A stretch of 56,325 nucleotides of DNA, from positions 1 through 56,325 of the IMG/VR virus record IMGVR_UViG_3300042868_007474; one strand, written 5' to 3'. A program made the translations under genes and the position numbers. Numbering within the stretch: the first letter of the stretch is position 1; every line of letters starts with the position of its first letter. Of this stretch, positions 1 through 56,325 are shown piece after piece. The stretch comes from a virus (Duplodnaviria > Caudoviricetes). The notes under the pieces are model-generated. The model had not been told where the DNA came from. It did not search any database and saw only the letters and a program-made list of their open reading frames with translations.

Positions 1-685
1 TTCCCTTGTTTTGCAACCAAACGACTCCCGTCACCTTCTTGGTTCGCTTGTCTGGTTTGTTGCCAAGAGCCTTGGCCGCAATCATCCATCCGCCAGCCAT
101 CAACCCCACCCTTGTCGCAACACTATTGTTGGTCATTAATGTCTGGATGCTCTGCGGCTTTCTAACATAAATTGGAGGTTTTTTACTGCCTTTTGGCTTT
201 CTTCCCTTTTTCCACTTATATAGCATTTCAAGGTCAGCCCTGTCTTCAACCTGCTGTCTACCAAGTCCATCTGGAGTTATGCCACCTCTACGCATGAATT
301 CTTGTAAAACATCAGCCCACTTCTTTTGGGAAATAAGAGAGTTTATTGTTTTATTTGTGCTTTTGAATCCATAAGCCTCACATGATGCCCAATCTTGATT
401 TAAAAGATATTGACCAAATGTTCTGCTCTTGATTGGTCTAAATGCAATACCAACTGTTTTTTGATGGTTTTTCATAACCTTATCAAAAGACCAAGCCATT
501 GCCGCTCCCTTTGTTGAAAGGGGGAGTGAGGACTTAATCAAGTCATGGCACATACCAGTGGCGTGTTCAGTGAGGAATACCTTTGCAAGTTCTCTATACT
601 TGTCCTTTAATGCCCGTGTAGCGGGCATATAAGACTCCTCTATCTGGACAACGCCAGTCCCACGCTTATTTACCGTTGTTGTCAT
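1..685 (-). CDS. Partial virion morphogenesis gene (possibly neck or tail completion), runs off the left edge
   Basis: ATG at 685 overlaps the TAA of the 685..1029 gene; my translation begins MTTTVNKRGTGVVQIEESYMPATRALKDKY and stays open as far as I read; function inferred from synteny only. Confidence 0.55.
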   Translation of the reverse strand, partial: MTTTVNKRGTGVVQIEESYMPATRALKDKYRELAKVFLTEHATGMCHDLIKSSLPLSTKGAAMAWSFDKVMKNHQKTVGIAFRPIKSRTFGQYLLNQDWASCEAYGFKSTNKTINSLISQKKWADVLQEFMRRGGITPDGLGRQQVEDRADLEMLYKWKKGRKPKGSKKPPIYVRKPQSIQTLMTNNSVATRVGLMAGGWMIAAKALGNKPDKRTKKVTGVVWLQNKG

Positions 686-1029
686 TACTGATTGGACGCT
701 ATCACGAACACATCAATCCAAGGGCTTGGCGGCCTTCTAGTGACCTGTCTGATGGTATACTGGTCGTTGTATATGTTCATCGACTCCCCGTGCTTTGGAG
801 GGGCAAGGAAGTAGACAGACCCCTCTTTGGCTAATAGTCTAACCCTGTATCCAGACTTATACACAAAGCCACCATCCCCCAGCGTTTCCTCGATTGGGTT
901 TGTGTCTATGAGTGCGATTACGCTTTGGTTGCGAAATTTGATTTCACGACCAAACTCAGTTAAAAATTCATTGCCGTCTGCGGCTATCTCGTCCCAAAGT
1001 GACATAAAAAAGGGTGGCGTTTCCGCCAC
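685..1029 (-). CDS. Putative head-tail joining protein (gpFII-like)
   Basis: 114 aa, beta-rich; EFLTEFGREIKF...YTIRQV pattern; downstream of the capsid genes. Confidence 0.55.
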   Translation of the reverse strand: MAETPPFFMSLWDEIAADGNEFLTEFGREIKFRNQSVIALIDTNPIEETLGDGGFVYKSGYRVRLLAKEGSVYFLAPPKHGESMNIYNDQYTIRQVTRRPPSPWIDVFVIASNQ

Positions 1030-1046
1030 CCATTGTTACCTGTCAA

Positions 1047-1250
1047 TTAAGCAGGAGGTGGGGTATAAGACAGGCCAAGTGCCTCAATTTCAGCCATTAG
1101 TTCAGCCTTTGTGGGCTTCGTAACGACAGAGAGGGCGGTCTTAGCCTTGCCCCCGTTCTTGAGTTCGCTCATGCCATATACCTTCTTCTGGGATGGGTTA
1201 TAAAACATAGTCCATCCAGCAGGTATGGTGATATCAATTAGTGTATTCAT
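1047..1250 (-). CDS. Small hypothetical virion-associated protein
   Basis: 67 aa ORF packed between structural genes, followed by a hairpin at ~1011-1031. Confidence 0.6.
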   Translation of the reverse strand: MNTLIDITIPAGWTMFYNPSQKKVYGMSELKNGGKAKTALSVVTKPTKAELMAEIEALGLSYTPPPA

Positions 1251-1253
1251 GGG

Positions 1254-3638
1254 TTAAGAAAAAGTGTAGTATCCTCCGTTGCCATCGGAGTAGTAATAAG
1301 TGTAAATATCAGTCATGCTTCCATCGTCATAGTAAGACTGTGAGCCAAAGTAAGTTCCGTATGAGGCATATGATGTTGATGAATCGGTGTAGTATCCTCC
1401 CATTCCGTCATGGTATTCTGTGTATGAGTAAGTTCCGTTTTCATACTGAGTTCCGTTTATGTCTATGTAGTTTGGATAACTATCGCCATTACCCGTTGGT
1501 TCTCCGTATGAAGGATATCCGCCACCTCCTCCAGTATATTCGCCTTGATAATAACTGCCCTCTCCATTTGAGTAATAATTATAGTCGTTGCAATTTCCGA
1601 GATACTGACCATACTCATAATAACTATTTCCGCTTTCCGAGTAAGTTCCTCCCATGCCATCTGCATAAATACTGTAGTCGCTACTTCCGACCTGCCAATC
1701 GCTACATCCAGCATTAGCATATATTGGAGAACTATTCCCTTCAATGTATGTTCCATATGCTGGATATTCGCCACCCCCACCCGTGTATTCGCCTTGATAT
1801 GAGCCACCTTGGCCGTCCGCATAGTAGTTGTAATCATTGCAGTTGCCAATTGAAGTTCCGTAAGAATAGTAATTATTGCCGCCGCTTGTGTATGTTCCAC
1901 CCATGCCGTCAGCGTATGTAGTAGAACTGTAAGTTCCAGTAGTGAAACTTCCGCAACCAACATCAACAGTATAGTTTCCGCCATCACTGCTTAACTCAGT
2001 GCCATAAGGCGGGAATGCGTTGACTTCTTCCGTATAATAACTTCCAGAGCCGTTTGTATAATATCTATAAGTAGAGTCCTCTGTCAATAGAGTTCCGCTC
2101 GGAATATATGAACTTGAAATCTCAACTCCACTGCTTCCGCAGTTTCCATCAGCGATAGTGTCTTCGTATTGATACCCGACAGTATATGTTCCTGCGTTAA
2201 TTATGATGGTTAAATCGGTAGTAACTCTTCCGATTGAAGTTCCAGCGGCTGGGCAGTTGTTTGTCTTTGGTTCAGAGTAATAACTGCCAGCACCATCAGA
2301 GTAGTAATAATTGTCAAGTCCATCGTGAACCTGTTGTCCGTTAGGAACATAAACCATGCCCGTGCATTCACCCCAGATAACATATCCATATCCATCATCC
2401 ATTCCACGCTTCGTGTTCGTTCCAAGAGTAACGCTGACACCCTCAATCTGAACTACAATTGGTTCTGCACAATTCTCGTAAACGCTAAACGGATAAACAA
2501 TAGTTGGGTCACACTCATCTGTTGCTCCACCATTAACAGGGTTTATAAGCGGTCTCCTCACTGAGCATGGAGGGGGAGGAGGTTGGTCTGGCGTTTCTGC
2601 CTCAAACTTCCAGACAACCGTCCCTTCCTGCACATTGTCAATTCTGCCAACCCAAGCACCAGAATGAATTCTTTCATCTCCATCGACTTTATATGTAACT
2701 AAGTATCTACCATTTGGAATTGGTTGCCCAATTTGGTCTGTTATTGAAAGGTCGTTATCAAACTTATATGGAGCATCCCCAACAATATAATTAACCCAAG
2801 TTGTTTGATACCTTCCATCTTTATCTTCTCTTCGCTTCACGCCAGTCTCTTTCACTTCTGTCGTTCCACCATTGCCATCCGCAACTATATATGTTGTTGG
2901 GGATTTTGTAATATATCTTGGATTATAATAAGGGCCGTATGCAGTTCCTCCGAAATCAAGCGAATATATTGTCTTTGTTTCTATTTTAAATTCACTGATA
3001 ATGTCTTGGAAGTCTATCCTGTATCCATTGGGGTAGAAACATGGGCTGTTTCCTTCTCCAGTCGTTTGATGCTCAATTCTTCCGCTAGAATATCTTTTTA
3101 CGGTTTTATTTATATAAGACCCGTTAAAGACAGTTCCATCTCTGTCGTATCCCAAAACAAATCCACATTCTTCCGTTGTAGATAAGAGAGTGTCATTAGC
3201 ATCTGCAAAAGGGCTAGACCCGTTGGCTAACTGATTGACATTGAATGCCATCCCCTTGCTTGCTCCATCATTTAATCCAGTGCTTGAAATTGGGGGGGCT
3301 GGCGGTGGCAATGTAACATTAGTTGTCCAAGCGGAAGGATGGGTAACTGGGCCGTATCCGCCAGCCCCGATGAAGTTAATTAACTTGTAAACTGTTCCGT
3401 TGAGTTTAACTAATGCTCCAGTGCCATATGTTGCCCCGTTGTTATATTCTGGGATAGAGTCTGAGAGATTACCAAAGTCTAAACTAGCCTTGGGTGCGGC
3501 ATAAAGGTAAGCCACGCCATCCGTGGTTATCGTCTTGTAGAAGTCCTTGGCCTCGGACATTGTATTGAACTGCTTCACATAGCCGCCACCATCGGAATTG
3601 ACGACTATAATAACTGGATGATTTGGTCTATATGCCAT
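1254..3638 (-). CDS. Gly/Tyr/Ser-rich repeat protein, probable capsid-attached fibre or adhesin with a CBM5/12-like module
   Basis: 794 aa; EYNNGATYGTGALVKLNGTVYK...PSAWT resembles CBM5/12; Pro linkers; C-terminal repeats with YADGxGG and GNCNDYNYY. Confidence 0.7.
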   Translation of the reverse strand: MAYRPNHPVIIVVNSDGGGYVKQFNTMSEAKDFYKTITTDGVAYLYAAPKASLDFGNLSDSIPEYNNGATYGTGALVKLNGTVYKLINFIGAGGYGPVTHPSAWTTNVTLPPPAPPISSTGLNDGASKGMAFNVNQLANGSSPFADANDTLLSTTEECGFVLGYDRDGTVFNGSYINKTVKRYSSGRIEHQTTGEGNSPCFYPNGYRIDFQDIISEFKIETKTIYSLDFGGTAYGPYYNPRYITKSPTTYIVADGNGGTTEVKETGVKRREDKDGRYQTTWVNYIVGDAPYKFDNDLSITDQIGQPIPNGRYLVTYKVDGDERIHSGAWVGRIDNVQEGTVVWKFEAETPDQPPPPPCSVRRPLINPVNGGATDECDPTIVYPFSVYENCAEPIVVQIEGVSVTLGTNTKRGMDDGYGYVIWGECTGMVYVPNGQQVHDGLDNYYYSDGAGSYYSEPKTNNCPAAGTSIGRVTTDLTIIINAGTYTVGYQYEDTIADGNCGSSGVEISSSYIPSGTLLTEDSTYRYYTNGSGSYYTEEVNAFPPYGTELSSDGGNYTVDVGCGSFTTGTYSSTTYADGMGGTYTSGGNNYYSYGTSIGNCNDYNYYADGQGGSYQGEYTGGGGEYPAYGTYIEGNSSPIYANAGCSDWQVGSSDYSIYADGMGGTYSESGNSYYEYGQYLGNCNDYNYYSNGEGSYYQGEYTGGGGGYPSYGEPTGNGDSYPNYIDINGTQYENGTYSYTEYHDGMGGYYTDSSTSYASYGTYFGSQSYYDDGSMTDIYTYYYSDGNGGYYTFS

Positions 3639-3838
3639 CAGAGTGTTAATTCAATTGGGTTCGGGTTGCCAATAGCAGACTTTCTCTTTGATGGCGTAAA
3701 ATAATAATAAGCATCTAGCCCGTCTGAAATCGCCTGTTTGTAAGCAATCTGACATTCGGTAGAGTTTTCATACTGCTTCACCTTGATTGTATTGTCAAGA
3801 TTAACTATAATCAATGTTGAGTATTTTTTGATATACAT
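3638..3838 (-). CDS. Small protein resembling the N-terminal domain of the 794 aa protein
   Basis: 66 aa; LIIVNLD...VKQY...DGLDAYYYFTP versus VIIVVNSD...VKQF...DGVAYLYAAP. Confidence 0.7.
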   Translation of the reverse strand: MYIKKYSTLIIVNLDNTIKVKQYENSTECQIAYKQAISDGLDAYYYFTPSKRKSAIGNPNPIELTL

Positions 3839-3895
3839 ATACCAATAAAAAGGGGTGGCTTGATGCCACCCCTTGATATCTGTCCACCGATATTG

Positions 3896-4243
3896 TTATT
3901 CTAAGTCGATAGCCACATCCGAAGATGTTGCTTTCGGGTTGAATGACTTTCCAGAGAACTTTTCCTTTGTCTTAACAACCCATCCGCTTTGTTTGGCTTC
4001 CTGCTTAACTTCCTGTGCTTCGGCTGGCTTATTATAGACCATCTTAGCCAACTCCTTTGTTTCAGCCGCCGACTTGCACCGCTTGTCGGCTACTGGGTGC
4101 TGATAGAAGTATGCTTCCTTGCCTTCTTCACGGGCTTTAACGAAATCATTGATTCCGACTTGGCTATCCTTCTTGTCATACGCTTTTGAGGTAAGGTTTC
4201 CCTTCGCATCAACTGTAACAAGGAACGAGAATGTTTTAGACAT
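3896..4243 (-). CDS. Hypothetical protein of the same N-terminal domain family
   Basis: 115 aa; FLVTVDAKG...KAY...EGKEAYFYQHP. Confidence 0.7.
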   Translation of the reverse strand: MSKTFSFLVTVDAKGNLTSKAYDKKDSQVGINDFVKAREEGKEAYFYQHPVADKRCKSAAETKELAKMVYNKPAEAQEVKQEAKQSGWVVKTKEKFSGKSFNPKATSSDVAIDLE

Positions 4244-4285
4244 ATTGGTATGGTGAGTGGTTTGTGGCTGGTGTCAAGGACTAAA

Positions 4286-4516
4286 TTAGTCCCACTGGTC
4301 GAGATTTGTCGGAATAGAAACCGTATCATCTCGATGGAACTTTGTTGGCTGGGGCTGTTCAAAAAGTAGAACCCGAGTGTTGGCATTGCCAACTTCGACC
4401 TTGAAAGCCTGTCTAGCATCCTTTACATTTGAGAAAATGTAAGAATCACGAGAAACAGTGTCTAGAACGGGGTCGAATCTTTCAACAATAATTAACGAAT
4501 AGTCTGGATGAGCCAT
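4286..4516 (-). CDS. Hypothetical protein directly after the capsid gene (possible decoration protein)
   Basis: 76 aa; weak match to the same family (SLIIVE...VLLFEQP). Confidence 0.65.
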   Translation of the reverse strand: MAHPDYSLIIVERFDPVLDTVSRDSYIFSNVKDARQAFKVEVGNANTRVLLFEQPQPTKFHRDDTVSIPTNLDQWD

Positions 4517-4544
4517 TTGTTCTGGACTATTGTCAACTATACAA

Positions 4545-4570
4545 ACAAAAGACCCCCATTTCTGGGGGTC
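4545..4570 (-). terminator. Intrinsic terminator after the major capsid gene
   Basis: GACCCCCA-TTTC-TGGGGGTC hairpin with a U-run on the minus strand. Confidence 0.75.
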
Positions 4571-4593
4571 TCGTTAGTTATCTAACCTTTAGA

Positions 4594-5541
4594 TTAGATA
4601 GCGATAATCTTACCGAGAGTGCCTGTCGAACCAATCTGCACACCGTAAAGGATGCTCATCGACAGTTTCTGCTTGCCCGAGTCACCATCATACCATTCAC
4701 GGACTTGGACGGTAAGGCCAGACTTTTCGTCTGTGGCCGAGGCGACATTGCCATACCAGTTCTGAGGAAGGGCTGGCTGGCGTGTGGCGATAAGGATGGA
4801 CTCTGGGGTGCAAGCGATGCCCTTCATGTTGGCAACGGAAGCAGGGAGAGCGGTATACTGATTGACTTCGAAGCCGTGGATACGGGGCAGAAGGTTCTCA
4901 GTCAGAGGGGCATTTGTGCCAGACGCATACTGGGCAGAAATGGCGTTGTCCTTAGCGAGTGATGTGTAAAGCGAGGGCTTGACAATCAGAATGCGGTTGG
5001 CTTGAGGAACATTGCGGTTCGTCAGAGCCTCGGAGATGGAAGCCACAGCGTCAGCATCGAAGGCGGCAACTGTGCCGTTGTAAGCGTGGACGGTGGGGTT
5101 AGTGACAGCATCCCAATCAAGACCATCGACCGTTTCACGGTAGTTGGCGTTGGTGACGAGGGCGAAGATATCATCAAGGACGGCCTTGGAGACGGCGTGA
5201 GCCGCAGGACGGATGAAGGTGCGGCGAAGCACATCATAACCACCCTTAGCGACTTCACCATCGGAGAAGCCCATCACGAAGCCTTTATGCTTGTCGAGGG
5301 TGATTTTGCGTTCCAGAGACTCAACATCAGTGACTTGGTAGCCGTTAGCACCAATGTCAGTGATTGTCGTGACTGGAGAAGCGATGCGGGTAGCAACGGT
5401 TTCGCCACGGGTAGCGATTTCACCGCCGAAGTTCGTAGTGAACTTAGAGATGAGTGGGAACTCAGCAAGGAGCGTTGAAAGCGAATCCTGTGCGATGAGA
5501 TTGAGGTTAATGCCCCCAATTGCGTTAGTGCCAAGTGACAT
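4594..5541 (-). CDS. Major capsid protein (HK97 fold expected)
   Basis: 315 aa after protease and scaffold; ITLDKHKGF, RILIVKPSLYTSL, RIHGFEV and C-terminal MSILYGV are typical capsid motifs; followed by a terminator. Confidence 0.8.
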   Translation of the reverse strand: MSLGTNAIGGINLNLIAQDSLSTLLAEFPLISKFTTNFGGEIATRGETVATRIASPVTTITDIGANGYQVTDVESLERKITLDKHKGFVMGFSDGEVAKGGYDVLRRTFIRPAAHAVSKAVLDDIFALVTNANYRETVDGLDWDAVTNPTVHAYNGTVAAFDADAVASISEALTNRNVPQANRILIVKPSLYTSLAKDNAISAQYASGTNAPLTENLLPRIHGFEVNQYTALPASVANMKGIACTPESILIATRQPALPQNWYGNVASATDEKSGLTVQVREWYDGDSGKQKLSMSILYGVQIGSTGTLGKIIAI

Positions 5542-5596
5542 AGTTTATAAGATGTATTTTTGAGTTACAGTTTTTGGCTACTGTCAACCGTCACAA

Positions 5597-5628
5597 ATAA
5601 AAGAGCCCCTTTCGGGGCTCTGTTTTTG
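5597..5628. terminator. Bidirectional-looking terminator
   Basis: AAAAGAGCCCC-TTTC-GGGGCTCTGTTTTT. Confidence 0.7.
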
Positions 5629-5641
5629 ATTCATTTAAGGC

Positions 5642-6247
5642 TTACTTCCCGCCCTTTTTAGCGGCCTTACGAGCGGCGGCTTTTTCCTTGCTTCGGCGAA
5701 CCTTTTCCTTCTTTCGAAGTTGCTTGGTTCGGAGAGCGACCTGCTTCTTGCTTTTAAGGGGCTTTCCGCCAGTAACTGCTCCTTGGTTCTTGGGGGTCAT
5801 CACGCCAAAGCCTCTTGGGAAACGAGGGGCTTTACCGCTACCCGCACCACGGGACTTCTTCTCAGCACCATCCTTAAAGACTCGCTCAGAACCACGCTTA
5901 AGGGCCACACCTTCCTTGCCGAAGTCAGACTGGACTGGGCGGAATGTTGGCTTCATCGTGCCTTCCTTACGACCAAGGATTTGGTCACGGTTATCAGCAG
6001 TCACCTTAACTCGCTCAACCTTGCCGTCTTTGCCCTTGATGGCAATAATGTCGCCATTCTTGACAACATCGCCCGCTCGGCTTGGCTCAATTTCGCCAGT
6101 AGACCGACCAGCAGTTCCGAAGTTAGAATTGGTAACAACGAGTTGTCCCGTCTTCTTGCCTTCACGCAGTTTTGCGTTGTGAGAGCGAACCTTAGCGGCT
6201 CGGGTTAGAGAGCCGTCAGCGGCTTGATAGAATGTTCTTCCTGCCAT
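5642..6247 (-). CDS. Very basic Lys/Arg-rich protein (possible DNA-binding core protein)
   Basis: 201 aa with a K/R-rich tail; own sigma70-type promoter TTGACA-16-CATAGT at ~6283-6310. Confidence 0.7.
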   Translation of the reverse strand: MAGRTFYQAADGSLTRAAKVRSHNAKLREGKKTGQLVVTNSNFGTAGRSTGEIEPSRAGDVVKNGDIIAIKGKDGKVERVKVTADNRDQILGRKEGTMKPTFRPVQSDFGKEGVALKRGSERVFKDGAEKKSRGAGSGKAPRFPRGFGVMTPKNQGAVTGGKPLKSKKQVALRTKQLRKKEKVRRSKEKAAARKAAKKGGK

Positions 6248-6316
6248 ATTAGTGTGTGTTTGTTAGTGGGTTGAGGTTGTAACTATGCACAACCCCTCCC
6301 CGTTGTCAAGCGTTAA

Positions 6317-7417
6317 TTAAGAACGCTTGGAACGGAGGATGGAAGAGGCGTGACGCTCAATTGTCTGCTTGTTAGCCAGATAGAACTTACGCTGTTCAAC
6401 GCCAGCAAGGGCTTCGAACTTCTTATAGATATCGGAGTCGGTTTCAGCGACAACTTCTTGGTCAACCGAGATGGCGACCGCTTCCGTGCCTTGCTTGGAG
6501 ACGATTTGAGCGGCCTTAGTTTCGACCGTGCTGGCTGACTTCTCAAGAGAGCCGACCTTAGCCATAAGGGCTTCAAACTTATCTTCCAGAGCCTTGTAAG
6601 CCTTGGTTTCGAGTGCAACTGCCTGTGAGACAGCGACTTCCGTGGAAGCCTGTGGCTTCGAAATGGTCAAGGAAGCCAGTTTTTCAAGAGCCGCTTCAAT
6701 TTTGGAGTTAAGAACTTCAACAGCCGAGGGAGCAGGGGCTTCAGAAGCGACAGGAGCGGAAACAGTCGTTTCAGCAACGGGAGTCTGGACGACTTCTTCC
6801 GCTTGAGGGGCTTCGGTTGTTTCTTGGGCCGAGGGTTCTGCACCATCGACGATGAGTTTCTTGTCTGACGCATTGTTACGAGGTTTGCCGAGAGGGTTTT
6901 CACGATGACGCTTCTGGTTCATCGGAGCATTGACGGTCTGGTTCTTGTTGATACCACCGAGTTGGTTGGCGGCTTCTTTTTCGCCTTCATCTTCGGATTC
7001 TTCGTCTTCCATTTCGCCACCGTCTTCAGCCTTCTTTTCTGGCTCAGACTTGACTTCTTCTTCCTTAGTCATTGGCTTTGGCTTTTCTTCAGACTTCTCT
7101 TCCTTGGAGTCTTCCTTCTTTTCGTCAGCAGGAGCATCCTTCTTGTCTTCATCCTTCTTGGGCTCAAACATAGCACAATACTTGGCTTCCATTTCTTCAA
7201 CCTTACCGCCCATAGCCTTATGGTAGTCCTTGATGTTGGTGTCCATCTCCAGAACCTTCTTCATGGCTTCTGTGAGGTTTTCTTCCATCTTCTTCATACG
7301 CTCAGTGTATGTGTTGTTTTCACCAGCAAAAGCGGTGAACTTTTCCTCAAAAGCCTTAGTCTGGGCTTCCTGTGAGTCGAGGAGTTGCTTGAGGAGATTG
7401 TCAATGGATTTGCTCAT
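6317..7417 (-). CDS. Capsid scaffolding protein
   Basis: 366 aa, acidic, coiled-coil and low-complexity; lies between protease and capsid genes. Confidence 0.65.
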   Translation of the reverse strand: MSKSIDNLLKQLLDSQEAQTKAFEEKFTAFAGENNTYTERMKKMEENLTEAMKKVLEMDTNIKDYHKAMGGKVEEMEAKYCAMFEPKKDEDKKDAPADEKKEDSKEEKSEEKPKPMTKEEEVKSEPEKKAEDGGEMEDEESEDEGEKEAANQLGGINKNQTVNAPMNQKRHRENPLGKPRNNASDKKLIVDGAEPSAQETTEAPQAEEVVQTPVAETTVSAPVASEAPAPSAVEVLNSKIEAALEKLASLTISKPQASTEVAVSQAVALETKAYKALEDKFEALMAKVGSLEKSASTVETKAAQIVSKQGTEAVAISVDQEVVAETDSDIYKKFEALAGVEQRKFYLANKQTIERHASSILRSKRS

Positions 7418-7476
7418 TTGAATATTATGATTGTAAATGTTCTATTGTCAACCGAAAATGCTCGGTTGCGTATGCA

Positions 7477-8442
7477 TTAGATGCCGATTTTGGCCGCTAA
7501 CTTGGACTGTGCAACTGACTGCATCATAGCACGATTGGCCTTGATGATTTCCTTGGCTTGCTTCCATTCATCCACAAGCGTGGTAGCCATTCCAATTCGA
7601 ACGGCTTCATCGCCGTAGAAGGACTGACCTTGGAGGTTTGCCTCGTCCACGAAGGCACGAACGGACTTAACATCACGGATAAACCTGCGGTGAAGTTCAA
7701 TAACTTCATCTTGAAGACGCTGGAATTGCAGGTCTGTGAGGGGGAGGTGTTCGACCCCTGCCGCTTTGTATTCGCCAGACTTAATTACCGTAATTTTGAC
7801 ACCATCTTCTTCATATTTAGCCGATAAGTCCTTGACAACCAGATAGATACCGCAAGCACCAATGCTTGAAGATGGGGTAACAATGAATCTATCGCACTGC
7901 GAGGCGAGCCAGAATGCGGCAGAGCCGCAGTCGCCTTCACAATATGCAGTAGTGGGCTTAGAAAATGTTCTAATCTTCTTAGCGACTTCTTCCAGACCTG
8001 TTGTAGAGCCACCGCCAGAATTAAATTTAAATACAACATCTTTAACATCGTCACGCTTTTCCCACGCATCGAGTGTGCAGGAAATGTCGCAAAGGTCTGA
8101 GCATCCAAGCATACGCTCGACTTTAGTCAAGCCCTTGCCGATAACGCCATTGACCTCAATGCAACCGATATTATCATCAACCTTTGGTTCAATGAGTTCG
8201 GAGAAGAAATTCTCCATATCGTTGGCTGAAGAATCCTCATCACCCCAAGGCGATGCCGCTCTGCGGTTTGACGAACGACCCTTCTTCTTCTCATACTTAT
8301 CCGACCAAGCGGACATATGATATGCAATATCTGGGTTAGATAAGATTAGATTTGCGTTATCAAGGAAAGCCTGTGCCTTCAGCGGGTCAATAAGCATCGG
8401 CCTTCCAGCCGCAATTGCATAACATAAGTCGTTTCTAATCAT
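7477..8442 (-). CDS. Head maturation protease, peptidase S49 (SppA/ClpP-like)
   Basis: FNSGGG, CGSAAFWLASQCD, SSIGACG and SGEYK motifs. Confidence 0.9.
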   Translation of the reverse strand: MIRNDLCYAIAAGRPMLIDPLKAQAFLDNANLILSNPDIAYHMSAWSDKYEKKKGRSSNRRAASPWGDEDSSANDMENFFSELIEPKVDDNIGCIEVNGVIGKGLTKVERMLGCSDLCDISCTLDAWEKRDDVKDVVFKFNSGGGSTTGLEEVAKKIRTFSKPTTAYCEGDCGSAAFWLASQCDRFIVTPSSSIGACGIYLVVKDLSAKYEEDGVKITVIKSGEYKAAGVEHLPLTDLQFQRLQDEVIELHRRFIRDVKSVRAFVDEANLQGQSFYGDEAVRIGMATTLVDEWKQAKEIIKANRAMMQSVAQSKLAAKIGI

Positions 8443-8447
8443 ATATT

Positions 8448-10148
8448 TTAGCCGTAGAAGGATTGGTCAACAGGCCGTGATAGCCCGCCGTTCTGTTTTG
8501 GTATAGCGTCAACTGGCATTTCTGTTTTTTCTACCGCAGAAATGCCCTTTGAAACTTTTGGTTCGGCTGTTTCTGGCTCGCCCTCACCAACCCTGTCCTT
8601 GATTTCGTCATACCCCATGTCTCCTGCAACATCTTTGGTCTCAAAGACAGGCTTGCCGTCTGGGCCGATGATTGGTTTACCATCTGCGTCCAGTTTGGGT
8701 TGCATATTGCTATTTGTGTTTCCTCCGCCCTGCGGAGAGAAACGGAAGAGGTCTTCTCTTGACAATCCAGTGTCCTTGGCTAACTTCTCAAGGAACAGGA
8801 AGTTCTTGGCTCTCTTACGCATGGACTTCTCATACTGATAGCCACGCATCGCAAAGTCGTCTTCAATTGTAACACGACCCATTTCAAGGTCGGCTCGTTC
8901 ATTGGCTGAATCACGGCCAGCATCAACGGTGACGGGCTTGGTCGTCATCCAATCAACCTTCCACCAGTTACGAGCAGAAGGGAGGTCGCCACGGGAAATC
9001 TTAGTTCCAAGCCAATACTTAAAGTATTCATTAAGGAATCGCTTTATGATGATATTCTGACGCTTTGCGAAATATCGTCCAGCCTTGGCTACGACAAGGC
9101 GGACTGCACTGCCGCCAGCCTTTGTTGGGTCTGCAAGGAATTCGTAAGGAAGTGAACCGAGAACGGAATCTCGTCTTAGATGTTCAATGAATCCAGTAAA
9201 TGCTGTTGTTGGTCGGGCTGGTTGGTGGGCAATTAATTCTTCATTTGGCTGAAGAACGGCGGTTACACCGCCGAGAATGCGGTTCATCTCGGTAGTGTTG
9301 CTTGGTTGGGTGCTATTGGTTGGAACACCAAGACCAATGTCTCCATTGTCTGGCCCAAGTTCGTGAGTCTTGAGGATTCGGCTTATACGGGCGTTGTCCT
9401 TTGCGGCGACCTTCTCCATCGCAAGCAAGTCCATCTCGTCTCTGAGGTTCGTTATGGCGTGTTGGTGAGGGGGATACGCACGGGATGCTGTCGCATGACT
9501 AGCATCGTAGATGTGCATCATGGCGGATGCTGGAACTTGGCTAAACTCCCCATTTGACTGCTTTACATAATAGATGGTAGGAACTCCAAACTTATTATAC
9601 TTAATGCCGTCATTGATAGTCGTATCGCTAATCATTGTCGGAGGAGTCTCAATTCTATGAGTTTCGACAATCTGGAATTTTGGAATACCGCCACGCTTGG
9701 CCTTAATTGCAAAGATTTCGCCATCTCGGTCAAGTGCTTGACAGATTATATAAAGCGATTCTAACATCGAAAACCGACCCGTAACCTCTGGGTTCTCGCA
9801 TTCCTGCTCCCATTCAGCCTCAATGAGCGACTGCCAGTCAAAATCTCCACCATTGGCTTGCATATTTATGCCATCGCCAATCGTGTAAATAGCCGTGTCA
9901 GAAATCATCTGACGGAACAGGCCGTTATTCTTTTCAAGCCAGCGAGAAAGACGAACCATCTCTCGTCTGACCGAATCCGTCATCTCCGCACGGAAGTCCG
10001 TGGGGGGAGGAGCGTCTACTCGGGTTCTATGGACAGACTGCCTTGCAGACTCCCATGCTCCCATATACGCTTTTGGGCGTATGGCATTAGAGATAGCCAG
10101 TCTGGCTCTCTCAAAAAATCCGAGTGGTTTCTTTTGTGGTTCGTTCAT
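8448..10148 (-). CDS. Portal protein, lambda family
   Basis: 566 aa; SRWLEKNN, DRDGEIF, GIKYNKFGVP.Y and VDAGRD motifs. Confidence 0.9.
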   Translation of the reverse strand: MNEPQKKPLGFFERARLAISNAIRPKAYMGAWESARQSVHRTRVDAPPPTDFRAEMTDSVRREMVRLSRWLEKNNGLFRQMISDTAIYTIGDGINMQANGGDFDWQSLIEAEWEQECENPEVTGRFSMLESLYIICQALDRDGEIFAIKAKRGGIPKFQIVETHRIETPPTMISDTTINDGIKYNKFGVPTIYYVKQSNGEFSQVPASAMMHIYDASHATASRAYPPHQHAITNLRDEMDLLAMEKVAAKDNARISRILKTHELGPDNGDIGLGVPTNSTQPSNTTEMNRILGGVTAVLQPNEELIAHQPARPTTAFTGFIEHLRRDSVLGSLPYEFLADPTKAGGSAVRLVVAKAGRYFAKRQNIIIKRFLNEYFKYWLGTKISRGDLPSARNWWKVDWMTTKPVTVDAGRDSANERADLEMGRVTIEDDFAMRGYQYEKSMRKRAKNFLFLEKLAKDTGLSREDLFRFSPQGGGNTNSNMQPKLDADGKPIIGPDGKPVFETKDVAGDMGYDEIKDRVGEGEPETAEPKVSKGISAVEKTEMPVDAIPKQNGGLSRPVDQSFYG

Positions 10149-10393
10149 CTGTCTACTTGTCGGTTATAGTTCGTGTAAAGTCCTCTAACTTGCTTCTTAT
10201 CAAGGAGTTCCAGAGCAAATTGTGCTTCGTGGAGGGTTTCTTTGGGGGATAGTGCAAACTGCTTAGATGCACTTGTAACCCCATCTCCATAAGACATAAT
10301 TGTTTTCCCCTCAAGAATCAAGGCAACAGCCTTATCTCGCATTGCCTCGATTGTGGCACGGGGAAGACCAACAAATAATCCGATTGCTGACAT
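10145..10393 (-). CDS. Putative head-to-tail adaptor (gpW-like)
   Basis: 82 aa immediately upstream of the portal; helix, GKTIMSY, helix. Confidence 0.55.
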   Translation of the reverse strand: MSAIGLFVGLPRATIEAMRDKAVALILEGKTIMSYGDGVTSASKQFALSPKETLHEAQFALELLDKKQVRGLYTNYNRQVDR

Positions 10394-10422
10394 AAGTGTT
10401 GGCTTATGTCAACAAAAGTTAT

Positions 10423-10593
10423 TTATGAGCGTTTCTCAAAGCGTTTCTTAACTTCGTCAATCAACTTATCGACACGGAGGCTTTCCTCTGGAGCGACATA
10501 CTTCTTGTGAATTTTGTCGGTTTTTGTGTCTTTTGGGTTGAAAAACGAGCCATCGTCTCGCTTTGATGTATCTTTATCTTTTTTATTAGTCAT
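10423..10593 (-). CDS. Small hypothetical protein
   Basis: 56 aa from the ATG at 10593 (MTNKKDKD), overlapping the previous stop. Confidence 0.5.
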   Translation of the reverse strand: MTNKKDKDTSKRDDGSFFNPKDTKTDKIHKKYVAPEESLRVDKLIDEVKKRFEKRS

Positions 10594-11404
10594 TATATAA
10601 TGTCTCGTATCCTTTGCTTGGAATAAACTTGTATTTAAGTCCTTGGCGACTTGCAAACTCTTTCATATAAGTGTGGTGAGCCTGTGCTTTTGCCGCTTGA
10701 TTTAATTTAAACTGAGGAAGTTTCTGGTTGATGCTTCTCCAAGCCGCTCTTGTTTTGGCTTGAAATACCATAGCATCAAAGTCTCTATATTTAGCGTTTG
10801 GTGGCATTTCTACCACATAAACACCCTCTCTTGCGGCAACAATCCATCTCCTCTCAGCCGAATAACGGCCAGCCAGAATGTCGCCCTTTGAAAAAGACTG
10901 CCCATAAGGTCTTTTATCCGTAGATGGATGGTTGTGAAGGGATGTTCCGCCGACAAGACCCCCCTTGGGTATCTTTGCACTGCAAGATTTTTCAGAACCT
11001 TGAGTCCAGCCCCAAAAGCGTCCATCCTTGTCCCATACAAAAAGAACTTCTTTATCCATATTTGCGTCCTTCATCCAACTAACAACCCGTGCTTCGTTAA
11101 ACTTAAATGATGGGTCGTCTTGCTGGCCTTTGCCTTTGCCGTCAACAAACTCAAGGGTTTTAAGTGCAATGAATGCATCCGTTGCTTCACCCCTGTTGAG
11201 GGTTTCCTTAATTTGCTCTGGAGTCATCATCATAACTAGCAGTCTTGCTTTTGCAACCTCTTCTGGGGAGAACTTAAGGCCAGTTCTATTCCCCATGTCC
11301 ATATATGTGTTCTCAAGCGATTGCTTTGCCATTTTCGCCAACTGACGCTCTGTTGGGACGAGTTCTCTTCGTCCGTCAGTCATTCTGTATGAGCGTCCTG
11401 CCAT
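10586..11404 (-). CDS. JAB/MPN-like (HNHP...S..D) domain protein
   Basis: EVLFVWD...LHNHPS...SFSKGD matches the JAB metal-binding signature seen in RadC and phage minor-head proteins. Confidence 0.6.
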   Translation of the reverse strand: MAGRSYRMTDGRRELVPTERQLAKMAKQSLENTYMDMGNRTGLKFSPEEVAKARLLVMMMTPEQIKETLNRGEATDAFIALKTLEFVDGKGKGQQDDPSFKFNEARVVSWMKDANMDKEVLFVWDKDGRFWGWTQGSEKSCSAKIPKGGLVGGTSLHNHPSTDKRPYGQSFSKGDILAGRYSAERRWIVAAREGVYVVEMPPNAKYRDFDAMVFQAKTRAAWRSINQKLPQFKLNQAAKAQAHHTYMKEFASRQGLKYKFIPSKGYETLYND

Positions 11405-11435
11405 TTTGTTGTTAGTTTGTCTACTGTAAAGTAAA

Positions 11436-11513
11436 TGGATGGCTGTTCAGAAGGTATGACCCAACCGTTTGGAGGTAACAGCCCTTTCGCAACTGTTCTT
11501 CTTCAGCCACCCA
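11436..11513 (-). ncRNA. Candidate small structured RNA or leader
   Basis: 10-bp terminal stem and internal hairpins starting just after the promoter TTGACT-16-TATTGT (11548-11521). Confidence 0.4.
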
Positions 11514-11556
11514 CAAACATACAATACACATTCCCGTGCCTTAGTCAAGCCCAATC

Positions 11557-13380
11557 TCACGATTGAGCCTCTGTCTTCTCTGGCTCTAAAACAGGCTCTT
11601 CCTTCGGCACTCCAAGGAGACCAAATGCGGCGGCGGGGACAAGTTGCATCACTTCACAGTCCCACAAGTGATTCGCCCGATTACCAATACGCTTCCACAT
11701 CGGCTTTCCATTGTTCTCCATGACTCTGGCCTCTGACTCCATCTGCTCGATATAGTCTTGACCACAGTCCGATGGGCAGGTATGCCTTCCCGTCTTCCTT
11801 AGACGGCTCAATTGGTCTTTCAATGCTAAGTTTGAAAAGTGGTGGACTCTAACTACCCCCGTTCCAGCATTAACAAGTCGGGCTGGGGCGTAAGTCTTAT
11901 TGATTGTTCTGAATCCGCCAGAGGTCTGAACCCTCCAAGGGAACTCAGAGCGAGCGTCACCTCTCAAGGCCGTAAACTTAAATATTCCACAGTTGCGGAT
12001 AACATCATCAAATTGGTCTCCGCAGTCAACATACACCAGAGCCTTCGCCACGCCGTTGGCGGTAGCATACTCGTCAACATCATTCCAAGTAGAAACAAAC
12101 TTCCATCTACGGAGGCGGCTCACGCCGCCCTCCGCCCATCCTCGGACAAGGCAATAGAATCCAGTTCTCTGCACATCGACAGTCATAAATCTAACTGGAA
12201 TCTGGTCTTTCAATTCTCTCTCGGAATGAATCTTCTTTGTCTGCGGGTTAATCAATGCCTCACCCTCCCATTCGTCTCCCTGCTTATAGTCGCCGATAGA
12301 CTGAAGTGTATCAAAGGCATCTGGGGCATCCGTCCAGAACTTGGCTAACTGTTTCTGGGTGAAAATCCGAATAGGCCCAGAGTCTCCATTCAAGTCCATT
12401 ATAAGTTTAGAGCGAATATAAGTCTCAGCCGCCGCTCCCCAAGAGCGGGCGGCAAGGCAGTTCCAAGTATACCCAGCATTGTATTCTGCGGCCTGTGGAT
12501 TTGTAACCGCATAGAACCCCCTGTTGTTCATTTCATCACGATTAGCCCTGCTGTCACGAAAGATGTGCTTACACCCCTCACATTCATAGGTGGTATTATT
12601 GCGTATTTTATTATAGTCGTATTCGCCCTCGTAAATCATCGCATCTTGAGGGAGGCGTATCTGCTCCCACTTCCACTCCTGCTTAAAATCACAATGCGGA
12701 CAGGCAAATGACCACACCCGCTTGTCAGTAGTATGCCACACCTCCTCGGTCTCATCGCCTTGAAATCCTCCCTGTGACATGAATATACGCTTGCCCAACC
12801 AGCCAAATGAGGTCACACGGGCTGTGCATTCCGCCAAGTGTCCCTTCGGATACAGCCAAGTTTCGTCAGCCACCAGCCATCTGATAGAACGGCGTTGCAG
12901 GTTCTTCTCATTGAACGCCCCAAGACACCAGAAGGTCATATCGTTCGTCTGGACTGTATCGCCCTTGGACTTCTCTTCTCCCTTGGGCAACTTTGACATG
13001 ACGGGTGGGCAGTTCTCCCACAGGATTCTAAGACGAGTTTTCATCCAGTCCGCCGCATTCCCGTCCGTATCATTCAGATATAAAGTCGGGGCTGGCTGTC
13101 TAGCCAGAATATAGCAACTTAGCATCTCAGCCGCCAGCGACTTACCCGATTGGATAGGTGCTATAACCTGCGTCAATCTCTTCTCTGGGTCGGCGAACGA
13201 CCTCAACGGCTCAATCAGCCACGGCGTTTCCTTGGCACGAAAGCCAGCGGGCATCGGAGAGAACGGAATAGACCTTATATTTTCTTCAAGCCAAGCAACA
13301 ATGTCGCCACCCTCGTCTGGCTTAAAAATCTTACGCAGTCTCGCCTCCACGCTGTCCGCCAACCTCATGTCGGTCTTCAT
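11557..13380 (-). CDS. terL: Terminase large subunit, lambda GpA family
   Basis: APIQSGKS Walker A, LVADE Walker B, CPHC/CEGC Zn motif, TVDVQ nuclease and NHLWDCE. Confidence 0.95.
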   Translation of the reverse strand: MKTDMRLADSVEARLRKIFKPDEGGDIVAWLEENIRSIPFSPMPAGFRAKETPWLIEPLRSFADPEKRLTQVIAPIQSGKSLAAEMLSCYILARQPAPTLYLNDTDGNAADWMKTRLRILWENCPPVMSKLPKGEEKSKGDTVQTNDMTFWCLGAFNEKNLQRRSIRWLVADETWLYPKGHLAECTARVTSFGWLGKRIFMSQGGFQGDETEEVWHTTDKRVWSFACPHCDFKQEWKWEQIRLPQDAMIYEGEYDYNKIRNNTTYECEGCKHIFRDSRANRDEMNNRGFYAVTNPQAAEYNAGYTWNCLAARSWGAAAETYIRSKLIMDLNGDSGPIRIFTQKQLAKFWTDAPDAFDTLQSIGDYKQGDEWEGEALINPQTKKIHSERELKDQIPVRFMTVDVQRTGFYCLVRGWAEGGVSRLRRWKFVSTWNDVDEYATANGVAKALVYVDCGDQFDDVIRNCGIFKFTALRGDARSEFPWRVQTSGGFRTINKTYAPARLVNAGTGVVRVHHFSNLALKDQLSRLRKTGRHTCPSDCGQDYIEQMESEARVMENNGKPMWKRIGNRANHLWDCEVMQLVPAAAFGLLGVPKEEPVLEPEKTEAQS

Positions 13381-13610
13381 CAGTATCCGAGTCTCTTTGC
13401 TGTAACTATTTCCTCTGCCGACTCAATGATTCGCAGACCCTCTTCAAGCCCATCAATAGATACATAAGACTTAAACCCAAGCGATTCAGTATCTACTTCT
13501 TGTATTAAAGTAATTGAACTGTGCTTGACCCAAGTCACAATCGTCTTATCTTCAGTCGGGCCATCCTCAGACTTCGGAACAAAAATGTGTAGTTTTATAT
13601 ATTCAGCCAT
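13380..13610 (-). CDS. Small hypothetical protein
   Basis: 76 aa from MAEYIK, coupled to the neighbouring genes. Confidence 0.55.
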   Translation of the reverse strand: MAEYIKLHIFVPKSEDGPTEDKTIVTWVKHSSITLIQEVDTESLGFKSYVSIDGLEEGLRIIESAEEIVTAKRLGY

Positions 13611-14370
13611 TGTCGGAAATTGGTTTATCTTCTTCGTCATAAGAGACCTCATCGAGGTCAATCCCATCTTCGCCACCCAAGCCCATGTCCTTGTCCACAG
13701 ACTCTCCCTCTGGCATCTCAACGGGAGGGAGTGGCTTTGCCACTCCGCCCGTAAACTCTACCTGCGGTGCATACTCGGAAATCTTTCTGAACAGGTCGTC
13801 ACGGAAGTCCCGAAACGCTTTCAAAGCCTTCGGGGGATTATCTGGGTTTGCCTGTGGTGCTACCGTCAACTCCGCTCGCTCTATCAATGACCTCAACTGA
13901 CCAAGTATCTTCCCAAACCGTTGCGTTGCTTCATCAGCGTCAACTAATCGCCCTCGCTCTTGCAAACGAATATGCCTCTCTCTCTCAAGACGGAGAAGCG
14001 TGGCTATCGCTCGGTCATAGTTCCCATACAACTTGCTTTGACTCGGGTCTCCAGCCGCAACCGCTTGCTCAAAGGTCTCCCGAGTCATCTCAACCAACGC
14101 AATCTGCTGATTAATTCTCCCGTCCATCTCGTCATCCCCAGTAGAGCCTCCAGCACTCACCGCATTCAAAATCTCATCCAACTTATCTAAACTTAACGGC
14201 TGGACGGGTATCGCAATATGTCCTTCCCTCTGATTATCCGTCCTCCGTCTATCCCTCCATGCCTTCGCCGCTTCTGGACTGTCAACGGGCATCCCCTGTG
14301 CCACTAACTGAGTCACTCTAACACGACTCACCCCCAAATGTCCAGCCAATTCTTCGTGTGTTAATGCCAT
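13603..14370 (-). CDS. terS: Terminase small subunit (Nu1-like)
   Basis: N-terminal HTH (THEELAGHLGVSRVRVTQLVAQGMP), coiled coil and RGRLVD; upstream of terL. Confidence 0.8.
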   Translation of the reverse strand: MALTHEELAGHLGVSRVRVTQLVAQGMPVDSPEAAKAWRDRRRTDNQREGHIAIPVQPLSLDKLDEILNAVSAGGSTGDDEMDGRINQQIALVEMTRETFEQAVAAGDPSQSKLYGNYDRAIATLLRLERERHIRLQERGRLVDADEATQRFGKILGQLRSLIERAELTVAPQANPDNPPKALKAFRDFRDDLFRKISEYAPQVEFTGGVAKPLPPVEMPEGESVDKDMGLGGEDGIDLDEVSYDEEDKPISDNG

Positions 14371-14399
14371 TTTTGGTTATAAGTGCTTCTAAAAATCAC

Positions 14400-14681
14400 T
14401 TACCAAGTTTTTGGCAGGGGCGTATACATATAACCCAGCGGGCGGAAGTCTGAAGTAATAGATTCCTTAGACGGGGGGTGGGGGGTGGGGGTGGGGGTGG
14501 TATGGGGGTGTGGGGTGTGCTGTGCTATGGTGTGTTCAAGGCCGTCAGCATTGGTTGTGACGGGCTTTGTTGCATCATCCGAGCCGAGCATGGTGAACGA
14601 CCCATCAAGCGTGTTGTAGACGGCGTGGACGGGTGTTGGAGTATTGTTATCCCAATATAGAATTGTGTAAGAGATATTCAT
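14400..14681 (-). CDS. Hypothetical protein (uncertain)
   Basis: 93 aa ORF whose C-terminal half runs through the G-tract. Confidence 0.35.
   Translation of the reverse strand: MNISYTILYWDNNTPTPVHAVYNTLDGSFTMLGSDDATKPVTTNADGLEHTIAQHTPHPHTTPTPTPHPPSKESITSDFRPLGYMYTPLPKTW
14473..14516 (+). repeat. G-run repeat with G-quadruplex potential
   Basis: GGGGGG-T-GGGGGG-T-GGGGG-T-GGGGG-TGGTAT-GGGGG-TGT-GGGG. Confidence 0.75.
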
Positions 14682-14723
14682 TACAATGTAATGTTGTTTG
14701 TAAGTGGTTGCGTATGGTGTTTG

Positions 14724-15359
14724 TTATGATGGGTCGGTGTCGTCCTGTGGGGTGGGGGCGGTAGCCCCCCCCTCATCATCATCACCCTTGTTTGCTTTCT
14801 TCCACGCTTTGGCGTATGCTTTACACGCTTCTTCACTACGCATATACTGTGAGGGGGAGAGGTTAAACAGTTGCTGTATACGCTTAACCTTCTTGGATAC
14901 GAACTGTCTGCTACATCCCTTGATGCGTGATAGTTCTGTCTCTGTGGGTGGGTCGCCCATACCGAACGCTATAAGGATACAGCGTGATTGGAATAGCACC
15001 TCTGGGGACTCTGATAGTTGCATAGCCATTACTACACGGCGTATGATGTTCTCTACCTCATCTTGGTCATACAAGCGTTTGGGTAGTGCCTCTGGGTCGT
15101 CAAAAGCGTTGTTTTCCTTGAAGCCGAAAGCCGAGTGATTTGGCTGAACTTCGAAGATGTAGTTTGAGTCAATTATGCCCAAGGGGTGCATTGGTTCGGG
15201 TAGTCCAACACGCTGTTCCTTGGGGAGGGTCTTATACCAAGCATTATAAACATCGTCCCCCGTTTCGCCGTATGCAGATTTCTCGGTTTTAGAAAAATCT
15301 GTTTTCGCTATCTTTTTGGCCTTGTGACTCTTGTGGGAGTCTCTGGGGTTGTTTTTCAT
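14724..15359 (-). CDS. HTH / sigma-region-4-like DNA-binding protein
   Basis: TETELSRIKGCSRQFVSKKVKRI resembles an HTH; start at 15359 (ATG) or 15386. Confidence 0.55.
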   Translation of the reverse strand: MKNNPRDSHKSHKAKKIAKTDFSKTEKSAYGETGDDVYNAWYKTLPKEQRVGLPEPMHPLGIIDSNYIFEVQPNHSAFGFKENNAFDDPEALPKRLYDQDEVENIIRRVVMAMQLSESPEVLFQSRCILIAFGMGDPPTETELSRIKGCSRQFVSKKVKRIQQLFNLSPSQYMRSEEACKAYAKAWKKANKGDDDEGGATAPTPQDDTDPS

Positions 15360-15539
15360 ATGGTGCTTGACGGCTTGTCTACGCAAGCATATATATTATA
15401 TTAAGAATCGTGAAGTCAAGCGTTTAAGAAGAAAACCCTGCGGGTTTCCTCGACTTGAGTTGGTTTATTCAAAATATTTGGAAAACAATGAAAAGTTGTG
15501 TTCAAACGAGATTAACAATCAAGACCTAGAGCAATGTAT

Positions 15540-17573
15540 TTATTGTCTCCATTTAATGCCCTGCCAAGCCTGTCGGCGATTGTCCCAGACAATAATTGGG
15601 TTTGTGGTTGAGAGACGAATGAGGTGGGCGATAACATCCACGGCTGTTGGCATCCCGATACGCATCCGTTCCATCACAATAGCCACAAGGGGGCTTTGGA
15701 GCGGGTCGGACAGGTGTTGGGTCGGCTCAATGTCTATGACCTTCTGGAGGTCAGCCAGAGAGAAGTTAGCCATCGTGTTCTCATCGTTCACCTCCCAGAG
15801 AATACGACCCTCGGCGTGGCGGAGGTTCATAATGACTGTGGACTTTCCGTCCTTGTCCTTGAGTCCAGCCCGCTTGCCTCGCTTGGTGAGGACGAGTTCG
15901 AAGAAGGGCTTCATCTTGTCAGTTCGGCGAAGCACGGCGACCTCACGACTCCAATTTACAAGTTCGGAAGAACCGAGCCCGCTATATGCGAGGTCTGAGA
16001 TGGAGGCCGCTGATGCGTCCTCCTTGGCCTTGGGCTTGCCCGTGTGGTGAAGCCAAATCCAGACGACCTTGGTCTCTTGGAGGACGGGCTGTATCCAATT
16101 GCGGAGGAAGCGGGAAGAGTATTCTTGGCTAGACACATCCCCGCCAGCGAAGGAGAGGAGGGGGTCGGCGAAGAAGAAGTCGGCGTTATTGTGAACGATT
16201 AGTTTACGGGCTTGCTTCACAAACGCTTCCCCAACCTTTACTGTCTCACGATAGAACTTTATATTAGAACGCAGGAGAGTCTTCTCCTCGTCCGTAAGGG
16301 ACATTGAGCCCGTGATGCCCTTGAACGCCTCTGCGAGGTCTCCCGTGTCGTTCTCCGCTTGCATCACGATACACTTGTAAGGGCGATTAACCTCAATGCC
16401 GAAGAAGGGGCGACCGATAGCCAGCATCACCGCCATTTGCATCAAGAAGGATGACTTGCCAATGCCCGACTGACCGATGATGGACAGCGACCCGCCTTGG
16501 CACAGCCAGCGATTGCCGAGGACTGTGGTCGGGTCGTTTTCGGTGTCATAGTTCTCCAAGTCATCTACTGTAATTTCATCGGGGACTTCGCTGGACTCCA
16601 AATATGAAACCCAATTGTCCCAAGAGTCAGCACCGACATTGAGTGCAACAATACGCTGTTCCTTCTCGCCACGATACACGCCACCAAGGCGTGACCAGCG
16701 AGACGGATTTTTTGTCATCTCGTCTGGCTCGTAGTCGGAGAGGTAGTCGAACACCGCCTGTCGGCGGAGTCGCCATTCGTTTGAGTCCTTGGCATCTACA
16801 CGCACCCAAGCGTGGAGGCTCTTGCCTCCGCTGTCGATGATAGCACCGATGGGCAGATTGGACTGCTTGAAAATCGCAAACTGTTCTTCCTTGGGTCGGG
16901 TGTCGAACTCAACAAGGACATAGCGATGAATTGCAACCGAGTCGTCTCGGCCAGAATAGTCTCCTTCAAGGATTGGATTGATACGAACATAAGCACCTTG
17001 AGGCTTGTTTCGATATAATTCGTTGTCTGTAGGATTAGTTCCAAAGTAGCGGTCAATCCACCATTGGACTGTCTGGAATGTCCCTTTGCTCGCAGGAAAC
17101 CACCGCCCGTCCTCATCCTGCCCTGCTTCGTTCGTGATACAGATGACTTCCTCTGGCTTGAAACAGTTCAGCAGGAGGTCTTTGGTCGTAAACGCCTCCG
17201 TCTCTGGCACGGAGCGAGCGTTAGCGAGGTTGACCTTAAACTTGCCCGATTGCGTGACTGTCTGGCTAGACGGGAGCATCTTGCGAGGCTCAAGGTTGGC
17301 ATTGTCGTCAAGCATCCAGCCACGGGGCTTTGAATGAGGAGTGTTGTATGCGTCCTTAATCTTATGCTTCAACTCCCTCTCGTTCCACGGAGGGCTACAC
17401 TTAAGATTATATGCCGTCATCAACGCCGTGGTCTCAACCTCTGCGAGATTGAAGCCGTGGGCTAACGCCACGGCGAGGGCGAAGGTCTGTGAATGACCGC
17501 CCGAACCAGCGACAGCGGGGGGCATAGCGGAAGCATATCTGCTTGCCCGCTCGTAAGGGGAGAGTGGTGGCAT
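15540..17573 (-). CDS. Primase-helicase (PriCT-like N-terminus, primase core, RepA/AAA_25 helicase)
   Basis: PPWNERELKHKI; LVEFD...DSGGKSLHAW; GQSGIGKSS Walker A; ADPL; HHTGK. Confidence 0.9.
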   Translation of the reverse strand: MPPLSPYERASRYASAMPPAVAGSGGHSQTFALAVALAHGFNLAEVETTALMTAYNLKCSPPWNERELKHKIKDAYNTPHSKPRGWMLDDNANLEPRKMLPSSQTVTQSGKFKVNLANARSVPETEAFTTKDLLLNCFKPEEVICITNEAGQDEDGRWFPASKGTFQTVQWWIDRYFGTNPTDNELYRNKPQGAYVRINPILEGDYSGRDDSVAIHRYVLVEFDTRPKEEQFAIFKQSNLPIGAIIDSGGKSLHAWVRVDAKDSNEWRLRRQAVFDYLSDYEPDEMTKNPSRWSRLGGVYRGEKEQRIVALNVGADSWDNWVSYLESSEVPDEITVDDLENYDTENDPTTVLGNRWLCQGGSLSIIGQSGIGKSSFLMQMAVMLAIGRPFFGIEVNRPYKCIVMQAENDTGDLAEAFKGITGSMSLTDEEKTLLRSNIKFYRETVKVGEAFVKQARKLIVHNNADFFFADPLLSFAGGDVSSQEYSSRFLRNWIQPVLQETKVVWIWLHHTGKPKAKEDASAASISDLAYSGLGSSELVNWSREVAVLRRTDKMKPFFELVLTKRGKRAGLKDKDGKSTVIMNLRHAEGRILWEVNDENTMANFSLADLQKVIDIEPTQHLSDPLQSPLVAIVMERMRIGMPTAVDVIAHLIRLSTTNPIIVWDNRRQAWQGIKWRQ

Positions 17574-17614
17574 TTTTGTGGTGTCAGTCTACTATGCAGA
17601 CCAACGCCCCATTG

Positions 17615-18115
17615 TCAAGATGAAAACAGGTCTCGCTTGTCGTCCTGCTTCTTCTTCTCGTTCTCGGCACGAACCTCAAGGGCATAGATGGATGCGTTGC
17701 ACAGAGCCGTATTAAAGCGTTCTCTGGAGCGTCTCCAAGCACAGCGGACAAACTCCTTCGGGATGCGTCTCTCGATGCACCAGAAAGCGATTGTGTCCGA
17801 ACGCTCACGATAAAACAATGAGTCGTCAATGTCTGTCTTGTTCGCCCACTTGTAAGTTGCGTCAAAGAAATCAATCGCTCCGCTTGTGTTGTTTTCGATA
17901 GCCATCAGCACTTGCACGATGGTCTCGTTATAGACGGCGGAAATCTTGGCTTGGTATAAGTCCCCCGTGGACTTCTCCTGCCCCTTGACGATTGTAGCCT
18001 CGTCTGTCTCTGACTCTATGATGTTCCAGCCGAGCGGGTTCTTCTCCTGCTCGATTGGGTCAAGTTCGTGATACTGCACGGGAGGGGTCGCCTCGGCCTC
18101 AAAAGGGACGGTCAT
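17615..18115 (-). CDS. Hypothetical protein
   Basis: 166 aa from MTVPFEAE. Confidence 0.6.
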   Translation of the reverse strand: MTVPFEAEATPPVQYHELDPIEQEKNPLGWNIIESETDEATIVKGQEKSTGDLYQAKISAVYNETIVQVLMAIENNTSGAIDFFDATYKWANKTDIDDSLFYRERSDTIAFWCIERRIPKEFVRCAWRRSRERFNTALCNASIYALEVRAENEKKKQDDKRDLFSS

Positions 18116-18476
18116 CCTGCTCGGATGACTCCTTTCTGTTCTGCCATGTCTTTGGCTTACCGAAACCAGATGCGGGCGGAACGCCCGCACCCTTACGAGC
18201 CTTCCACTCTTGGTAGTCAGCCTCCTTGATTGCTTCGGCGGTGCTAGTGTCGTCCGCTCCGTTGTAAGTCAGTTGCTCGGGAGACACCCAAATCTTTTCG
18301 CCTGTCTGATGCTCGCCATTGTATTCGACTGTGATGGCTTTCACGCCAAACTTGGTTTGGACACCCGCCTTGACCACAAGGACAGTCTTGCCAGCAAACT
18401 TGCCGTTCTTGACTGTGCAGATGTTGGAGAAGGCAAGGTCGTGTAGTGACTCGTTATCGTTTTCGTGTTCGCTCAT
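18099..18476 (-). CDS. Hypothetical protein with SSB-like acidic tail
   Basis: Starts MSEHEND and ends DDRPF; promoter TTGACA...CATATT at ~18496-18523. Confidence 0.6.
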   Translation of the reverse strand: MSEHENDNESLHDLAFSNICTVKNGKFAGKTVLVVKAGVQTKFGVKAITVEYNGEHQTGEKIWVSPEQLTYNGADDTSTAEAIKEADYQEWKARKGAGVPPASGFGKPKTWQNRKESSEQDDRPF

Positions 18477-18978
18477 ATTGGTTTGTGCATTGGTGAATAT
18501 GCATGGTTTCTGTCGATTGTCAAGCAGAACAATCACCCCGACTATTGATTGTCCGAAGGGGTCATTTCCTAGGCCGTGCGGCCACGCTCCGCTCGGGTCG
18601 TCAAATCGGGGCATTTTGTGGCGTTTTTCGAGCCCTCTGGAAATCGGTTCTGCGGGGGGCTTCTCTGAGCCTGTGGTTAAGCAAGCCCAAGGGCTTGCGA
18701 GGTCGTGGCGGGCATTCTAGAGGCCATTCTGGAGGTGCGTGTTTAATGCTCGGCAGTCCAAAAATTTATATGATTGAACGCTCATAAAAATCATATCCGT
18801 CATAAAGCCCTCGTTAAATGATTTGTAAAAAAATCGTAAAACTCCGCCACTTGGCACACTTCCGAGCAAATGCAGACCCGTGCCAAGTCCGAGTTTTTAC
18901 AATTCTTTGACGAAAATAAATCTGCATCTAAACTCAGATTTATCTCGTCTCGGAGCGGGGAAAGTCTACCTTCCTCAT

Positions 18979-19104
18979 ATGACCGCAACGCTCCTCGCCC
19001 TCGCCCTCGCTTACGCCCTCGCCCTCGTTTGGCTTCACCGCAAACTCCGCACCACTCCCGCCCTTACGGGTCTCCTCTCCGAAATCCGTGCCGAGAACCG
19101 CTAA
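18979..19104 (+). CDS. Small membrane peptide
   Basis: 41 aa with hydrophobic N-terminus MTATLLALALAYALALVW. Confidence 0.55.
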   Translation: MTATLLALALAYALALVWLHRKLRTTPALTGLLSEIRAENR

Positions 19105-19141
19105 CACTTTCCCAACCCAAACCCAACCCAACCCAACGCAT

Positions 19142-19324
19142 ATGTCCCCCGCCCTCCTCGCCTCCCTCGCCAACCTCGCCAACCTTGAGGCAAAGCACCC
19201 CAAGGTCGCCCTCGCCGTCCGAGTGGAAAACTCCCACCTCGCCCCCCGTGCCAACGCCTCCGAGGAGGTCGTCAAGGCTTGGGTCAAGTTCCTCACCCTC
19301 GAAATCCGCAACCTCGCCCGCTAA
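19142..19324 (+). CDS. Array protein, paralog of 23892..24074
   Basis: LEAKHPKVALAVRVENSHLAPRANA versus LAEKHPKEATAIRLRNHLLAPKANA. Confidence 0.75.
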   Translation: MSPALLASLANLANLEAKHPKVALAVRVENSHLAPRANASEEVVKAWVKFLTLEIRNLAR

Positions 19325-19380
19325 ACCGACCGCCCCCGCAAGGGGGCGACCCTCCCACCCTCCAAACCGACCTTTCCAAA

Positions 19381-19629
19381 ATGACCGCCTCCCAAATCAT
19401 CCCCGCTTGGACTTTCCTCGCCGACCTCTCGGACGGCGACACCCTCACCCTCCGAGGCGTTGCCGTCACCCTCTCCCCTGCGACCCGCCTCCCGCTCGCC
19501 CTCGCCCTCGCCCGCAACCTCGGACTCCGCAAGGGTGCGGTCGTCACCCGAGCCCTCCGCTCGGACGGCGACATGACCCGCTCCGCCCTCCGCACCGACC
19601 CGAGCAAGGTCAAGTTCAAGGGCGAGTGA
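19381..19629 (+). CDS. Array hypothetical protein
   Basis: 82 aa, C-ending codons. Confidence 0.65.
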   Translation: MTASQIIPAWTFLADLSDGDTLTLRGVAVTLSPATRLPLALALARNLGLRKGAVVTRALRSDGDMTRSALRTDPSKVKFKGE

Positions 19630-19907
19630 GCCCGAGCGGGCGACCGAGCGAGCCGAGGCGACCGACCTCGGCCTTCGGCTCTCCGCACCTAGCAAGCGGA
19701 GCGAGCCCCGTGCATAGGACTGTGCGTGGTGAACGCCCGTTCACGCCCACCCCCGCCGACCCGACCCGAGGCGAGGGCGTAGCCCGAGCCCGACCCGTGA
19801 CCCCGAAAAACCGACCCCCTGTTTTTCCAGACCACTCCCAGCCGACCCCCTGCATAGGATTGCAGGACGGTGAACGCCTGTTCACTACGCTCCTCCCGCT
19901 CGGACGG

Positions 19908-19996
19908 CTCTGGAAGCCCGCCCTCTGGCGACCCGTGGCTAACCTCTGGCAAGCCACGCAAGGGCTCTGGCGACCCTCTGGCGACCTCTGGCGACC
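19908..19996 (+). repeat. CTCTGG(CGACC) direct repeats
   Basis: Six copies at 19908, 19923, 19944, 19965, 19976, 19986. Confidence 0.7.
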
Positions 19997-20144
19997 TGTC
20001 CCTGCCTCACCCTCGGACGGCGTAAACGCCCCGCCCAGCGGGGCTTAAAACTATTTTGAAAATAAAACAAAAATGTCCTTGTGTGTTTCGGCGGTCTCTG
20101 ATTGTGTGTCGGTGTTCCCACTAACAACTAACAAAAATAAAAAT

Positions 20145-20444
20145 ATGACCACCACCGACCTCGCCACCCTTTCCGCCCGCAACCTCCTCGCCGATGCCTT
20201 CGGTGCGAACGGAGGCCATGTCGGCTACCTTGTGGACGAACTCAACCGCCTCGTCCGCAACGCCCCCATCGGGCAGGAGCGGGCGATTGTCGCCCGTGGC
20301 GTGGCGGGCATCCGCTACGACCGCTACGACCCCCTGCTGGGTCTCCGCTATAACGATGCCTTCTGGACGGCGGTGGACGACCTCTGCTGGATGGAGGAGG
20401 CCAACGCCGAGGTGGTCTCCACCTTCTACTCGGAGGAGGAGTAA
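20145..20444 (+). CDS. Array hypothetical protein
   Basis: MTTTDLATLS; own promoter upstream. Confidence 0.7.
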   Translation: MTTTDLATLSARNLLADAFGANGGHVGYLVDELNRLVRNAPIGQERAIVARGVAGIRYDRYDPLLGLRYNDAFWTAVDDLCWMEEANAEVVSTFYSEEE

Positions 20445-20618
20445 AACTCCGAGCCCGAGCCGAGAGGTTCGGGTTTCGTTTTGCTCCCGCCTAGCAAACG
20501 GAGCGACCCGAGCGGACGGCTGGTCGCTAGGCCGCACACACGCCGAAAGTTTTTTAAAATAGTTGTTGTAATTTTCGGGACGGGTGTCAGTCTCGGAGAT
20601 GCACCAACCGCAACACCC

Positions 20619-20852
20619 ATGACCTCCCTCGCCCTCGACTCCCTCCTCGCTGACCTCGCCAAGGCTCAGAACGCCGTGGAGAACGCCATGCACACCGCCA
20701 CGAAGTTGGAGCAAGCCGATTGGTGGATGGAGGGTGGCAAGATGGTAGTCGGTCGCCACGCCAAGGCCGCTCGCACCCGCCTTGCCAAGGCTCGCCGTGA
20801 GCGTGACCGCCTCACCCGCAGGGTGGACGACCTCAAGGCACGGATGGGCTGA
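20619..20852 (+). CDS. Array hypothetical protein
   Basis: MTSLALDS; promoter upstream, hairpins downstream. Confidence 0.7.
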   Translation: MTSLALDSLLADLAKAQNAVENAMHTATKLEQADWWMEGGKMVVGRHAKAARTRLAKARRERDRLTRRVDDLKARMG

Positions 20853-20993
20853 CCGCCCCCCGAGGGGGCTCATCCGAGAGGATGGGCTTTTTCGGCGACC
20901 CCGTTGCTAGGTAGCATGGTGACGAAAATAATTTAAAAATGTTCTTGTGCTTCGGGCGGGTTGTGCTACTGTGTCTTTGTTCCCACTACACCA

Positions 20994-21128
20994 ATGCTCG
21001 CCAAACACTACACCGCCCTCGTCAAGTTCAATGAAACCGCCTCGGTCATCCGCTCCGTCAAAGAGATGTTGAAGGCCGACAAAGCCCGCACCCGCAAGAT
21101 GTGGGCTGACCGCAAGGCGGGCAAGTAA
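20994..21128 (+). CDS. Array micro-protein (44 aa, not in ORF track)
   Basis: MLAKHYTALVKFNETASVIRSVKEMLKADKARTRKMWADRKAGK; own promoter. Confidence 0.65.
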   Translation: MLAKHYTALVKFNETASVIRSVKEMLKADKARTRKMWADRKAGK

Positions 21129-21225
21129 GCCCGCCCGACCTTCGTCACCCCGTCCGAAAATAATTGAAAATAAATCTTGTAATCCAAAAACATTCTGTCA
21201 CTCTGTAATAGTTCCCACTACACCA

Positions 21226-21393
21226 ATGACCCACCAAGAAACCGTCCGTCACCTCCGCCTCGCCCACGCCCGCCATATGGCGACCTTCGACCGCTATGCC
21301 AAAGCGGGCAACGCCTCCGAGGCAAAGTATTGGCTCGGGCGAGCCGCCGAGGCTCACCAGAAACTGCTCGACCTCGGAGAGGTGGCTATCTAA
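21226..21393 (+). CDS. Array micro-protein (55 aa, not in ORF track)
   Basis: MTHQETVRHLRLAHARH...; shares leader GTTCCCACTACACCA with 20994; hairpin at 21410-21425. Confidence 0.65.
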   Translation: MTHQETVRHLRLAHARHMATFDRYAKAGNASEAKYWLGRAAEAHQKLLDLGEVAI

Positions 21394-21517
21394 CGCCACC
21401 CGAGGCAACGCCCCCGAAAGGGGGCTTCGGCTTTGCCGTTTGCTAGGTGTGGGCTACGAAAGATTTCTGAAAATAGTTCTATCTTTTTTTGGAGGGGTGT
21501 GGTATAGTGTATGAGTA

Positions 21518-21766
21518 ATGAAAAACCTCATCTCCATCGCACCGCTCACCATCATCCGCAAGTCCGCCAGCGGACTCGCTGTCGAGGTCGTCACCGCTCA
21601 AGTCGAGGGCATGATGTGCCTTCGCCGAAACTTCGGCATCTGCGGGAAGTGGCTTCCCCTCTCGCAGGTGGTCGTAAAAGACCGCAAGGTGGTCGCCGTC
21701 TCGGGCTGGCTGGTCAAGGCCAAGAAACTCGACCTCCTGCCCGAGGGTGAGGTCGGGGCTTGGTAA
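21518..21766 (+). CDS. Array hypothetical protein
   Basis: 82 aa with WLPLSQV motif; ATG directly after TATAGT. Confidence 0.7.
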   Translation: MKNLISIAPLTIIRKSASGLAVEVVTAQVEGMMCLRRNFGICGKWLPLSQVVVKDRKVVAVSGWLVKAKKLDLLPEGEVGAW

Positions 21767-21905
21767 GCCACCGCCTCGGGGTCTCACGACCTCGGGGCTT
21801 TTTCCTGTCGGTTTTCTAGGCTAAGATATTTTAGAAAAAACAAAAATACTTCTCGACATTTCGTCCGACCTCGCCATTGTCATAGATGCACCAACCGCAA
21901 CACCA

Positions 21906-22097
21906 ATGAACAAGCCCAGCAAACTCCTCCTCACCAACGCCCCCCGAGCCCTCGCCCTTGAGGTCAAGATGGCAAAGGTTCGGGTCAAGCAACTCAAGGA
22001 ACGCATCAAACAAAGCAAGCGAGATGAAGCCCGAGCCAAGGTCGAACTCCTCGGGGCTGAGTCTGTCCTCGCAAAACTCCTCGCACGGGTTGCGTAA
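21906..22097 (+). CDS. Array hypothetical protein
   Basis: 63 aa, basic coiled coil. Confidence 0.65.
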   Translation: MNKPSKLLLTNAPRALALEVKMAKVRVKQLKERIKQSKRDEARAKVELLGAESVLAKLLARVA

Positions 22098-22229
22098 GCG
22101 ACAAGCCCTTGCCTCGGGGTCAGCCGACCTCGGGGCTTCGGCTTCGCCGTTTGCTAGGTCTTGGTATCGCAAAGAAAATAGAAAATAGTTCTTGTATTTT
22201 TCTTCGGCCTGTTCTAATGTATTGGAGTT

Positions 22230-22424
22230 ATGAAAAACACCACCACGCAGGAAGTCGTCACCGAAATGTCCCTCAAGGATGCCCAAGGCATCGCCAAGTT
22301 CTTGGCGGGGCGAGCCGAGGTCGAAAAGACCGAGGAAGCCCGCAACGCCGTCGCCCTCTGGGAGATGGAGGTCGCTCGGCTGTCGTCCGAACTTGACAAC
22401 CTTCGGAGCGGGCTGGCGGGCTAA
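22230..22424 (+). CDS. Array hypothetical protein
   Basis: 64 aa; own promoter and terminator. Confidence 0.65.
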   Translation: MKNTTTQEVVTEMSLKDAQGIAKFLAGRAEVEKTEEARNAVALWEMEVARLSSELDNLRSGLAG

Positions 22425-22554
22425 CGCCCCCCCGCCTCGGATGGAACAGCCCCTCACGGGGCTTTTTTGTAGCACAGACCTAGCAAAGATAATTGCGTGT
22501 TGGGTGAAAATATATCTCGACACGGGGCGACCATTGTGCAGGATAGTGGATGTT

Positions 22555-22824
22555 ATGACTACCACCGCCTTCGACCACATCATCCCCTTCAACTCCCGTA
22601 TGCTCGACCTCGCCCTCGCCCGTATGCGATATGACAGCGAGCCCACCGAGGCCAACCGAGCCCGCCGAACGGGTGCGGAGCAATCGGCCTTTGATGCCCT
22701 CCGTGTCGCCCGTCCGCACATCCACCCCGACACCTTCCTTGCCCTCCTCGCCCTCATCCCCGCCGTCACGGGGTCGGTCAATCCGAACGGCATCCGTGTC
22801 GTCCCCCGCCAGCGGACGGCGTGA
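22555..22824 (+). CDS. Array hypothetical protein
   Basis: MTTTAFDH, near-leaderless start. Confidence 0.65.
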   Translation: MTTTAFDHIIPFNSRMLDLALARMRYDSEPTEANRARRTGAEQSAFDALRVARPHIHPDTFLALLALIPAVTGSVNPNGIRVVPRQRTA

Positions 22825-22926
22825 GGGTCGGGGGTCGCCGAGACCGCTCGGCGGCTTCGCCGTTTGCTAGGCGGCGTAAACGCTCGCAGACGCTCATAAA
22901 AGTTTTCAGCGTGAGTCCTTTGCTAC

Positions 22927-22956
22927 ATTGTAGCATAAAAAACGGGTCTCCGTCAA
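22927..22956 (-). promoter_or_regulatory. Antisense sigma70-type promoter (one of eight)
   Basis: TTGACG-18-TACAAT with extended TG. Confidence 0.65.
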
Positions 22957-23061
22957 TACTTAATTTCATTTTTTATTTCAAAAATAAATCACAATTGTCT
23001 TGTGCTTCTCGGATAGTTCGCCATTGTAGTTCTTGTCACCCGACACCCAACACCAAAACAT

Positions 23062-23295
23062 ATGCACCCCGCCCCCCAGAACTGCACCGCCCCCGAACTG
23101 TTCCTCTACTCCGCCACTCGGACTTACCTCCGCTTGGAAGCCCGCACGGACGGGCGGATGTCGATGAGCAAGGCCGCTCGCCCCAACGCCCTCCTCCTCT
23201 TGGAGGTTCACGCAGGGGTCAAACTCCCCAAGCGTGTCAAGGCGACCGAACTGCTCGCCAAGTTTGAGGAAGCCTTCGGCAAGTATCTCCCGTAA
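23062..23295 (+). CDS. Array hypothetical protein
   Basis: 77 aa; own promoter and terminator. Confidence 0.7.
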   Translation: MHPAPQNCTAPELFLYSATRTYLRLEARTDGRMSMSKAARPNALLLLEVHAGVKLPKRVKATELLAKFEEAFGKYLP

Positions 23296-23392
23296 GGGAG
23301 GACGGCCAATGGTAACAGCCCCCTGTCGGGGGCTTTGTCATTTGTAAAAATCATTTTTACAATTTTTACAATTAGAGTGCCTACGAAACTAA

Positions 23393-23410
23393 ATGACGGG
23401 TATCGGTCAT
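23393..23410. promoter_or_regulatory. AYGAC-N8-GTCRT palindrome (type example)
   Basis: ATGAC-GGGTATCG-GTCAT; similar sites lie upstream of many array promoters. Confidence 0.7.
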
Positions 23411-23469
23411 AAACTTTTTTAAAAAAAGTGCTTGTGATTTTTCGAACCTTCGTCCATAGTGATGGAGTA

Positions 23470-23727
23470 ATGAATACCGAACCTTCTATGACCCCGAAAG
23501 AAATCATCACGGACTGCGAAAACAAGTGTCGCTTCCTCAACGGCCAGATTGCTGGCATCGACAAGGCTCTCCGCCTCTTGGCTAACGCTCTCTCGCCCGA
23601 AGGGCTGGCGATGGTCGCCTCTCTGGAAGCGACTCGCAAGACCCTTGACGACCAAGCGACCGCTCTCTCTGTCAAGCGACAGGACGCAGAAATCGCCCTT
23701 TACACGACCGATTTGAGCAAGGAGTAA
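23470..23727 (+). CDS. Array hypothetical protein
   Basis: MNTEPSMTPK, coiled coil. Confidence 0.65.
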   Translation: MNTEPSMTPKEIITDCENKCRFLNGQIAGIDKALRLLANALSPEGLAMVASLEATRKTLDDQATALSVKRQDAEIALYTTDLSKE

Positions 23728-23891
23728 GCAAGGTCGGGCGGGGCTAACGCCCTGCCCTTTTTTGCGACCCGTTTCCTAGGCGGAATTATTTCACTTTGAC
23801 GAAAGATTTTTCTTTCTTTTTTCCGACACCCGTGCTATTGTCCTCTTGTCGCCGTGAGCGACACAAAACCAAAACCAAACCAAACAAAACC

Positions 23892-24074
23892 ATGACCCCC
23901 GCCACCACCGCCATCGTCTCGCAGTTCAACGCCCTCGCCGAGAAGCACCCCAAGGAAGCGACCGCCATCCGCCTCCGCAACCACCTCCTCGCCCCCAAGG
24001 CGAACGCCGAGGAGGCCGTCCTCAAAGGCTTCTGGCTGATGATGGTCGCCGAACTCCGACAGGCGGTCAAGTAA
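23892..24074 (+). CDS. Array protein, paralog of 19142..19324
   Basis: See 19142. Confidence 0.75.
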   Translation: MTPATTAIVSQFNALAEKHPKEATAIRLRNHLLAPKANAEEAVLKGFWLMMVAELRQAVK

Positions 24075-24245
24075 GCCCCCACGGGTCAAGGCAAGGCTCG
24101 CCCCACGGGGCGGGCTTTTTTGTTGCCCGAGGTTCTCGACCTCGACCACCCCGTTTGCTAGGCCGCACGGGTAGCAAAAATAATTAAAATAGTTCTCGAC
24201 CTTTTTGGAAACATACCCCATAGTCATCTTATCGAAACAACCCTT

Positions 24246-24491
24246 ATGTCCTCCTCCTCCCTCTTCATCTCCCTCGGCGACCTGCTCGACCCCAACTGCC
24301 CCGTGGCAAAGGTCGCCCGAGAAAACGCCCGCCTCCACGCCGAGGAGGTCGCCCGAGTGACCGCCCTTGTCGCCGAGCGGGAAGCCTCCAAAGCCCGCTG
24401 GGCGGCGATGAGCAAGGAGGACAAGGAGGAAGCGATGCAGGATTGGGAATGGTCTATGATGCCCGAGGGCGAGGACTACCCCGAGGACTGA
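24246..24491 (+). CDS. Array hypothetical protein
   Basis: 81 aa with acidic C-terminus. Confidence 0.7.
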   Translation: MSSSSLFISLGDLLDPNCPVAKVARENARLHAEEVARVTALVAEREASKARWAAMSKEDKEEAMQDWEWSMMPEGEDYPED

Positions 24492-24632
24492 CCTCCTCGC
24501 CGAGCGGGAAGCCCGTAGTGAACGGGCGTTCACCGCCCTGCCGCCTACGAAACATAAAGACAGGTATCGCTCATAAAAAAAGTTAAAATAGTTCTCGCAA
24601 TTTTCTAAACGATGGTCATAGTCATAGATGTT

Positions 24633-24848
24633 ATGAACCTCATCCTCCTCACTACCTCCCTCCGCCACCCCGACCTGTCGTCTTACCGCCAGCCCGATGG
24701 CTCGACCCACTACCTCGCCGATGCTTACAGCACGGGCTGGTATCGAGCCCAAGGCGAGCAGTTGGAGGCGACTGTTAAGACCCTCCTCTCGGAGGTCGAA
24801 GCCAAGGACAAGGAAATCGAACGCCTCACCGCCCTCCTCGCCCGATAA
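24633..24848 (+). CDS. Array hypothetical protein
   Basis: MNLILLTTS; own promoter and terminator. Confidence 0.7.
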   Translation: MNLILLTTSLRHPDLSSYRQPDGSTHYLADAYSTGWYRAQGEQLEATVKTLLSEVEAKDKEIERLTALLAR

Positions 24849-25011
24849 GGGCGAAGGTCGGAACGCCCCCGAGGTCGGGGGCTTTTTGTTGCTCGGTTTG
24901 CTAGGTCTGCCTCCCGCAAAGATTTTAAAAATAGTTCTGGTATTTTCGGGCTGGGTGTGCTATTGTATCTTTGCAATCAGCAACCCAATCCAACCCAAAT
25001 CCAACGCCACT

Positions 25012-25287
25012 ATGTTCCCCCGCAATACCGACCCCACCCGTGAAGAAATGGTCGCCTTCCTTAAGGCAACCCCTCTGCATGACCATCGTGAGACCGCTGA
25101 CAGCATTGAGTTAGCCATCCACGCCTTCGCCACGGAAAACTACGATGGGCAGTTCTCCAACCTCTACATCGCCCTCTCCGCCTCGCCCGTCAGTTCTTAT
25201 GAGAACATTGACAGGGATTGGCTGGAAGCAAACGATGCGACCGCCTGTATGATGTTTGACGACCTTGAAACCGCCTTCGCTGGCTAA
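25012..25287 (+). CDS. Array hypothetical protein
   Basis: MFPRNTDPTREEM...YDGQFSNLYIALSASP. Confidence 0.7.
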   Translation: MFPRNTDPTREEMVAFLKATPLHDHRETADSIELAIHAFATENYDGQFSNLYIALSASPVSSYENIDRDWLEANDATACMMFDDLETAFAG

Positions 25288-25333
25288 CCCTCACGCCCCC
25301 CGCAAGGGGGGCAACCCCTCACCCTCCAAAAAA

Positions 25334-25447
25334 ATGTTCGACCCTCACCAAATGGATTACATAGTCGGGATGTTCTACCTCGGGCTTGCCGCCGCTGGCA
25401 TCTGCCTTGTTGGCTGGCTCTGCCTCCGCATCTTCGGCGACCTCTGA
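25334..25447 (+). CDS. Small membrane peptide
   Basis: 37 aa with one hydrophobic helix. Confidence 0.5.
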   Translation: MFDPHQMDYIVGMFYLGLAAAGICLVGWLCLRIFGDL

Positions 25448-25629
25448 CCGCCTCGGACGGGCTCGGGCTCGGGCGGTTGCTCGGGCTCGGGCTTTGCCTT
25501 GCGACCCAAAGCAACGGCGTTTCCCATACCTATGCTGTATGCTAGGTCTGGGTAGTGAACGGATGTTCAGTAGTAAGATTTTTAAAATAGTTCTTGTTTT
25601 TTTTCGTGGGTCGGGTATGGTGGTGGAGT

Positions 25630-26043
25630 ATGAAACACATCCCCGCCACCGACCTCGCCTCCGACACCTCCAACGCCCCCGCCCCCGCCCTCTGGGCTCT
25701 CGGGCGTGAGTTGTTCCCCCGCCCCGCCTCCGCCAAGTCCCACAAGGCCAAGGTCGAGGCCATCCTCGCCTCCCCCTCCGACCTCCGCCGTCTCGCCGCC
25801 GAGTCGGGCTGGAAGGTTCTCTCGGCTTTCGCCGATAAGGTCGCCAAGACCGCCAATTGGAACGACTATTGCGACCGCCACTCCACGCATTGGGGCTATA
25901 ACCGCAAGATGTTCTGGTCTGACAAGATGGTTTCCTGTGTCGAGCGGGCTCTCGCCTCGGTCAAGGGTTTCGAGCCCTCCGAGGTCGCCGAGTGGCAGTC
26001 CGAGTGCGACCATTGGGATGCCCTCCGCAAGGGCGAAATCTAA
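25630..26043 (+). CDS. Array hypothetical protein
   Basis: MKHIPATD, 137 aa. Confidence 0.7.
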   Translation: MKHIPATDLASDTSNAPAPALWALGRELFPRPASAKSHKAKVEAILASPSDLRRLAAESGWKVLSAFADKVAKTANWNDYCDRHSTHWGYNRKMFWSDKMVSCVERALASVKGFEPSEVAEWQSECDHWDALRKGEI

Positions 26044-26422
26044 TCCCCCCGCCACAAGGCAACCAGCCCCCGACAAGGGGGCTTTTTTGTGCCTCCGTTA
26101 TTTCAGCCCTCCGAGACGATGGCTATCGAGAAAGCCACGGGGGTCTGCTTGCCCTCTGGCTTGGCATCTGGCGGGCTTTGGCTACGGAGACGGGTCAATG
26201 GTCGGGCTTGGCTACGCAAGCCCTCTACGGGGCTTTAAATCGTGCGGAGATTGGACGGCCTTAACCTCCGCAAATCTGCGTAGATTGCACAGACCTAGCA
26301 AACGCACCGCCCGCTCCGCTCCGCTGGTTGCTAGGTGGCTGGTTCGCAAAAGATTTTAAAAATAGTTCTCGCAATTTTCGCAATCCCTGTCATAGTCTTT
26401 TTATTGTTCTTATAAAAACCAC

Positions 26423-26528
26423 GGAGACGGGACGGGTGTCCTGCTGGAAAGCCCGCAAGGGCGGGGGGCTTAACAGCCCTTCGGGTGAAATCCCAAGGTA
26501 GAGGGTTCGACTCCCTCCGTCTCCTCCA
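26423..26528 (+). ncRNA. Non-canonical tRNA-like RNA in its own promoter unit
   Basis: Acceptor GGAGACG/CGTCTCC + U + CCA; T-arm GAGGG-TTCGACT-CCCTC; aberrant multi-hairpin middle. Confidence 0.7.
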
Positions 26529-26590
26529 TTTTAAAATAATTAAAAATAGTTCTCGACTTTTTTCCGACCCGTGTCATAGTCATCTATGTT

Positions 26591-26725
26591 ATGAAAAACA
26601 AAGTTACCTTCGCTCAAGTCCTCCTCTCCGTCCGCAAGGTCGGGGGTCGCCCCTCGGTCGCCTTCCTCCCCAAGAAGGCCAAGGCCAAGGCCGACCGCCA
26701 CTCTTGGAAGAAGGAGCAGGAGTAA
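26591..26725 (+). CDS. Basic micro-protein (44 aa), paralog of 34590..34721
   Basis: MKNKVTFAQVLLSVRKVGGRPSVAFLPKKAKAKADRHSWKKEQE. Confidence 0.7.
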   Translation: MKNKVTFAQVLLSVRKVGGRPSVAFLPKKAKAKADRHSWKKEQE

Positions 26726-26867
26726 GGCACACGCCCCCGAGGTCGGGGGCTTCTTGCTACCCAAGACCTACGGAACTTAATGGCAGATGCCAATCATAAA
26801 ATAATTAAAATAGTTCTCGACTTATTCCTGCCCCGTGGCATAGTCATAGATGCACCAACCAAAACAT

Positions 26868-27071
26868 ATGAACCGCACCGAAAAAATCGAATCCATCCTC
26901 ACCCACATCTCTTACTCCGTCTCACAGGCGAAGGCATCGAAGAAGGAGGGTCTCCGCAACGCCGAGCGGTCTTACCTTCACGACATCTCCGACCTCGCCC
27001 TTGAACTGTCCCGCCTCACGGCAATCGAGTGGAGCAAGGCAAGCAACGCCGAGACTGTCACCAAGGAGTGA
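26868..27071 (+). CDS. Array hypothetical protein
   Basis: MNRTEKIES. Confidence 0.65.
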   Translation: MNRTEKIESILTHISYSVSQAKASKKEGLRNAERSYLHDISDLALELSRLTAIEWSKASNAETVTKE

Positions 27072-27220
27072 GGTCTCTCGGCAACACGCCCCCGAGAGGG
27101 GGCTTGTCCGTAGCACGGGCCTAGCAAACATAACGACAGATACCGCTCATAAAAAAGATAAAATAGTTATTGCATTTTCGGCGACCCGTGTCATTCTTCT
27201 CTATGCACCCAGCAACACCA

Positions 27221-27547
27221 ATGAAAACCAAAGCCAAAACCAAACTGTTCGAATTCCACCAAAACAACTCGGGAGGCCACTTCTGGCTGACGGAGGACAT
27301 CGGCCACAAGACCTTTATCGAGGCCAAGAGCCCCAAGGAGGCCGACAAGATTGCCGAGGGCAAGGGCATCTACTTCCACGGCATCGGCGACTGTGAGTGC
27401 TGTGGGGCTCGCTTCTCCTCCTCGACCAATTGGGGTGGCAAGCCCTTCGAAGGCGACCCCTTTGAGTTCGACAAGTGGGACAGGTCTGGCTCGGTTCACA
27501 TCGTCCACTACAAGGACGGCACTCGGAAGTCCCAGACCAAGGAGTGA
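27221..27547 (+). CDS. Phage protein with QNNSGG...GIYF.G..DCECCG motif (putative Zn-binding)
   Basis: Pattern recalled from phage early-region proteins, not searched. Confidence 0.7.
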   Translation: MKTKAKTKLFEFHQNNSGGHFWLTEDIGHKTFIEAKSPKEADKIAEGKGIYFHGIGDCECCGARFSSSTNWGGKPFEGDPFEFDKWDRSGSVHIVHYKDGTRKSQTKE

Positions 27548-27663
27548 ACAACAGCCCCCTCGGTGGGGGCTTTCTTGTGACCCGTTTGCTAGGTCGCATG
27601 GTCGCCGAAAATATTTAAAATAGTTGTTGCATTTTCCGACCCCTGTGCTATTGTGATGGAGTT

Positions 27664-27858
27664 ATGACCAACACCGACCCAGAAGAATACACCCAAGACG
27701 ACTACATCCAAGACTGCATTGACGAGTCCGAGCGGGCTTGGTCTCGCTGTGGGCGAGACGAGGACACCGAGGAGGACGAGGACTCTGGCGAGGAGTCCTG
27801 CGAGGACGAGGAGGAGGACGATGACGGCTCGTATTGTCGCACGACTCGGATGTGCTAA
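27664..27858 (+). CDS. Extremely acidic micro-protein
   Basis: 27 of 64 residues are D/E. Confidence 0.65.
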   Translation: MTNTDPEEYTQDDYIQDCIDESERAWSRCGRDEDTEEDEDSGEESCEDEEEDDDGSYCRTTRMC

Positions 27859-27986
27859 CGGACGGAACGCCCCGAAAGGGGCTTGTCCGCACATAGTGCC
27901 TACGGAACTTAATGGATGGTATCAGTCGTAAAATAGTTTAAAATAAACTTGCAATCGTCCGATGGATGACCATTCTAGTTTATGCA

Positions 27987-28262
27987 ATGAATAACTACTC
28001 CTCCCTCCGCAACCTGTCCGTAGTCGAACACAACCAGATGCTGGTGATGCGTTCCAACCCCAAGACGGAAACCGCTCGCATAAAGGCTCTCGACCTCCTG
28101 CTGGTTGAAATGGAAGCCCGCCGAAACTACCAGATGGCTCTCCCGTTGTCCTCCAAGGCTCTTCGCATCGCCTCTGGCAAGACCAACAAGGCTCTTCAAT
28201 CCTTCTTCAAGGCAAAGGACAAGGACAACGGTTTTGAGCCCACCTTTAAGGTGGTGGCATAA
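27987..28262 (+). CDS. Array hypothetical protein
   Basis: MNNYSSLRN. Confidence 0.7.
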   Translation: MNNYSSLRNLSVVEHNQMLVMRSNPKTETARIKALDLLLVEMEARRNYQMALPLSSKALRIASGKTNKALQSFFKAKDKDNGFEPTFKVVA

Positions 28263-28458
28263 AGATAGCCACAGGCAACCGAGCCCCCGAGAGGGGGTTT
28301 TCTTTTGGGTGCGTAGCATAGACCTAGCATACGGGGTGTGTGTCTATATGGTAGCATAAAAACTGCTTTGCGTCAATAACTATTTTCAAAATAAAAAAAC
28401 AAAAAAGATGAGAATGTGCTTGTGTCGGACGCAAGGAGTCTTATGTTCATAGTTGCTT

Positions 28459-28641
28459 ATGACGCTCCACTACATCATCACCAACCCGAACGAAACTGAC
28501 GAACAGGGGAACACCCTCTGCTGGTCGAACAAGGACGGATGGGTGTCCAAGGACACCGCCGACCGCTTCAACAAGGAGGACACCAACACCCTCACCCTGC
28601 CCGCTGGTGGCATCTGGGACTACACTATGACCTTGGACTAA
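28459..28641 (+). CDS. Array hypothetical protein
   Basis: LCWSNKDGWV...F...LP.GG.W motif. Confidence 0.7.
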   Translation: MTLHYIITNPNETDEQGNTLCWSNKDGWVSKDTADRFNKEDTNTLTLPAGGIWDYTMTLD

Positions 28642-28836
28642 CCCCCAACGCATAAGGCGAGAGGGGCAGGGAAACCTGCCCTTTTTCGTGACCCGATTGC
28701 TAGGTCGCTAATTGTAAAAAGATTGTAAAAATAAATCGTTCGAAAAATGAAAAATGTTCTTGTGCCAGAAAGATAAACCTGTATTGTCATCTATGTCACC
28801 AAGACACAACCCAACACAACCCAACACCCCCCGCAT

Positions 28837-29049
28837 ATGAACCACATCCCCGACTACGGCAAATACAGCATCGGCAAGACCGCCGACCTCCCCGCCAACG
28901 ACCCCATCCACGCCAACCCGAACGCCCTGCCGTTCTACATCTACGACACGATTGATGGCTATCTGGTCGATACTGTGGCGACCGAGAAGAAGGCAGTCGC
29001 CAAGGTTCTGGAATGGTGCGAGGATGACGAACTGATGGGCGACTTCTAA
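28837..29049 (+). CDS. Array hypothetical protein
   Basis: 70 aa. Confidence 0.7.
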   Translation: MNHIPDYGKYSIGKTADLPANDPIHANPNALPFYIYDTIDGYLVDTVATEKKAVAKVLEWCEDDELMGDF

Positions 29050-29226
29050 ACCGCCCAGCCCGACAGTCGCCCCCGCAAGGGGGCTTTGTCGTTTGTAAAA
29101 AAGTCTTTTACAATTTTTACAATTCAGTAGCCTAGCATCGTGGTCATAAAAATCTTTGCCAAAGTGAAAAATAAACTTGTGTTAGCCACGGGTCTCGTCT
29201 AGTGTATCCTCCTTCCCGCAATACAT

Positions 29227-29469
29227 ATGAACAACATCACCACCGCCAAGTTCAACTACCTGCCCGAGGCCATCAAGGCCGAATACATCAAGGCATCCAA
29301 AGCCCTGCTGTTCGCCGAGGCCGACCTCGCCCGCATCAAGGACGACCTCACCTCCTCGGACGGCGACATCTACACCGCCGAGGTCGCCCGAGGTATCGCC
29401 CTCACCGCCTTCCTTACCGCCAACAAGGCGAGGAATGAGGCGGCACAAGCGAACAACAAGGGAGTCTAA
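29227..29469 (+). CDS. Array hypothetical protein
   Basis: 80 aa. Confidence 0.7.
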   Translation: MNNITTAKFNYLPEAIKAEYIKASKALLFAEADLARIKDDLTSSDGDIYTAEVARGIALTAFLTANKARNEAAQANNKGV

Positions 29470-29705
29470 TCCCTTATGTCGCCCCCTTGCGGGGGCTTCC
29501 GACTGACCACCGATAAGGTGGCTTTCGTTATGCCTTTTGCTAGGTCTCTATATATAGATTATACACCCCCTTGCGTATGATGTAAAGAACAATATGCAAA
29601 AATTGGTTCATTTATTTTTGAATGTTCATTTTAGAATGAACTAACTATTTTAAAATAATTTCACTTTGGGCTTGTGCTTCTCCGTGCATCTGTCATCTTA
29701 CTTCT

Positions 29706-29999
29706 ATGGCAACCACCACCACCACTCCCATCTGGGACAAACTCATCTCCACCGCCGACTATACCCGAGTCCGTGAAAAGACCTGTGGCCTTGTCCACGA
29801 GGTCTTCTCCACCGCCGATGGTTGGTCTGAAGCCCGTGGGGCGACCCATACCCTCTACTGTGGCGAAGGCCACGGCAAGGGTATCCGCCCCGCCCGCCTC
29901 CTCCAGACTGTCCTCTGGGTTGGCACGGACGAGACCCCGACCGCCGATGGCACGGACACCCGCATCGTCTGGGAGAAGTGGGAGGTCAAACGCCTCTGA
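29706..29999 (+). CDS. Array hypothetical protein
   Basis: 97 aa. Confidence 0.7.
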   Translation: MATTTTTPIWDKLISTADYTRVREKTCGLVHEVFSTADGWSEARGATHTLYCGEGHGKGIRPARLLQTVLWVGTDETPTADGTDTRIVWEKWEVKRL

Positions 30000-30152
30000 C
30001 CACGGAGGGGGCAAGGGGCGAAAGCCCCGACCTCCCGTTTGCTAGGCGGAGCATACGACCGACTCCACTCATAAAAATAGTTAAAAAAGTTGTTGCTTTA
30101 AAAATTAAAATCTCCATGTTCATAGATGCACCAACGCACTCCCAACAACATT

Positions 30153-30362
30153 ATGAACCCGCTCCTCATCATCGAACTGTCCAACAGCCACACCGCCTCT
30201 GGACTCCCCATCCGCAAGTGGTCTGCTTACACCAAGCAAAAACTGCTCCTTGCTTACATCAACGGCAAGGTCTCTGAAAAGTCCTTCCAGACCGCAGTCT
30301 CGGCGGTCGAACAATTCCGCATCATGGTCGAAGCCAAGGAAGCCCAAGTGGTCGAGGCGTAA
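30153..30362 (+). CDS. Array hypothetical protein
   Basis: MNPLLIIEL. Confidence 0.7.
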   Translation: MNPLLIIELSNSHTASGLPIRKWSAYTKQKLLLAYINGKVSEKSFQTAVSAVEQFRIMVEAKEAQVVEA

Positions 30363-30501
30363 GCCTCGGCGGGACAGCCCCCGATGGGGGCTTTCTCAGC
30401 CCGTAGACCTACGGAACTAAACGACAGGTATCGCTCATAAAAAGTTTTAAATAATTTAAAAAAATGCTTGTGCTTCCCGTGGCATCTGTCAGTCTATCGG
30501 T

Positions 30502-30750
30502 ATGGAAATTACTTCCAACGGGGCTAACTCCTCGGGCAACTCCCCTGCCCGACTCACCCTCGCCGAGGCCAACCTCGCCGTCCGTGCGGCTTACGGCAAG
30601 GTCTCTGCGACCAGCCGAGCCCTCAACGAGGCTGTCGAGGGTAGCGAAGGCTACCACCTCGCCCGAGCCCATTGGCTCATCGCCTTGGACAACCGAGACC
30701 ACGCCGAGGCCGTGGTGTTCGCCCTTGAGGACGAAGCCCGAGGGGGCTAA
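30502..30750 (+). CDS. Array hypothetical protein
   Basis: 82 aa. Confidence 0.7.
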   Translation: MEITSNGANSSGNSPARLTLAEANLAVRAAYGKVSATSRALNEAVEGSEGYHLARAHWLIALDNRDHAEAVVFALEDEARGG

Positions 30751-30885
30751 CGCCCTTGATGGGTCGCCCCCTCACGGGGGCTTTTTACACGCCGTGCCTA
30801 CGGAACTTAATGACAGGTGTTGAGCATAAAATAGTTTGAGATTTTTCTTGAAAAAGTTTCCGAGGTTCACAGTATGGTAGATGTT

Positions 30886-31050
30886 ATGAATACCAATATG
30901 ACCACCCCGCTCCCCTCCATCCACTTCAACAACGAGAAGTCGTTGGCGACCTTCCTCGCCACCTTCATCTCCACGGGCTCGACCGCCCACTACTCGGTGG
31001 TCGAACTCGGCGAAGGACACTTCCTCCTTCAGTTCTCTGGGGCTTACTAA
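30886..31050 (+). CDS. Array micro-protein (54 aa, not in ORF track)
   Basis: MNTNMTTPLPSIHFNNEKSLATFLATF...FLLQFSGAY. Confidence 0.65.
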   Translation: MNTNMTTPLPSIHFNNEKSLATFLATFISTGSTAHYSVVELGEGHFLLQFSGAY

Positions 31051-31298
31051 GCCCTCGGGGCTCGGGGTCAGTCTCTGACCTCGGGTCATCCCGCTCGCTA
31101 GGTCGCTCACTCGGTCGTTTTTGGTCTGGTCGGAGTCCGTTTGGATTATTGTAGCACAAAAACAGCACCGCCGTCAAGCAAATAGATGAAGATTTATTTT
31201 TAAATAAAATGAGAAAGTTCTTGTGTCGGTCGGTGGATGTTGTAGAGTGATGGAGTCGAAAGACACCAAACACCAACCCAACCCAAACAAACAACAAT

Positions 31299-31565
31299 AT
31301 GTCCACCCAATCGTTCAACAGCATGGAAGTCTTCACCTGCCGTATGGCTCTCCGCACGGCGGCAGAAAGCAAGGGCAAGATGCACCTCACCAACCCCGTC
31401 CTCGTTCGCCGTTGTGCGACCCGCCTCCTCACCGCAATCGGGGTGCAGGGCATCACCAACCGCACCCGCTGGGAAACCCTCCACCAGACCTTCGAAGCGA
31501 CCTTCGGTGTCCAGATGGATGAGCAGGACGCTCAACGCAAGGCAGAGGTCGCCAAGGCGAACTAA
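31299..31565 (+). CDS. Array hypothetical protein
   Basis: 88 aa. Confidence 0.7.
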   Translation: MSTQSFNSMEVFTCRMALRTAAESKGKMHLTNPVLVRRCATRLLTAIGVQGITNRTRWETLHQTFEATFGVQMDEQDAQRKAEVAKAN

Positions 31566-31806
31566 TCGCCCGCCGAGGCAAGACCGCCTCGACCCTTACG
31601 GGTCGGGGCTTTTTGCGTTCACCTGTTCAGCCGTTCACTAGTGAACAAATGTTCACGGCCAACCTGCCTATGTAGCGTATCAAAAAAGAACAAATCTCTA
31701 TTGTAGCAGAAAAACGGATACGACACAAGAAAAAAGATAAAAATAAATCGTCTAAATAAATGAGAAAGTTCTTGTCGAAATCGAAAAAAACCTCTATGGT
31801 ATCGTT

Positions 31807-32334
31807 ATGGAAAACACTCCATCGGGGCTCAACCTCGTCAGCACCTCCCCTGCTGACCTCACCACCAACGCCAGCACCTTCGTCAGCGTGTGCAACGCCC
31901 GCAAGGGTCAGTTCATCCGCCTGTCGTATCGCTCCAACCCCAAGCCCTCCGCCAAGTTCAAGGGCGTGGTCTTGGAGAAGGTCAGCACGGGCATCTACCG
32001 CACGGGCGTTGACTTCGCCAACCTCTCCGCCGTCAAGGAGGGTATCGCCAATAAGGAGCGTGGCGAGGTTCAGCCCCTTAACGAGGGTCAGTCTTGGCTG
32101 GTGTTCCCCTTCGTCATCCGCACCGCCAAGGGCGGGGAACTCCTTCGCATCACCACCGCCGAGGGTCAGCGGGCGGAGGTCGTGTTCAAGGCGGACGGCG
32201 TGGAGGTCTCCAAGGAACAGTTTGAGTCTTACCTCATCCCGTCCGCCCGCTCGGATGCCAAGACCGAGCCCCTGCTGGTGTTCACCATCAAGGCGGAGAA
32301 CCTCATCAGCGTGGCGGGGATTGACCTCCCGTAA
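31807..32334 (+). CDS. Array protein, paralog of 38159..38674
   Basis: KGQFI.LS...FKGV.LEK...G.YRTG..FANL..VKE.I.NKERGEVQPL is shared. Confidence 0.85.
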   Translation: MENTPSGLNLVSTSPADLTTNASTFVSVCNARKGQFIRLSYRSNPKPSAKFKGVVLEKVSTGIYRTGVDFANLSAVKEGIANKERGEVQPLNEGQSWLVFPFVIRTAKGGELLRITTAEGQRAEVVFKADGVEVSKEQFESYLIPSARSDAKTEPLLVFTIKAENLISVAGIDLP

Positions 32335-32515
32335 GGGAGGCGGGTCGGGCAACGGGCTCGGGGGCTTGACCGCCCTCGGGCTCTTATGCTTTAAATCGGT
32401 CGTATCCGATGCCTAGCATCGTAGCATAGGTATGTCGTTATGAGCGTTGGCGGTCATAAAATAGTTGGAAATAAATCTTGTAATTTGGCACGGGGTGGGG
32501 TAGAGTATCTATGTT

Positions 32516-32740
32516 ATGAAAAACACCGCTACCATTAAAAAAACTCACACCCGCTGTTGGGGCTGGGCAAATAAATCCTTCACTATCCACAAGGGTATGA
32601 AGTGCGTCCTCGCTACCAACCTCCCCGAGGGCTCGGGCTATTGGCTCAAAAACATCCCAAAGGAGATGAAGGGCAATCTCGACTATAAGGGATGGCACGA
32701 GGTCTATGGCATCCTCATCCGTCCCGAGGAGGTGGCATAA
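32516..32740 (+). CDS. Array hypothetical protein
   Basis: 74 aa. Confidence 0.7.
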   Translation: MKNTATIKKTHTRCWGWANKSFTIHKGMKCVLATNLPEGSGYWLKNIPKEMKGNLDYKGWHEVYGILIRPEEVA

Positions 32741-32809
32741 GCCACCCCTCGCAAATACTTTAAAATAAAACTTGCAAACCCCAGACCCTTGGCTATCTTA
32801 ATGACTGAT

Positions 32810-33046
32810 ATGACTACCCAGACCCCCGAAAATATCCTCACCCTCCTCGGATGGCATGAGACCCAATCCTCTACTGTTGCCTTCCGTCAGTATCGGATTG
32901 CCAAGAATGAGACGACCGCAGAGTGGAGGCGTATCCCCGTCAATAACTACCTGCTCACGATGTGCCGTGACGGCTCGGTATGGGGCGACTACATCACCAT
33001 TAACCTCGGGATGAAGGACAGGGAGATGGTGGTCGCCAAGTGGTGA
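32810..33046 (+). CDS. Array hypothetical protein
   Basis: MTTQTPEN. Confidence 0.65.
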   Translation: MTTQTPENILTLLGWHETQSSTVAFRQYRIAKNETTAEWRRIPVNNYLLTMCRDGSVWGDYITINLGMKDREMVVAKW

Positions 33047-33164
33047 GATAGCCACGCCGCCCAAAGGGGTGGCACGGCTACGCCGTTGATAGGTTCTATG
33101 CACGGCAAGAAAGTTGAAAATACTTCTCGACTTTCAGACACCGATGGTCATTATGGTAGATGTT

Positions 33165-33302
33165 ATGAACATCTCCGACCTCCCCGCTCTCCTCCTCCTT
33201 GGAGGCTTCTCCTTCTCCTTCGGCTTCGGCCTCGCCCTCTGCCTTGACATGGCACAGGCGGCTCGCCGTGGCGACCTTGACCTGCCCCTTCGGCAGGAGT
33301 AA
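33165..33302 (+). CDS. Small membrane peptide
   Basis: MNISDLPALLLLGGFSFSFGFGLALCL. Confidence 0.6.
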   Translation: MNISDLPALLLLGGFSFSFGFGLALCLDMAQAARRGDLDLPLRQE

Positions 33303-33511
33303 GGCAACGGCCTCACCTCTCGGGGTGGGGCTTTCCTTTGCTACGCTTGCTAGGTTGCAAGACTACGCCCACAATGTGGGGCTGGCTCGACCAATTTGGT
33401 ATAGTGTAGCAGAAAGCCACGGGTCTGTAAAGTAAAAAAGTGAAGATTTATTTTTTAAAAAAAGCATTTTCACCTTGTGCTTTTCCGAAAGAGGGTCATA
33501 GTTAGTCCTGT

Positions 33512-33784
33512 ATGAACTACATCACCCTCACCTCCTCCATCCACGATAGCGAAAAGATTGCCTTCGGCATCCCCGCAGAAGCCCTTGAAGCGGTCGTGGC
33601 GACCCTCACCCTCAACCCCGAGACGGAAGTCCCCGTGGCGGTCTCTGAACGCCTTGTGGGTATGTCCACGGAATACTCAACTGTGTTCCGTGCGACCCTT
33701 GCCAAGCCCGACCCCGAGATTGACTCCGAGTGGCATCTGGTCGCCGAGGCTGGCGGTCATCCCGTTTACTTCCTCCAACAGTAA
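33512..33784 (+). CDS. Array hypothetical protein
   Basis: 90 aa. Confidence 0.7.
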   Translation: MNYITLTSSIHDSEKIAFGIPAEALEAVVATLTLNPETEVPVAVSERLVGMSTEYSTVFRATLAKPDPEIDSEWHLVAEAGGHPVYFLQQ

Positions 33785-33932
33785 GGGGAGGTCAAGGCGG
33801 GTCAGCCCCCTCACGGGGGCTTTCTTGTTTGCACGGCCACGCTGTTGCTAGGTCGCATATACGACTGAACCCAGTCAAATAAAGTTTAAAATAAACTTGT
33901 AATCGGGTGCGGGACTGTTAGAGTAGTGAAGT

Positions 33933-34187
33933 ATGAAAAACCAAATCGCAGAAGAACTCGTCTCCCTCCACGCCCTCCGTGCCTTTGACAAGGGGATGGA
34001 TGCGTGGGGCGACACCCTCGACCCCCACTTCTCCAAGTCCCCCTGCGAGTGTTGCGGGACGCACCTTGCGGGAGACCGCTTTGATTGTGAAGCCCTTGCC
34101 CTTGTGGTGCGGGACGGACGGCAGTCCCTTCACAAGTTGAATGACACCTTTGCCTGTTGCCCCGACTGCGTAGTGAAGTGGCAGTAA
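33933..34187 (+). CDS. Zn-ribbon-like small protein
   Basis: FSKSPCECCGTHLAGDR...CCPDC. Confidence 0.7.
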   Translation: MKNQIAEELVSLHALRAFDKGMDAWGDTLDPHFSKSPCECCGTHLAGDRFDCEALALVVRDGRQSLHKLNDTFACCPDCVVKWQ

Positions 34188-34232
34188 AATAAACTTGCAA
34201 TCCACCCAGCACCCGCCATACTTATCCCTGTT

Positions 34233-34469
34233 ATGAAAAACGAACCCTCCTTGTGTGACCATTGTGCCGAGCCGATTGACTTCGGCTCTTATCACCCCTT
34301 CACGGCTGTCCCTTGGGACACCGCCTCCGCCTCCAAAGGCGAGTCCGCTTGCCTTTGCTCGGCTTGCGTCTCGGACTTCAAGGAGCAGGAGGACTCGGAG
34401 GAAGATACCGAGTATGATGGACAGCCAGATGAGATGCAGGAGTGGCACGACTTCGACCCCGACTGCTAA
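34233..34469 (+). CDS. Zn-finger protein with acidic tail
   Basis: CDHC...CLCSAC; DGQPDEMQEWHDFDPDC. Confidence 0.7.
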   Translation: MKNEPSLCDHCAEPIDFGSYHPFTAVPWDTASASKGESACLCSACVSDFKEQEDSEEDTEYDGQPDEMQEWHDFDPDC

Positions 34470-34589
34470 TCGGGAGTCAGCCCCTTGCGGGGCTTTACCC
34501 GTTGATAGGTTATTACAATGAAACAATCCAAAAAGAAAGTTAAAAATAAACTTGCAAAGCGTAAACGGATACGCAAGATAGTCCGTGTT

Positions 34590-34721
34590 ATGAAAAACAA
34601 GACTATTACCCAGATGGAAGTTCTCAAAGCCGTCCGCAAGACGCTCCCGCCCGCCTCCCGTGCCTTCACGGATAAGCGTGGCAAGGACAAGCGTAAGGAG
34701 TGGAAGCGGGAGGAGTGGTGA
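34590..34721 (+). CDS. Basic micro-protein, paralog of 26591..26725
   Basis: MKNKTITQMEVLKAVRKTLPPASRAFTDKRGKDKRKEWKREEW. Confidence 0.7.
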   Translation: MKNKTITQMEVLKAVRKTLPPASRAFTDKRGKDKRKEWKREEW

Positions 34722-34879
34722 GCGACCTCTACCAAGTGTGCGAGTGGACGCTTGAGCGTCCCAACGCCGCAAGATGCAATCGCCTCCGCAATCTGCTTGT
34801 TAGGATGGGTTATCCCATCGAGACCCAATGGTGGACTGACGAGCAGGTTGTAACCTTTGCGAAACGCACCACCCACTAA
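34718..34879 (+). CDS. Micro-protein (53 aa, GTG start, not in ORF track) with GYP.E...W.D motif
   Basis: RNLLVRMGYPIETQWWTDEQVVTFA resembles the 36797 and 39720 proteins. Confidence 0.6.
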   Translation: MSDLYQVCEWTLERPNAARCNRLRNLLVRMGYPIETQWWTDEQVVTFAKRTTH

Positions 34880-34967
34880 CCTACGAAACTAAACGACAGG
34901 TCTCGGTCGTAAAATAATTTAAAATAGTTTTGACAACACCCCTTGGTTGTGCATAATGTATCTCGTT

Positions 34968-35177
34968 ATGAAAACCAAAAAAGAAAAACAAACGCACTTC
35001 GTCACCGCCAACATCACCATCGTCTATGAGGTCTTTACGGACTCCAAGGGCAAGGCGGAAATCAAGTTTATGGAGGCGTTCGAGAACCTTGACGAGCGAG
35101 CCGAGATGGTTCGTGATTGCATCCTTGAAATCGAAAAGGTTGAGAACGCTCACGAACATCTCGGAGATGCAGAATAA
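34968..35177 (+). CDS. Array hypothetical protein
   Basis: MKTKKEKQ. Confidence 0.65.
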   Translation: MKTKKEKQTHFVTANITIVYEVFTDSKGKAEIKFMEAFENLDERAEMVRDCILEIEKVENAHEHLGDAE

Positions 35178-35220
35178 TTAATTTGACAAACCACAACGCA
35201 ACGCCATACTGTATCTTGTT

Positions 35221-35484
35221 ATGACCAACCTCCGACCATCATCCAAACTCACCAAGGAAGAACTCGCCAAGGCTACGCCAGAGACCCGCAGGGTCTTGGC
35301 TATGAAGCCCGTCATCTATCCCAAGACCGACAAGGGCTTTGGAAAGGCCGAGGATGACTTTGCCTTCCTTATGGACTATGCCCTTGGAACTGACGAGGGT
35401 GAAGTTATCAACAACGCCTTGAATTGGAAGCGTTGGGAACTCTCGGAATACTACGAAAAGAAATACGGCTGGGATATCTGTTAA
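35221..35484 (+). CDS. Array hypothetical protein
   Basis: 87 aa; promoter TTGACA...CATACT directly upstream. Confidence 0.7.
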   Translation: MTNLRPSSKLTKEELAKATPETRRVLAMKPVIYPKTDKGFGKAEDDFAFLMDYALGTDEGEVINNALNWKRWELSEYYEKKYGWDIC

Positions 35485-35611
35485 TAGTTTGCCCCGTCAA
35501 GGGGGCAACACATACATAGGTTTGTATATGCAGGTATTCAGTCGTGAAATAGTTTAAAATAAACTTGTAAAGCATCCCGACTTGTGCATTATAGTAAGTC
35601 TATCACCCGCT

Positions 35612-35830
35612 ATGAACACCACACCCAGCACCCACGCCATCGTCACCGACCTCGGAACTCAATGGTTCGACCTCCTCGGCCTCCGCAATGAAGCCCCTTA
35701 CGGGAGTGCCAAGTATAACCGAGCCGAGGCCAAGATGACCATCCTTGAGGACAAGGCATCTATGCTAATCTTTAATGACACCGACCACACTATGTGTGAG
35801 TGCCTCAACGGCAGGGAGGAGGAGCGTTAA
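35612..35830 (+). CDS. Array hypothetical protein
   Basis: MNTTPSTH. Confidence 0.65.
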   Translation: MNTTPSTHAIVTDLGTQWFDLLGLRNEAPYGSAKYNRAEAKMTILEDKASMLIFNDTDHTMCECLNGREEER

Positions 35831-35970
35831 GAGGCAGGGCGAGACGCACCAAATGCGTCATCGCTCCGCTTGCTAGGTATGTTATATGATTGGTTTCGGT
35901 CGTATCTTTTTATTCTATTTTATCTTTTGGTGCTGGACTTTCTCCCCTCGGTGTGCATACTTGTTCTTCT

Positions 35971-36267
35971 ATGACCCCCCACAGCATCATTGACACCACC
36001 CAGCGGGCTTGCCTCCGACTCCTCCCGCACAAGCCCACGGAGGACGGCGTTGTTTACCTCCGAGAGGTCATCACCACGACTCTCGACTCTATCGGCATTG
36101 ACGAGAAAATGCCCGTGGTGGTCAAGCACATGGCAGTCCTTGCCGAGTGGGATGTTGAACACCTCCACCAATTCGAAAGCCACCAGCGACCTCACATCAT
36201 CGAGTGCCTTGGCATCTGTGCGTATCTCTCCGACAAGATGAACGAAGGTTATTTTCAAAATAACTGA
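35971..36267 (+). CDS. Array hypothetical protein
   Basis: MTPHSIID. Confidence 0.65.
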   Translation: MTPHSIIDTTQRACLRLLPHKPTEDGVVYLREVITTTLDSIGIDEKMPVVVKHMAVLAEWDVEHLHQFESHQRPHIIECLGICAYLSDKMNEGYFQNN

Positions 36268-36334
36268 AAATAAACTTGCATTAAAAAATGATTTGTGCAT
36301 ACTGTATCTTCTCACCCAATACCAACAAAAACAA

Positions 36335-36655
36335 ATGAAGCCCAACACCGACACCCTCAACGCCTTCCTTGACGAACACACCACGCACTTGTCTGCGGAG
36401 GTCGTGTCCCTCTGGATGGAGAACCTCCACGAAACCGAGCCGACTCGGGATATCCTCGACCAAGCCGAAGAGGCTTATATCGGTGAGTTCCGAGACCTTA
36501 CCCGCCTTGCCGAGTATCTGATTGATGAGTCGGGTATGCTCTCAAACATCCCCTCCGAGGTCGCCAATTATTTCGACTACGAGAAGTATGGCAATGACCT
36601 CCGAATGGGTGGAGATGTTTGGGAGTCGGAAGGACACTTCTTCCGCAACATCTAA
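36335..36655 (+). CDS. ardA: ArdA-like antirestriction (DNA mimic) protein, short form
   Basis: EEAYIGEF....LAEYLIDESGML..IP..VANYFDYEKYGNDL..GGD....GHFF is the ArdA C-terminal signature. Confidence 0.8.
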   Translation: MKPNTDTLNAFLDEHTTHLSAEVVSLWMENLHETEPTRDILDQAEEAYIGEFRDLTRLAEYLIDESGMLSNIPSEVANYFDYEKYGNDLRMGGDVWESEGHFFRNI

Positions 36656-36796
36656 CCAGCGGGAGACCGCCCCGAGAGGGGGCTTCTCCTTTGGTCGGAT
36701 ACATAGGCAATGCTATGGTTGAAAATAATTAAAAATTATCTTGTAAGTTTTAGATTTTATGTCATACTGTATCTCTATCACCCACCACACACAACA

Positions 36797-37030
36797 ATGA
36801 GCCGCACCCCTCCCGAAACCGACACCGAAATCCGTAACGAGTTCTCCGACCGCTACAACTACTTCTCGTTTATGACGATGGTAGCCCAATGCAAGAACCG
36901 TGCCTCCCAGAAGGCCGTCTGTGCTTACGCCCGCCGCATGATGGTCGTCCTTGGCTATCCCGCCGAGACCGCCACTTGGGACGATGCCCAGACCATCAAC
37001 TACGCACAAAATATTGTGATGATGGGCTAA
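36797..37030 (+). CDS. Array protein with GYP.E...W.D motif
   Basis: RRMMVVLGYPAETATWDDAQTINYA. Confidence 0.7.
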   Translation: MSRTPPETDTEIRNEFSDRYNYFSFMTMVAQCKNRASQKAVCAYARRMMVVLGYPAETATWDDAQTINYAQNIVMMG

Positions 37031-37075
37031 AAATAATCTTGTATTCAAACCCAATCCGTGCATACTGTATCTACT

Positions 37076-37336
37076 ATGACCACCAACTATTCCCCCCAGC
37101 AGGTTTCTCACATCGCCCTCCAGCACCTTGACTGCCCCGAGCATCTTCCTCGGGCGTGGTCTGACATGACCCCCAGCGAACAGGCTATGGCCGTCTGGTT
37201 TATGAGACGCAGGGACTACCACACCCGCTCGGGAGTGGCTTACCACATCCTCGGCTGTGCCACCAAGGCCAAGGGCGACCATCTCACCGAGGCCGAGGCC
37301 GACACCCTCTGGGAACTCATCTTCCCCAAGGAGTGA
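37076..37336 (+). CDS. Array hypothetical protein
   Basis: MTTNYSPQ. Confidence 0.7.
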   Translation: MTTNYSPQQVSHIALQHLDCPEHLPRAWSDMTPSEQAMAVWFMRRRDYHTRSGVAYHILGCATKAKGDHLTEAEADTLWELIFPKE

Positions 37337-37458
37337 GGCACGGGGGGCTTTGCCCCTCGGCTTCGCCGTTGCTAGGTATCTATACGCACGAATGCCGTCA
37401 TAAAATAAATGCATTTGGTGCTTGAAAAAACCTCCGACCCGTGTATCCTGTATCTCGT

Positions 37459-37683
37459 ATGAATGAGAACTCAATTGCCCGCCTCGGCTTTGACGCTTGG
37501 GCTGATAACATCATCGTCAATGTCATCGAGAACGCCCCTCCCTTGCCCTTCAAGTGGGAGGACGACCACGGGACGACTGTGGCTATCACCCGCCAAGGAG
37601 ACGACCTCCACGGGGTCGTAAGGGCATACTATCACGGCTGGCAGACTCACGAAGTCTCCGTGAAAAATAAGTTTAAAAAGTGA
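37459..37683 (+). CDS. Array hypothetical protein
   Basis: MNENSIAR. Confidence 0.65.
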   Translation: MNENSIARLGFDAWADNIIVNVIENAPPLPFKWEDDHGTTVAITRQGDDLHGVVRAYYHGWQTHEVSVKNKFKK

Positions 37684-37735
37684 TTGCACAAACCTCTAAA
37701 CTGTGCATACTGTAATTCTCTCCCCCACCAAAACA

Positions 37736-37915
37736 ATGAAAACCCCACAAAACCAAAAAGCAGAAATCGCCCGCCTCATTAAGTATATCACCAAGCAAGC
37801 GGTGATTTGCGATGACGGACGCTCCATCGGCTCGGAAGAGGAACAGCAGGAGCAGTCCTGCCGACTGATGGAAGCACTTCTCCGCCTCAACATCCTCATT
37901 GACGAGCAGGAGTAA
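37736..37915 (+). CDS. Array hypothetical protein
   Basis: MKTPQNQK. Confidence 0.65.
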   Translation: MKTPQNQKAEIARLIKYITKQAVICDDGRSIGSEEEQQEQSCRLMEALLRLNILIDEQE

Positions 37916-38158
37916 GGGGTAAGGCAGGACAAACAAACCGAGGGGGCTCACGCCCCCTCTTTTGTTTTGTGTTAGTCGGCTTCGCCTCCTATGCACCAGA
38001 TGCGTCAGCCCATTTGGTATAGTCTAACAGAAAAACAAAACAAAGTAAAGCACTAAACCAAAAATAAAAGTTTAGTTATTTTCTCAAATCGCTTTACTTC
38101 CGTCTCAAAGTGTGCATAGTAGTCTATGTCACCAACGACACCAACCACCCAAAAACAT

Positions 38159-38674
38159 ATGAGCCACAACATCACCAACACGAAAGCCCTCGCCTTCGTC
38201 CACGCCTGCAACGACAAGAAGGGTCAGTTCATCGAACTGTCCTTCAAGTCCGAACCGACCCCCGCTTCCGCCTTCAAGGGCGTGAAGTTGGAAAAGTTCA
38301 CCAAGGGCGTGTATCGCACGGGTATCAACTTCGCCAACCTCGCCCCCGTCAAGGAAGCGATTGAAAACAAGGAGCGGGGTGAAGTCCAGCCCCTCGCTTG
38401 GGGTTCGTGGGCGGTTTTCCCCCTCGTCATCGCCCATACCAACAAGGCGGGCGAATACAAGGAATACCTCCGTATCACCTTCTCCCCCTCCCACAAGCCC
38501 GTTGTGGCTTACAAGGTGGACGGCGTGGAAGTGTCGAAGGAACACTTCGAAAGCCACCTGCGTCCGTCCGACCGCCTCCCGAAGCCCCCGACCTTGGTGT
38601 TCAACATCGAAGCGGACAACCTTCTGGAAGTCCACGGGCTCGACCTCACGGAAGCCGAAGTGTCGGGGGTCTAA
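38159..38674 (+). CDS. Array protein, paralog of 31807..32334
   Basis: See 31807. Confidence 0.85.
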   Translation: MSHNITNTKALAFVHACNDKKGQFIELSFKSEPTPASAFKGVKLEKFTKGVYRTGINFANLAPVKEAIENKERGEVQPLAWGSWAVFPLVIAHTNKAGEYKEYLRITFSPSHKPVVAYKVDGVEVSKEHFESHLRPSDRLPKPPTLVFNIEADNLLEVHGLDLTEAEVSGV

Positions 38675-38729
38675 CCCCCAGCCCTCTGGGGCTCGCCTCC
38701 ACCTCGCAAGGGGTGGGGGCTTCTCCGTT

Positions 38730-38761
38730 TGAACAGGCGTTCAGTAGTGAACATCTGTTCA
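38730..38761. promoter_or_regulatory. Tandem TGAAC-N4-GTTCA palindromes
   Basis: TGAACAGGCGTTCA-GTAG-TGAACATCTGTTCA; five more copies elsewhere in the array. Confidence 0.7.
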
Positions 38762-38872
38762 CCAATCATAGACCTATGCATTAGACATAGGTATGGTTAT
38801 GGCGGAAGGCGGTCAAATAAAGTTGTCGATTGTAGTTGTAATTTTTCCCGACCCGTGCATACTGACTCTCGT

Positions 38873-39196
38873 ATGAATAACACTACCAAGTTCCCCAAGT
38901 TCAGAACCTTCCTCAACGACCACAACAAATCGCCGAGGGCTATTGCCCTCGCCGTGTGCAACAAGGCATCCAAGAACGCCTGTTCCTGTTCGCTGGACGA
39001 CCTGCCCGAGACCTTCTCCTTCGTCCGTGAGGTCGATACGATGGAGAACACTATTGCCAATTGGGGCATCCCTCGCAACCCCTCTGACGGGCAGATTGAA
39101 GCCCTTTACAAGCACGCCTTGGAAGCCGTCCAAGACCTCTCCGTGTCGGCGGGCTTCTATCGCCTCCACAGCATTAAGCACCCGATTAAAATCTAA
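38873..39196 (+). CDS. Array hypothetical protein
   Basis: MNNTTKFP. Confidence 0.65.
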   Translation: MNNTTKFPKFRTFLNDHNKSPRAIALAVCNKASKNACSCSLDDLPETFSFVREVDTMENTIANWGIPRNPSDGQIEALYKHALEAVQDLSVSAGFYRLHSIKHPIKI

Positions 39197-39238
39197 AAAT
39201 CTTCTTGCAAAAAACCAAAACCCATACATACTACTTAA

Positions 39239-39526
39239 ATGCACATCACCCATCATCACAACTGCCACATCCATTCGGCTGTCCAGAACCTTACCCACGC
39301 AATCAAGCACCTCGAAAATGCTGACAAGGAGTTTCTTGTCGCCGAGGTGGTAGCATCCATTGGCGAGACGGGGGCGGTAGTCCCCGAGGATTATGTTCGC
39401 TTTATCGCAAATCCGTCCCGTAAGGAAGGTCGCTATCGCCTCCTCCGTGCCATCTCCGAAATGGAAAACGCTATTAAGGATGTCAGAAAGTCCCTTGAAA
39501 CCGACCCCAATAATGTCGAAAGTTGA
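39239..39526 (+). CDS. Array hypothetical protein
   Basis: 95 aa. Confidence 0.65.
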   Translation: MHITHHHNCHIHSAVQNLTHAIKHLENADKEFLVAEVVASIGETGAVVPEDYVRFIANPSRKEGRYRLLRAISEMENAIKDVRKSLETDPNNVES

Positions 39527-39695
39527 GGATGCGGATAGCCACCGAATGGCCGAGGTCAGAGACCTTGTGCTATTCGTTATCCGAGCCAAAGATAAATTGG
39601 CTGGGCAACCCGAGCCAGCCCGCTCGGAGAACCTTGCCCGTATCAAGGAAGCACAGATGAGGCTTGAAATTATAAAGTCCCATATGGGGCTGTAA
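39513..39695 (+). CDS. Array hypothetical protein
   Basis: MSKVEDAD, overlaps the previous stop. Confidence 0.55.
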   Translation: MSKVEDADSHRMAEVRDLVLFVIRAKDKLAGQPEPARSENLARIKEAQMRLEIIKSHMGL

Positions 39696-39719
39696 GCCCC
39701 ATTGACATAAGACAATTAT

Positions 39720-39923
39720 ATGGATAAGTATATTAAAACGGCTTACGATGCGGCACTCTCGGCGGGGACTCCACTTCAAAAAGAAGCGTGTGCAAAGTTT
39801 AAGGAAGTTATGCTTGAGGCAGGTGGCCCAAAAGAGTTCCAAGAATGGTCTGACGAAAAGGTTATGGACTTCGCAATAGACCTTATACTAAAAACCAAGA
39901 TTAGACAGCACATAATTGATTGA
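39720..39923 (+). CDS. Array protein, variant of the GYP.E...W.D motif
   Basis: KEVMLEAGGPKEFQEWSDEKVMDFA. Confidence 0.65.
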   Translation: MDKYIKTAYDAALSAGTPLQKEACAKFKEVMLEAGGPKEFQEWSDEKVMDFAIDLILKTKIRQHIID

Positions 39924-40009
39924 TAGGTATTTATATGACGGCATTCGGTCATTAAAATAGTTTAAGATAAACTTGCATTTGGTTGCAGGGTGTGCATACT
40001 GTATCTCGT

Positions 40010-40375
40010 ATGAAACACACCACCAAGAAAGCCATCCTCATTAACGCCAAGACCAACACCGTCAGTTTCGTGGAGGTCGGTGAATACACCGACATTTACA
40101 AGCACTGCGGTTATCAGACCTTTACCTGCGTGGGTCTCCCGCAGGAGAAGGAAACCCTCTATGTCGATGACGAGGGTCTTATCAATGGCACGGACTACGG
40201 CTTTACCATCGAGGGCTACGCCGACCCCCTTATGGGCAACGGACTCATTCTCGGGACTCGTTCCAACGGGGACAGCCGAGACACCGACCTTACGGTTGAG
40301 GAAGTTTGTAAAATGGTTCGCATTCTTCGCCCAACGGCTTTCGGCTTCATTTCGATGAAGCCCACGGCTGGATAA
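40010..40375 (+). CDS. DUF3846-like protein
   Basis: KAILI...LYVDDEGL...PLMGNGLILG...GDSRD pattern. Confidence 0.65.
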   Translation: MKHTTKKAILINAKTNTVSFVEVGEYTDIYKHCGYQTFTCVGLPQEKETLYVDDEGLINGTDYGFTIEGYADPLMGNGLILGTRSNGDSRDTDLTVEEVCKMVRILRPTAFGFISMKPTAG

Positions 40376-40428
40376 TTGGTTAAAATCTTCTTGACATTAC
40401 TCACACTATTCGCATACTTATTAACACT

Positions 40429-40761
40429 ATGGACTACCAGATTTACGAAGTTGTAATTCGCTACCTTGACACCCCAGACGAAGAACCCCACGCCGTCCTT
40501 GTGTCGGTCGGGGAAGACCAGCCCGAGGAGGGTGGCGAGGATGACGAGGCTTGTTTTTTCCATTTCTACCCGTTTGAGTGGGAAGACCTTTGCAAGACCA
40601 TTAAGGAGGGTTTCCGCTATGATGTAGACGGCGAGTTCCGAGTTGAGAACCACGGGGACGAGTATGTTGAAGACCTTGCCAATGAGCCAGACGAAGACCC
40701 AGAGCCAATGGGCGATGAGGTCGAAGGCGAGACCGAGCAAGAACCAGAACAGGGTGCTTGA
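40429..40761 (+). CDS. Acidic protein
   Basis: 110 aa, roughly one third D/E. Confidence 0.7.
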   Translation: MDYQIYEVVIRYLDTPDEEPHAVLVSVGEDQPEEGGEDDEACFFHFYPFEWEDLCKTIKEGFRYDVDGEFRVENHGDEYVEDLANEPDEDPEPMGDEVEGETEQEPEQGA

Positions 40762-40799
40762 CGGCTCTGCCGCTTGTTAGGTATCTTGCAGTAACTTAA

Positions 40800-41135
40800 A
40801 CAACTGAAAGACCCCCCACACGAAACACCGTGTGGAGGGTCAGTTGTTATGTATGAACCAACGCTAAATGAAGGCTAACAGGGATAGTTCCAGCGACAAC
40901 AATAACATTCCGTGCCTTGCAACCAACAACAACAACGCTTGGGGCTCTTACGATGCTCCCCACTTCCCTGTTAGCACAAATTAATCGGAGATTTTTCGAT
41001 AGTCCTTTTCACCCTGCTCTGGTTAGACCAATCGAGGGTGTCGGCTCACCGCTGGTAGTCGGTGGCAGTCCTTACGGATACTGCAAGGGGGCGGGCCTCA
41101 CGGCTTGTCGCATCTCCAAAGTGTTTCAATCAACG
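40800..41135 (-). ncRNA. Candidate multi-domain structured ncRNA
   Basis: Promoter TTGCAT-16-CATACT (41171-41144); stems GGAGAT/ATCTCC, GCTAACAGGGA/TCCCTGTTAGC and a long terminal hairpin; no credible ORF. Confidence 0.55.
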
Positions 41136-41177
41136 ATACATACAGTATGCATAACCTTTCGGATAATGCAAGAAGAA

Positions 41178-41372
41178 AGTTGAATGTCTTGTGCCTTTGC
41201 AGATGGGGGAAGTTCTCCGTATTCCCACCCGCTTTGTCCGCACAAGCATCTTGGGTTTGTAGTCGGAGCGTTCCGCTCCCGCTGTCTCTTCCCCCGCTTT
41301 GGACACGGGGTGATAGCCATTGGCAACCAGCGAGGTTTCTACAAACTTGCACAAAGTGATTTCAATTAACAA
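41178..41372 (-). ncRNA. Candidate ~190-nt structured ncRNA
   Basis: Promoter TTGCAT-16-CATACT (41407-41380); closing stem TTGAA..TTGTGC/GCACAA..TTCAA; inner GTTTGTAG/CTACAAAC multibranch. Confidence 0.55.
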
Positions 41373-41504
41373 TAAATACAGTATGCATACCTCCGAAAGA
41401 AATGCAAGCACCATTTTAACATTCATTTGCTAGGTCGCTATATGATTGAAAATAGTTGAATAAACATCTTGAAAAAAATCTAAAACCTGTAATACTGTAT
41501 CTCT

Positions 41505-41693
41505 ATGACACTCGCTCAATACCAGCAAGGAATGAAACGACTCGCCGAAATCCGCAACAGCCTTACCACGGCTCGGCAGGAACTCGCCTCCGAGAAGAAC
41601 TACGACCTGCGTGAAATGCATCAAGCGGTTATCAATGCCCTTATGGCAGAAATGCAGGAAACCGAAACCTTAATGAACGGACTTCAAAAATAA
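41505..41693 (+). CDS. Array hypothetical protein
   Basis: 62 aa. Confidence 0.7.
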   Translation: MTLAQYQQGMKRLAEIRNSLTTARQELASEKNYDLREMHQAVINALMAEMQETETLMNGLQK

Positions 41694-41757
41694 TTCATTT
41701 TCATCTTTACATTAAATCAGATTTGTGCATACTGTATCTTCTAACCCAAACAACCAA

Positions 41758-42045
41758 ATGACCACACTCAAAACCGTCTCCATCTACAACACCATCGACA
41801 CGATGACCGCCCGCAAGCCCTCTTGTTGGGGGGATATCCCCGCCGTGGCTGTCGCTCACGAACTGAAATCCATTCTGTTCGGTCGCCTCCCCGTGCTGGA
41901 AATCGAGTCCGCAGAATACCATCCCCTCGATGACATTGAAGGTGGTGTGCCGAACCAGCGTTTTATGCTGAACTACGGCGAGAAGACTTACTATGTGAAC
42001 TCCGAGGGCTATAACTATTGCCGATACATTTGCGAAATTGTTTGA
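41758..42045 (+). CDS. Array hypothetical protein
   Basis: MTTLKTVS...YYVNSEGYNYCRY. Confidence 0.7.
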   Translation: MTTLKTVSIYNTIDTMTARKPSCWGDIPAVAVAHELKSILFGRLPVLEIESAEYHPLDDIEGGVPNQRFMLNYGEKTYYVNSEGYNYCRYICEIV

Positions 42046-42092
42046 CTTTCCAACCCAAATAACCATACTAACTAAATCCAACCAACACTACT

Positions 42093-42359
42093 ATGAGCAA
42101 TATGTCTTACTGCCGTTTCGAAAATACCGTCTCCGACTTGGAGGACTGCGTTGAGTCGTGGAGCGATGGTGTTTCGTCCAAGGACGAAGCCCGAGCCCGC
42201 CAGCGACTTGTCGAGGTCGCCGAGGAAGTCCTCTCCCTCTACCGCTCTGACAGGGAGATGGTGGACAGCCTTGAACTCAATGAGGAGGGCAAGTCTTACG
42301 AGGCTGACGATGACGACACGGAGGACGAGGATAACGAGTCCTCCTCGGACTCCGAGTAA
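42093..42359 (+). CDS. Phage protein with MSNMSYCRFENT N-terminus and acidic tail
   Basis: N-terminal motif recalled from many phage early proteins, not searched. Confidence 0.75.
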   Translation: MSNMSYCRFENTVSDLEDCVESWSDGVSSKDEARARQRLVEVAEEVLSLYRSDREMVDSLELNEEGKSYEADDDDTEDEDNESSSDSE

Positions 42360-42614
42360 GGTTTAGCCCCTCACGGGGCTTTTCCTTTGGTTTGGTTGTT
42401 AGGTATCTAACAGACCCCAAAGTTGCCCCCACGGCGACCCATTTGGAATATTGTAGCACATTCGCAAGCCGTTGTAAAGCAAAAAGATAAGAGTTTATTC
42501 TTTGATTGTTTTACGAAAAGATAACTTTGTGCTTGCGGAAACTTAAATCGTATGCATACTTGTAAGAGTCCAATCAAGGACAACCAACCAAAACTAAACC
42601 AAACCAAAATACAT

Positions 42615-43490
42615 ATGACCACGAACCTCACCACCACCACCGCCTCGGAAGCCATTGAGCGTCAGACTGAAAAGTTTGACTACACGGTTTCCCAAGTCCC
42701 GTTCCACCTCCCGAACGGCTCGCAGACCCGTTTTCTCGCTAATGTGCGGGATGACAACGGCGAAGTCCTCGGGTGCGTCTCCGACCGCTACGAAGTCCTC
42801 CAAAACTCCGATATGCTCGGGGCTTCCGAAGACCTCTTCAAGGCCGAGGGCTTCTCTAACTTCAAGCGTAAGACCGTTTGCACGAACGGCGGGGCTCGCA
42901 TCCGAGCCATTTATGACTTCCCCGACCACGGCTTCAAACTGTCGAACGGGAACGACCTCACCTTCCGCTTGAAGGTTCAGAACTCCTTTGACGGCTCGCT
43001 CCGTGCCTCGTTCCAAGTCGGTCTCGTTCGCCTCGTTTGCACGAACGGCCTTGCCCTCCCCGTTGCGGCTGTTGGTATGTCCCGCAAGCACACCCAGCAC
43101 CTCGACCCGAACGGTCTCCGTGAGGCGTTCGCCCGCTCCATTAACGCCTTCAAGGAGTCCGCTCCCCTCTTCAATCGGATGATTGAGACCCGCTTGACGC
43201 AGGAGGAGGGCAACAGCATCCTGCTGAACTTCGAAAAGTCCAAGGTTATGAGCGAGCGGATGCGTGAGGGCATACAAGCGGTTTGGGAGCGTCCGACTTA
43301 CGCCGAGGACAGCACCCGCAACCTGTTCAACCTCTACAACGCCACGACCCAGCACCTTACCCATTCGGTTGAGGGCAAGCGGTTCGAACTTGCCGAGCGT
43401 GTGAACACGGGAGTCCTCAACTCCATCTCCAAGGCGGTGAAGCGAAACAACCTCGCCTCGCTGATGGTTGCCAACCTCGGGGATAACTAA
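42615..43490 (+). CDS. DUF932/DUF945 family protein (TIGR03299-like)
   Basis: VLGCVSDRYEVLQN, NGGAR, NSFDGS, RLVCTNG, FNLYNATTQ. Confidence 0.85.
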   Translation: MTTNLTTTTASEAIERQTEKFDYTVSQVPFHLPNGSQTRFLANVRDDNGEVLGCVSDRYEVLQNSDMLGASEDLFKAEGFSNFKRKTVCTNGGARIRAIYDFPDHGFKLSNGNDLTFRLKVQNSFDGSLRASFQVGLVRLVCTNGLALPVAAVGMSRKHTQHLDPNGLREAFARSINAFKESAPLFNRMIETRLTQEEGNSILLNFEKSKVMSERMREGIQAVWERPTYAEDSTRNLFNLYNATTQHLTHSVEGKRFELAERVNTGVLNSISKAVKRNNLASLMVANLGDN

Positions 43491-43586
43491 TCCCCCGAGC
43501 GGGCGGGTCGAACAGGGTGGGGGCTAACGCCCCCGCCCTTTCTTTGTTTGCAAGCATTGACAAACCTGCTATGCTGTCCCCCTCAT

Positions 43587-43922
43587 ATGGTATCCAAAAA
43601 AGATTATTTTAAAGTTGACCTTTTCCCCGATGGTATGCATTGTCCAAAATGCAGGGGAGTGCATTTCCACCCCAAGGCAACGGTTTTACCAAACCTAGTA
43701 TCCGTAGTGCCAGACCCAAAGGGTAAGGACGGGAAAGTTAGCCTGTGGGTGGCTCGGTCTGAGTGCCTAACAACAGGGTGCAACGGCTTTGTGGATTGGA
43801 CATTCCATCCCGACTACTGCAACGGAGACCGCCTTGGAAACCCTTATAGAGCCATTGTAGAGTGGGGTTCTAACCCACTTGGGCTGGAAGCGTTCAAGGA
43901 CTTCCCTCGGAGCAATAGTTAA
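43587..43922 (+). CDS. Zn-ribbon-like protein
   Basis: CPKC...CLTTGC. Confidence 0.6.
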   Translation: MVSKKDYFKVDLFPDGMHCPKCRGVHFHPKATVLPNLVSVVPDPKGKDGKVSLWVARSECLTTGCNGFVDWTFHPDYCNGDRLGNPYRAIVEWGSNPLGLEAFKDFPRSNS

Positions 43923-43977
43923 GTTTTTTAGATTTGATGCTTGTATTTCTCAGAGGTTCGTGCATACTGTATCTACT

Positions 43978-44145
43978 ATGAAACACGAAATGGAATACAT
44001 CGCAACCATCCAAGTCCTCTCTGGCTCTATGGCTGGACAGATGCTTGAAATCGAAACGCTGGACAAGTGGGCTATTGGCTCTCACCACCACATCGCCGAG
44101 CAGACCTTTGTCGTCCTCGGCCTTGAAGAAAATCCGCTGGAATGA
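43978..44145 (+). CDS. Array micro-protein
   Basis: MKHEMEY; TGCATACTGTAT promoter. Confidence 0.65.
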   Translation: MKHEMEYIATIQVLSGSMAGQMLEIETLDKWAIGSHHHIAEQTFVVLGLEENPLE

Positions 44146-44203
44146 AAATAAGACTTGTAATCTAAACCAAAATTTGCATACTGTATCTTCTCCAACCAAT
44201 ACC

Positions 44204-44449
44204 ATGAAAAACACTAACTACAAAATCCAGAACGACACCCTTGATAAGATTAAGCCCGCCCTTGATAAGGCAAAGATTAAGTGGGTGCTTGTCTTTGACG
44301 AGGATGTGCTTGACCGCCTTGACGGCGACCCCCGCCTTGCAAAACTCACGCCCGAAATCATGGAGTCCATCAAGGACGACACCGTTGATGCCCTTATGGA
44401 AGCGTGGGCTGATTGCATCGACTCTGCCATTGACAACAACATCCGATAA
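44204..44449 (+). CDS. Array acidic protein (similar to 45464 and 48349)
   Basis: MESIKDDTVDAL versus MMEIKEAVLDAL. Confidence 0.7.
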   Translation: MKNTNYKIQNDTLDKIKPALDKAKIKWVLVFDEDVLDRLDGDPRLAKLTPEIMESIKDDTVDALMEAWADCIDSAIDNNIR

Positions 44450-44466
44450 AGCATAATACTACTACT

Positions 44467-44850
44467 ATGGGACTCGACCAATACGCTTACTCGGTTAGCA
44501 AGGCAGACCGACCCCTGCTTGACTCGCAGGAATACTATGACGGCGAAGCCGTCATTGAGTCCCAAGAGGAACTTGCTTATTGGAGAAAACACGCCGACCT
44601 TAACGGATGGATGACCAACCTCTACCACAGCAAGGGTGGAGAAGGGAGTTTTAATGGAGAAATTCTTGAGTTAAATGAGGACGACCTCAACTCCCTGCAA
44701 GAAGCCGTCAAGGAAGGTCTTGAGACTGCTACGGGGTTTTTCTGGGGTGTGTCTGACGAGCGACACGACAACGAGACCGTGGCTTTCATCAAGAAGGCAC
44801 TACGAGAGGTGAAGAAGGGTAATGTAGTTTATTATTGTTGCTCTTGGTAA
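44467..44850 (+). CDS. Conserved phage/MGE protein (MGLDQY...YWRKH...GFFWG...YYCCSW)
   Basis: Recognisable widespread family of unknown function. Confidence 0.8.
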   Translation: MGLDQYAYSVSKADRPLLDSQEYYDGEAVIESQEELAYWRKHADLNGWMTNLYHSKGGEGSFNGEILELNEDDLNSLQEAVKEGLETATGFFWGVSDERHDNETVAFIKKALREVKKGNVVYYCCSW

Positions 44851-44967
44851 AACAATGCCCCGCAGGTGCGGGGCTTCTGTTTGCTCTGGTTGTTAGGTAT
44901 GTATATGATTGAAAGAAATCATAAAATCTTCTTGCAATTTTTATAAACTTATGAATACTGTATGTCT

Positions 44968-45270
44968 ATGACTAAACCCAAGAAAGCCACCAAGTCCGTT
45001 GCCTGTCCCCACCTCGCTGTCGCTTATGAAGGCGGTGGCAATTGGGGTTGGGCATACTACAACACCGCTCAGAAGGCCGTAGAGGTCGCCGAATGGATTA
45101 AGGCGGGGAATAACACCAAGTTCGCTTGCAAGGGTCGTGTGGAGGCTGACAGCGACAAGGGAACGGTCATTAAGGACGGCTCGACCCTCTGGTGCATCCA
45201 CTTTCACTATGACAACACCAATCGCCCTGCATACATCCAGAGCGTTCCAAATATTCGCACTTTGTGGTAA
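44968..45270 (+). CDS. Array hypothetical protein
   Basis: MTKPKKAT. Confidence 0.7.
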   Translation: MTKPKKATKSVACPHLAVAYEGGGNWGWAYYNTAQKAVEVAEWIKAGNNTKFACKGRVEADSDKGTVIKDGSTLWCIHFHYDNTNRPAYIQSVPNIRTLW

Positions 45271-45311
45271 TAAATTCTTTACAAGCCCAACCACTTGTGC
45301 ATACTGTATCT

Positions 45312-45425
45312 ATGACTAACAAGAATACCAAGCGAGCCAGCGGTGGCTCTTTCTGGAAGGTCGAAAGCAAAGCCGACCTCCTTAAGCGACCTGCAAAAAA
45401 GTCTAAAAAAGTTCTTGCAAAATAA
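45312..45425 (+). CDS. Basic micro-protein (37 aa, not in ORF track)
   Basis: MTNKNTKRASGGSFWKVESKADLLKRPAKKSKKVLAK after TGCATACTGTAT. Confidence 0.5.
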   Translation: MTNKNTKRASGGSFWKVESKADLLKRPAKKSKKVLAK

Positions 45426-45463
45426 ACCAACTTCCACATACTAATCAATCCACCACCAATACT

Positions 45464-45697
45464 ATGAATACCTCCCCCAAAAACAAAGCCCTCCTCGAAA
45501 TGTCCCGCCTTGCGGCTCGGCACGGCATCCTCTACCTCGTCATTGAAGACGAACTGATTGAGACTTACGCCGAAGACGCTGAACTCAAACTTGACTCCGT
45601 GACTATGATGGAGATTAAGGAAGCCGTCCTTGATGCCCTCCAGCAGGATGTTGAAGGACACATTGAGACCGCCGTAGATGATATGGTCGGTAACTAA
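45464..45697 (+). CDS. Array acidic protein
   Basis: 77 aa, similar to 44204. Confidence 0.7.
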   Translation: MNTSPKNKALLEMSRLAARHGILYLVIEDELIETYAEDAELKLDSVTMMEIKEAVLDALQQDVEGHIETAVDDMVGN

Positions 45698-45723
45698 TTC
45701 TAACCCAAACCACAAATACAAAA

Positions 45724-45933
45724 ATGAAGCAATACCTCATCACAAAGACTATCACCATCTCGTTTGAATGCGAGGCTAAGAATGAAAAGGACGCTATCAA
45801 GCAGTTCAATTCTGACTTTGAAGATATGTTTAACAATACCGACTCTCAGTTGGACGAAGACCAGCCCGAGAATGTCTATGTAGCCAAGGAGAATGGGGAA
45901 TATGTCCCTGTTGCCGAAGCCAAGGATGCTTGA
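45724..45933 (+). CDS. DpnD/PcfM-like small protein
   Basis: MKQYLITKTITISFECEAKNEKDA pattern. Confidence 0.6.
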   Translation: MKQYLITKTITISFECEAKNEKDAIKQFNSDFEDMFNNTDSQLDEDQPENVYVAKENGEYVPVAEAKDA

Positions 45934-46049
45934 ACAGAACGCCCCCTCACGGGGGCTTCTTCTTGGAATGATTGTTAGGCACTTATATGATTAAAGAATT
46001 TCATAAAATGTCCTTGCAATTTGTCCGACTTCATACATACTATCAATCT

Positions 46050-46271
46050 ATGACCACTACCAAAAAGAAAGCCAAGAAGCCCGTCCTTAAAACATTCATC
46101 GTATCCGAGCAAATCTTCCTTAATTGGGAGTGCAAGGCTACTTCCGCAAAAGAAGCCCGTGAGATGTATGAATTCTACATCGCTGACGATGTTCAACTTC
46201 AAGAACTCTTGAAGGAAGCGTTAGAGAACAAGTGGGATGCTGGTGTCAATGTGGAGGAAGTCAAGGAATGA
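46050..46271 (+). CDS. Small protein, same pattern as 45724
   Basis: LKTFIVSEQIFLNWECKATSAKEA. Confidence 0.65.
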   Translation: MTTTKKKAKKPVLKTFIVSEQIFLNWECKATSAKEAREMYEFYIADDVQLQELLKEALENKWDAGVNVEEVKE

Positions 46272-46447
46272 AAGTCTACATTGCCTTCCTCTGGGGCAAC
46301 GGTAGCCCATACATTGAAGCCAAGTTGGAGAATGGGATGAAAGTCCCATTCCGAGACTTGACTACTTGGAACGCTAAGGCCAAGAAGCGAGTCAAGGAAC
46401 ACCTTGAAAGTGTCTACGGCTATAAAGAAGTTCACTTTATTACTTGA
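46268..46447 (+). CDS. Hypothetical protein
   Basis: MKVYIAFL, ATGA overlap. Confidence 0.6.
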   Translation: MKVYIAFLWGNGSPYIEAKLENGMKVPFRDLTTWNAKAKKRVKEHLESVYGYKEVHFIT

Positions 46448-46477
46448 CCATTAACAACAAACCTGCATACTGACTTT

Positions 46478-46771
46478 ATGGAACACATCATTGCAAAAAT
46501 TATGAAAATGAAGCGAGAAGACCGAGTGGCTCTCGCCCACGGCCTCCTTATGGAACTTGAAAAAGCAGAGGACATTACCTGCTGGAACTTCTGGGAGCGT
46601 CAGACTGTTAAGGAAATTGCCCTTGAAAACATCAATGGCAAGATTTCCGAAGCCGAACTGACTGGCCTCATGGGTCGTCTCAACAAGGAGTGGGATAGCC
46701 TTGCCCAACACGATTGGGAAAAGTTCTCCGACAACCTTAACAAGCATCTTAAACAAATGCGAATTAAGTAA
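46478..46771 (+). CDS. Hypothetical protein
   Basis: 97 aa; own promoter. Confidence 0.7.
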   Translation: MEHIIAKIMKMKREDRVALAHGLLMELEKAEDITCWNFWERQTVKEIALENINGKISEAELTGLMGRLNKEWDSLAQHDWEKFSDNLNKHLKQMRIK

Positions 46772-46968
46772 TGAACAACCCAATCAAGGGCAATCGAGCA
46801 AATCCAAGCGAACCAGTAAATGTTCGCCGTTTTGCCGTAAGCAGATATAAAGTATTAATTAATGAAGCAGTTGAAATGCGGAAGCAGGACAAGAAGCGAT
46901 GGGAAGTCTTGTTCTCTATGAACAAATGGCAACCACAAGATGGCACAACGCAAACCAAGAAACCATAA
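46771..46968 (+). CDS. Hypothetical protein
   Basis: 65 aa, coupled to the previous gene. Confidence 0.55.
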   Translation: MNNPIKGNRANPSEPVNVRRFAVSRYKVLINEAVEMRKQDKKRWEVLFSMNKWQPQDGTTQTKKP

Positions 46969-47155
46969 GATAGACCCAGCCAAGGTCGAAGAGGCGGCTC
47001 GGAGACTTGGACGCAGGGTGCTTGAACTAATGCTAGATGGTCTGGCTGACGATGAACTCGCAAGGGCATACGATGGTCTCCGAGATGCCTTGGTAGGTAT
47101 TCCAGACTACTCTTATACTCCACCAAAAAAGAAAGCCCCCACCCCGAAGGGGTGA
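46940..47155 (+). CDS. Hypothetical protein
   Basis: 71 aa. Confidence 0.55.
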   Translation: MAQRKPRNHKIDPAKVEEAARRLGRRVLELMLDGLADDELARAYDGLRDALVGIPDYSYTPPKKKAPTPKG

Positions 47156-47171
47156 GAGCGTCTTTAAGTTT

Positions 47172-47345
47172 TTACTTGCAATCGTATTTTTCTGCCCGCT
47201 CTTTGGCGATTTCCTCAATCTGATACCAGATTTTAGCCATTGTATCGTCATCATACTTGGCCTTGTCGTATTGACCTTGACCCCACGACCCCTTTGCCCA
47301 ATCAAGGGCGTGTAAGGCCGTGTTTCTGATTTCCTCGTTGGTCAT
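47172..47345 (-). CDS. Hypothetical protein
   Basis: MTNEEIRN. Confidence 0.6.
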   Translation of the reverse strand: MTNEEIRNTALHALDWAKGSWGQGQYDKAKYDDDTMAKIWYQIEEIAKERAEKYDCK

Positions 47346-47349
47346 CGGT

Positions 47350-47571
47350 TTAGTATTCGTGGGTTTCGTTGCCCTCGGCATCCTGCGAGTAGCAGGTGAA
47401 GTCAGAGGAGTCAGCAATCATCTTGCCGAACTTGACATTCTCCACGAACGCATTAAGATACTTCTCTTGGGCTTCCTCGAAAGAGTTAGCCACGATGCCT
47501 CGGGATTGGATGGTGATGGTTTCGTTGAAGAAGTAAGTCTTCTTCGTGTTGGTGGTGTTTTCGTTGGTCAT
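47350..47571 (-). CDS. Small protein, same pattern as 45724
   Basis: KTYFFNETITIQSRGIVANSFEEA; own promoter. Confidence 0.65.
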   Translation of the reverse strand: MTNENTTNTKKTYFFNETITIQSRGIVANSFEEAQEKYLNAFVENVKFGKMIADSSDFTCYSQDAEGNETHEY

Positions 47572-47632
47572 GGTGTTTGGGTGAGAGATACAGTATGTAT
47601 GGTTTTAGATTTTGTGCAAGACATTTGTCTGA

Positions 47633-47938
47633 TTATTTCAGATAAATCGTCTTCACTCGTTCGTAGTTTCCATTGATGCTGGTAGTAATGTCGAAAATCC
47701 TGTTATCAATAGAGCGGACTTCGAACTCTCCGCTTGCCATCTGTTTAAGGGCTTTGATAATCTTGCCTTCGTGTTCGTCAATTTCAAAGTATTCGCCCTT
47801 GCAACCGCAACGGCAGTTGTTGCCCTTGCCGATGTAGAGGTTATCCACCTTGTCAAGGGTGATGACAATCTCACCATCCCCATCAGACGAGGTGTGCTTG
47901 ATTTTGTATTCAGTTCCGAGGTTCATAGTGTTGGTCAT
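47633..47938 (-). CDS. Phage protein with YIGK..CRCGCKGEY motif
   Basis: Own TGCATACTGTAT promoter. Confidence 0.7.
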   Translation of the reverse strand: MTNTMNLGTEYKIKHTSSDGDGEIVITLDKVDNLYIGKGNNCRCGCKGEYFEIDEHEGKIIKALKQMASGEFEVRSIDNRIFDITTSINGNYERVKTIYLK

Positions 47939-47984
47939 AGAAATACAGTATGCACAGATTTTATAAAACAACAAGCATTATTTC

Positions 47985-48233
47985 TTACTTTCTTTGTCCA
48001 TTGGAGTCAAAGAGAACTTCAAAGGAAAGGTCTTCTACTTCCTTAATAGCCTCGGCAAGGGCAATGCGAGCCTCTTCGGCTCGCTTGCCAGAGCGTTCAA
48101 ACTCATAGTCAAAGGAAAGGGAAGGGTTGGTGAGTTGGAACATCACGCCGTGCTGTGCCTCACGAAATTGAGTCAATTTCCAGATAAGGTTTTTGCTGGC
48201 CTTGGCGAGTTCGGTTGCTTTATTGTTTTTCAT
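47985..48233 (-). CDS. Hypothetical protein
   Basis: MKNNKATE; own TGCATACTGTAT promoter. Confidence 0.65.
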   Translation of the reverse strand: MKNNKATELAKASKNLIWKLTQFREAQHGVMFQLTNPSLSFDYEFERSGKRAEEARIALAEAIKEVEDLSFEVLFDSNGQRK

Positions 48234-48348
48234 AGAGATACAGTATGCACGGACTTGCACTTTTTTCAAGATAAAAGATTTAATATTTTGACGGCAGATG
48301 TGCTTGACATTTCTTGTAAAACCTGCACAATACACCGTAAGCAATACT

Positions 48349-48591
48349 ATGGACAAAAAACAAACTCAAAAAGAAGCGGTCAAGCAAATTAAAAAAATCT
48401 GTAAAGAAACGGGGCTGGGGTGCTTCCTACTAACGGATGACATGACCTCGCACATACAGACCGAAAATGGGACGGCAATTTCAGAATCCCAGCGTGAAAA
48501 ACTGAAGGAGCGACTTATTGATTCTTTTAATGATATGTATTCTGACTATCTTGACGCACTTTCGCTTGACTTAGAGACAGAAGAGGAGTAG
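48349..48591 (+). CDS. Hypothetical acidic protein
   Basis: MDKKQTQK. Confidence 0.65.
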   Translation: MDKKQTQKEAVKQIKKICKETGLGCFLLTDDMTSHIQTENGTAISESQREKLKERLIDSFNDMYSDYLDALSLDLETEEE

Positions 48592-48603
48592 ACTGTATAT
48601 CGT

Positions 48604-48879
48604 ATGAAAAACAACTACTCCATCGAACAGTTCAACGCAGACCTTGAAAGCGGTGCATACACCCAACTGGGTATGTATCCCAAGTATTTTATCACTTCAG
48701 ATGGTGGCTGTCTGTCGTTTAAGTCGGCGTTGGAAAACGCCGAACTTATTCGAAATGAAATTAAGGACGGAGATTTTATGGGTTGGCGTGTTGTGGCTTG
48801 CGATATTAATTGGGAGTCGTTCCTTTATTGCGACCACTCCAATAAGCAAATTGAGTCTGCTTACGACCCCGTTGAGTAA
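48604..48879 (+). CDS. Phage protein with YP.YFITSDGG...W.VVA.DINWE..LYCDH...IESAY motif
   Basis: Pattern recalled from phage early-region proteins, not searched. Confidence 0.75.
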   Translation: MKNNYSIEQFNADLESGAYTQLGMYPKYFITSDGGCLSFKSALENAELIRNEIKDGDFMGWRVVACDINWESFLYCDHSNKQIESAYDPVE

Positions 48880-48967
48880 ACTTAAGAAGTATGCAATATT
48901 CGACTTGCATACTTCAAGTTGGTTGTTAGGTTCTTTATATAGACCCCCACGGGGGAGGGGGTGCAAA

Positions 48968-49042
48968 TGGTATCGAGGGTGGGAATCGAACCCACATTAG
49001 CGATTTAGAAGACCGCAGTCCTGTCCGTTGAACGACCTCGAT
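48968..49042 (-). tRNA. tRNA-Arg(TCT)
   Basis: Cloverleaf; GCGGT-CT-TCT-AA-ATCGC; CCA encoded. Confidence 0.9.
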
Positions 49043-49062
49043 ATAAGGATGACAAGAATCAA

Positions 49063-49437
49063 ATGAGATTGAACAAGTTATGCAAATCTTGCGGAGAGGT
49101 CAAGGATATAACATCCTTCTATGGGCATAACAAGGAATATAATACTACCCATTGGTGCAAGCCTTGCTTCAACAAGTATCAGCAAGCAAAGGCAGTTTCA
49201 AAGAAGAAAGTGTTTGTTAGGTTTCTTGGAAACAAGTGCAAGCGTTGTGGAATAAAGCACACAGGAAAGAATACTCCGATATTTGACTTTCACCATACTG
49301 ACGCTTCAACCAAGGACGGCGATTGGTCTAAGTTCAGACATATGTCCCTCGACAACATTCGTGTAGAGATGGCTAAATGCATCCTTCTATGCTCTAATTG
49401 TCATCGGATGCATCACCACAATAAGGCTAAAAAATAG
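49063..49437 (+). CDS. HNH endonuclease (homing-type)
   Basis: CKSC, CKPC, CKRC, FDFHH and LLCSNCHRMHH. Confidence 0.85.
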   Translation: MRLNKLCKSCGEVKDITSFYGHNKEYNTTHWCKPCFNKYQQAKAVSKKKVFVRFLGNKCKRCGIKHTGKNTPIFDFHHTDASTKDGDWSKFRHMSLDNIRVEMAKCILLCSNCHRMHHHNKAKK

Positions 49438-49505
49438 ACCCGCAGGGATTCGAACCCCGACAAGGAGAACCAAAAACTCCTGTGCTACCATTACACCACG
49501 GGTCT
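49435..49505 (-). tRNA. tRNA-Gln(TTG)
   Basis: Acceptor AGACCCG/CGGGTCT; loop TT-TTG-GT. Confidence 0.85.
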
Positions 49506-49619
49506 AAAATTGGACGGCCCTTCGGATTCATTTATCCTGTTTCGCAGGTTTCTATGGTTTGACTCATTGCGAGCCAAAATCATCCTCACTGGCCTTGGGT
49601 TAATTACGCCCCATTATAT

Positions 49620-49694
49620 TGGTGGAGACTAAGGGAATCGAACCCTTACTGGGCGGATGCAAACCGCCCGTGCTACCATTATCACTAAGTCCCC
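49620..49694 (-). tRNA. tRNA-Ala(TGC)
   Basis: G3-U70; GGCGG-TT-TGC-AT-CCGCC; CCA. Confidence 0.92.
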
Positions 49695-49698
49695 AAAG

Positions 49699-49783
49699 CA
49701 GAGAGAGAGGGATTCGAACCCACGGGAGTTTAACCTCCTCCTGTTTTCAAGACAGGTGCAATAAACCGCTCTGCCATCTCTCT
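49699..49783 (-). tRNA. tRNA-Ser(TGA)
   Basis: CCTGT-CT-TGA-AA-ACAGG; long variable arm; G73. Confidence 0.9.
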
Positions 49784-49786
49784 AAA

Positions 49787-49860
49787 TATTGGAAGCGGGA
49801 GTCGAACCCGCAGTTGGACACATTTTAAGTGTGATGCGTCTGCCATTCCGCCATTCCAAC
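49787..49860 (-). tRNA. tRNA-Leu(TAA), short variable region
   Basis: CACA-CT-TAA-AA-TGTG; A73; 74 nt. Confidence 0.8.
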
Positions 49861-49866
49861 TAAATG

Positions 49867-49937
49867 CTGGGAGGGTGGGAGTCGAACCCACGCCAGAGGA
49901 TTTGGAGACCTCTGTGCTACCGTAACACTTCCTCCCA
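49867..49937 (-). tRNA. tRNA-Trp(CCA)
   Basis: GAGGT-CT-CCA-AA-TCCTC. Confidence 0.88.
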
Positions 49938-49942
49938 CAAAG

Positions 49943-50014
49943 TCACCCAGACAGGACTTGAACCTGCAAACCCCTGCTCCCAAAGCAGGTGCGATACCAT
50001 TACGCTACTGGATG
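49943..50014 (-). tRNA. tRNA-Pro(TGG)
   Basis: C1-G72; CCTGC-TT-TGG-GA-GCAGG. Confidence 0.9.
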
Positions 50015-50018
50015 TAAA

Positions 50019-50462
50019 TTAAACAGAATACCAGAAGAACTTAGACTTTGGTATCTTGTAAAAGTATTCGCTGTCGTTCACAAACCTGTTTGGGGACTCC
50101 CTTGGAGTCGTCCCCTTAACGATAGCCATGATTTCGTCTTCGTTGCATATGCCGATTCTCTTCAAGGAAATCGACACGATGGCGTATTCGTGTAGACTAT
50201 ACTTTTTTGTGTCAAAGAACTTAACCTTTCTTTGCAGGAAGTTTACCTCTGCAAACGGGAACTCTTCTTTATCCCACACCATCCTTCGCTCTACTTCTAC
50301 ACACAGACTATGGTCTTCTGTGATTAAGTCAACACCATATTTGTCTGGGTTGTCGATTAGCACTATGCCGATGCGACCATACCACTCCTTAACGACCTCC
50401 CTTGCTGGGAGGTCATTCTCATCGTGAAGACTTTGTTCGAATGGTTTAGATTTTATATTCAT
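50019..50462 (-). CDS. PD-(D/E)XK-like nuclease-fold protein
   Basis: NPDKYGVDLI....VEVERR motif; lies within the tRNA cluster. Confidence 0.55.
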   Translation of the reverse strand: MNIKSKPFEQSLHDENDLPAREVVKEWYGRIGIVLIDNPDKYGVDLITEDHSLCVEVERRMVWDKEEFPFAEVNFLQRKVKFFDTKKYSLHEYAIVSISLKRIGICNEDEIMAIVKGTTPRESPNRFVNDSEYFYKIPKSKFFWYSV

Positions 50463-50466
50463 AAGA

Positions 50467-50542
50467 TGGTGGGCGTGGAGGGAGTTGAACCCTCGACTTA
50501 GCCCTTATAAAGAGCCCACTCTAACCGCTGAGTTACACGCCC
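50467..50542 (-). tRNA. tRNA-Ile(TAT)
   Basis: GGCTC-TT-TAT-AA-GGGCT; A73; CCA. Confidence 0.85.
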
Positions 50543-50545
50543 AAA

Positions 50546-50621
50546 TGGTGGACTCGCTGGGACTTGAACCCAGAACAAACGACTTAAAAGGTCGCTACTC
50601 TAACCATTGAGTTACAAGTCC
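50546..50621 (-). tRNA. tRNA-Lys(TTT)
   Basis: GCGAC-CT-TTT-AA-GTCGT; CCA. Confidence 0.9.
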
Positions 50622-50624
50622 AAA

Positions 50625-50699
50625 TGGAGGTCTGTGACGGAGTTGAACCGACAACCGCCTGTTTACAAAACAGGTGTTCTACCATTGAACTAACAGACC
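50625..50699 (-). tRNA. tRNA-Thr(TGT)
   Basis: CCTGT-TT-TGT-AA-ACAGG; CCA. Confidence 0.9.
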
Positions 50700-50712
50700 A
50701 TTTCAAAAGAGC

Positions 50713-50738
50713 AAAAAAGAGGGGGGCTTTCGCCCCCC
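50713..50738 (-). terminator. Intrinsic terminator after the SSB-like gene
   Basis: GGGGGGC-TTTC-GCCCCCC with a U-run on the minus strand. Confidence 0.75.
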
Positions 50739-50761
50739 AACTGTTAATTGACTTTTGTCAA

Positions 50762-51178
50762 TTAGAACGGAGCGTCTTCGGCCTTCGAATACTTGCTAAC
50801 CTTGAGGATGCTCTTTGCTTCGCCATCCTTGTTGGTATACGCTTCAGACTTCAGACTGACGGTCAACTTCATGCCCACGAAGGACTTGACGAAGTTGAAG
50901 AACTCACCCGACTTGGTGAAGTCGAACTCAGAACCGTGGGGAACTTTCATACCCGTGGCGATGATGAGTTGGTTGAGCCTCCAATAGACGGTATCCTTGT
51001 TGAGGAGGTCGTCCTTGACCTGTCGGTTCTTGCTGTCCTTGAAGGTAATCGAAGCCTTTTCGAAGCCCTGCTGGGTGAGGTTCTTTTCAACATTGTCAAT
51101 GACGACAATGTATTCACCTTCTTCAGCGAAGCGTTCGGGACGGTCGGAGGCGTTGAGGTCAACTTTGAACTTAGACAT
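50762..51178 (-). CDS. DUF669-like putative ssDNA-binding protein
   Basis: EGEYIVVIDNVE; acidic EDAPF tail; next to the recombination genes. Confidence 0.65.
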   Translation of the reverse strand: MSKFKVDLNASDRPERFAEEGEYIVVIDNVEKNLTQQGFEKASITFKDSKNRQVKDDLLNKDTVYWRLNQLIIATGMKVPHGSEFDFTKSGEFFNFVKSFVGMKLTVSLKSEAYTNKDGEAKSILKVSKYSKAEDAPF

Positions 51179-51183
51179 ATATA

Positions 51184-51531
51184 TTACTTGGTTTGGGAGT
51201 TAGTGGTAGAGGAGACAGTATGCACAGGAGTAGCCTTCTTGTCAAGCACCTTTTCAATATTCTTCACGGCAATCGCAGTGGAGAAGATGGCGTAAGTGAC
51301 GAGACCGATAGCAATGCCAACCGAGATTTCAGCGATGGTCTGGATGATACGCTTGCCACGGGAACTGATGGTGAAGATGGCTTCCTTCTTGATTTCTTCC
51401 TTGCAATAGTTATTATTGTAAGTGTAATAATCGTAGTAGTAGTTCTTCTGGCCTTCGTCAGAAGGTTCTTTGGTGGACTTCATGTCCCACTGTGGAGTGG
51501 GGGAGGAGGTGTGGATTTTCTTTTTGGTCAT
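51184..51531 (-). CDS. Hypothetical membrane protein
   Basis: 115 aa with one hydrophobic segment. Confidence 0.5.
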   Translation of the reverse strand: MTKKKIHTSSPTPQWDMKSTKEPSDEGQKNYYYDYYTYNNNYCKEEIKKEAIFTISSRGKRIIQTIAEISVGIAIGLVTYAIFSTAIAVKNIEKVLDKKATPVHTVSSTTNSQTK

Positions 51532-51553
51532 ATGTTTGTGGGTGAGGGGGTTA

Positions 51554-52459
51554 TTATGTCAGCCAGTAAGGCATTGTCAAGGCATTAATTCCTTTTGAGT
51601 GAGAAGGATACTTGCCCGTGGCAATACAGTTGGCGAGGGTCTCAAGGAGACGCTGACGGATTTTGAAGGCTTTGTCAAGGCTTTGTGCGTCAAGTTCATA
51701 CAGAGCCACGGAATGTGGGGGGACGGACTCAACAGCGACAAAAATGAAGCGTTCTACGGGCAATCCAGCAAGTCTGGCTACCGACATATAGTGTGCGGCT
51801 TGCATCCAGTATCCAAGACTCATAAACTTGCGACCAAATTCTTCGGCTGACGAGTCTTGCGTTGTCTTTAAGTCTACGATAACAGTTCCGTCCATAGTCA
51901 GAAGGTCGCAACGCATCTTACAGGCAATATCAAGACCCTTGACCTTTTCCGTAGCCATAATGGAAAGTTCGGCCTTGGCGGAATAATGTTTTAGATATGG
52001 GAGAACTTCTTCGTTCTCACAGACAGCCCGAGCCATTCCCTTGGCAAGAGCATCCTGCTCTTGCGTAATGGTCGTCTTGCCCTTGGTGCGTTCATAAAAC
52101 GCATTCCACCAAGTGATGCTTTCTGTGGCTTTCTCTGAAGGCTCTTCGGCACGGAGTTGAGCCGCAGTTGGCTTCTTGGGGGCATCCTCTGGGATGACCG
52201 CAATTTCATCAGCCCACTTCTCTGGTTCAAAGACAAGCGTATGAGTAGCAGTCCCAAGCATCATTGCTTGAGTAGAGGGGTCTGGAGGAGAGGTCATCCA
52301 CTGCCAGAAGTGTGCTGGGGATTTCTTGAGAGCCATAAGACCGCTCTTGGTAAGACCAAGGGTGCGGTGATATTGTTCAGCGTCAATCCCAGCATTGATG
52401 CCAGAGGGAAGGCTCGCAGAGTCCTGCTTGCCGTTATTGTCTGTGGAGTAGTTTCCCAT
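51554..52459 (-). CDS. RecE-like exonuclease (PD-(D/E)XK, DUF3799-like)
   Basis: SPAHF, LGTATHTLVFEP, KMRCDLL, VDLKTT, YWMQAAHY, FIFVAVE. Confidence 0.88.
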   Translation of the reverse strand: MGNYSTDNNGKQDSASLPSGINAGIDAEQYHRTLGLTKSGLMALKKSPAHFWQWMTSPPDPSTQAMMLGTATHTLVFEPEKWADEIAVIPEDAPKKPTAAQLRAEEPSEKATESITWWNAFYERTKGKTTITQEQDALAKGMARAVCENEEVLPYLKHYSAKAELSIMATEKVKGLDIACKMRCDLLTMDGTVIVDLKTTQDSSAEEFGRKFMSLGYWMQAAHYMSVARLAGLPVERFIFVAVESVPPHSVALYELDAQSLDKAFKIRQRLLETLANCIATGKYPSHSKGINALTMPYWLT

Positions 52460-52460
52460 T

Positions 52461-53285
52461 TTACTTAATGCCCTCAAGGATACCAACAATCTTGGCTGGG
52501 GAGGCAAGGATACGCTGTGCGGTCATAGCATCAAGGTCTCGATAAGACTGACCTGCCTTGAGGTATCCCTTGGTTACGAGGTAGTTGCTCGCATTGGGCT
52601 CATACTTCAACAGGAGGTCGTCAAGACGACCTTGGATTGCCTTGACAGGTTCTTCCACGATTTCAACATCCGCAACTTGAGCCGCCACGGGGACGGGCTT
52701 GGGAGTGATGTTCTTCTCGGCGTTGCTGAAGTCAGAAACTTCTTCTGGGGTGTAGATGCCAGCAACAATCTGGGGCATCAGAAGACGAATTGCTTCAGAG
52801 ATACAGCGAGCGGTAAGCATCTGTCGGGGGAACTTCTGCCAATTAGCCTTGAGTTTACCAGCACCAGCAATAGCCACACCGTTCTTCATCATCTCGTCAA
52901 GCGAGACGGCAATTTCAACATCGTTACCATCACAAGTCCAAACACCAGCAACACGCTTGTCCGTGCGTTCAGTCCACTTGACCTTGCCACCAGAAGCGAG
53001 ATAGCGACCAAGCATAGCATCCGCTCGCATCGTCAGTTTGCCTTCAATGATGTGGTAAGTCTTGGCAAGTTCAAGGGGGGCTTTGCCTTCGGCAAGGCAC
53101 TGCATGGCAAGCACCATGCCCTGTTCAACTTTAGTGCAACCAAACATTCCAGAGCCAGAAATCATCTCGCCCATAAGTTGGATGGCTTGCATCGGGTCGT
53201 TAATTTTGTTGTAAAAAGCAGGAGCAGACATTTCGTTGCTCTTGCGAATGGACGGGACTGACGATTCGTTGGGATGTTCTTCCAT
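52461..53285 (-). CDS. RecT/Redbeta-like single-strand annealing protein
   Basis: YHIIEGKL, NWQKFPRQMLTARCIS and GIYTPEE motifs; TTGACG...CATACT promoter upstream. Confidence 0.8.
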   Translation of the reverse strand: MEEHPNESSVPSIRKSNEMSAPAFYNKINDPMQAIQLMGEMISGSGMFGCTKVEQGMVLAMQCLAEGKAPLELAKTYHIIEGKLTMRADAMLGRYLASGGKVKWTERTDKRVAGVWTCDGNDVEIAVSLDEMMKNGVAIAGAGKLKANWQKFPRQMLTARCISEAIRLLMPQIVAGIYTPEEVSDFSNAEKNITPKPVPVAAQVADVEIVEEPVKAIQGRLDDLLLKYEPNASNYLVTKGYLKAGQSYRDLDAMTAQRILASPAKIVGILEGIK

Positions 53286-53376
53286 ATTTGTGGTGTAGAG
53301 ATGCAGTATGCACACAAGATGACATTCGTCAAGAACAAAGATTGATTCCCTCAACCTTTTTTACATATACTTGATT

Positions 53377-53688
53377 ATGAAGGAAATCTCGGTGTTTGAG
53401 CCTCAAGAAATTAACGGTGAAACCGTTGAGCCCTTATGTATTCCTGCTTTAGATACCACTATATCACAAACTGTCGCTGGTGCAACTAATTTGTTATGGT
53501 TTGCATTCCATTTGTCATTAGCCGAGGGAAATCAGCAAGAAGCCATTAAATTAGCAGAAATGCTTAAAATTGCAATTAATGAAGAATCTTGCGAGGGTTT
53601 TCATAAAGAATTAGATGATGCGGTGAATATGCTTGACGAAACGCAAGAGGATGGGTATATTGATGAGGATGAAACACAATATCCGTAA
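53377..53688 (+). CDS. Hypothetical acidic protein
   Basis: MKEISVFE. Confidence 0.6.
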   Translation: MKEISVFEPQEINGETVEPLCIPALDTTISQTVAGATNLLWFAFHLSLAEGNQQEAIKLAEMLKIAINEESCEGFHKELDDAVNMLDETQEDGYIDEDETQYP

Positions 53689-54136
53689 TCTCCTGTTCGC
53701 CCTTGCCTTCACCACTACGGTTCAAGCCGCATCCCCTGCGATGCTTGAGGCTGTGGCTATGGTTGAGTCCTCTAACAACCCCAAGGCGGTGGGGGACAAC
53801 GGTCTTGCCCGTGGTCTCTACCAATTGCATAAGCCCGCTTGGGAGCAGGTTAGCCAAGCCCGCAAGAAGGCTGGCCTCCCCGTCTGGGATTGGTCATACG
53901 CCCACAACAGGGAGATTTCGGGCATCTATGCCTCCGCTTACCTTGACTGGCTCTCTGACGGCCTTAAGAAGCGGCTGGGACGCAACCCCGAGCCGTGGGA
54001 GGTCTACGCCGCTTACAATCGGGGCTTGACTGGCTTCGCAAAGTTAGAATACTCCTTTGAATGCCTCCCGAAGCACACCAAGAAGGCTTGTCTAAAAATC
54101 AAGTCATCAGTCCCAAGTTCAGCCCGCAAGGGCTAA
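53669..54136 (+). CDS. Lysozyme-like / lytic transglycosylase with signal peptide
   Basis: Signal peptide; VESS....GD...GLYQL; AAYNRG. Confidence 0.8.
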   Translation: MKHNIRNLLFALAFTTTVQAASPAMLEAVAMVESSNNPKAVGDNGLARGLYQLHKPAWEQVSQARKKAGLPVWDWSYAHNREISGIYASAYLDWLSDGLKKRLGRNPEPWEVYAAYNRGLTGFAKLEYSFECLPKHTKKACLKIKSSVPSSARKG

Positions 54137-54615
54137 GGTTTGTGGCAATCGACAGTGGCTCTAACGGGGCTATCTGTCATTGCTCTTATATAAACCAGAA
54201 AATAGAACTTTATAAACTAAGTGGCCTTGAACCAGAATCACTATTACCTGTCCTTGATGCAAGTCTTGGTGACTTGGCTACCCTTGACTGCGTTATCATT
54301 GAACAGCCTCCGTATTTCATGGGGACAATGATTCCTTCAGCCCGCATAGCCGTATTGTTTGAGTCCTTTGGGATTATGGTTGGCTATCTGATGGCTAAGG
54401 GGGTCAAAGTGGTGAGGGTAACACCTAAGGCGTGGCAGAAGCGGCTCAACGACCACCTCGGCACTCGTGGAAAAATGAAACACGCAGACTGGAAGAGAAT
54501 ATTAACTAATTACGCAAAGTCAAAATATGGAGAAACTAAGGGCTTGACTGGTCAAACATCAGACGCTTTACTAATTGCTGAATGGTGGGTCAACGAAGGC
54601 ATATTTAATAAATGA
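54061..54615 (+). CDS. RuvC-like Holliday junction resolvase
   Basis: AIDSG, IIEQ, VTPKAWQK and DALLIA motifs. Confidence 0.8.
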   Translation: MPPEAHQEGLSKNQVISPKFSPQGLRFVAIDSGSNGAICHCSYINQKIELYKLSGLEPESLLPVLDASLGDLATLDCVIIEQPPYFMGTMIPSARIAVLFESFGIMVGYLMAKGVKVVRVTPKAWQKRLNDHLGTRGKMKHADWKRILTNYAKSKYGETKGLTGQTSDALLIAEWWVNEGIFNK

Positions 54616-54902
54616 AACGCACTCCTCTAAAGCGAGGCACTAAACGCCTCAAGCCTGTATCAAAAAAGCGTGGGAAACAGAATACTGTTTATTCTGCCTT
54701 ACGAAAGGAATTTATTGCACAGCACCCAAAGTGCCAAGTGTGTGAAATGATTCCATCTGACCAAATACACCATCGCCGTGGGCGATGGGGTGAGCGTCTC
54801 AATGATGCTGAATTCTTCCTTGCCGTATGCCAGCCTTGTCATGTGAAAATTCACAATGACCCAGCGTGGGCATACTCACACGGATTTCTTCTTAAAAGAT
54901 AA
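54612..54902 (+). CDS. Small HNH-like protein
   Basis: MKRTPLKR; CQVC, IHHRRGR, CQPCH. Confidence 0.75.
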   Translation: MKRTPLKRGTKRLKPVSKKRGKQNTVYSALRKEFIAQHPKCQVCEMIPSDQIHHRRGRWGERLNDAEFFLAVCQPCHVKIHNDPAWAYSHGFLLKR

Positions 54903-55046
54903 CTCTTTAATTGCTTTCTTACGAGCAGTTTGAAGAGCGTGTTCTTTCTGTTCGGTTGTTAGGTTTATTTGTTTGCTGTCAAATAGCCTGTCTAGTTCCG
55001 CACGAAGAGTCTTTGTGATGTATTTATACTTTGCTTGTTTTCCCAT
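54876..55046 (-). CDS. Hypothetical protein
   Basis: MGKQAKYK, 56 aa. Confidence 0.5.
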   Translation of the reverse strand: MGKQAKYKYITKTLRAELDRLFDSKQINLTTEQKEHALQTARKKAIKELSFKKKSV

Positions 55047-55395
55047 AAATAGAATAATTAGTTCCCTTTTGAGAGCCGTAAGGTGCTGTCTTAAATACGC
55101 AGTCATGCCTTGCCCCAAGTGAGTAAATTGTATAAATACTTGTTCCAAGCATTTCTGCTACCTGCTTTGCGGTATACTTTTTGGTATCCATATGAACAAG
55201 TTTTTGCTTAAGACTTCCCCATTCAAGTCTCTTGAACTCTGACTTAAGTTTAATATTGTAACGCTTTGCGGATGAGCGAAGAGCGTTGCAGGTTTTACCC
55301 GTGACACGACTAAGTTGTTGAATAGTTACGCCTTCTTGTTCTGCCATTCGAACGGCACGAAGCGTAGCACCCTGCTTATATCCATGATTAGTCAT
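55024..55395 (-). CDS. Tandem-HTH-like protein
   Basis: TIQQLSRVTGKT and TAKQVAEMLGTSIYTI. Confidence 0.6.
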   Translation of the reverse strand: MTNHGYKQGATLRAVRMAEQEGVTIQQLSRVTGKTCNALRSSAKRYNIKLKSEFKRLEWGSLKQKLVHMDTKKYTAKQVAEMLGTSIYTIYSLGARHDCVFKTAPYGSQKGTNYSIYGKTSKV

Positions 55396-55588
55396 TTTGT
55401 TTATTTGTTACCTCGATTGATTTTAGTCTGTTTATTTCTGATTTTGCAGATTTAAGTTCGTTTTGCATTTTAAATAGTTGGTCGTCTTTGCCGACTATTA
55501 AGTTGTAGTAGTTTTGCATTAAGCGATTAGCACCTTCTTTCCAAGACTTAAGTTCTTCGTTTTCTTTTATCAGTTCTTCGTTTGTCAT
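55388..55588 (-). CDS. Coiled-coil hypothetical protein
   Basis: 66 aa. Confidence 0.6.
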   Translation of the reverse strand: MTNEELIKENEELKSWKEGANRLMQNYYNLIVGKDDQLFKMQNELKSAKSEINRLKSIEVTNKQND

Positions 55589-55824
55589 TTGTTTTGTTCA
55601 GTTAGTCGCTTAATTTCCTTCTTGAGCGTCTTAATATCATCCTTTGCAAGTTCGGCGGCATAAAGATATGCCGTCAATGGGTCTGGTTGGTTTTTCAACT
55701 CTTTAATTTGTGCTTTGAGTTTGTCGTTCTCTAACTTCAACTTATAGTAATCAACATAAGCAACACAGTCAAGCGTTTCTGTTGAACCATAAATATCCAT
55801 CCTGTATCGCTTCGGCTCGCTCAC
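55585..55824 (-). CDS. Coiled-coil hypothetical protein
   Basis: GTG start (VSEPKRY) overlapping the upstream stop. Confidence 0.55.
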   Translation of the reverse strand: MSEPKRYRMDIYGSTETLDCVAYVDYYKLKLENDKLKAQIKELKNQPDPLTAYLYAAELAKDDIKTLKKEIKRLTEQNK

Positions 55825-56282
55825 GACTGCTTGCCATCCTTGGCGGCGTTCCAGATTACCAAAGCCTTGAGGAAGTTTTTGGCATCCTTCTCCTCTCCGT
55901 TTGCCCATTCGGAAAGCATCGCATCACCTGCCTTGGTCAGCCTCTCGACCTGTTCGCACAGAAAAGCCGACCTTGCCATTTCCTTTTCGTGCATCTGGTC
56001 AAGGCACTCGTTGCCCTCTTTAAGCCGCTCGACCTCTTCCTTGAGGGCGGCGTGTGACCCAACGATGTATTTGATACGCTCTGGGAGGGTCATGTCAGCG
56101 AAGATGTCTCCGTTGTCGAACTCAAGTGTCTCGGAGTTAGCCATACGGATATACTGCGAAAGGTTGTATCCTCCGATAATTGCTGGCTTTGAGAGCCTCT
56201 CGACCTCGGCCTTGAGGCGGGCGTTCTCGGCAATAGTATCATCGAACAATGCTCGGTTGAACTGTGCGTGTAGTTCACTCAC
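55821..56282 (-). CDS. Coiled-coil protein with repeated (E/Q)VERL motifs
   Basis: 153 aa; LKAEVERL, LKEEVERL, CEQVERL. Confidence 0.65.
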   Translation of the reverse strand: MSELHAQFNRALFDDTIAENARLKAEVERLSKPAIIGGYNLSQYIRMANSETLEFDNGDIFADMTLPERIKYIVGSHAALKEEVERLKEGNECLDQMHEKEMARSAFLCEQVERLTKAGDAMLSEWANGEEKDAKNFLKALVIWNAAKDGKQS

Positions 56283-56325
56283 ATCGACACGGAGGCTTGC
56301 CAGACGATACCGCTCGGCTTCGGCC

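Follow-up and report, generated by a model that had tools for sequence, protein, structure and literature searches.

The window analyzed here, i.e. the whole stretch of 56,325 nt, is an entire contig but only part of a genome; it comes from a tailed freshwater (lake water) phage that looks lytic and has a head module of the lambda type. Between positions 18900 and 48930 it carries an array of approximately 80 small ORFs with 63 promoter sites and three RNA units, oriented mostly on the plus strand; the minus strand carries two of the RNA units (40.8-41.4 kb) and a short block (47.2-48.3 kb). The ORFs are packed in approximately 20.0-48.3 kb, and the table of units lists 82 of them (two being doubtful overlaps), with sizes of 37-291 aa, a median of 79 aa and a length of up to 100 aa in 70 of the 82. 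The array takes up 53% of the window, in agreement with the initial annotation that it fills over half, although this share refers to an incomplete contig (70% completeness according to CheckV) lacking about 22 kb present in the nearest relative, G001, whose primase is 92% identical at the amino acid level. The right border of the array is formed by ten tRNA genes (48968-50699, minus strand), with an HNH endonuclease gene (49063-49437, plus strand) lying among them. Outside the array a RecT-family annealing protein (52461-53351, minus strand) and its partner, a PD-(D/E)XK exonuclease (DUF3799; 51554-52504, minus strand), are encoded.

The recurring order of signals described in the initial annotation could be read directly in the sequence, and its motifs are enriched. 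It is illustrated by the surroundings of a 71-aa micro-gene without a family match (24633-24848; all elements on the plus strand). The predicted class-I promoter (AAAATAGTTCTCG ... CATAGT; 24581-24626, 31.5 bits, 10 nt from the -10 end to the ATG) is preceded by a 35-nt upstream module, CCTACGAAAC...GACAGGTATCGCTCATAAAA (24544-24578), which combines an inverted TAGG core with GAC-N8-GTC and is present in 8 copies (repeat families D3 and D9). The ORF is followed by a putative intrinsic terminator, GCCCCCGAGGTCGGGGGC and a T run (24865-24882; the same hairpin again at 26733-26750), and then by a TAGG box (TTGCTAGG; 24898-24905) located about 15-20 nt past the hairpin and 32 nt ahead of the next -35 TTG. 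Class-II promoters are exemplified by AAGATAAACTTGCA ... TGTGCATACTGTAT at 39959-40004 (plus strand, 25.2 bits).

A 46-nt promoter weight matrix, derived by EM from the sequences upstream of 68 called ORFs, found 65 sites of at least 13 bits (58 on the plus and 7 on the minus strand), 63 of them within 20,065-48,283, compared with 0.9 ± 1.2 (maximum 4) in thirty simulated first-order Markov genomes. Since the matrix had been trained on the array itself, three matrix-independent checks were run. Direct repeats fall into 57 families, the largest of which consist of promoter modules that are 29-71 nt long and occur 5-18 times. With up to one mismatch, GCATACTGTAT occurs 19 times (0.28 expected) and AAAATARWYNTYG 25 times (3.9 expected). 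The shared promoter is predicted to be of the sigma70 type, with an A-rich tract, TTG and CATAGT/CATACT. Three of the four minus-strand micro-genes at 47172-48283 have the array promoter (47633-47588, 47988-47943 and 48283-48238). A putative sigma70-like promoter of consensus type, TTGACG-N18-TGcTACAAT, lies on the minus strand inside a long AT-rich spacer (22927-22956); others of this kind are found on that strand at 31177, 31728, 33431, 38049 and 42478, and weaker ones at 28376 and 29586.

Terminator-like hairpins number 52 in the 18.9-38.9 kb part (25.9 ± 5.8 by chance). The optional palindrome TGAAC-N4-GTTCA is present in 7 copies (0.04 expected), two of them adjoining (38730-38761) and the remaining ones at 19730, 19871, 24519, 25556 and 31642. 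Among the 82 listed ORFs a promoter was assigned to 61, a terminator-like hairpin to 44 and both to 33. Units with both signals are concentrated in the first, GC-rich half (19-34 kb); in the second half, many come with just a promoter. The autonomy ascribed earlier to all units thus holds for a minority, under half of them. The ATG lies at most 11 nt past the -10 in 41 of 60 promoter-ORF pairs, and the other 19 leaders contain no Shine-Dalgarno-like 4-mers (0/19) and consist of A+C in 84% and of G in 5%. Most units are therefore predicted, here for the first time, to be leaderless or to have C+A-rich leaders devoid of Shine-Dalgarno motifs. Identical leaders and hairpins are shared between unrelated ORFs. 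Promoters, terminators, leaderless starts and the early timing of the array are all predictions from sequence; the host RNA polymerase would transcribe the units.

The TAGG box in its exact form, TTGCTAGG, occurs in 21 copies, all within 19,688-41,434, and with up to one mismatch in 75 (versus 39.1 ± 5.8); a 35-nt variant, CCTACGRAAC..., occurs in 8 copies (versus 0.3). The TAGG core keeps set distances to the terminator and to the -35 TTG, a feature new here; the latter distances form the classes of 32-34 nt (13 promoters), 42-47 nt (9) and 55-56 nt (2), and the core is inverted at 10 promoters of the window. G001 has 47 GGTAGG boxes, about 19-20 nt past terminators and 33-34 nt ahead of the -35, with a strong strand bias (63 TAGG versus 2 CCTA). 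Within the array 35 of 37 TAGG and 20 of 23 CCTA are intergenic, and outside it 9 TAGG and 3 CCTA were counted versus 97 and 105 expected. This near-total purge from the rest of the genome, also new here, is confined to the window's clade, the observed/expected ratio being 0.05-0.14 in all five of its loci and 0.22-0.97 in all 16 loci of the sister clade. The core would be a DNA-level signal belonging to the cassette and scarcely tolerated elsewhere in this clade.

The box may serve a DNA-binding regulator as its operator, so that some 40-50 promoters would be switched together by a single factor, acting either from an upstream activator site placed in register with the DNA helix or as a roadblock, the way in which the stoperators of cluster A mycobacteriophages act; TAGG would then mark cassette borders because it is part of the promoter. 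The steps of about 11 nt between the -35 distance classes fit such a role, as do the 33-34 nt spacing kept in G001 despite a different intervening sequence, the nearly single orientation there, and the position of the box in DNA expected to be untranscribed, past the terminator and ahead of the promoter. However, the 4-mer has been purged from all coding sequence in both orientations, which points to a reader of 4-5-bp specificity, a property uncommon among transcription factors; the core has different flanks in the two phages (TTGC-TAGG in the window, GGG-TAGG in G001), ten promoters carry it inverted and no repressor or integrase was recognized. We regard the operator as rather unlikely.

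An apparent specificity of 4-5 nt, the near-total purge outside the boxes and the near single-strand bias in G001 would suit a strand-specific nicking or cleavage site of a phage or host nuclease, with breaks at the borders feeding RecT-mediated exchange and TAGG removed elsewhere owing to the harm that breaks within genes would do. Localized nicks are known from T5, phiKMV-like phages and phage tf; the available excerpts of one report (PMC3517423) give 14 nicks for tf, all in the top strand with a 9-nt consensus present on that strand only, and CGACxxxxxCCTA/CTCCGG as the phiKMV-like consensus. The window, G001 and L079, a contig 85% identical to G001, all retain the HNH endonuclease gene, but a 41% identical homolog is also present in the unpurged G004, so HNH and purge do not correlate cleanly. 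The fixed distance to the -35 better suits a promoter element and the core occurs in both orientations in the window, which leaves nicking an improbable explanation.

The layout also resembles an integron-like cassette platform, in which the TAGG box or CCTAGCAA-N26-TTGCTAGG pairs would be the sites of a dedicated recombinase, and two inverted TAGG-box pairs are present (20490-20531 and 26294-26335). Tyrosine and serine recombinases were each found in none of five records (the window and four relatives), with positive controls detected in 14 and 12 of 14 genomes, and no recombinase family appeared among the Pfam matches of 72, 28 and 30 ORFs; besides the RecT and exonuclease genes, this part of the initial annotation was borne out. 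A recombinase could lie in the approximately 22 kb missing from the window contig; G001, which holds this segment, has neither a tyrosine nor a serine enzyme. Moreover, the events that can be placed fall in the promoter -10/-35 and not in TAGG, and integron cassettes are without their own promoters, unlike those of the phage array. A site-specific platform is accordingly very hard to credit.

The units were said to carry RNAs as well as proteins, and three RNA-bearing ones were found. The first (26355-26528, plus strand) lacks an ORF and consists of a promoter of 27.2 bits and a 106-nt tRNA-like RNA (26423-26528) with a 7-bp acceptor stem, a T arm and a UCCA end; it is not called by ARAGORN, and it matches the tmRNA model weakly, at the ends of the model. 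The other two are on the minus strand: at 41185-41421 the promoter (41421-41376) precedes a structured RNA of about 170 nt kept in 9 phage contigs, and at 40790-41185 the promoter (41185-41140) precedes a non-coding stretch 88% identical over 200 nt in G001. Only 4 of 72 array proteins matched a Pfam family: an ArdA-like antirestriction protein of 106 aa (36335-36655; PF07275, 59.2 bits versus a cut-off of 27), a DUF932 protein of 291 aa, the largest array gene, kept in all relatives examined (42615-43490), a DUF3846 protein of 121 aa (40010-40375) and a DUF7296 protein of 114 aa starting with an ATG 5 nt past the -10 (27203-27547), all on the plus strand. A weak Lar-like PHROG match was obtained for one of 28 scanned ORFs (20 outside the array and 8 further array ORFs). 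DUF932 had been considered a marker of leading regions; the word occurs 0 times in the accessible part of the Nature 2024 paper. A conserved 175-aa protein (31807-32334, plus strand) is present in G001-G005 and has a 57% identical paralog at 38159-38674 (plus strand), and a 60-aa ORF (19142-19324, plus strand) has one at 23892-24074 (42% identical). Paralogs at distant slots, noted in the initial annotation, are represented by these two pairs, the only ones passing E 1e-3.

Comparison with relatives showed that plasticity is confined to the array and that the borders of homology are those of ORFs. In blastn the window and G001 are collinear at 72-79% over 4.5-18.5 kb and 65-93% over 46.3-55.2 kb; between these flanks the matches are patchy and not in the same order. 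Adjacencies are kept in 10/10 cases in the left flank, 11/13 in the right flank and 7/28 in the array, where 31 of 64 genes are common to both and the longest ordered run comprises 17 of 29 (8.2 for random orders). In tblastn 39 of 72 array genes, counted by hand, were matched in G001 and 5-12 of 72 in G002-G005. The promoter matrix found 33 sites in G001 and at most 2 in each of G002-G005, and in the more distant G005 the place of the array is taken by a compact operon, a few kb long, that contains the same core genes. Exactly one ORF is covered by 25 of 27 HSPs against G001, and of 54 homology ends 33 are no more than 25 nt away from an ORF border (7.1 ± 2.5 if placed at random). Where neighbors are kept, HSPs continue across the intervening spacers, at 40976-41735 and at 42584-43934; the breaks are therefore genuine and do not simply reflect spacers that diverge fast. 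The block is modular and exchangeable, as proposed, relatives differing in it from gene to gene; neither fixed synteny, nor indel breakpoints unrelated to unit borders, nor unenriched motifs were seen.

Many phages have variable accessory early regions, and the array may be an ordinary one whose signals serve expression only, with cassettes having no role in recombination and the variation arising by illegitimate recombination, uptake, fast divergence and selection for whole ORFs. Homology stopping at ORF borders is also expected from selection on ORFs alone, and with a closest full relative at only about 77% DNA identity, the majority of breakpoints cannot be located to the nucleotide. Just three base-level cases, one indel and two junctions, were found, but all lie inside the repeated promoter motif. 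A 212-nt one-ORF insertion in G001 relative to L079 sits past the stop codon of the preceding ORF and ahead of the AAATAA/CTTGCC -35 tract. The junctions come from contigs 95-99% like the window in run X8, a public RNA library that may contain DNA. One contig switches 36313|44193 at a -10 and start region, TGCATACTGTATCTTCTC (36296-36313, plus strand), identical over 18 nt to 44175-44192; in another, 43929-43958 precedes 37057 (junction 43958|37057), at the 23-nt -10 stretch CGTGCATACTGTATCTACTATGA (37057-37079, plus strand) identical to 43959-43981. These single contigs of a relative may represent its normal gene order or reverse-transcription artefacts instead of exchange still under way, and many other joints with short sides (22-45 nt) show just the sharing of promoter modules. 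The alignable spacers, the identical leaders, -10 stretches and hairpins flanking unrelated ORFs, and the absence of such an expansion in the plain-operon relative G005 further count against an ordinary early region, to which we give a small but real chance.

We consider it probable that the array is a hyperplastic early region of self-contained units shuffled by homologous recombination between their own regulatory cassettes, similar to the PeSL cassettes of T4-type phages, promoter and stem-loop units differing gene by gene between relatives, for which the anatomy and a proposed homologous recombination mechanism are given in the available excerpts of PMC2839356 and PMC4122927. Each unit would have a strong primary-sigma promoter (an A-rich tract upstream, TTG, some 17 nt of spacer and a -10 that reads CATAGT/TAnTGT in the first half of the array and TGTGCATACTGTAT in its second half), a small ORF translated leaderless or from a G-poor, C+A-rich leader free of Shine-Dalgarno motifs and, usually in the first half, an intrinsic terminator. 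As every unit brings its own signals, the gain, loss or displacement of an ORF would have no polar effects. The repeated terminator-TAGG-promoter cassettes of about 100 bp, with identical stretches of 18-23 nt, would serve as the sites of homologous recombination, most likely through the phage's own RecT/exonuclease pair, a guess prompted by the presence of RecT. The modular, exchangeable block thus stands, and its reading as a host-takeover or anti-defence library is suggested by some 2-4 of the approximately 80 genes; ArdA, and perhaps the Lar-like protein, would act in early counter-defence.

The 56,325-bp contig belongs to a tailed phage with a P22-like coat. A lambda-type head and packaging module occupies the minus strand of 1-18.6 kb, where the genes for the major head protein (4594-5541), S49 protease (7477-8442), lambda-family portal (8448-10148), gpA-type large terminase (11557-13380), small terminase (13603-14370) and primase/helicase (15540-17573) are all encoded on the minus strand. 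To the right of the array are located ten tRNA genes (minus strand) together with genes for an HNH endonuclease, a DUF669 protein, a PD-(D/E)XK exonuclease, a RecT protein and a lytic transglycosylase. The window is incomplete: its start maps to position 22,333 of the 80.5-kb genome of the nearest full relative, G001, its end maps to the end of G001, and its completeness was estimated by CheckV as 70%. None of 50,697 phage records was matched by 18900-43800 in megablast, and the terminase found nothing above 25% identity among the phage records. The public runs containing window sequence are lake-water and freshwater metagenomes. A related 32-kb all-phage contig (L078, contig C68 of G006), whose primase is 73% identical to that of the window, has been binned in a Candidatus Aquidulcis MAG (Chloroflexota, Limnocylindria); because binning is weak evidence this is a lead only, and the host is possibly an uncultured freshwater member of the Chloroflexota.

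Seven of the sixteen 4-nt palindromes (ACGT, AGCT, CCGG, CGCG, GATC, GCGC and GTAC) are wholly absent from the 56-kb window, the expected count of each being about 220 per strand. The absent set differs by relative: G002 is devoid of ten and has CTAG once, and G004 is devoid of GATC only. GATC is missing in 20 of the 21 loci surveyed (window, relatives G001-G005 and L001-L019). The pattern looks like extreme, lineage-specific avoidance of restriction sites.

The initial annotation had described a recurring order of GC hairpin, TAGG-core motif, promoter and small ORF, and direct reading of 18.6-51 kb revealed the same order. ORFs were called with a codon model and a 46-nt motif was learned by EM from 68 upstream regions. 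The resulting promoter matrix scored 65 sites at 13 bits or more in the whole window (58 on the plus strand, 7 on the minus strand), 63 of them within 20,065-48,283, against 0.9 ± 1.2 in thirty simulated first-order Markov genomes; the density is about one promoter per 450 bp across 28 kb. Terminator-like hairpins in 18.9-38.9 kb numbered 52 against 25.9 ± 5.8 expected, the strong ones lying on the plus strand, so that the anticipated enrichment of both motifs over simulated controls was borne out. Since the matrix was trained on the array itself, the promoter signal was also checked in other ways. The window contains 57 direct-repeat families; the largest, with 5-18 copies each, are promoter modules 29-71 nt long; GCATACTGTAT with at most one mismatch occurs 19 times (0.28 expected) and AAAATARWYNTYG 25 times (3.9 expected), and the window's matrix scores 33 sites in G001. 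Two promoter flavours were distinguished: AAAATAGTTCT(T/C)G ... CATAGT/TAnTGT prevails in the first half (19-34 kb, 52-60% GC) and AAAATAAACTTGCA ... TGTGCATACTGTAT in the second half of the array. The list of ORFs has 82 entries, two of them being doubtful overlaps. A promoter accompanies 61 of the ORFs and a terminator-like hairpin 44, and in 33 the two are combined; their median size is 79 amino acids, and 70 do not exceed 100 amino acids.

Near-consensus sigma70 promoters pointing backwards (TTGACG/TTTACA-N17-18-TGcTACAAT) are present on the minus strand of long AT-rich spacers at 22927-22956, 31148-31177, about 31700-31728, 33403-33431, about 38021-38049 and about 42450-42478, the spacers preceding the conserved genes at 23062, 31299, 31807, 33512, 38159 and 42615. 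The same pattern was searched for in G001-G005 and none was found; the predicted promoters would give antisense or divergent transcripts. TGAAC-N4-GTTCA palindromes occur seven times in array spacers (19730, 19871, 24519, 25556, 31642, 38730 and 38748), where 0.04 would be expected. In the Chloroflexota MAG with the related phage contig there are exactly three such sites (contig C25, 7384-7511), which lie together in a single 130-nt cluster of GTGAAC...GTTCACAGTGTAA repeats. This confinement is unlike an SOS regulon and the idea of a LexA box was therefore dropped; the distribution suggests an operator type shared by some mobile element. Finally, at least five direct copies of CTCTGGCGACC-like words lie in non-coding DNA at 19900-20000, and such words recur at 26130-26230; the repeats, near the primase end of the array, look like iterons and perhaps mark an origin of replication.

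In 41 of 60 promoter-ORF pairs the ATG lies no more than 11 nt past the -10 hexamer, and the predicted leader is thus 0-5 nt long. In the remaining 19 pairs the leaders span 19-54 nt from the -10 box, consist of 84% A+C and 5% G, and contain no Shine-Dalgarno-like 4-mers (0 of 19). Unrelated ORFs are preceded by identical leader modules, for instance GATGCACCAACCGCAACACC before 20619 and 21906. The units are predicted to be leaderless or to have SD-free, C+A-rich leaders. In several units (24622-24636, 26583-26594, 32508-32519 and similar ones) an ATG 5 nt past the -10 box opens a mini-ORF of two to seven codons, the TGA of which overlaps the main ATG in forms such as ATGTTATGA and ATGCACCAACCGCAACACCAATGA; these mini-ORFs could couple a leaderless start to re-initiation.

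To follow the array among relatives, the primase was used as a query and detected 19 IMG/VR loci; five records were taken in full (G001-G005), G003 and G004 being one phage. Relatives sought with a 175-aa array protein in viral contigs and with a 137-aa protein in metagenome contigs were not found. The primase of G001 is 92% identical in amino acid sequence to that of the window, and the DNA of the two phages is collinear over 4.5-18.5 kb (72-79%) and over 46.3-55.2 kb (65-93%); between these flanks DNA homology is patchy and out of order. At the protein level G001 matches 31 of the 64 genes of 18.9-46 kb, and the more distant relatives have 5-12 of 72 array genes in common with the window. 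After removal of double locus use, the array has retained 7 of 28 adjacencies with respect to G001, as against 10 of 10 in the left flank and 11 of 13 in the right flank, so the modular exchange proposed earlier agrees with the alignment of relatives. The longest ordered run comprises 17 of 29 genes, and random orders gave 8.2 with a maximum of 13. Of 27 array HSPs, 25 span exactly one ORF, and 33 of 54 HSP ends fall within 25 nt of an ORF border (7.1 ± 2.5 expected). Fast divergence of spacers might by itself produce such borders; between conserved neighbours, however, HSPs cross the spacers (40976-41735 and 42584-43934), and with spacers alignable where neighbours are kept, the other breaks are real and not due only to spacer divergence.

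G001 repeats the unit grammar in its own wording: a terminator, GGGTAGG(T/C), then TGCGTAAAAATCGGCAAAGATTTTTCTGGT or TTAATTGACCGAAC...; TAGTGT is one example of its -10 boxes, and its leader GGAGTCGAAAGACACC precedes a C+A-rich run. In G005 (43 kb, primase 75-76% identical) a tight operon of a few kb with the same core genes and overlapping stops and starts stands in the array's stead, and the window's promoter matrix finds at most two sites in each of G002-G005. The array is therefore an expansion in the clade of the window.

Events at cassettes could be placed to the base in three cases only, the relatives with long contigs being no more than 95% identical. The first case is a 212-nt insertion that distinguishes G001 from the metagenome contig L079, which is about 85% identical to it. 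The insertion carries one ORF, a homologue of window 37459-37683, and lies between the stop codon of the upstream gene and the AAATAA/CTTGCC -35 tract; both G001 and L079 retain a promoter before the gene downstream of it. The other two cases come from a comparison of four public runs with window 20,000-39,999. Run X8 is an RNA library available as contigs in which DNA may be present, and for this reason no claim of expression is drawn from it; 34 of its 50 pieces are at least 95% identical to the window. One X8 contig tracks the window to 36313 and continues as an exact match to 44193-44222, the switch lying inside 18 nt identical in both units (36296-36313 and 44175-44192). In a second contig 43929-43958 (one mismatch) stands ahead of 37057, the switch lying inside 23 identical nt (37057-37079 and 43959-43981) that span the -10 box, start region and start codon. 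Both switches, each in a single contig of a relative, fit cassette recombination but are no proof of ongoing exchange and may also represent the normal gene order of that relative or a library artefact. Many other joints in the runs have short sides (22-45 nt) and show shared promoter modules only; these, and the uncovered parts of the stretch, were left out of the evidence. With regard to excised one-cassette mini-circles, joints that go back along the window are present in contigs of runs X6, X7 and X8, and they are equally explicable by a different gene order in relatives.

The TAGG box between terminator hairpin and promoter deserves separate consideration. Exact TTGCTAGG is present in 21 copies, all in 19.7-41.4 kb. 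The distances from TAGG to the TTG of the -35 box group at 32-34 nt (13 promoters), 42-47 nt (9) and 55-56 nt (2), and at 7 promoters an inverted core (CCTAC/CCTAGC) is found 46-48 nt off. In G001 the box GGTAGG occurs in 47 copies, about 19-20 nt past the terminator hairpin, with 33-34 nt separating it from the -35 box that follows. Placed between the terminator and the -35 box, this DNA is predicted to be part of neither the upstream nor the downstream transcript. Outside the array the window has only 9 TAGG and 3 CCTA (97 and 105 expected), and within it 35 of 37 TAGG and 20 of 23 CCTA are intergenic, though 67% of the array is coding. The 80.5 kb of G001 contain 63 TAGG and 2 CCTA against 287 and 341 expected. 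The observed/expected ratio is 0.05-0.14 in all five loci of the window's clade; in the clade with 72-76% primase identity it is 0.22-0.97 in all 16 loci. The 4-mer is thus purged in both orientations and in no clade but the one with the box, a pattern that points to a DNA-level reader of very short specificity, which might be a regulator, a roadblock or a nickase. The HNH endonuclease was considered for this role and set aside, the correlation of presence and absence not being clean.

Two kinds of known sites invite comparison with the box. The stoperators of cluster A mycobacteriophages are dozens of asymmetric sites held in one orientation in short intergenic spacers, and they occur in temperate phages together with the immunity repressor that binds them. 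In G001 there are 63 TAGG against 2 CCTA; in the window 35 of 37 TAGG are intergenic, but 23 inverted copies are present as well, and the conserved core is 4-5 nt long as against 13 in stoperators. No integrase was found, and repressor families are absent from the Pfam and PHROG matches, small HTH proteins being possible among the ORFans. Localised single-strand nicks at a short strand-specific consensus have been described for T5, phiKMV-like phages and phage tf (PMC3517423). The box, as found in G001, is similar to such nick sites as a short word on one strand at a few dozen places, but differs in its fixed distance to the promoter and its core of only 4-5 nt, and is known here as a sequence motif.

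Arrays of small exchangeable units with a repeated junction element are also typical of integrons, which are defined by the IntI tyrosine recombinase and by promoterless cassettes expressed from a common promoter. Unlike an integron, the array has no integrase, a separate promoter is predicted for 61 of the 82 listed ORFs, and those events that were located to the base fall in promoter repeats. The initial annotation had seen no recombinase beyond RecE/RecT, and profile searches agree: PF00589 (positive in 14 of 14 control genomes) and PF00239 (also with positive controls) gave no match in any of five records (window, G001, G002, G004 and G005), G001 covering the part missing from the roughly 70% complete window, and no recombinase family appeared among the Pfam matches of the scanned ORFs. 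The lack of a tyrosine or serine recombinase in these records, combined with the presence of RecT and the PD-(D/E)XK exonuclease, argues against an integron-like mechanism and speaks for exchange that would proceed by homologous recombination, as has been proposed for the promoter-early stem-loop (PeSL) cassettes of T4-type phages (PMC2839356). The modular-exchange reading of the array is supported. A further proposal, which we regard as rather improbable, is that the cassettes do more than drive transcription. The TAGG core would be a dedicated signal of 4-5 nt in the DNA, allowed by this clade at cassette borders only and read by a clade-specific factor (a nickase or nuclease giving RecT access to the DNA, or a roadblock or switch protein). 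With the leaderless units it would form a recombinase-free gene-capture platform, and this would have enlarged a short early operon of a few kb, such as that of G005, to a 30-kb library.

The PeSL system is the closest known kind, and the array works alike. According to PMC2839356 and PMC4122927, a PeSL of about 100 bp joins a G/C-rich stem-loop to a strong sigma70-like promoter that is preceded by an AT-rich tract, and it ends in a Shine-Dalgarno sequence; PeSLs are concentrated in variable regions before ORFans, indels and replacements between relatives occur at the motifs, and mini-circles have been demonstrated for PeSLs. Recombination between the motifs has been proposed as the mechanism (PMC2839356, sections 13 and 16), and one phage with about 275 ORFs was found to contain about 52 PeSLs (PMC2839356). 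The array likewise repeats a composite of G/C-rich stem-loop, AT-rich tract and sigma70-like promoter, in a variable region before ORFans (68 of 72 proteins are without a Pfam family), and in three cases the border of an indel or switch lies at a cassette. It differs from PeSLs in density (63 promoter sites in 28 kb), in translation signals (predicted leaderless units or SD-free C+A-rich leaders) and in the TAGG box, which takes a fixed place between the promoter and a stem-loop that always precedes it. Because the phage type differs (lambda-family portal, gpA terminase, S49 protease and P22-like coat in a phage that is not T4-like) and the units do not end in a Shine-Dalgarno sequence, the array is not a PeSL member by descent.

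The host-takeover module of SPO1 and the pre-early module of T5 pack small early genes densely at one genome end, behind numerous strong promoters of the host type; they measure about 10-12 kb and have roughly a dozen promoters and strong ribosome-binding sites. The array resembles them as a dense cluster of small genes with many host-type promoters, but gene-by-gene shuffling at regulatory repeats is, to our knowledge, not a described feature of these modules.

The units had been suggested to carry proteins or RNAs, and three promoter units without an ORF were indeed found. A tRNA-like RNA of 106 nt (26423-26528, plus strand) has its own array promoter and folds with a 7-bp acceptor stem, a T arm, a UCCA end and a long irregular middle. 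ARAGORN made no call for it, no copy was seen in G001 by blastn, and the tmRNA model matched its ends only, with 23.7 bits against a gathering score of 47. Rfam at the gathering threshold gave only the ten tRNAs in the window and, at E up to 1, three weak matches, of which the tmRNA-end match is retained as a description only. The other two RNA units are on the minus strand at 40.8-41.4 kb. One of them, the structured RNA-A of about 170 nt (within 41185-41375), has no Rfam family, is conserved in nine phage contigs (the window and L159-L166) and displays compensatory changes at 10 of 26 predicted pairs; in G005 it is located between the portal and terminase genes, outside any array.

Only 4 of 72 array proteins have Pfam matches: ArdA (PF07275; 36335-36655, 59.2 bits with a cut-off of 27, E 9.4e-16), which covers profile positions 66-149 of 155 only, DUF932 (42615-43490), DUF3846 (40010-40375) and DUF7296 (27203-27547). 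PHROGs added few families to the array proteins, all functionless, and for 28 further ORFs (20 outside and 8 inside the array) HNH endonucleases and a weak Lar-like match. Two paralogue pairs were detected at E 1e-3. The 175-aa protein is duplicated in the window and found in all relatives; its AlphaFold model (pLDDT 81.6) matched nothing in the PDB by Foldseek at E up to 0.001 and gave no usable match in the Atlas. VIA-align comparison with small beta-barrel, WYL and Sm-like domains (Z 6.3-5.0, the highest being to small beta-barrels) stayed below the level of a shared fold. In conjugative plasmids the leading regions, which are expressed first, carry an excess of small genes for counter-defence, ArdA among them (Samuel et al. 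2024, PMC11541004). The array differs from them in element, entry mode and promoters and is linked to them by ArdA and a few DUFs; of the two leading-region markers named in the initial annotation ArdA holds, and DUF932 was not found in the main text of that paper. Of the suggested modular anti-defence library, modular exchange stands, and a counter-defence role would be drawn from very few genes.

The array encodes some 75 small, uncharacterised proteins as well as three RNAs, every one with a predicted expression signal already in place, and these products are candidate agents of host takeover or counter-defence. The word TAGG, almost wholly purged beyond the cassettes, offers a sharp and testable handle on a sequence-reading activity, and the predicted leaderless, SD-free design would inform on translation initiation in the host. 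If the reading presented here holds, PeSL-like cassette shuffling is not peculiar to T4-type phages; it would be a convergent means by which phages maintain a rapidly evolving stock of small early genes, in the present case in an extreme form.

Follow-up and report, generated by a model that had tools for sequence, protein, structure and literature searches.

What is the short TAGG-bearing word that recurs in the gene junctions of this uncultured, lytic-looking lake phage, and what could it do there? The window (the whole stretch of DNA that was analysed, 56,325 nt) contains a plus-strand array of about 66 small early genes (18870..47000), with products including ArdA, Lar-like, DUF932, DUF7296 and DUF3846 proteins; most of these genes have a promoter of their own, with UP element, -35 and -10, and many a separate hairpin terminator as well. 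The original prediction described about 50 copies of a junction motif, likened it to an integron core, and proposed a crossover, nicking or protein-loading site.

A non-random word in the gene junctions

The junction word is a genuine non-random element, stronger than first described: TTGCTAGG has 21 exact matches versus 1.55 ± 1.19 expected, a number reached in 0 of 100 shuffles, and the reversed-word control in the same record gives 0 and 0. The conserved part of the mark is TAGG(Y) only. Counted between 19,000 and 47,000, this shared core (TAGG/CCTA) is present 57 times (35 forward, 22 reverse), against the "about 50" of the original title, under which 32 sites were listed. Within the array 51 of the 57 are non-coding, i.e., 5.03 per kb versus 0.34 per kb in coding DNA, on gene calls that are our own, derive from third-position GC periodicity and have uncertain start codons; the word is thus far rarer in ORFs than between them, and the claim of a junction motif survives this comparison. 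The 16 forward coordinates predicted for TTGCTAGG are all exact, and the variants TTGTTAGG (40774, 42396, 44890, 45972 and 48923) and TTGATAGG (33086, 34502 and 39920) were likewise recovered; among the eight reverse coordinates, five (19688, 20490, 22479, 26294 and 27120) are the exact reverse complement of TTGCTAGG, whereas three (28323, 29131 and 32412) have CCTAGCAT instead.

On the plus strand, TTGCTAGGT occurs at 20904..20912 (-35 located 37 nt downstream), 21440..21448 (terminator stem 19 nt upstream), 22151..22159 (with a variant-genome joint ending at 22158), 24898..24906, 26328..26336, 27586..27594, 28697..28705, 29537..29545, 33347..33355 (with an extended -10-like promoter downstream at 33397), 33845..33853, 35870..35878, 37369..37377 and 41427..41435, and on the minus strand at 19687..19695, 22478..22486 and 26293..26301, the last with an inverted partner at 26328. 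TTGCTAGGC is found at 22864..22872, 24155..24163 and 30039..30047 (plus) and at 27119..27127 and 20489..20497 (minus), the inverted partner of the latter being TCGCTAGGC (20524..20532, plus, -35 located 38 nt downstream). A GTGAAC-N4-GTTCAC box follows the plus-strand copies of TGCATAGGA at 19711..19719 and 19851..19859, and lies 9 nt before the minus-strand marks TTCGTAGGC (24543..24551), TACATAGGC (31666..31674) and TGCATAGGT (38772..38780); TGCATAGGA, TTCGTAGGC and TACATAGGC are also present at 37987..37995 (minus), 23379..23387 (minus) and 36700..36708 (plus), respectively. Further plus-strand marks are TTTCTAGGC (21813..21821), TCGCTAGGT (31095..31103), TTGATAGGT (33086..33094, 34502..34510 and 39920..39928), TACATAGGT (35513..35521), GACATAGGT (38784..38792), TTGTTAGGT (40774..40782, 44890..44898 and 42396..42404, the last upstream of an extended -10-like promoter at 42444) and TTGTTAGGC (45972..45980), and further minus-strand marks are TCCGTAGGT (26766..26774 and 30407..30415, with a variant-genome joint entering at 30405), TCCGTAGGC (27898..27906 and 30796..30804), ATGCTAGGC (29130..29138 and 32411..32419) and TTCGTAGGT (34879..34887). 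AGCATAGGT occurs at 25528..25536 (minus) and 32423..32431 (plus), ATGCTAGGT at 25539..25547 (plus) and 28322..28330 (minus), and at 23773..23782 the mark lies inside the palindrome CCTAGG, on both strands. Outside the array, similar marks are GCTCTAGGT (15524..15532, minus), 15 nt beyond the stop of a minus-strand primase gene and oriented with local transcription, TTGGTAGGT (47090..47098, plus, outside the main array), and TTGTTAGGT twice on the plus strand, once after the last plus-strand gene and ahead of the tRNA cluster of the minus strand (48923..48931) and once where no long ORF is present (54956..54964); CCTAGG also stands in the region where the minus-strand left arm gives way to the plus-strand array (18566..18575).

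Junctions contain 52 of the 57 array cores, and 45 of the 65 junctions are occupied (one core in 39, two in 5, three in 1 and none in 20), which makes the predicted "about once per junction" roughly right. The mark is present in 32 of the 35 terminator-bearing junctions versus 13 of the 30 without a terminator (Fisher p = 3.4e-5); TAGG follows 28 of 39 terminator-like hairpins at 5-45 nt and precedes 38 of 59 promoters at 30-110 nt, which bears out the proposed position between terminator and next promoter. The CGGC-TTC-GCCG hairpin said to stand often ahead of the motif was seen by eye at 22151, 22864 and 37369. Spacing is equally patterned: the T of TAGG follows the terminator stem by 16-23 nt at 17 of the 36 sites with a hairpin within 60 nt. 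Of the 25 forward sites whose promoter is no more than 70 nt away, 12 fall 36-38 nt before the -35, 9 at 46-51 nt and 3 at 59-62 nt, in classes about 11 bp apart (typical values 37, 48-51 and 59-62 nt), and 8 of 17 reverse sites lie 50-52 nt from it. The order of elements in the cassette is hairpin terminator, TAGG mark, A/T-rich UP element, -35, 16-nt spacer and -10. Promoter-bearing junctions have the mark in 39 of 50 cases; since it is missing from the other 11, it is not required for promoter function, and six marks are in junctions where the scan detected no promoter. As originally argued, the mark is not itself a sigma-70 promoter. A search for sigma-70 region 2 found none that could make it a phage-sigma promoter.

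Depletion of TAGG elsewhere and comparison with related phages

Over both strands of the whole window, TAGG occurs 72 times versus a Markov expectation of 257, with about 14 of the 72 being residual sites within genes. This depletion exceeds the effect of codon usage on both strands: sense TAGG is absent from nine left-arm genes (14.1 ± 2.9 expected from codon usage), where CCTA occurs 6 times versus 25.8 ± 3.9, CCTA in the array genes is found 2 times versus 24.8 ± 3.3, and four control words behave as expected in the same test. Separately, seven 4-bp palindromes (CCGG, CGCG, GCGC, ACGT, AGCT, GATC and GTAC) are fully absent from the genome, as are CCNGG, GGWCC and GCWGC, and the asymmetric word CCTGA is found 0 times versus 111 expected.

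Two related phages, here called G001 and L134, have the TAGG core at the same type of junction; positional conservation therefore holds for TAGG(Y), whereas the exact 8-mer is not kept. In the G001 array the mark is GGGGTAGGY (52 forward, 0 reverse), 55 of the 56 examined TAGG sites of this genome point in one direction, and the -35 follows at 37-39 nt in 28 of 48 sites, the gap being filled by two unrelated sequence classes. L134 has the same core as TGCATAGGT (12 forward, 6 reverse), about 51-59 nt from the -35 (by eye, four sites). The 5' flanks are lineage-specific (TTGC, GGGG, TGCA) and uniform inside each genome, and TAGGY is constant. The three lineages with the mark (window, G001 and L134) all show a strong purge, and relatives with a 72-76% identical primase show neither purge nor mark; in the single genome bin that contains a relative, five 20-kb contigs have 44-49 TAGG versus a Markov value of 49-57. 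Neither array nor motif was found in distant relatives.

Could TAGG/CCTA be a host restriction or defence target that is avoided, with junction copies that are either irremovable, being regulatory, or harmless? The zero count of CCTGA looks like restriction avoidance, the palindromes, CCNGG, GGWCC and GCWGC are avoided to the same extreme, ArdA and a Lar-like protein are among the array products, and the one-way sites of G001 recall the escape of same-orientation sites from Type III enzymes, as with T7 and EcoP15I. However, about 50 sites are kept at set positions in three lineages with changed flanks, which argues for selection of the word over mere tolerance, both orientations are used in the window and L134, and the purge is incomplete compared with the true zero classes. 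It is also strong solely in mark-using lineages, TAGG being at its Markov expectation in the bin of the relative, and we regard this explanation as improbable.

A signal in RNA, with UAGG in read-through transcripts directing processing, pausing or termination behind the terminator, would account for the sense orientation of 52 out of 52 G001 array sites, for the fixed distance past terminators and for the lack of sense TAGG in the nine left-arm genes. It is made very unlikely by the antisense sites (22 of 57 in the window, 6 of 18 in L134) and by the equally strong purge of CCTA from sense strands, which it does not predict.

Cassette shuffling and the absence of recombinase genes

Gene cassettes are shuffled between relatives. 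Homologs of 32 of the 82 array ORFs are present, in a different order, in the 42 kb of G001 examined; the window and G001 show almost no alignment at the DNA level, and 5 of 6 shared cassettes align solely between their flanking marks. Two variant-genome joints touch a mark, one at 22158, the final base of TTGCTAGG, and one at 30405, 2 nt ahead of a reverse mark. Further joints (21397, 30367, 30464 and 26074) lie in terminators, in promoters or directly past stop codons, a spread consistent with ordinary homologous exchange at any point of the cassette. A RecE-like PD-(D/E)XK exonuclease (DUF3799; phrog_412 'exonuclease VIII'; 51554..52507, minus strand) is candidate machinery for this exchange, and a RecT-like single-strand annealing protein is encoded at 52461..53354 (minus strand).

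The integron analogy, in which a recombinase would move cassettes at an attC-like core or another site-specific crossover site, draws on the presence of about one site per cassette and on the TTGTTAGGY variants (8 of 72 nine-mers), which alone fit GTTRRRY. It is largely refuted, and we consider it extremely improbable: searches of the window's record and of an 80.5-kb relative (records 70% and 83% complete) yielded neither tyrosine nor serine recombinases, and no integrase, resolvase or Y1 transposase, whereas control genomes did give hits. Moreover, the dominant GCTAGGY falls outside the GTTRRRY consensus, orientation is mixed with inverted pairs at 2 junctions only, promoters and terminators come with the cassettes themselves, and single-strand folds around the motif are no better than shuffles, with no attC-like inverted repeat or fold.

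A nuclease target, e.g., of a phage HNH-type nickase whose boundary nicks would feed RecE/RecT-type recombination and cassette exchange, is also unlikely, although several observations agree with it. Specificity of 4-5 bp and a two-strand purge match nuclease targets, genic sites being purged on this account because they are harmful; the plasticity of the array is extreme, shared cassettes mostly align between marks, two joints are at marks, and the genome has RecE/RecT-like genes and an HNH gene. Against this, the other joints are elsewhere in the cassette, the genic TAGG sites are tolerated while presumed restriction targets are at zero, and the fixed -35 distance is left unexplained; the HNH gene sits among tRNAs, placed like a homing endonuclease, and no link to TAGG was found.

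The documented shuffling also raises the question of whether the word is a functionless passenger in a PeSL-like terminator-promoter cassette, spread and homogenised by recombination. Flanks uniform within and different between genomes are as concerted evolution predicts. Yet TAGGY alone stays constant across lineages while flanks, spacers and orientation have all changed, the word survives in a genome that purges TAGG 10-fold or more elsewhere, and the mark is in place in either orientation at equal distance to the next element; a passenger thus seems a poor prospect.

A putative boundary mark

The reading that we tentatively prefer is a boundary mark, bound by a putative DNA-binding factor, that would insulate or regulate transcription units; of the original proposals, the protein-loading site is still the best. 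Enrichment, coupling to terminators, set spacing to stem and -35, and a two-strand purge greater than codon usage accounts for argue for it, as do the constancy of TAGGY despite lineage-specific flanks, the co-occurrence of purge and mark (window, G001, L134) with their joint absence from relatives, and the lack of both a sigma-70 region 2 and a recombinase. The use of both orientations in two lineages (35/22 in the window, 12/6 in L134) fits a reader acting at the DNA level.

In such a scheme, TAGG(Y) plus about four lineage-specific 5' bases would be the target of a sequence-specific factor, most likely phage-encoded. Once bound, it would stand just downstream of RNA polymerase at the terminator, with the next start site about 70, 81 or 92 bp further downstream. 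From there it could insulate neighbours in either or both of two ways, acting on read-through (by blocking it or aiding termination) or adjusting the early promoter that follows. TAGG would be purged from both strands elsewhere because a bound factor would hinder polymerases inside genes.

Several points weigh against a boundary mark. Operators are not usually purged as 4-mers, whereas targets of nucleases or restriction more often are, and the missing CCTGA in the same genome resembles restriction avoidance. A search of the 82 array ORFs for HTH, RHH or similar DNA-binding Pfam families was negative even at E up to 0.5, and for the sole subclade-specific conserved protein found (minus strand, 17618-18115) no clear match to a fold emerged. 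Constant spacing may reflect only common descent or gene conversion of cassettes, the -35 distance differs between G001 and L134, and the single orientation of the G001 array sites could also stem from a process that is strand-specific or acts on RNA.

The junctions of the window are similar to PeSL, the terminator-promoter cassettes known from T4-like phages. The junction cassettes that the putative factor would bind could double as homology patches for RecE/RecT-like shuffling of gene cassettes, a role comparable to that of the PeSL cassettes in T4-like phages.

Junction layout and the form of the mark

The window is an entire IMG/VR virus record of 56,325 bp (completeness estimate 70%), in which a left arm of minus-strand genes (1-18.6 kb; major head protein, S49 protease, lambda-family portal, large and small gpA-type terminase subunits, primase-helicase) is followed by a plus-strand array of ~66 small genes with third-position GC periodicity (~18.9-47 kb), by ten minus-strand tRNA genes 3' of the array and, beyond the tRNA cluster, by RecE-like and RecT-like genes and a lytic transglycosylase. 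Genes, promoters and terminators were called with our own heuristics, and an Rfam scan gave nothing at threshold except the ten tRNAs. Megablast with 10-kb and 19-kb stretches of the window returned no match among cultured phage records, and its TerL is less than 26% identical to any such record. DNA of the window is present, in contig form in every case, in 24 public runs, labelled lake water or freshwater metagenomes; where an RNA-library run covers the window, this does not count as a sign of transcription. Family matches among the 82 array ORFs are to ArdA, a Lar-like protein, DUF932, DUF7296, DUF3846 and HNH endonuclease; an HNH endonuclease gene at 49063-49437 (plus strand) sits among the tRNA genes and holds a rare coding TAGG at 49218. 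A tRNA-like element at 26427-26525 (plus strand) has an acceptor stem, a GGTTCGACTCC T-arm and a 3' CCA; it drew no ARAGORN call and scored 25.2 bits with the tRNA-Sec model, below the family threshold of 47. The 392-aa ORF at 18870-20048 (plus strand) is probably not a gene: it shows no coding periodicity (GC by codon position 0.67, 0.69 and 0.62), has no family match, and shares its span with several small ORFs, with junction elements and with TAGG marks.

The 65 gaps between neighbouring array genes (junctions) typically share one order: stop codon, G+C-rich hairpin with a T-run (often weak), ~7 nt, the TAGG-core word called the mark here, an A/T-rich stretch (AAAATAGTT and similar), a -35 (TTGCAA-like), 16 nt, a -10 (CATACT/CATAGT-like) and a start codon a few bases on. 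Consensus scans identified 23 promoter-like sites (8.5 +/- 2.9 in shuffles) and 52 terminator-like sites (24.3 +/- 5.5 in shuffles), and our own promoter scan, for TTGnnn-16/17-(C/T)ATAnT preceded by sequence of at least 70% A+T, gave 63 sites; 59 promoters were scored within the array. By eye, the -10 hexamer often lies only a few bases upstream of the start codon and GGAGG is missing from most leaders, suggesting that the array mRNAs are leaderless or nearly so.

The exact 8-mer form of the mark, TTGCTAGG, occurs 21 times in the window (16 forward, 5 reverse) against 1.55 expected, a count reached in none of 100 shuffles. Every site coordinate in the original prediction is correct, those of the reverse sites included, but three of the latter read CCTAGCAT and are not the exact reverse complement. 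Only TAGG is common to forward TTG(C/T/A)TAGG, reverse CCTAGCA(A/T), reverse CCTACG(G/A)AA and several (T)GCATAGG sites; the true unit of the mark is TAGG(Y). Within 19-47 kb there are 57 TAGG/CCTA sites (35 forward, 22 reverse), and the proposal that they belong to the gaps between genes is borne out: 51 of them are non-coding by our own gene calls (5.03 per kb, against 0.34 in coding DNA), and 52 lie inside the junctions, with one in 39, two in five, three in one and none in 20. In the markless junctions the next promoter mostly comes directly after the stop codon, with no terminator. By our own terminator finder, the mark is present in 32 of 35 terminator-bearing junctions versus 13 of 30 terminator-less ones (p = 3.4e-5); it is found in 39 of the 50 that bear a promoter.

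Distances to both neighbours are constrained. Among the 36 sites with a hairpin within 60 nt, 17 have the T of TAGG 16-23 nt past the terminator stem, and subtraction of a T-run of ~8 nt would place the mark ~11-14 bp past the expected release point. For the 25 forward marks with a promoter within 70 nt, the distance to the -35 is 36-38 nt in 12, 46-51 nt in nine and 59-62 nt in three; the remaining mark lies at 41 nt, where we think the scan chose the wrong hexamer. Reverse marks stand 50-52 nt upstream of the -35 in 8 of 17 cases. The distance classes differ by ~11 bp. If the spacer is taken as 16 nt, counting from the start of the -35 puts the middle of the 9-mer at about -71, -82 to -85 and -93 to -96.

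The junctions hold other elements as well. Six GTGAAC-N4-GTTCAC palindromes (19729, 19870, 24518, 25555, 31641 and 38747; 0.11 expected) each adjoin a TAGG mark, and the same boxes are found in G001, a related phage; their GAAC-N4-GTTC core would be shared with the LexA box of the Gram-positive type, and TGTTCACC presumably resembles the iterons of the P4 alpha protein. A second element, (A/C)TGAC-N9-TCATAAAA, is an inverted repeat (ATGAC...GTCAT) with 12 plus-strand sites between 23395 and 46008 (15 matches at no more than one mismatch, 1.14 expected); it sits between the mark and the UP element, is possibly an operator, and has a related TTAATTGACCGAAC...TCATAAA element in G001. Finally, extended -10-like promoters with no -35, TTTGGTATAGTGTAGCA, lie at 21500, 31142, 33397, 38015 and 42444 in longer junctions, upstream of the ordinary promoter (seven matches at no more than three mismatches, 0.58 expected), and may form a second temporal class.

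Loss of TAGG outside the junctions

The most telling result, which formed no part of the original prediction, is the purge of TAGG from the remainder of the genome. The entire window has 72 TAGG/CCTA where a Markov model predicts 257 and base composition 440; in the left arm (18.6 kb) there are nine (66 and 145, respectively) and in the right 5.6 kb only two (20 and 44), and the deficit affects both strands. Codon usage was controlled by shuffling synonymous codons within genes 200 times. In nine left-arm genes sense TAGG is absent, against 14.1 +/- 2.9 in the shuffles, and CCTA occurs six times against 25.8 +/- 3.9; in array genes CCTA occurs twice against 24.8 +/- 3.3, while sense TAGG there (4 against 6.2) does not differ significantly. 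The control words GTAG, CTAC, TAGC and GCTA match the codon-shuffle expectation. TAGG is therefore kept at unit boundaries and removed elsewhere.

Two other sources of such a deficit were considered and rejected. A bias of VSP repair does not fit, as the sister words are not depleted (TTGG 727 versus 748 expected, CTTG 928 versus 777). Host composition was judged from a genome bin titled Candidatus Aquidulcis sp. (G002; Chloroflexota, Limnocylindria), which holds a 32-kb contig, L142, of a relative with a 73% identical primase. The bin is only a weak hint at the host, because binning can misplace phage contigs; in five of its other contigs TAGG is at Markov expectation, and TTGCTAGGT is not enriched in the bin (3 versus 16 for the reversed word).

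The explanation that we regard as the likeliest, and favour tentatively, is a factor that reads TAGG on the DNA at unit boundaries. The tight link of the mark to terminators and its position ~11-14 bp past the expected release point suggest that such a factor could act as a roadblock, which would help weak terminators and insulate transcription units; the helical steps from mark to promoter suggest that the mark might, additionally or instead, serve as an upstream operator. Two features sit less well with a factor of this kind: many promoters lack the mark, and the purge of a 4-mer is more like nuclease avoidance.

Short words are also missing from the window on a wider scale. Seven 4-bp palindromes (CCGG, CGCG, GCGC, ACGT, AGCT, GATC and GTAC), each expected ~220 times, do not occur at all, nor do CCNGG, GGWCC, GCWGC and the asymmetric CCTGA/TCAGG (0 versus 111 expected); CGWCG has two copies, and CATG, GGCC and CTAG are under-represented. 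The pattern looks like restriction avoidance of an extreme degree, and through the total loss of seven palindromes and several 5-mers the window documents with unusual clarity the restriction pressure that a freshwater phage experiences. Relatives L009-L028 and L142 each lack a set of 4-bp palindromes of their own: L021 is missing ten and has two CTAG, L012 is missing GATC and ATAT, and the phage-like contig L142 is missing nine, five other contigs of its bin being normal, with GATC even in excess.

Relatives and rearrangement of cassettes

A primase search yielded 19 IMG/VR loci and 27 metagenome loci, among which the mark is carried by three lineages only; loci L009-L011 and L115-L118 were uninformative, as they cover little of the array. 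In G001, an 80.5-kb record (83% complete) with a 92% identical primase, TTGCTAGG is missing from the locus examined and cgRGGGTAGGY stands instead behind nearly every terminator. Its array has 52 TAGG in 24.7 kb, all forward, at a median spacing of 371 bp, and the other 12.7 kb examined have no TAGG and three CCTA; 28 of 48 marks lie 37-39 nt from the -35, though the gap is filled by two different sequence classes. CTAG is purged from G001 and its mark avoids this word, so the base preceding TAGG is free. In the third lineage, locus L134 (primase 87% identical), there are 18 sites (12 forward, 6 reverse) in 8.4 kb of the array side and one in the other 9.6 kb, 13 of the 18 reading (T)GCATAGG by our count. 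Relatives with primases 72-76% identical have no such motif and few terminators on the array side, and their TAGG deficit is mild, as for TA-containing words generally. Five of the loci (L019, L020, L024, L026 and L027) carry the 8-mer TGGTTCGC 11-16 times each, on both strands, mostly in coding DNA and with no shared context.

The window-type extended motif TTGYTAGGTNNNTATAYGA matched 83 stretches in IMG/VR, all with a single match except one with two; we take these to be chance, and thus find no other IMG/VR record with a window-type array. The G001-type pattern matched only G001 itself.

Despite the 92% identity of their primases, the window array and G001 share just two short stretches of matching DNA. 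Protein homologs of 32 of the 82 array ORFs are nonetheless found in 42 kb of G001, in a different order. Of six well-conserved shared cassettes, five have alignable DNA only within the interval bounded by their marks in each genome; in the sixth the alignment continues past the marks at low identity. Contigs of variant genomes in the public runs have joints in junction cassettes, at 22158 to 20922 (a mark ends on base 22158), 21397 to 22131, 30367 to 26074, 30464 to 33434 and 30786 to 30405. Since these are contigs of low depth, from runs possibly belonging to one campaign, we take the joints as cassette-level rearrangement and not as a precise crossover point. A short-site nickase acting at TAGG and thereby aiming recombination would account for this plasticity of the array as well as for the purge; we consider such an enzyme quite improbable.

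Candidate factors and comparison with known systems

Profile searches of the window record and G001 (70% and 83% complete) found no tyrosine recombinase (PF00589), a model matched in 14 of 14 control genomes, no serine recombinase with Pfam models that gave matches in control genomes, no Y1 transposase (PF01797; 6 of 14 control genomes) and no Sigma70_r2 (10 of 14); the T7-type RNA polymerase model PF00940 had no matches, but likewise none in any control genome. No HTH or other recognisable DNA-binding family was detected among the 82 array ORFs, where small divergent binders could be missed, and this lack of a binder counts against the preferred reading of a factor bound at TAGG. A minus-strand protein encoded next to the primase (17618-18115) was rejected as a candidate reader of the mark: it is present in all close relatives (only 29-46% identity) and in no distant ones, with an invariant C-terminal DLF, and its confident model (mean pLDDT 83.7) combines three helices with a sheet of five strands, but no Foldseek match passed E <= 0.001 (best 0.03), the best VIA-align Z of 6.9 is inside the stated noise, and with no clear fold match no function is given to it. 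Its C-terminus is, at a guess, an SSB-like tail.

Sigma-70 and sigma-54 readings of the mark itself were rejected. Read as a sigma-70 -35, its TTGCTA has a -10 at 17-18 nt only in the form of A-rich UP sequence and none at reverse sites, and the G001 and L134 forms are without TTG; a sigma-54 reading (GG-N10-GC) is inconsistent in spacing by eye. Twenty-two of the 57 window marks point against the genes. Single-strand DNA folds of four junction stretches are ordinary (z-scores -0.08 to -1.92 versus shuffles), and inverted pairs of marks occur in only two junctions (20489/20524 and 26293/26328).

A broader proposal, which is speculative and in our estimation somewhat unlikely, is that TAGG would be the dedicated punctuation word of the clade: a factor specific for 4-5 bp (a termination-completing roadblock or a nickase) would sit on the DNA at every cassette boundary, and the word would therefore have been cleared from both strands of every gene. 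Under this proposal the marks would have two roles, the insulation of ~fifty tiny transcription units and the targeting of cassette exchange, making an integron-like shuffling array without an integrase. Small early-gene arrays are where phages keep anti-defence and host-takeover genes, the window array having ArdA and a Lar-like protein, and their regulation and reshuffling are poorly understood beyond T4-like phages. A word of 4-5 bp that marks unit boundaries, persists across lineages and is otherwise shunned by the genome offers a testable handle; its reader, once identified, could prove to be an insulator of transcription or a helper of termination of a new type, or else a nickase with a short site that directs recombination.

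Class I activator sites, such as those of CRP, are centred at -61.5, -71.5, -82.5 and -92.5. The 9-mer centres are alike in position and in lying upstream of the UP element about one helical turn apart, but the TAGG site is short and asymmetric, no activator is known, and markless promoters look equally good by sequence. REP/BIME elements, which occur with RAYT transposases, are short repeats just 3' of genes, in either orientation, with a GTAG(G) head, and serve as protein-binding sites and transcript boundaries; they belong to the bacterial chromosome, whereas TAGG marks stand in phage cassettes with no adjoining palindromic body or stable fold, and no Y1 transposase was found in either record. 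Further likenesses are to P1 C1 operators and to the T7/EcoP15I orientation effect. Integron attC sites share with the mark the rule of one site per gene cassette, and GTTAGGY loosely resembles the GTTRRRY core. The integron analogy originally drawn is not supported: no integrase was found in the two records (70% and 83% complete), there is no attC hairpin, orientation is mixed, the cassettes have their own promoters, and only 8 of 72 nine-mers fit GTTAGGY, the dominant GCTAGGY being a misfit to the core.

The nearest known repeated asymmetric protein sites in phage intergenic spaces are the stoperators/operators of Cluster A mycobacteriophages (L5 gp71 type), which are present in more than 20 copies at promoters and in short intergenic spaces and whose monomeric binding protein halts both initiation and elongation; they are 13-mers whose orientation follows transcription and whose function is lost on reversal (PMC9283540). 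The TAGG mark, in contrast, is constant over 4-5 bp only, stands behind intrinsic terminators, and varies in orientation with respect to transcription (forward/reverse 52/0 in G001, 35/22 in the window and 12/6 in L134), and no repressor or integrase was found.

PeSL (promoter-early stem-loop) cassettes of T4-like phages pair a stem-loop terminator with a strong sigma-70-like promoter that has A/T-rich DNA in front of it. They crowd hyperplastic regions of small orphan genes, in which cassettes have been inserted, deleted or replaced between relatives; exchange occurs by homologous recombination at points within the cassettes, and a dedicated recombinase is not known (Arbiol et al. 2010, PMC2839356; Comeau et al. 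2014, PMC4122927). The window resembles these in its sigma-70-like promoters with A/T-rich upstream DNA, in a predicted stem-loop terminator in 35 of 65 junctions, and in a hyperplastic orphan-gene region where homology ends within junctions. It differs in belonging to a phage unrelated to T4, with its lambda-family portal, gpA-type terminase and divergent TerL (<26% identity to cultured phages), and in having, between terminator and promoter, an extra and separate TAGG word that is conserved across lineages in either orientation and purged elsewhere, a feature absent from the parts of the published PeSL description that were consulted. By this comparison, the window junction would work like a PeSL cassette without being a member of that group by descent.

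Follow-up and report, generated by a model that had tools for sequence, protein, structure and literature searches.

Organization of the small-unit region

The window analysed, 56,325 nucleotides long, represents part of the genome of an uncultured freshwater (lake) phage for which no nucleotide match to deposited phages was found. It encodes a lambda-type (lambda-family) portal, a GpA-type terminase and an S49 protease, and the plus strand is the coding strand, as judged by GC3 periodicity and by the plus-strand terminators. From about 21 to 46.5 kb, the plus strand carries a chain of about 40 small units, every one of which has a separate promoter and is provided with a GC-rich hairpin as terminator. 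A promoter scan gave about 40 plus-strand matches between 20.9 and 46.5 kb, and terminator-like sites numbered 48, compared to 25.1 ± 5.1 in shuffled sequences. Units are laid out as promoter, leaderless or Shine-Dalgarno-free leader, ORFan, terminator and junction motif. Most small units had no family match where tested; PHROG searches, run with 16 proteins, placed 2 of the 15 neighbouring genes examined in a family, in each case one of unknown function. When the whole window was searched against Rfam, the covariance models reached their gathering threshold only for 10 tRNAs, located at 48968-50699.

Promoter-like sites on the minus strand

An earlier note on this DNA had placed eight promoters on the minus strand of this region, and all eight hexamer pairs were found there. 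They are j22956 (22927-22956; TTGACG, 18 nt spacer, TG-c-TACAAT), j28376 (28348-28376; TTGACG, 17 nt, TG-c-TACCAT), 29586 (29558-29586; TTTACA, 17 nt, TATAAT), j31177 (31148-31177; TTGACG, 18 nt, TG-c-TACAAT), j31728 (31700-31728; TTGTGT, a weak −35, 17 nt, TG-c-TACAAT), j33431 (33403-33431; TTTACA, 17 nt, TG-c-TACACT), j38049 (38021-38049; TTTACT, 17 nt, TG-t-TAGACT) and j42478 (42450-42478; TTTACA, 17 nt, TG-c-TACAAT). Every site has a sigma70-type −35 and a TAnnnT −10 at 16-18 bp, matching the consensus at 8 to 11 of 12 positions. An extended TG, which had been claimed for most sites, lies one base 5′ of the −10 in seven of the eight and is missing at 29586, a site with 11 of 12 matches. 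The sigma specificity of the host was judged from the phage's own promoters. Upstream of j28376 we found AAAATAGTTA / AAAATAGTT, a motif common to the sense promoters.

Promoter-like sites in the region, both strands counted, numbered 28, compared to 12.6 ± 3.4 in shuffles. The promoter scan listed six of the eight sites (29586, 42478, 31177, 22956, 33431 and 28376), while 31728 and 38049 fell under its threshold. A composite scan of 22600-42600 asked for a TT.... −35 matching at 3 or more of 6 positions, a spacer of 16-18 nt and TGnTAnnnT, with 500 dinucleotide shuffles as control. It returned 10 minus-strand sites against 1.01 ± 1.00, a count reached by none of the 500 shuffles, and three plus-strand sites. 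Seven of the ten minus-strand matches were sites of the earlier note. Weak further matches lay at 27924, 40907 and 41921. The exact 9-mer TGCTACAAT occurred four times on the minus strand, against 0.038 occurrences expected, and not at all on the plus strand.

A two-way cassette with fixed geometry

Seven of the eight sites, all but 29586, form one cassette family of about 110-130 bp, and the alignment of the seven copies runs for more than 100 nt. Site 29586 is not a family member; it has no TG and lies 84 nt from the −35 of its sense promoter, which starts at 29672. The backward arm of the cassette resembles a strong bacterial promoter close to the housekeeping-sigma consensus: its −35 is of TTGAC or TTTAC type, the proximal part of its spacer is T-rich and its −10 is extended. 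At all eight sites a sense promoter lies back to back with the minus-strand one, as the earlier note had described. In the family, the sense promoter is TTGTGC, 16 nt, CATTGT at 23000-23027 for j22956, and the others start at 28420, 31221, 31772, 33475, 38093 and 42533.

The distance between antisense and sense −35 hexamers is exactly 43 bp in six of seven cassettes (22957-22999, 28377-28419, 31178-31220, 31729-31771, 33432-33474 and 38050-38092), and this spacing is constant despite diverged AT-rich sequence. In j42478 it is 54 bp (42479-42532), 11 bp or about one helical turn longer. The 43-bp gap leaves each arm about 21 bp of AT-rich upstream DNA, and we read this spacer as a pair of opposed UP-like tracts. 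Over the 30 nt that follow the antisense −35 on its upstream side, A and T make up 7 to 10 of every 10 nt, with the exception of one window of 5/10 in j38049, and the AT-rich tract is about twice as long at cassettes as at one-way junctions.

AT-rich phage intergenic DNA often yields promoter-like hexamers, as the weak extra matches may illustrate, and the sites might thus be chance or a mirror image of AT-rich UP elements. We consider this exceedingly improbable. The shuffles, the 9-mer count and the alignment refute chance for the seven family sites, and both hexamers lie outside the AT-rich block, contrary to the UP-element symmetry that the earlier note had named as its own refuter. Chance is a possible origin for 29586 alone.

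Positions 1, 2 and 6 of the −10 hexamer (T, A and T) and the upstream TG are identical in all seven family members, and the distal spacer is not conserved across them. A constant −10 and TG with a variable distal spacer is the pattern expected under selection for promoter function, and the seven sites are probably promoters kept by selection, judging from their sequences. The conserved pattern could also reflect recent copying or gene conversion instead of selection.

The block could alternatively be no promoter at all, and might be bound by a protein of phage or host, or serve the sense promoter as a bending or structural element, with an incidental likeness to hexamers. For example, conservation of the 9-mer and the T-tract is tighter than a −10 strictly needs, the −10 of j22956 lies inside a perfect 15-bp palindrome, and fixed phasing with the sense promoter would suit an activator site as well. 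However, the palindrome is present in only one of the seven copies, the variable positions are exactly those tolerant in a −10 hexamer, and a −35 at 17-18 nt coincides with the TG and with 21 additional AT-rich bp, while about 35 other sense promoters do without the block. We therefore regard this explanation as improbable.

The two arms have separate hexamers and predicted starts about 115 bp apart, with no single shared −10. Symmetric bidirectional promoters of bacteria are also divergent, often with a non-coding antisense RNA as one product (PMC10268837, citing Warman et al. 2021), but they share one pseudo-symmetric −10, and the distance between their starts is usually 18 bp. The cassettes here have two complete promoters each, and a symmetric −10 is seen in j22956 only.

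Predicted transcripts and the junctions they cross

The one RNA run examined consists of short, unstranded contigs, and the transcripts described here are predicted ones. The earlier note had found no gene to transcribe, and indeed no credible minus-strand ORF lies downstream of the sites. It had also seen four transcripts that start alike, and CCAAACGG, CCAAATTGG and CCAAATGGG (twice) are present. Similarity among the copies stops about 12 nt past the predicted start. The TAGG motif, at which all sites were said to point, lies in plus orientation between hairpin and antisense −10 at five of eight sites (22956, 29586, 31177, 33431 and 42478); it is inverted at 28376, and 31728 and 38049 have only TAGT-like variants. 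At all eight sites the geometry resembles that of oop in lambda, with an opposite-strand promoter just 3′ of a gene and a predicted transcript over the 3′ end of that gene.

Upstream terminators were located on the plus strand at 28281-28300, 31586-31609, 33309-33332 and 42365-42380, and one at 37940-37959 is terminator-like on both strands. Their strength did not correlate with the presence of a cassette, as some have good T-runs and some none. A minus-strand hairpin with a T-rich tail 3′ of the start was found at one of eight sites, 38049 (37959-37940), and two further minus-strand terminator-like matches near the sites lie inside promoter spacers. The predicted 100-nt transcripts had fold z-scores of -0.23, -0.01, -4.37, -1.29, +0.34, -0.91, -3.16 and -3.42; no shared fold was found in them beyond the complement of the upstream terminator, and none matched an Rfam family.

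These results bear on the proposal that the sites give rise to a set of discrete junction RNAs, 50-120 nt long, that act in trans as guides, primers or diffusible antisense regulators. The four similar starts speak for it, the complement of the junction motif would be in all transcripts, and j38049 could yield an RNA of about 85 nt that ends at the two-way terminator, with a z-score of -3.16. But past about +12 the transcripts have no common sequence or structure and no Rfam match, a minus-strand terminator is missing at seven of eight sites, and the junction motif is present in both orientations. We retain a non-random family of minus-strand promoter-like sites, each divergent from a sense promoter and none followed by a gene, and consider such an RNA family very improbable.

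Distribution in relatives and origin of the cassette

Conservation in relatives had been suggested as a check, and the cassette had no counterpart there: it was missing at all six homologous junctions of the nearest relative (G001) and at the one junction seen in a second relative, and a motif search found none in five further related contigs. At 19 related loci, the ORFs 3′ of the helicase match, on the early-region side, showed no family-type match, only one or two of the window's sites being in the comparable range. Since the cassette is missing from relatives, cross-species conservation provides no argument for function. The cassette is apparently specific to this phage's lineage.

The motif type itself is more widespread. 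TTGAC-N9/10-TTTTT-n-TGCTACMAT matched at least 118 stretches in viral contigs, and among the 80 matches listed, many were followed by a GGAG-type ribosome site and ATG. In G001, CTTGACT, 16 nt and TGCTATGAT precede a gene with a CA-rich leader, and the helicase operon of the window has the promoter CTTGACA with TGCATAGT. The same motif type appears from these sequences to serve real genes in viral contigs, in G001 and in the helicase operon.

Compared to G001, gene order is scrambled, with homology beginning at the sense −10 or the leader. This shuffling of units as modules fits, by analogy, the cassette recombination described for PeSL (promoter-early stem-loop) elements (PMC2839356). PeSL cassettes mediate recombination and the formation of mini-circles, with which the scrambled order and the homology from the sense −10 are consistent. 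Genes flanking the cassettes are unrelated, except for one paralogous downstream pair with 57% identity, and the cassette probably spread between junctions by recombination.

The cassette may be the relic of a true divergent control region in which a leaderless gene was formerly transcribed from the leftward promoter, and which recombination copied among junctions; on this reading the leftward arm may still bind polymerase but would have no selected role and no functional product. We judge this explanation somewhat unlikely. An ATG exactly 7 nt past the antisense −10 in j42478 and j38049 resembles the layout of a leaderless mRNA, although these frames run for only 11 and 2 codons, and the same position holds ATT in j33431 and ACG in j31177. 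A relic would also suit copies whose similarity ends so soon after the start, relatives without the cassette and cassettes beside unrelated genes. On the other hand, the key positions of both hexamers were kept, together with the TG and the 43-bp distance, while their neighbours diverged, and neutral decay should hit both. Moreover, neither the window nor viral contigs yielded a full-length source locus; of 12 pattern matches in the contigs, 0 were cassette-like.

Comparison with known systems

PeSL elements of T4-type phages are repeated intergenic blocks that combine a promoter with an AT-rich tract and a stem-loop rich in GC (PMC2839356; see also PMC4122927). The present units resemble them in their strong sigma70-like promoter, whose −35 is preceded by an AT-rich tract, and in their GC-rich terminator stem-loop, as well as in the position of such blocks before small ORFans in a plastic region with modular shuffling between relatives. 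The composite motif is repeated here, too, tens of times ahead of ORFans. In contrast, seven junctions here have a second, backward promoter at fixed spacing, and the word "antisense" does not occur in PMC2839356. The present phage is not T4-type, given its lambda-family portal and GpA-type terminase, and with no nucleotide match to deposited phages the relation to PeSL is one of analogy and not of membership.

In lambda, oop is one defined RNA, 77 nt long, that has a terminator to itself. The present phage has 7-8 copies, seven of them without a minus-strand terminator, with no shared RNA sequence and no sequence homology to oop; save for the 38049 hairpin, none would give a short RNA with its own intrinsic terminator. 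The likeness is in arrangement: pO is a promoter against main early transcription just 3′ of a gene, its RNA is complementary to the gene's 3′ end, and convergent pO lowers pR transcription (PMC3985674), an interference that is predicted for the present sites. Mapped opposite-strand promoters are also described (PMC10914365) for Pseudomonas phages LUZ19 (P001), PAK_P3 and others, whose genes are nearly all on one strand, and the authors suggest that antisense transcription blocks unwanted elongation. P001 of LUZ19 is a single promoter for the phage RNA polymerase, conserved across its genus, whereas the predicted promoters here are host-type, repeated in a cassette and not conserved in relatives.

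A possible role of the backward arm

Our preferred reading, held at somewhat short of even confidence, is that the seven are real lineage-specific promoters in PeSL-like cassettes, whose backward arm would give non-coding, cis-acting antisense transcripts with no defined 3′ end. The arm would be fired by host RNA polymerase, and its products would be untranslated. Leftward transcripts would run across the TAGG motif and the upstream terminator, copying the complement of both, and on into the gene before the junction, where they would pair with the 3′ end of its mRNA, like those of lambda pO/oop, and leftward polymerases would meet read-through from the upstream terminator head-on. Backward firing might also relieve positive supercoils ahead of the sense promoter. 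Cis interference or insulation may be the main role of the seven sites, a possibility to which we give slightly less weight. A more specific version, in which the arm is a selected portable insulator that blocks read-through head-on, destabilises the 3′ end of the upstream mRNA and keeps the sense promoter negatively supercoiled, is doubtful.

If the backward promoters fire and matter, phages would be shown able to insulate tightly packed, independently promoted ORFan units by a reusable two-way cassette, and divergent promoters at fixed spacing would offer a compact part, made by nature, with which transcription units can be isolated. Were the insulator version true, each new ORFan module would bring its promoter, terminator and insulator; PeSL-type cassettes would thereby gain a third working part, a natural design for keeping densely packed units apart. 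Should the backward promoters not matter, the case would still show promoter cassettes, one promoter with nothing to transcribe included, multiplying in one lineage amid gene shuffling. Either way, this region is a clear non-T4 example of regulatory cassettes framing ORFans.

Minus-strand promoter motifs

All eight minus-strand hexamer pairs put forward in the earlier note (named here by the coordinate of the -35 element: 22956, 28376, 29586, 31177, 31728, 33431, 38049 and 42478) were present at the coordinates it gives, seven of them with the extended TG that had been claimed for most, and the observation of minus-strand promoter-like sites is confirmed. A tool-based promoter scan passed six of the eight and returned 28 sites in total, compared to 12.6 ± 3.4 in shuffled sequences. 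When the minus strand from 22.6 to 42.6 kb was scanned for a composite motif (a -35 element, a spacer of 16-18 nt and TGnTAnnnT) with 500 dinucleotide shuffles as control, 10 sites were found, seven of which were sites of the earlier note; shuffles gave 1.01 ± 1.00, and none of the 500 reached 10. The exact 9-mer TGCTACAAT has four minus-strand occurrences and none on the opposite strand, with 0.038 expected. Chance is ranked low among the alternatives. The refuting condition of the earlier note, that the sites only reflect AT-rich UP elements, does not hold, since the AT-rich tract includes neither hexamer.

Coding strand and unit layout

GC3 periodicity, terminator enrichment, plus-strand promoters and start-codon placement together identify the plus strand as the coding strand at ~21-46.5 kb. 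Small genes are densely packed on it there, their frames being marked as coding by GC3 periodicity, and terminator-like hairpins are enriched (48 compared to 25.1 ± 5.1 in shuffles), the majority being on the plus strand. A loose scan gave ~40 plus-strand promoters of a single type, with an AT-rich tract, often AAAATAGTT, a -35 of the CTTGTA, CTTGTG or CTTGCA type and a -10 of the (TG)CATAGT or CATACT type. Start codons lie within ~10 nt of the promoter (~9-10 nt past the -10, nearly leaderless) or follow a CA-rich leader of 25-35 nt, and no Shine-Dalgarno sequence was seen ahead of the early-gene start codons at 21000-46500 (+); this layout hints that the host may translate in an unusual way. 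Among 16 proteins searched against PHROG, encoded by 15 genes adjoining the sites and a 392-aa ORF at 18870, two had a family, in both cases of unknown function, and none was found for the other 14. The DUF932 ORF has its first ATG (42552) inside the -10 region of the promoter that precedes it (TGCATACT). Translation probably begins at a later ATG, the next one being at 42615, and the match in one relative starts at query residue 19.

The window spans an entire IMG/VR virus record (56,325 bp), which is rated ~70% complete, with ~30% of the genome missing, and it is present at full identity in lake-water metagenomes. Its minus strand encodes a GpA-type large terminase, a lambda-family portal, an S49 protease and an AAA_25 helicase-like protein, among others, at 1-18 kb, and 10 tRNA genes at 48968-50699. 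A true divergent control region lies at 47600-48400, where sense-type promoters point leftward to minus-strand genes at ~47.3-48.3 kb and the rightward promoter is a near-consensus TTGACA, 16 nt, CACAAT.

Most junctions of 20-46 kb have a junction motif of the TTGCTAGGT type, placed after almost every plus-strand terminator. It occurs in both orientations (inverted at ~28326 and ~27120), junctions of the CCTACGGAAC type resemble its reverse form, and at a number of junctions it falls within a small hairpin loop, the stems of which differ. Since its spacing to the next promoter varies, the motif seems to be tied to the unit end. One promoter-driven unit without a credible ORF contains a tRNA-like RNA at 26427-26529 (+). 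Its acceptor-type stem (8 bp) leads into T and CCA, the T arm looks canonical, the anticodon-like loop has 7 nt, and the extra arm is long. This RNA scored 25.2 bits for Rfam tRNA-Sec (threshold 47, E 0.004), had a fold z-score of -2.26, and received no tRNA call from ARAGORN.

Anatomy of the two-way cassette

An alignment more than 100 nt long unites seven of the eight sites in two-way cassettes (j22956, j28376, j31177, j31728, j33431, j38049 and j42478), leaving out 29586, which does not align. Read along the minus strand, the cassette starts with the complement of the sense -35 and the AT-rich tract, followed by the backward -35 (TTGACG in three copies, TTTACA in two, TTTACT and TTGTGT in one each), a spacer of 17 or 18 nt whose distal half is variable and whose proximal half is GTTTTT in five of seven copies, and then TG, one base, and TACAAT (four copies), TACCAT, TACACT or TAGACT. 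ATA/ATT-CCAAA comes last in four of the seven, and likeness among the copies ends ~12 nt past the predicted start. In the backward -10, positions 1, 2 and 6 and the TG are invariant, changes being confined to positions 3-5. The gap between backward and sense -35 elements is exactly 43 bp in six of the seven cassettes, and 54 bp in j42478 with TTGCGG taken as the sense -35, while the AT-rich sequence between the hexamers diverges considerably among copies. One-way junctions have only ~20-25 nt of AT-rich DNA, and two-way junctions thus resemble a pair of UP-like tracts joined back to back. A weight matrix made from the seven, run against both strands of the window, picked up no other copy.

The seven cassettes form a family whose promoter motifs on the non-coding strand are complete and near consensus, and stand at a fixed distance from the sense promoter. 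Judging from the completeness of the motifs, the pattern of varying positions and the kept spacing, we believe it likely that the seven backward promoters fire; the alternative that the conserved block is a protein site is ranked lower.

Site 29586 (TTTACA, 17 nt, TATAAT, without TG), 84 nt from the sense -35 and in a different AT-rich context, is an independent promoter-like site. The 84-nt AT-rich tract between it and the sense promoter (29587-29671) contains a direct repeat GTTCATTT and an inverted copy, AATGAAC, and this tract could be an operator. In j22956, a perfect 15-bp palindrome (22920-22934) contains the -10, so that the plus strand too reads TG-c-TACATT, a symmetric two-way -10 nested in the backward promoter. 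Two plus-strand readings were rejected: a sigma54 promoter (GG ... GC), which has a spacing of 9 rather than 10 nt and only three copies by eye, and a -10 element (TATAGT in j33431 and j38049), which has no -35 partner and is not common to the family.

Predicted minus-strand transcripts

No credible minus-strand ORF begins within 150 nt of any predicted start at the eight sites; each frame was rejected as short or as the mirror of a plus-strand gene, with GC3 periodicity favouring the plus frames. The predicted 100-nt transcripts (fold z-scores from +0.34 to -4.37) have no common fold besides the complement of the upstream terminator, and an Rfam search of the window returned only tRNAs, with no match at the sites. 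A minus-strand hairpin with a T-rich tail follows the start only at 38049 (37959-37940), the remaining two minus-strand terminator-like matches near the sites being inside promoter spacers. There is no gene and no common RNA behind the seven backward motifs. Since common fold, Rfam match and, except at 38049, minus-strand terminator are all lacking, discrete RNAs of 50-120 nt are not predicted. The interpretation in the earlier note is partly supported, for the promoter family and not for a defined family of such junction RNAs; a reading in which small RNAs from these sites act in trans is also ranked lower. Backward transcripts would extend into the upstream gene in antisense, ending where a collision or a termination factor stops them. 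Two RNA sets over 22700-42600, metatranscriptome X7 and X8 (probably a DNA run filed as RNA), consist of Logan contigs without strand, starts or ends, and therefore have no bearing on minus-strand initiation.

An ATG stands exactly 7 nt past the backward -10 of j42478 and of j38049, a leaderless layout with frames of only 11 and 2 codons; at this position j33431 has ATT and j31177 has ACG. This hints that the backward arm may formerly have served a leaderless gene. Such a stub of a leaderless start favours the main rival explanation, in which the backward arm would be a relic, copied and without a role; the conservation pattern, which looks selective, speaks against it.

Occurrence in other phages

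No deposited phage matched the window at the nucleotide level, and no prophage relative was found in genome contigs. Terminase protein matches were below 60% identity in all 228 records, and at 22-25% in the 15 matches listed. The DUF932 query matched one viral and one metagenome locus; the 175-aa gene had no match as a single query, and as an alignment query matched only G001 and a distant 35% GC contig. G001 (80.5 kb) is the nearest record found, with matching stretches of ~65-93% nucleotide identity and collinear structural genes, and is the single close relative that covers the early region. Homologous pieces there extend from the sense -10 or the leader of a unit to a point before its terminator, and are scrambled in order, so the units behave as shuffled modules. 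At six G001 junctions preceding homologues of cassette-flanked genes, the terminator is followed by GGGGTAGG with T or C next, which is the junction motif of G001 (loci L008 and L009), and then by the promoter; none of the six has the long AT tract or the backward promoter. The sole junction seen in a metagenome contig has this layout as well. A motif search of five other related contigs (42-79 kb) gave no family-type match, all five matches returned being unrelated and with two mismatches, 19 loci around the helicase gene had no match on the early-region side, and a cassette-specific pattern matched 12 stretches of viral contigs, none of them cassette-like. The genes downstream of cassettes are mutually unrelated, except 31807-32334 and 38126-38674 (57% identity, 159 aa). 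Absent from the relatives compared and followed by unrelated genes, the cassette is specific to this lineage and has probably spread among unrelated units; its lack of conservation in relatives also favours a relic. The two paralogous ORFans, each directly downstream of a two-way cassette, both match a single G001 locus, which has no cassette upstream.

Viral contigs contained at least 118 stretches that fit TTGAC-N9/10-TTTTT-n-TGCTACMAT. Among the 80 matches listed, most were copies of a single conserved promoter in an unrelated phage group (~43% GC), and the rest came from diverse phages. At many of loci L032-L108 among these listed matches, this ~30-nt promoter is letter-identical across dozens of contigs of the group, and in many listed copies a GGAG-type ribosome site and then ATG or a conserved start follow. 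In G001, CTTGACT, 16 nt and TGCTATGAT precede a gene with a CA-rich leader, and the helicase operon of the window is preceded by CTTGACA, 17 nt and TGCATAGT. As this motif type stands ahead of genes elsewhere, in G001 and at the helicase operon, the backward element appears to be a generic strong housekeeping-sigma promoter form, and similar promoters seem to serve real genes in this phage lineage. The upstream motif AAAATAGTT is common to the j28376 backward promoter and sense promoters.

Comparison with known systems

The lambda promoter pO reduces convergent pR transcription through polymerase interference, and its oop RNA overlaps the end of cII in antisense orientation (PMC3985674), which makes pO/oop the best analogue for a cis effect of an opposing promoter. 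A mapped antisense promoter of LUZ19, suggested by its authors to block unwanted elongation, is likewise a best analogue (PMC10914365). For the overall unit design, the best analogue is the PeSL cassette of T4-type phages; the backward promoter of the lake-phage cassette is not described in that paper (PMC2839356). Symmetric bidirectional promoters use a single -10 for both directions with starts 18 bp apart (PMC10268837), and the lake-phage arrangement is not of that type. We infer that the act of transcription or antisense overlap in cis matters, rather than a diffusible RNA. The known kinds here are regulatory promoter-terminator cassettes and phage antisense promoters, and the lake-phage cassette is a variant of both.
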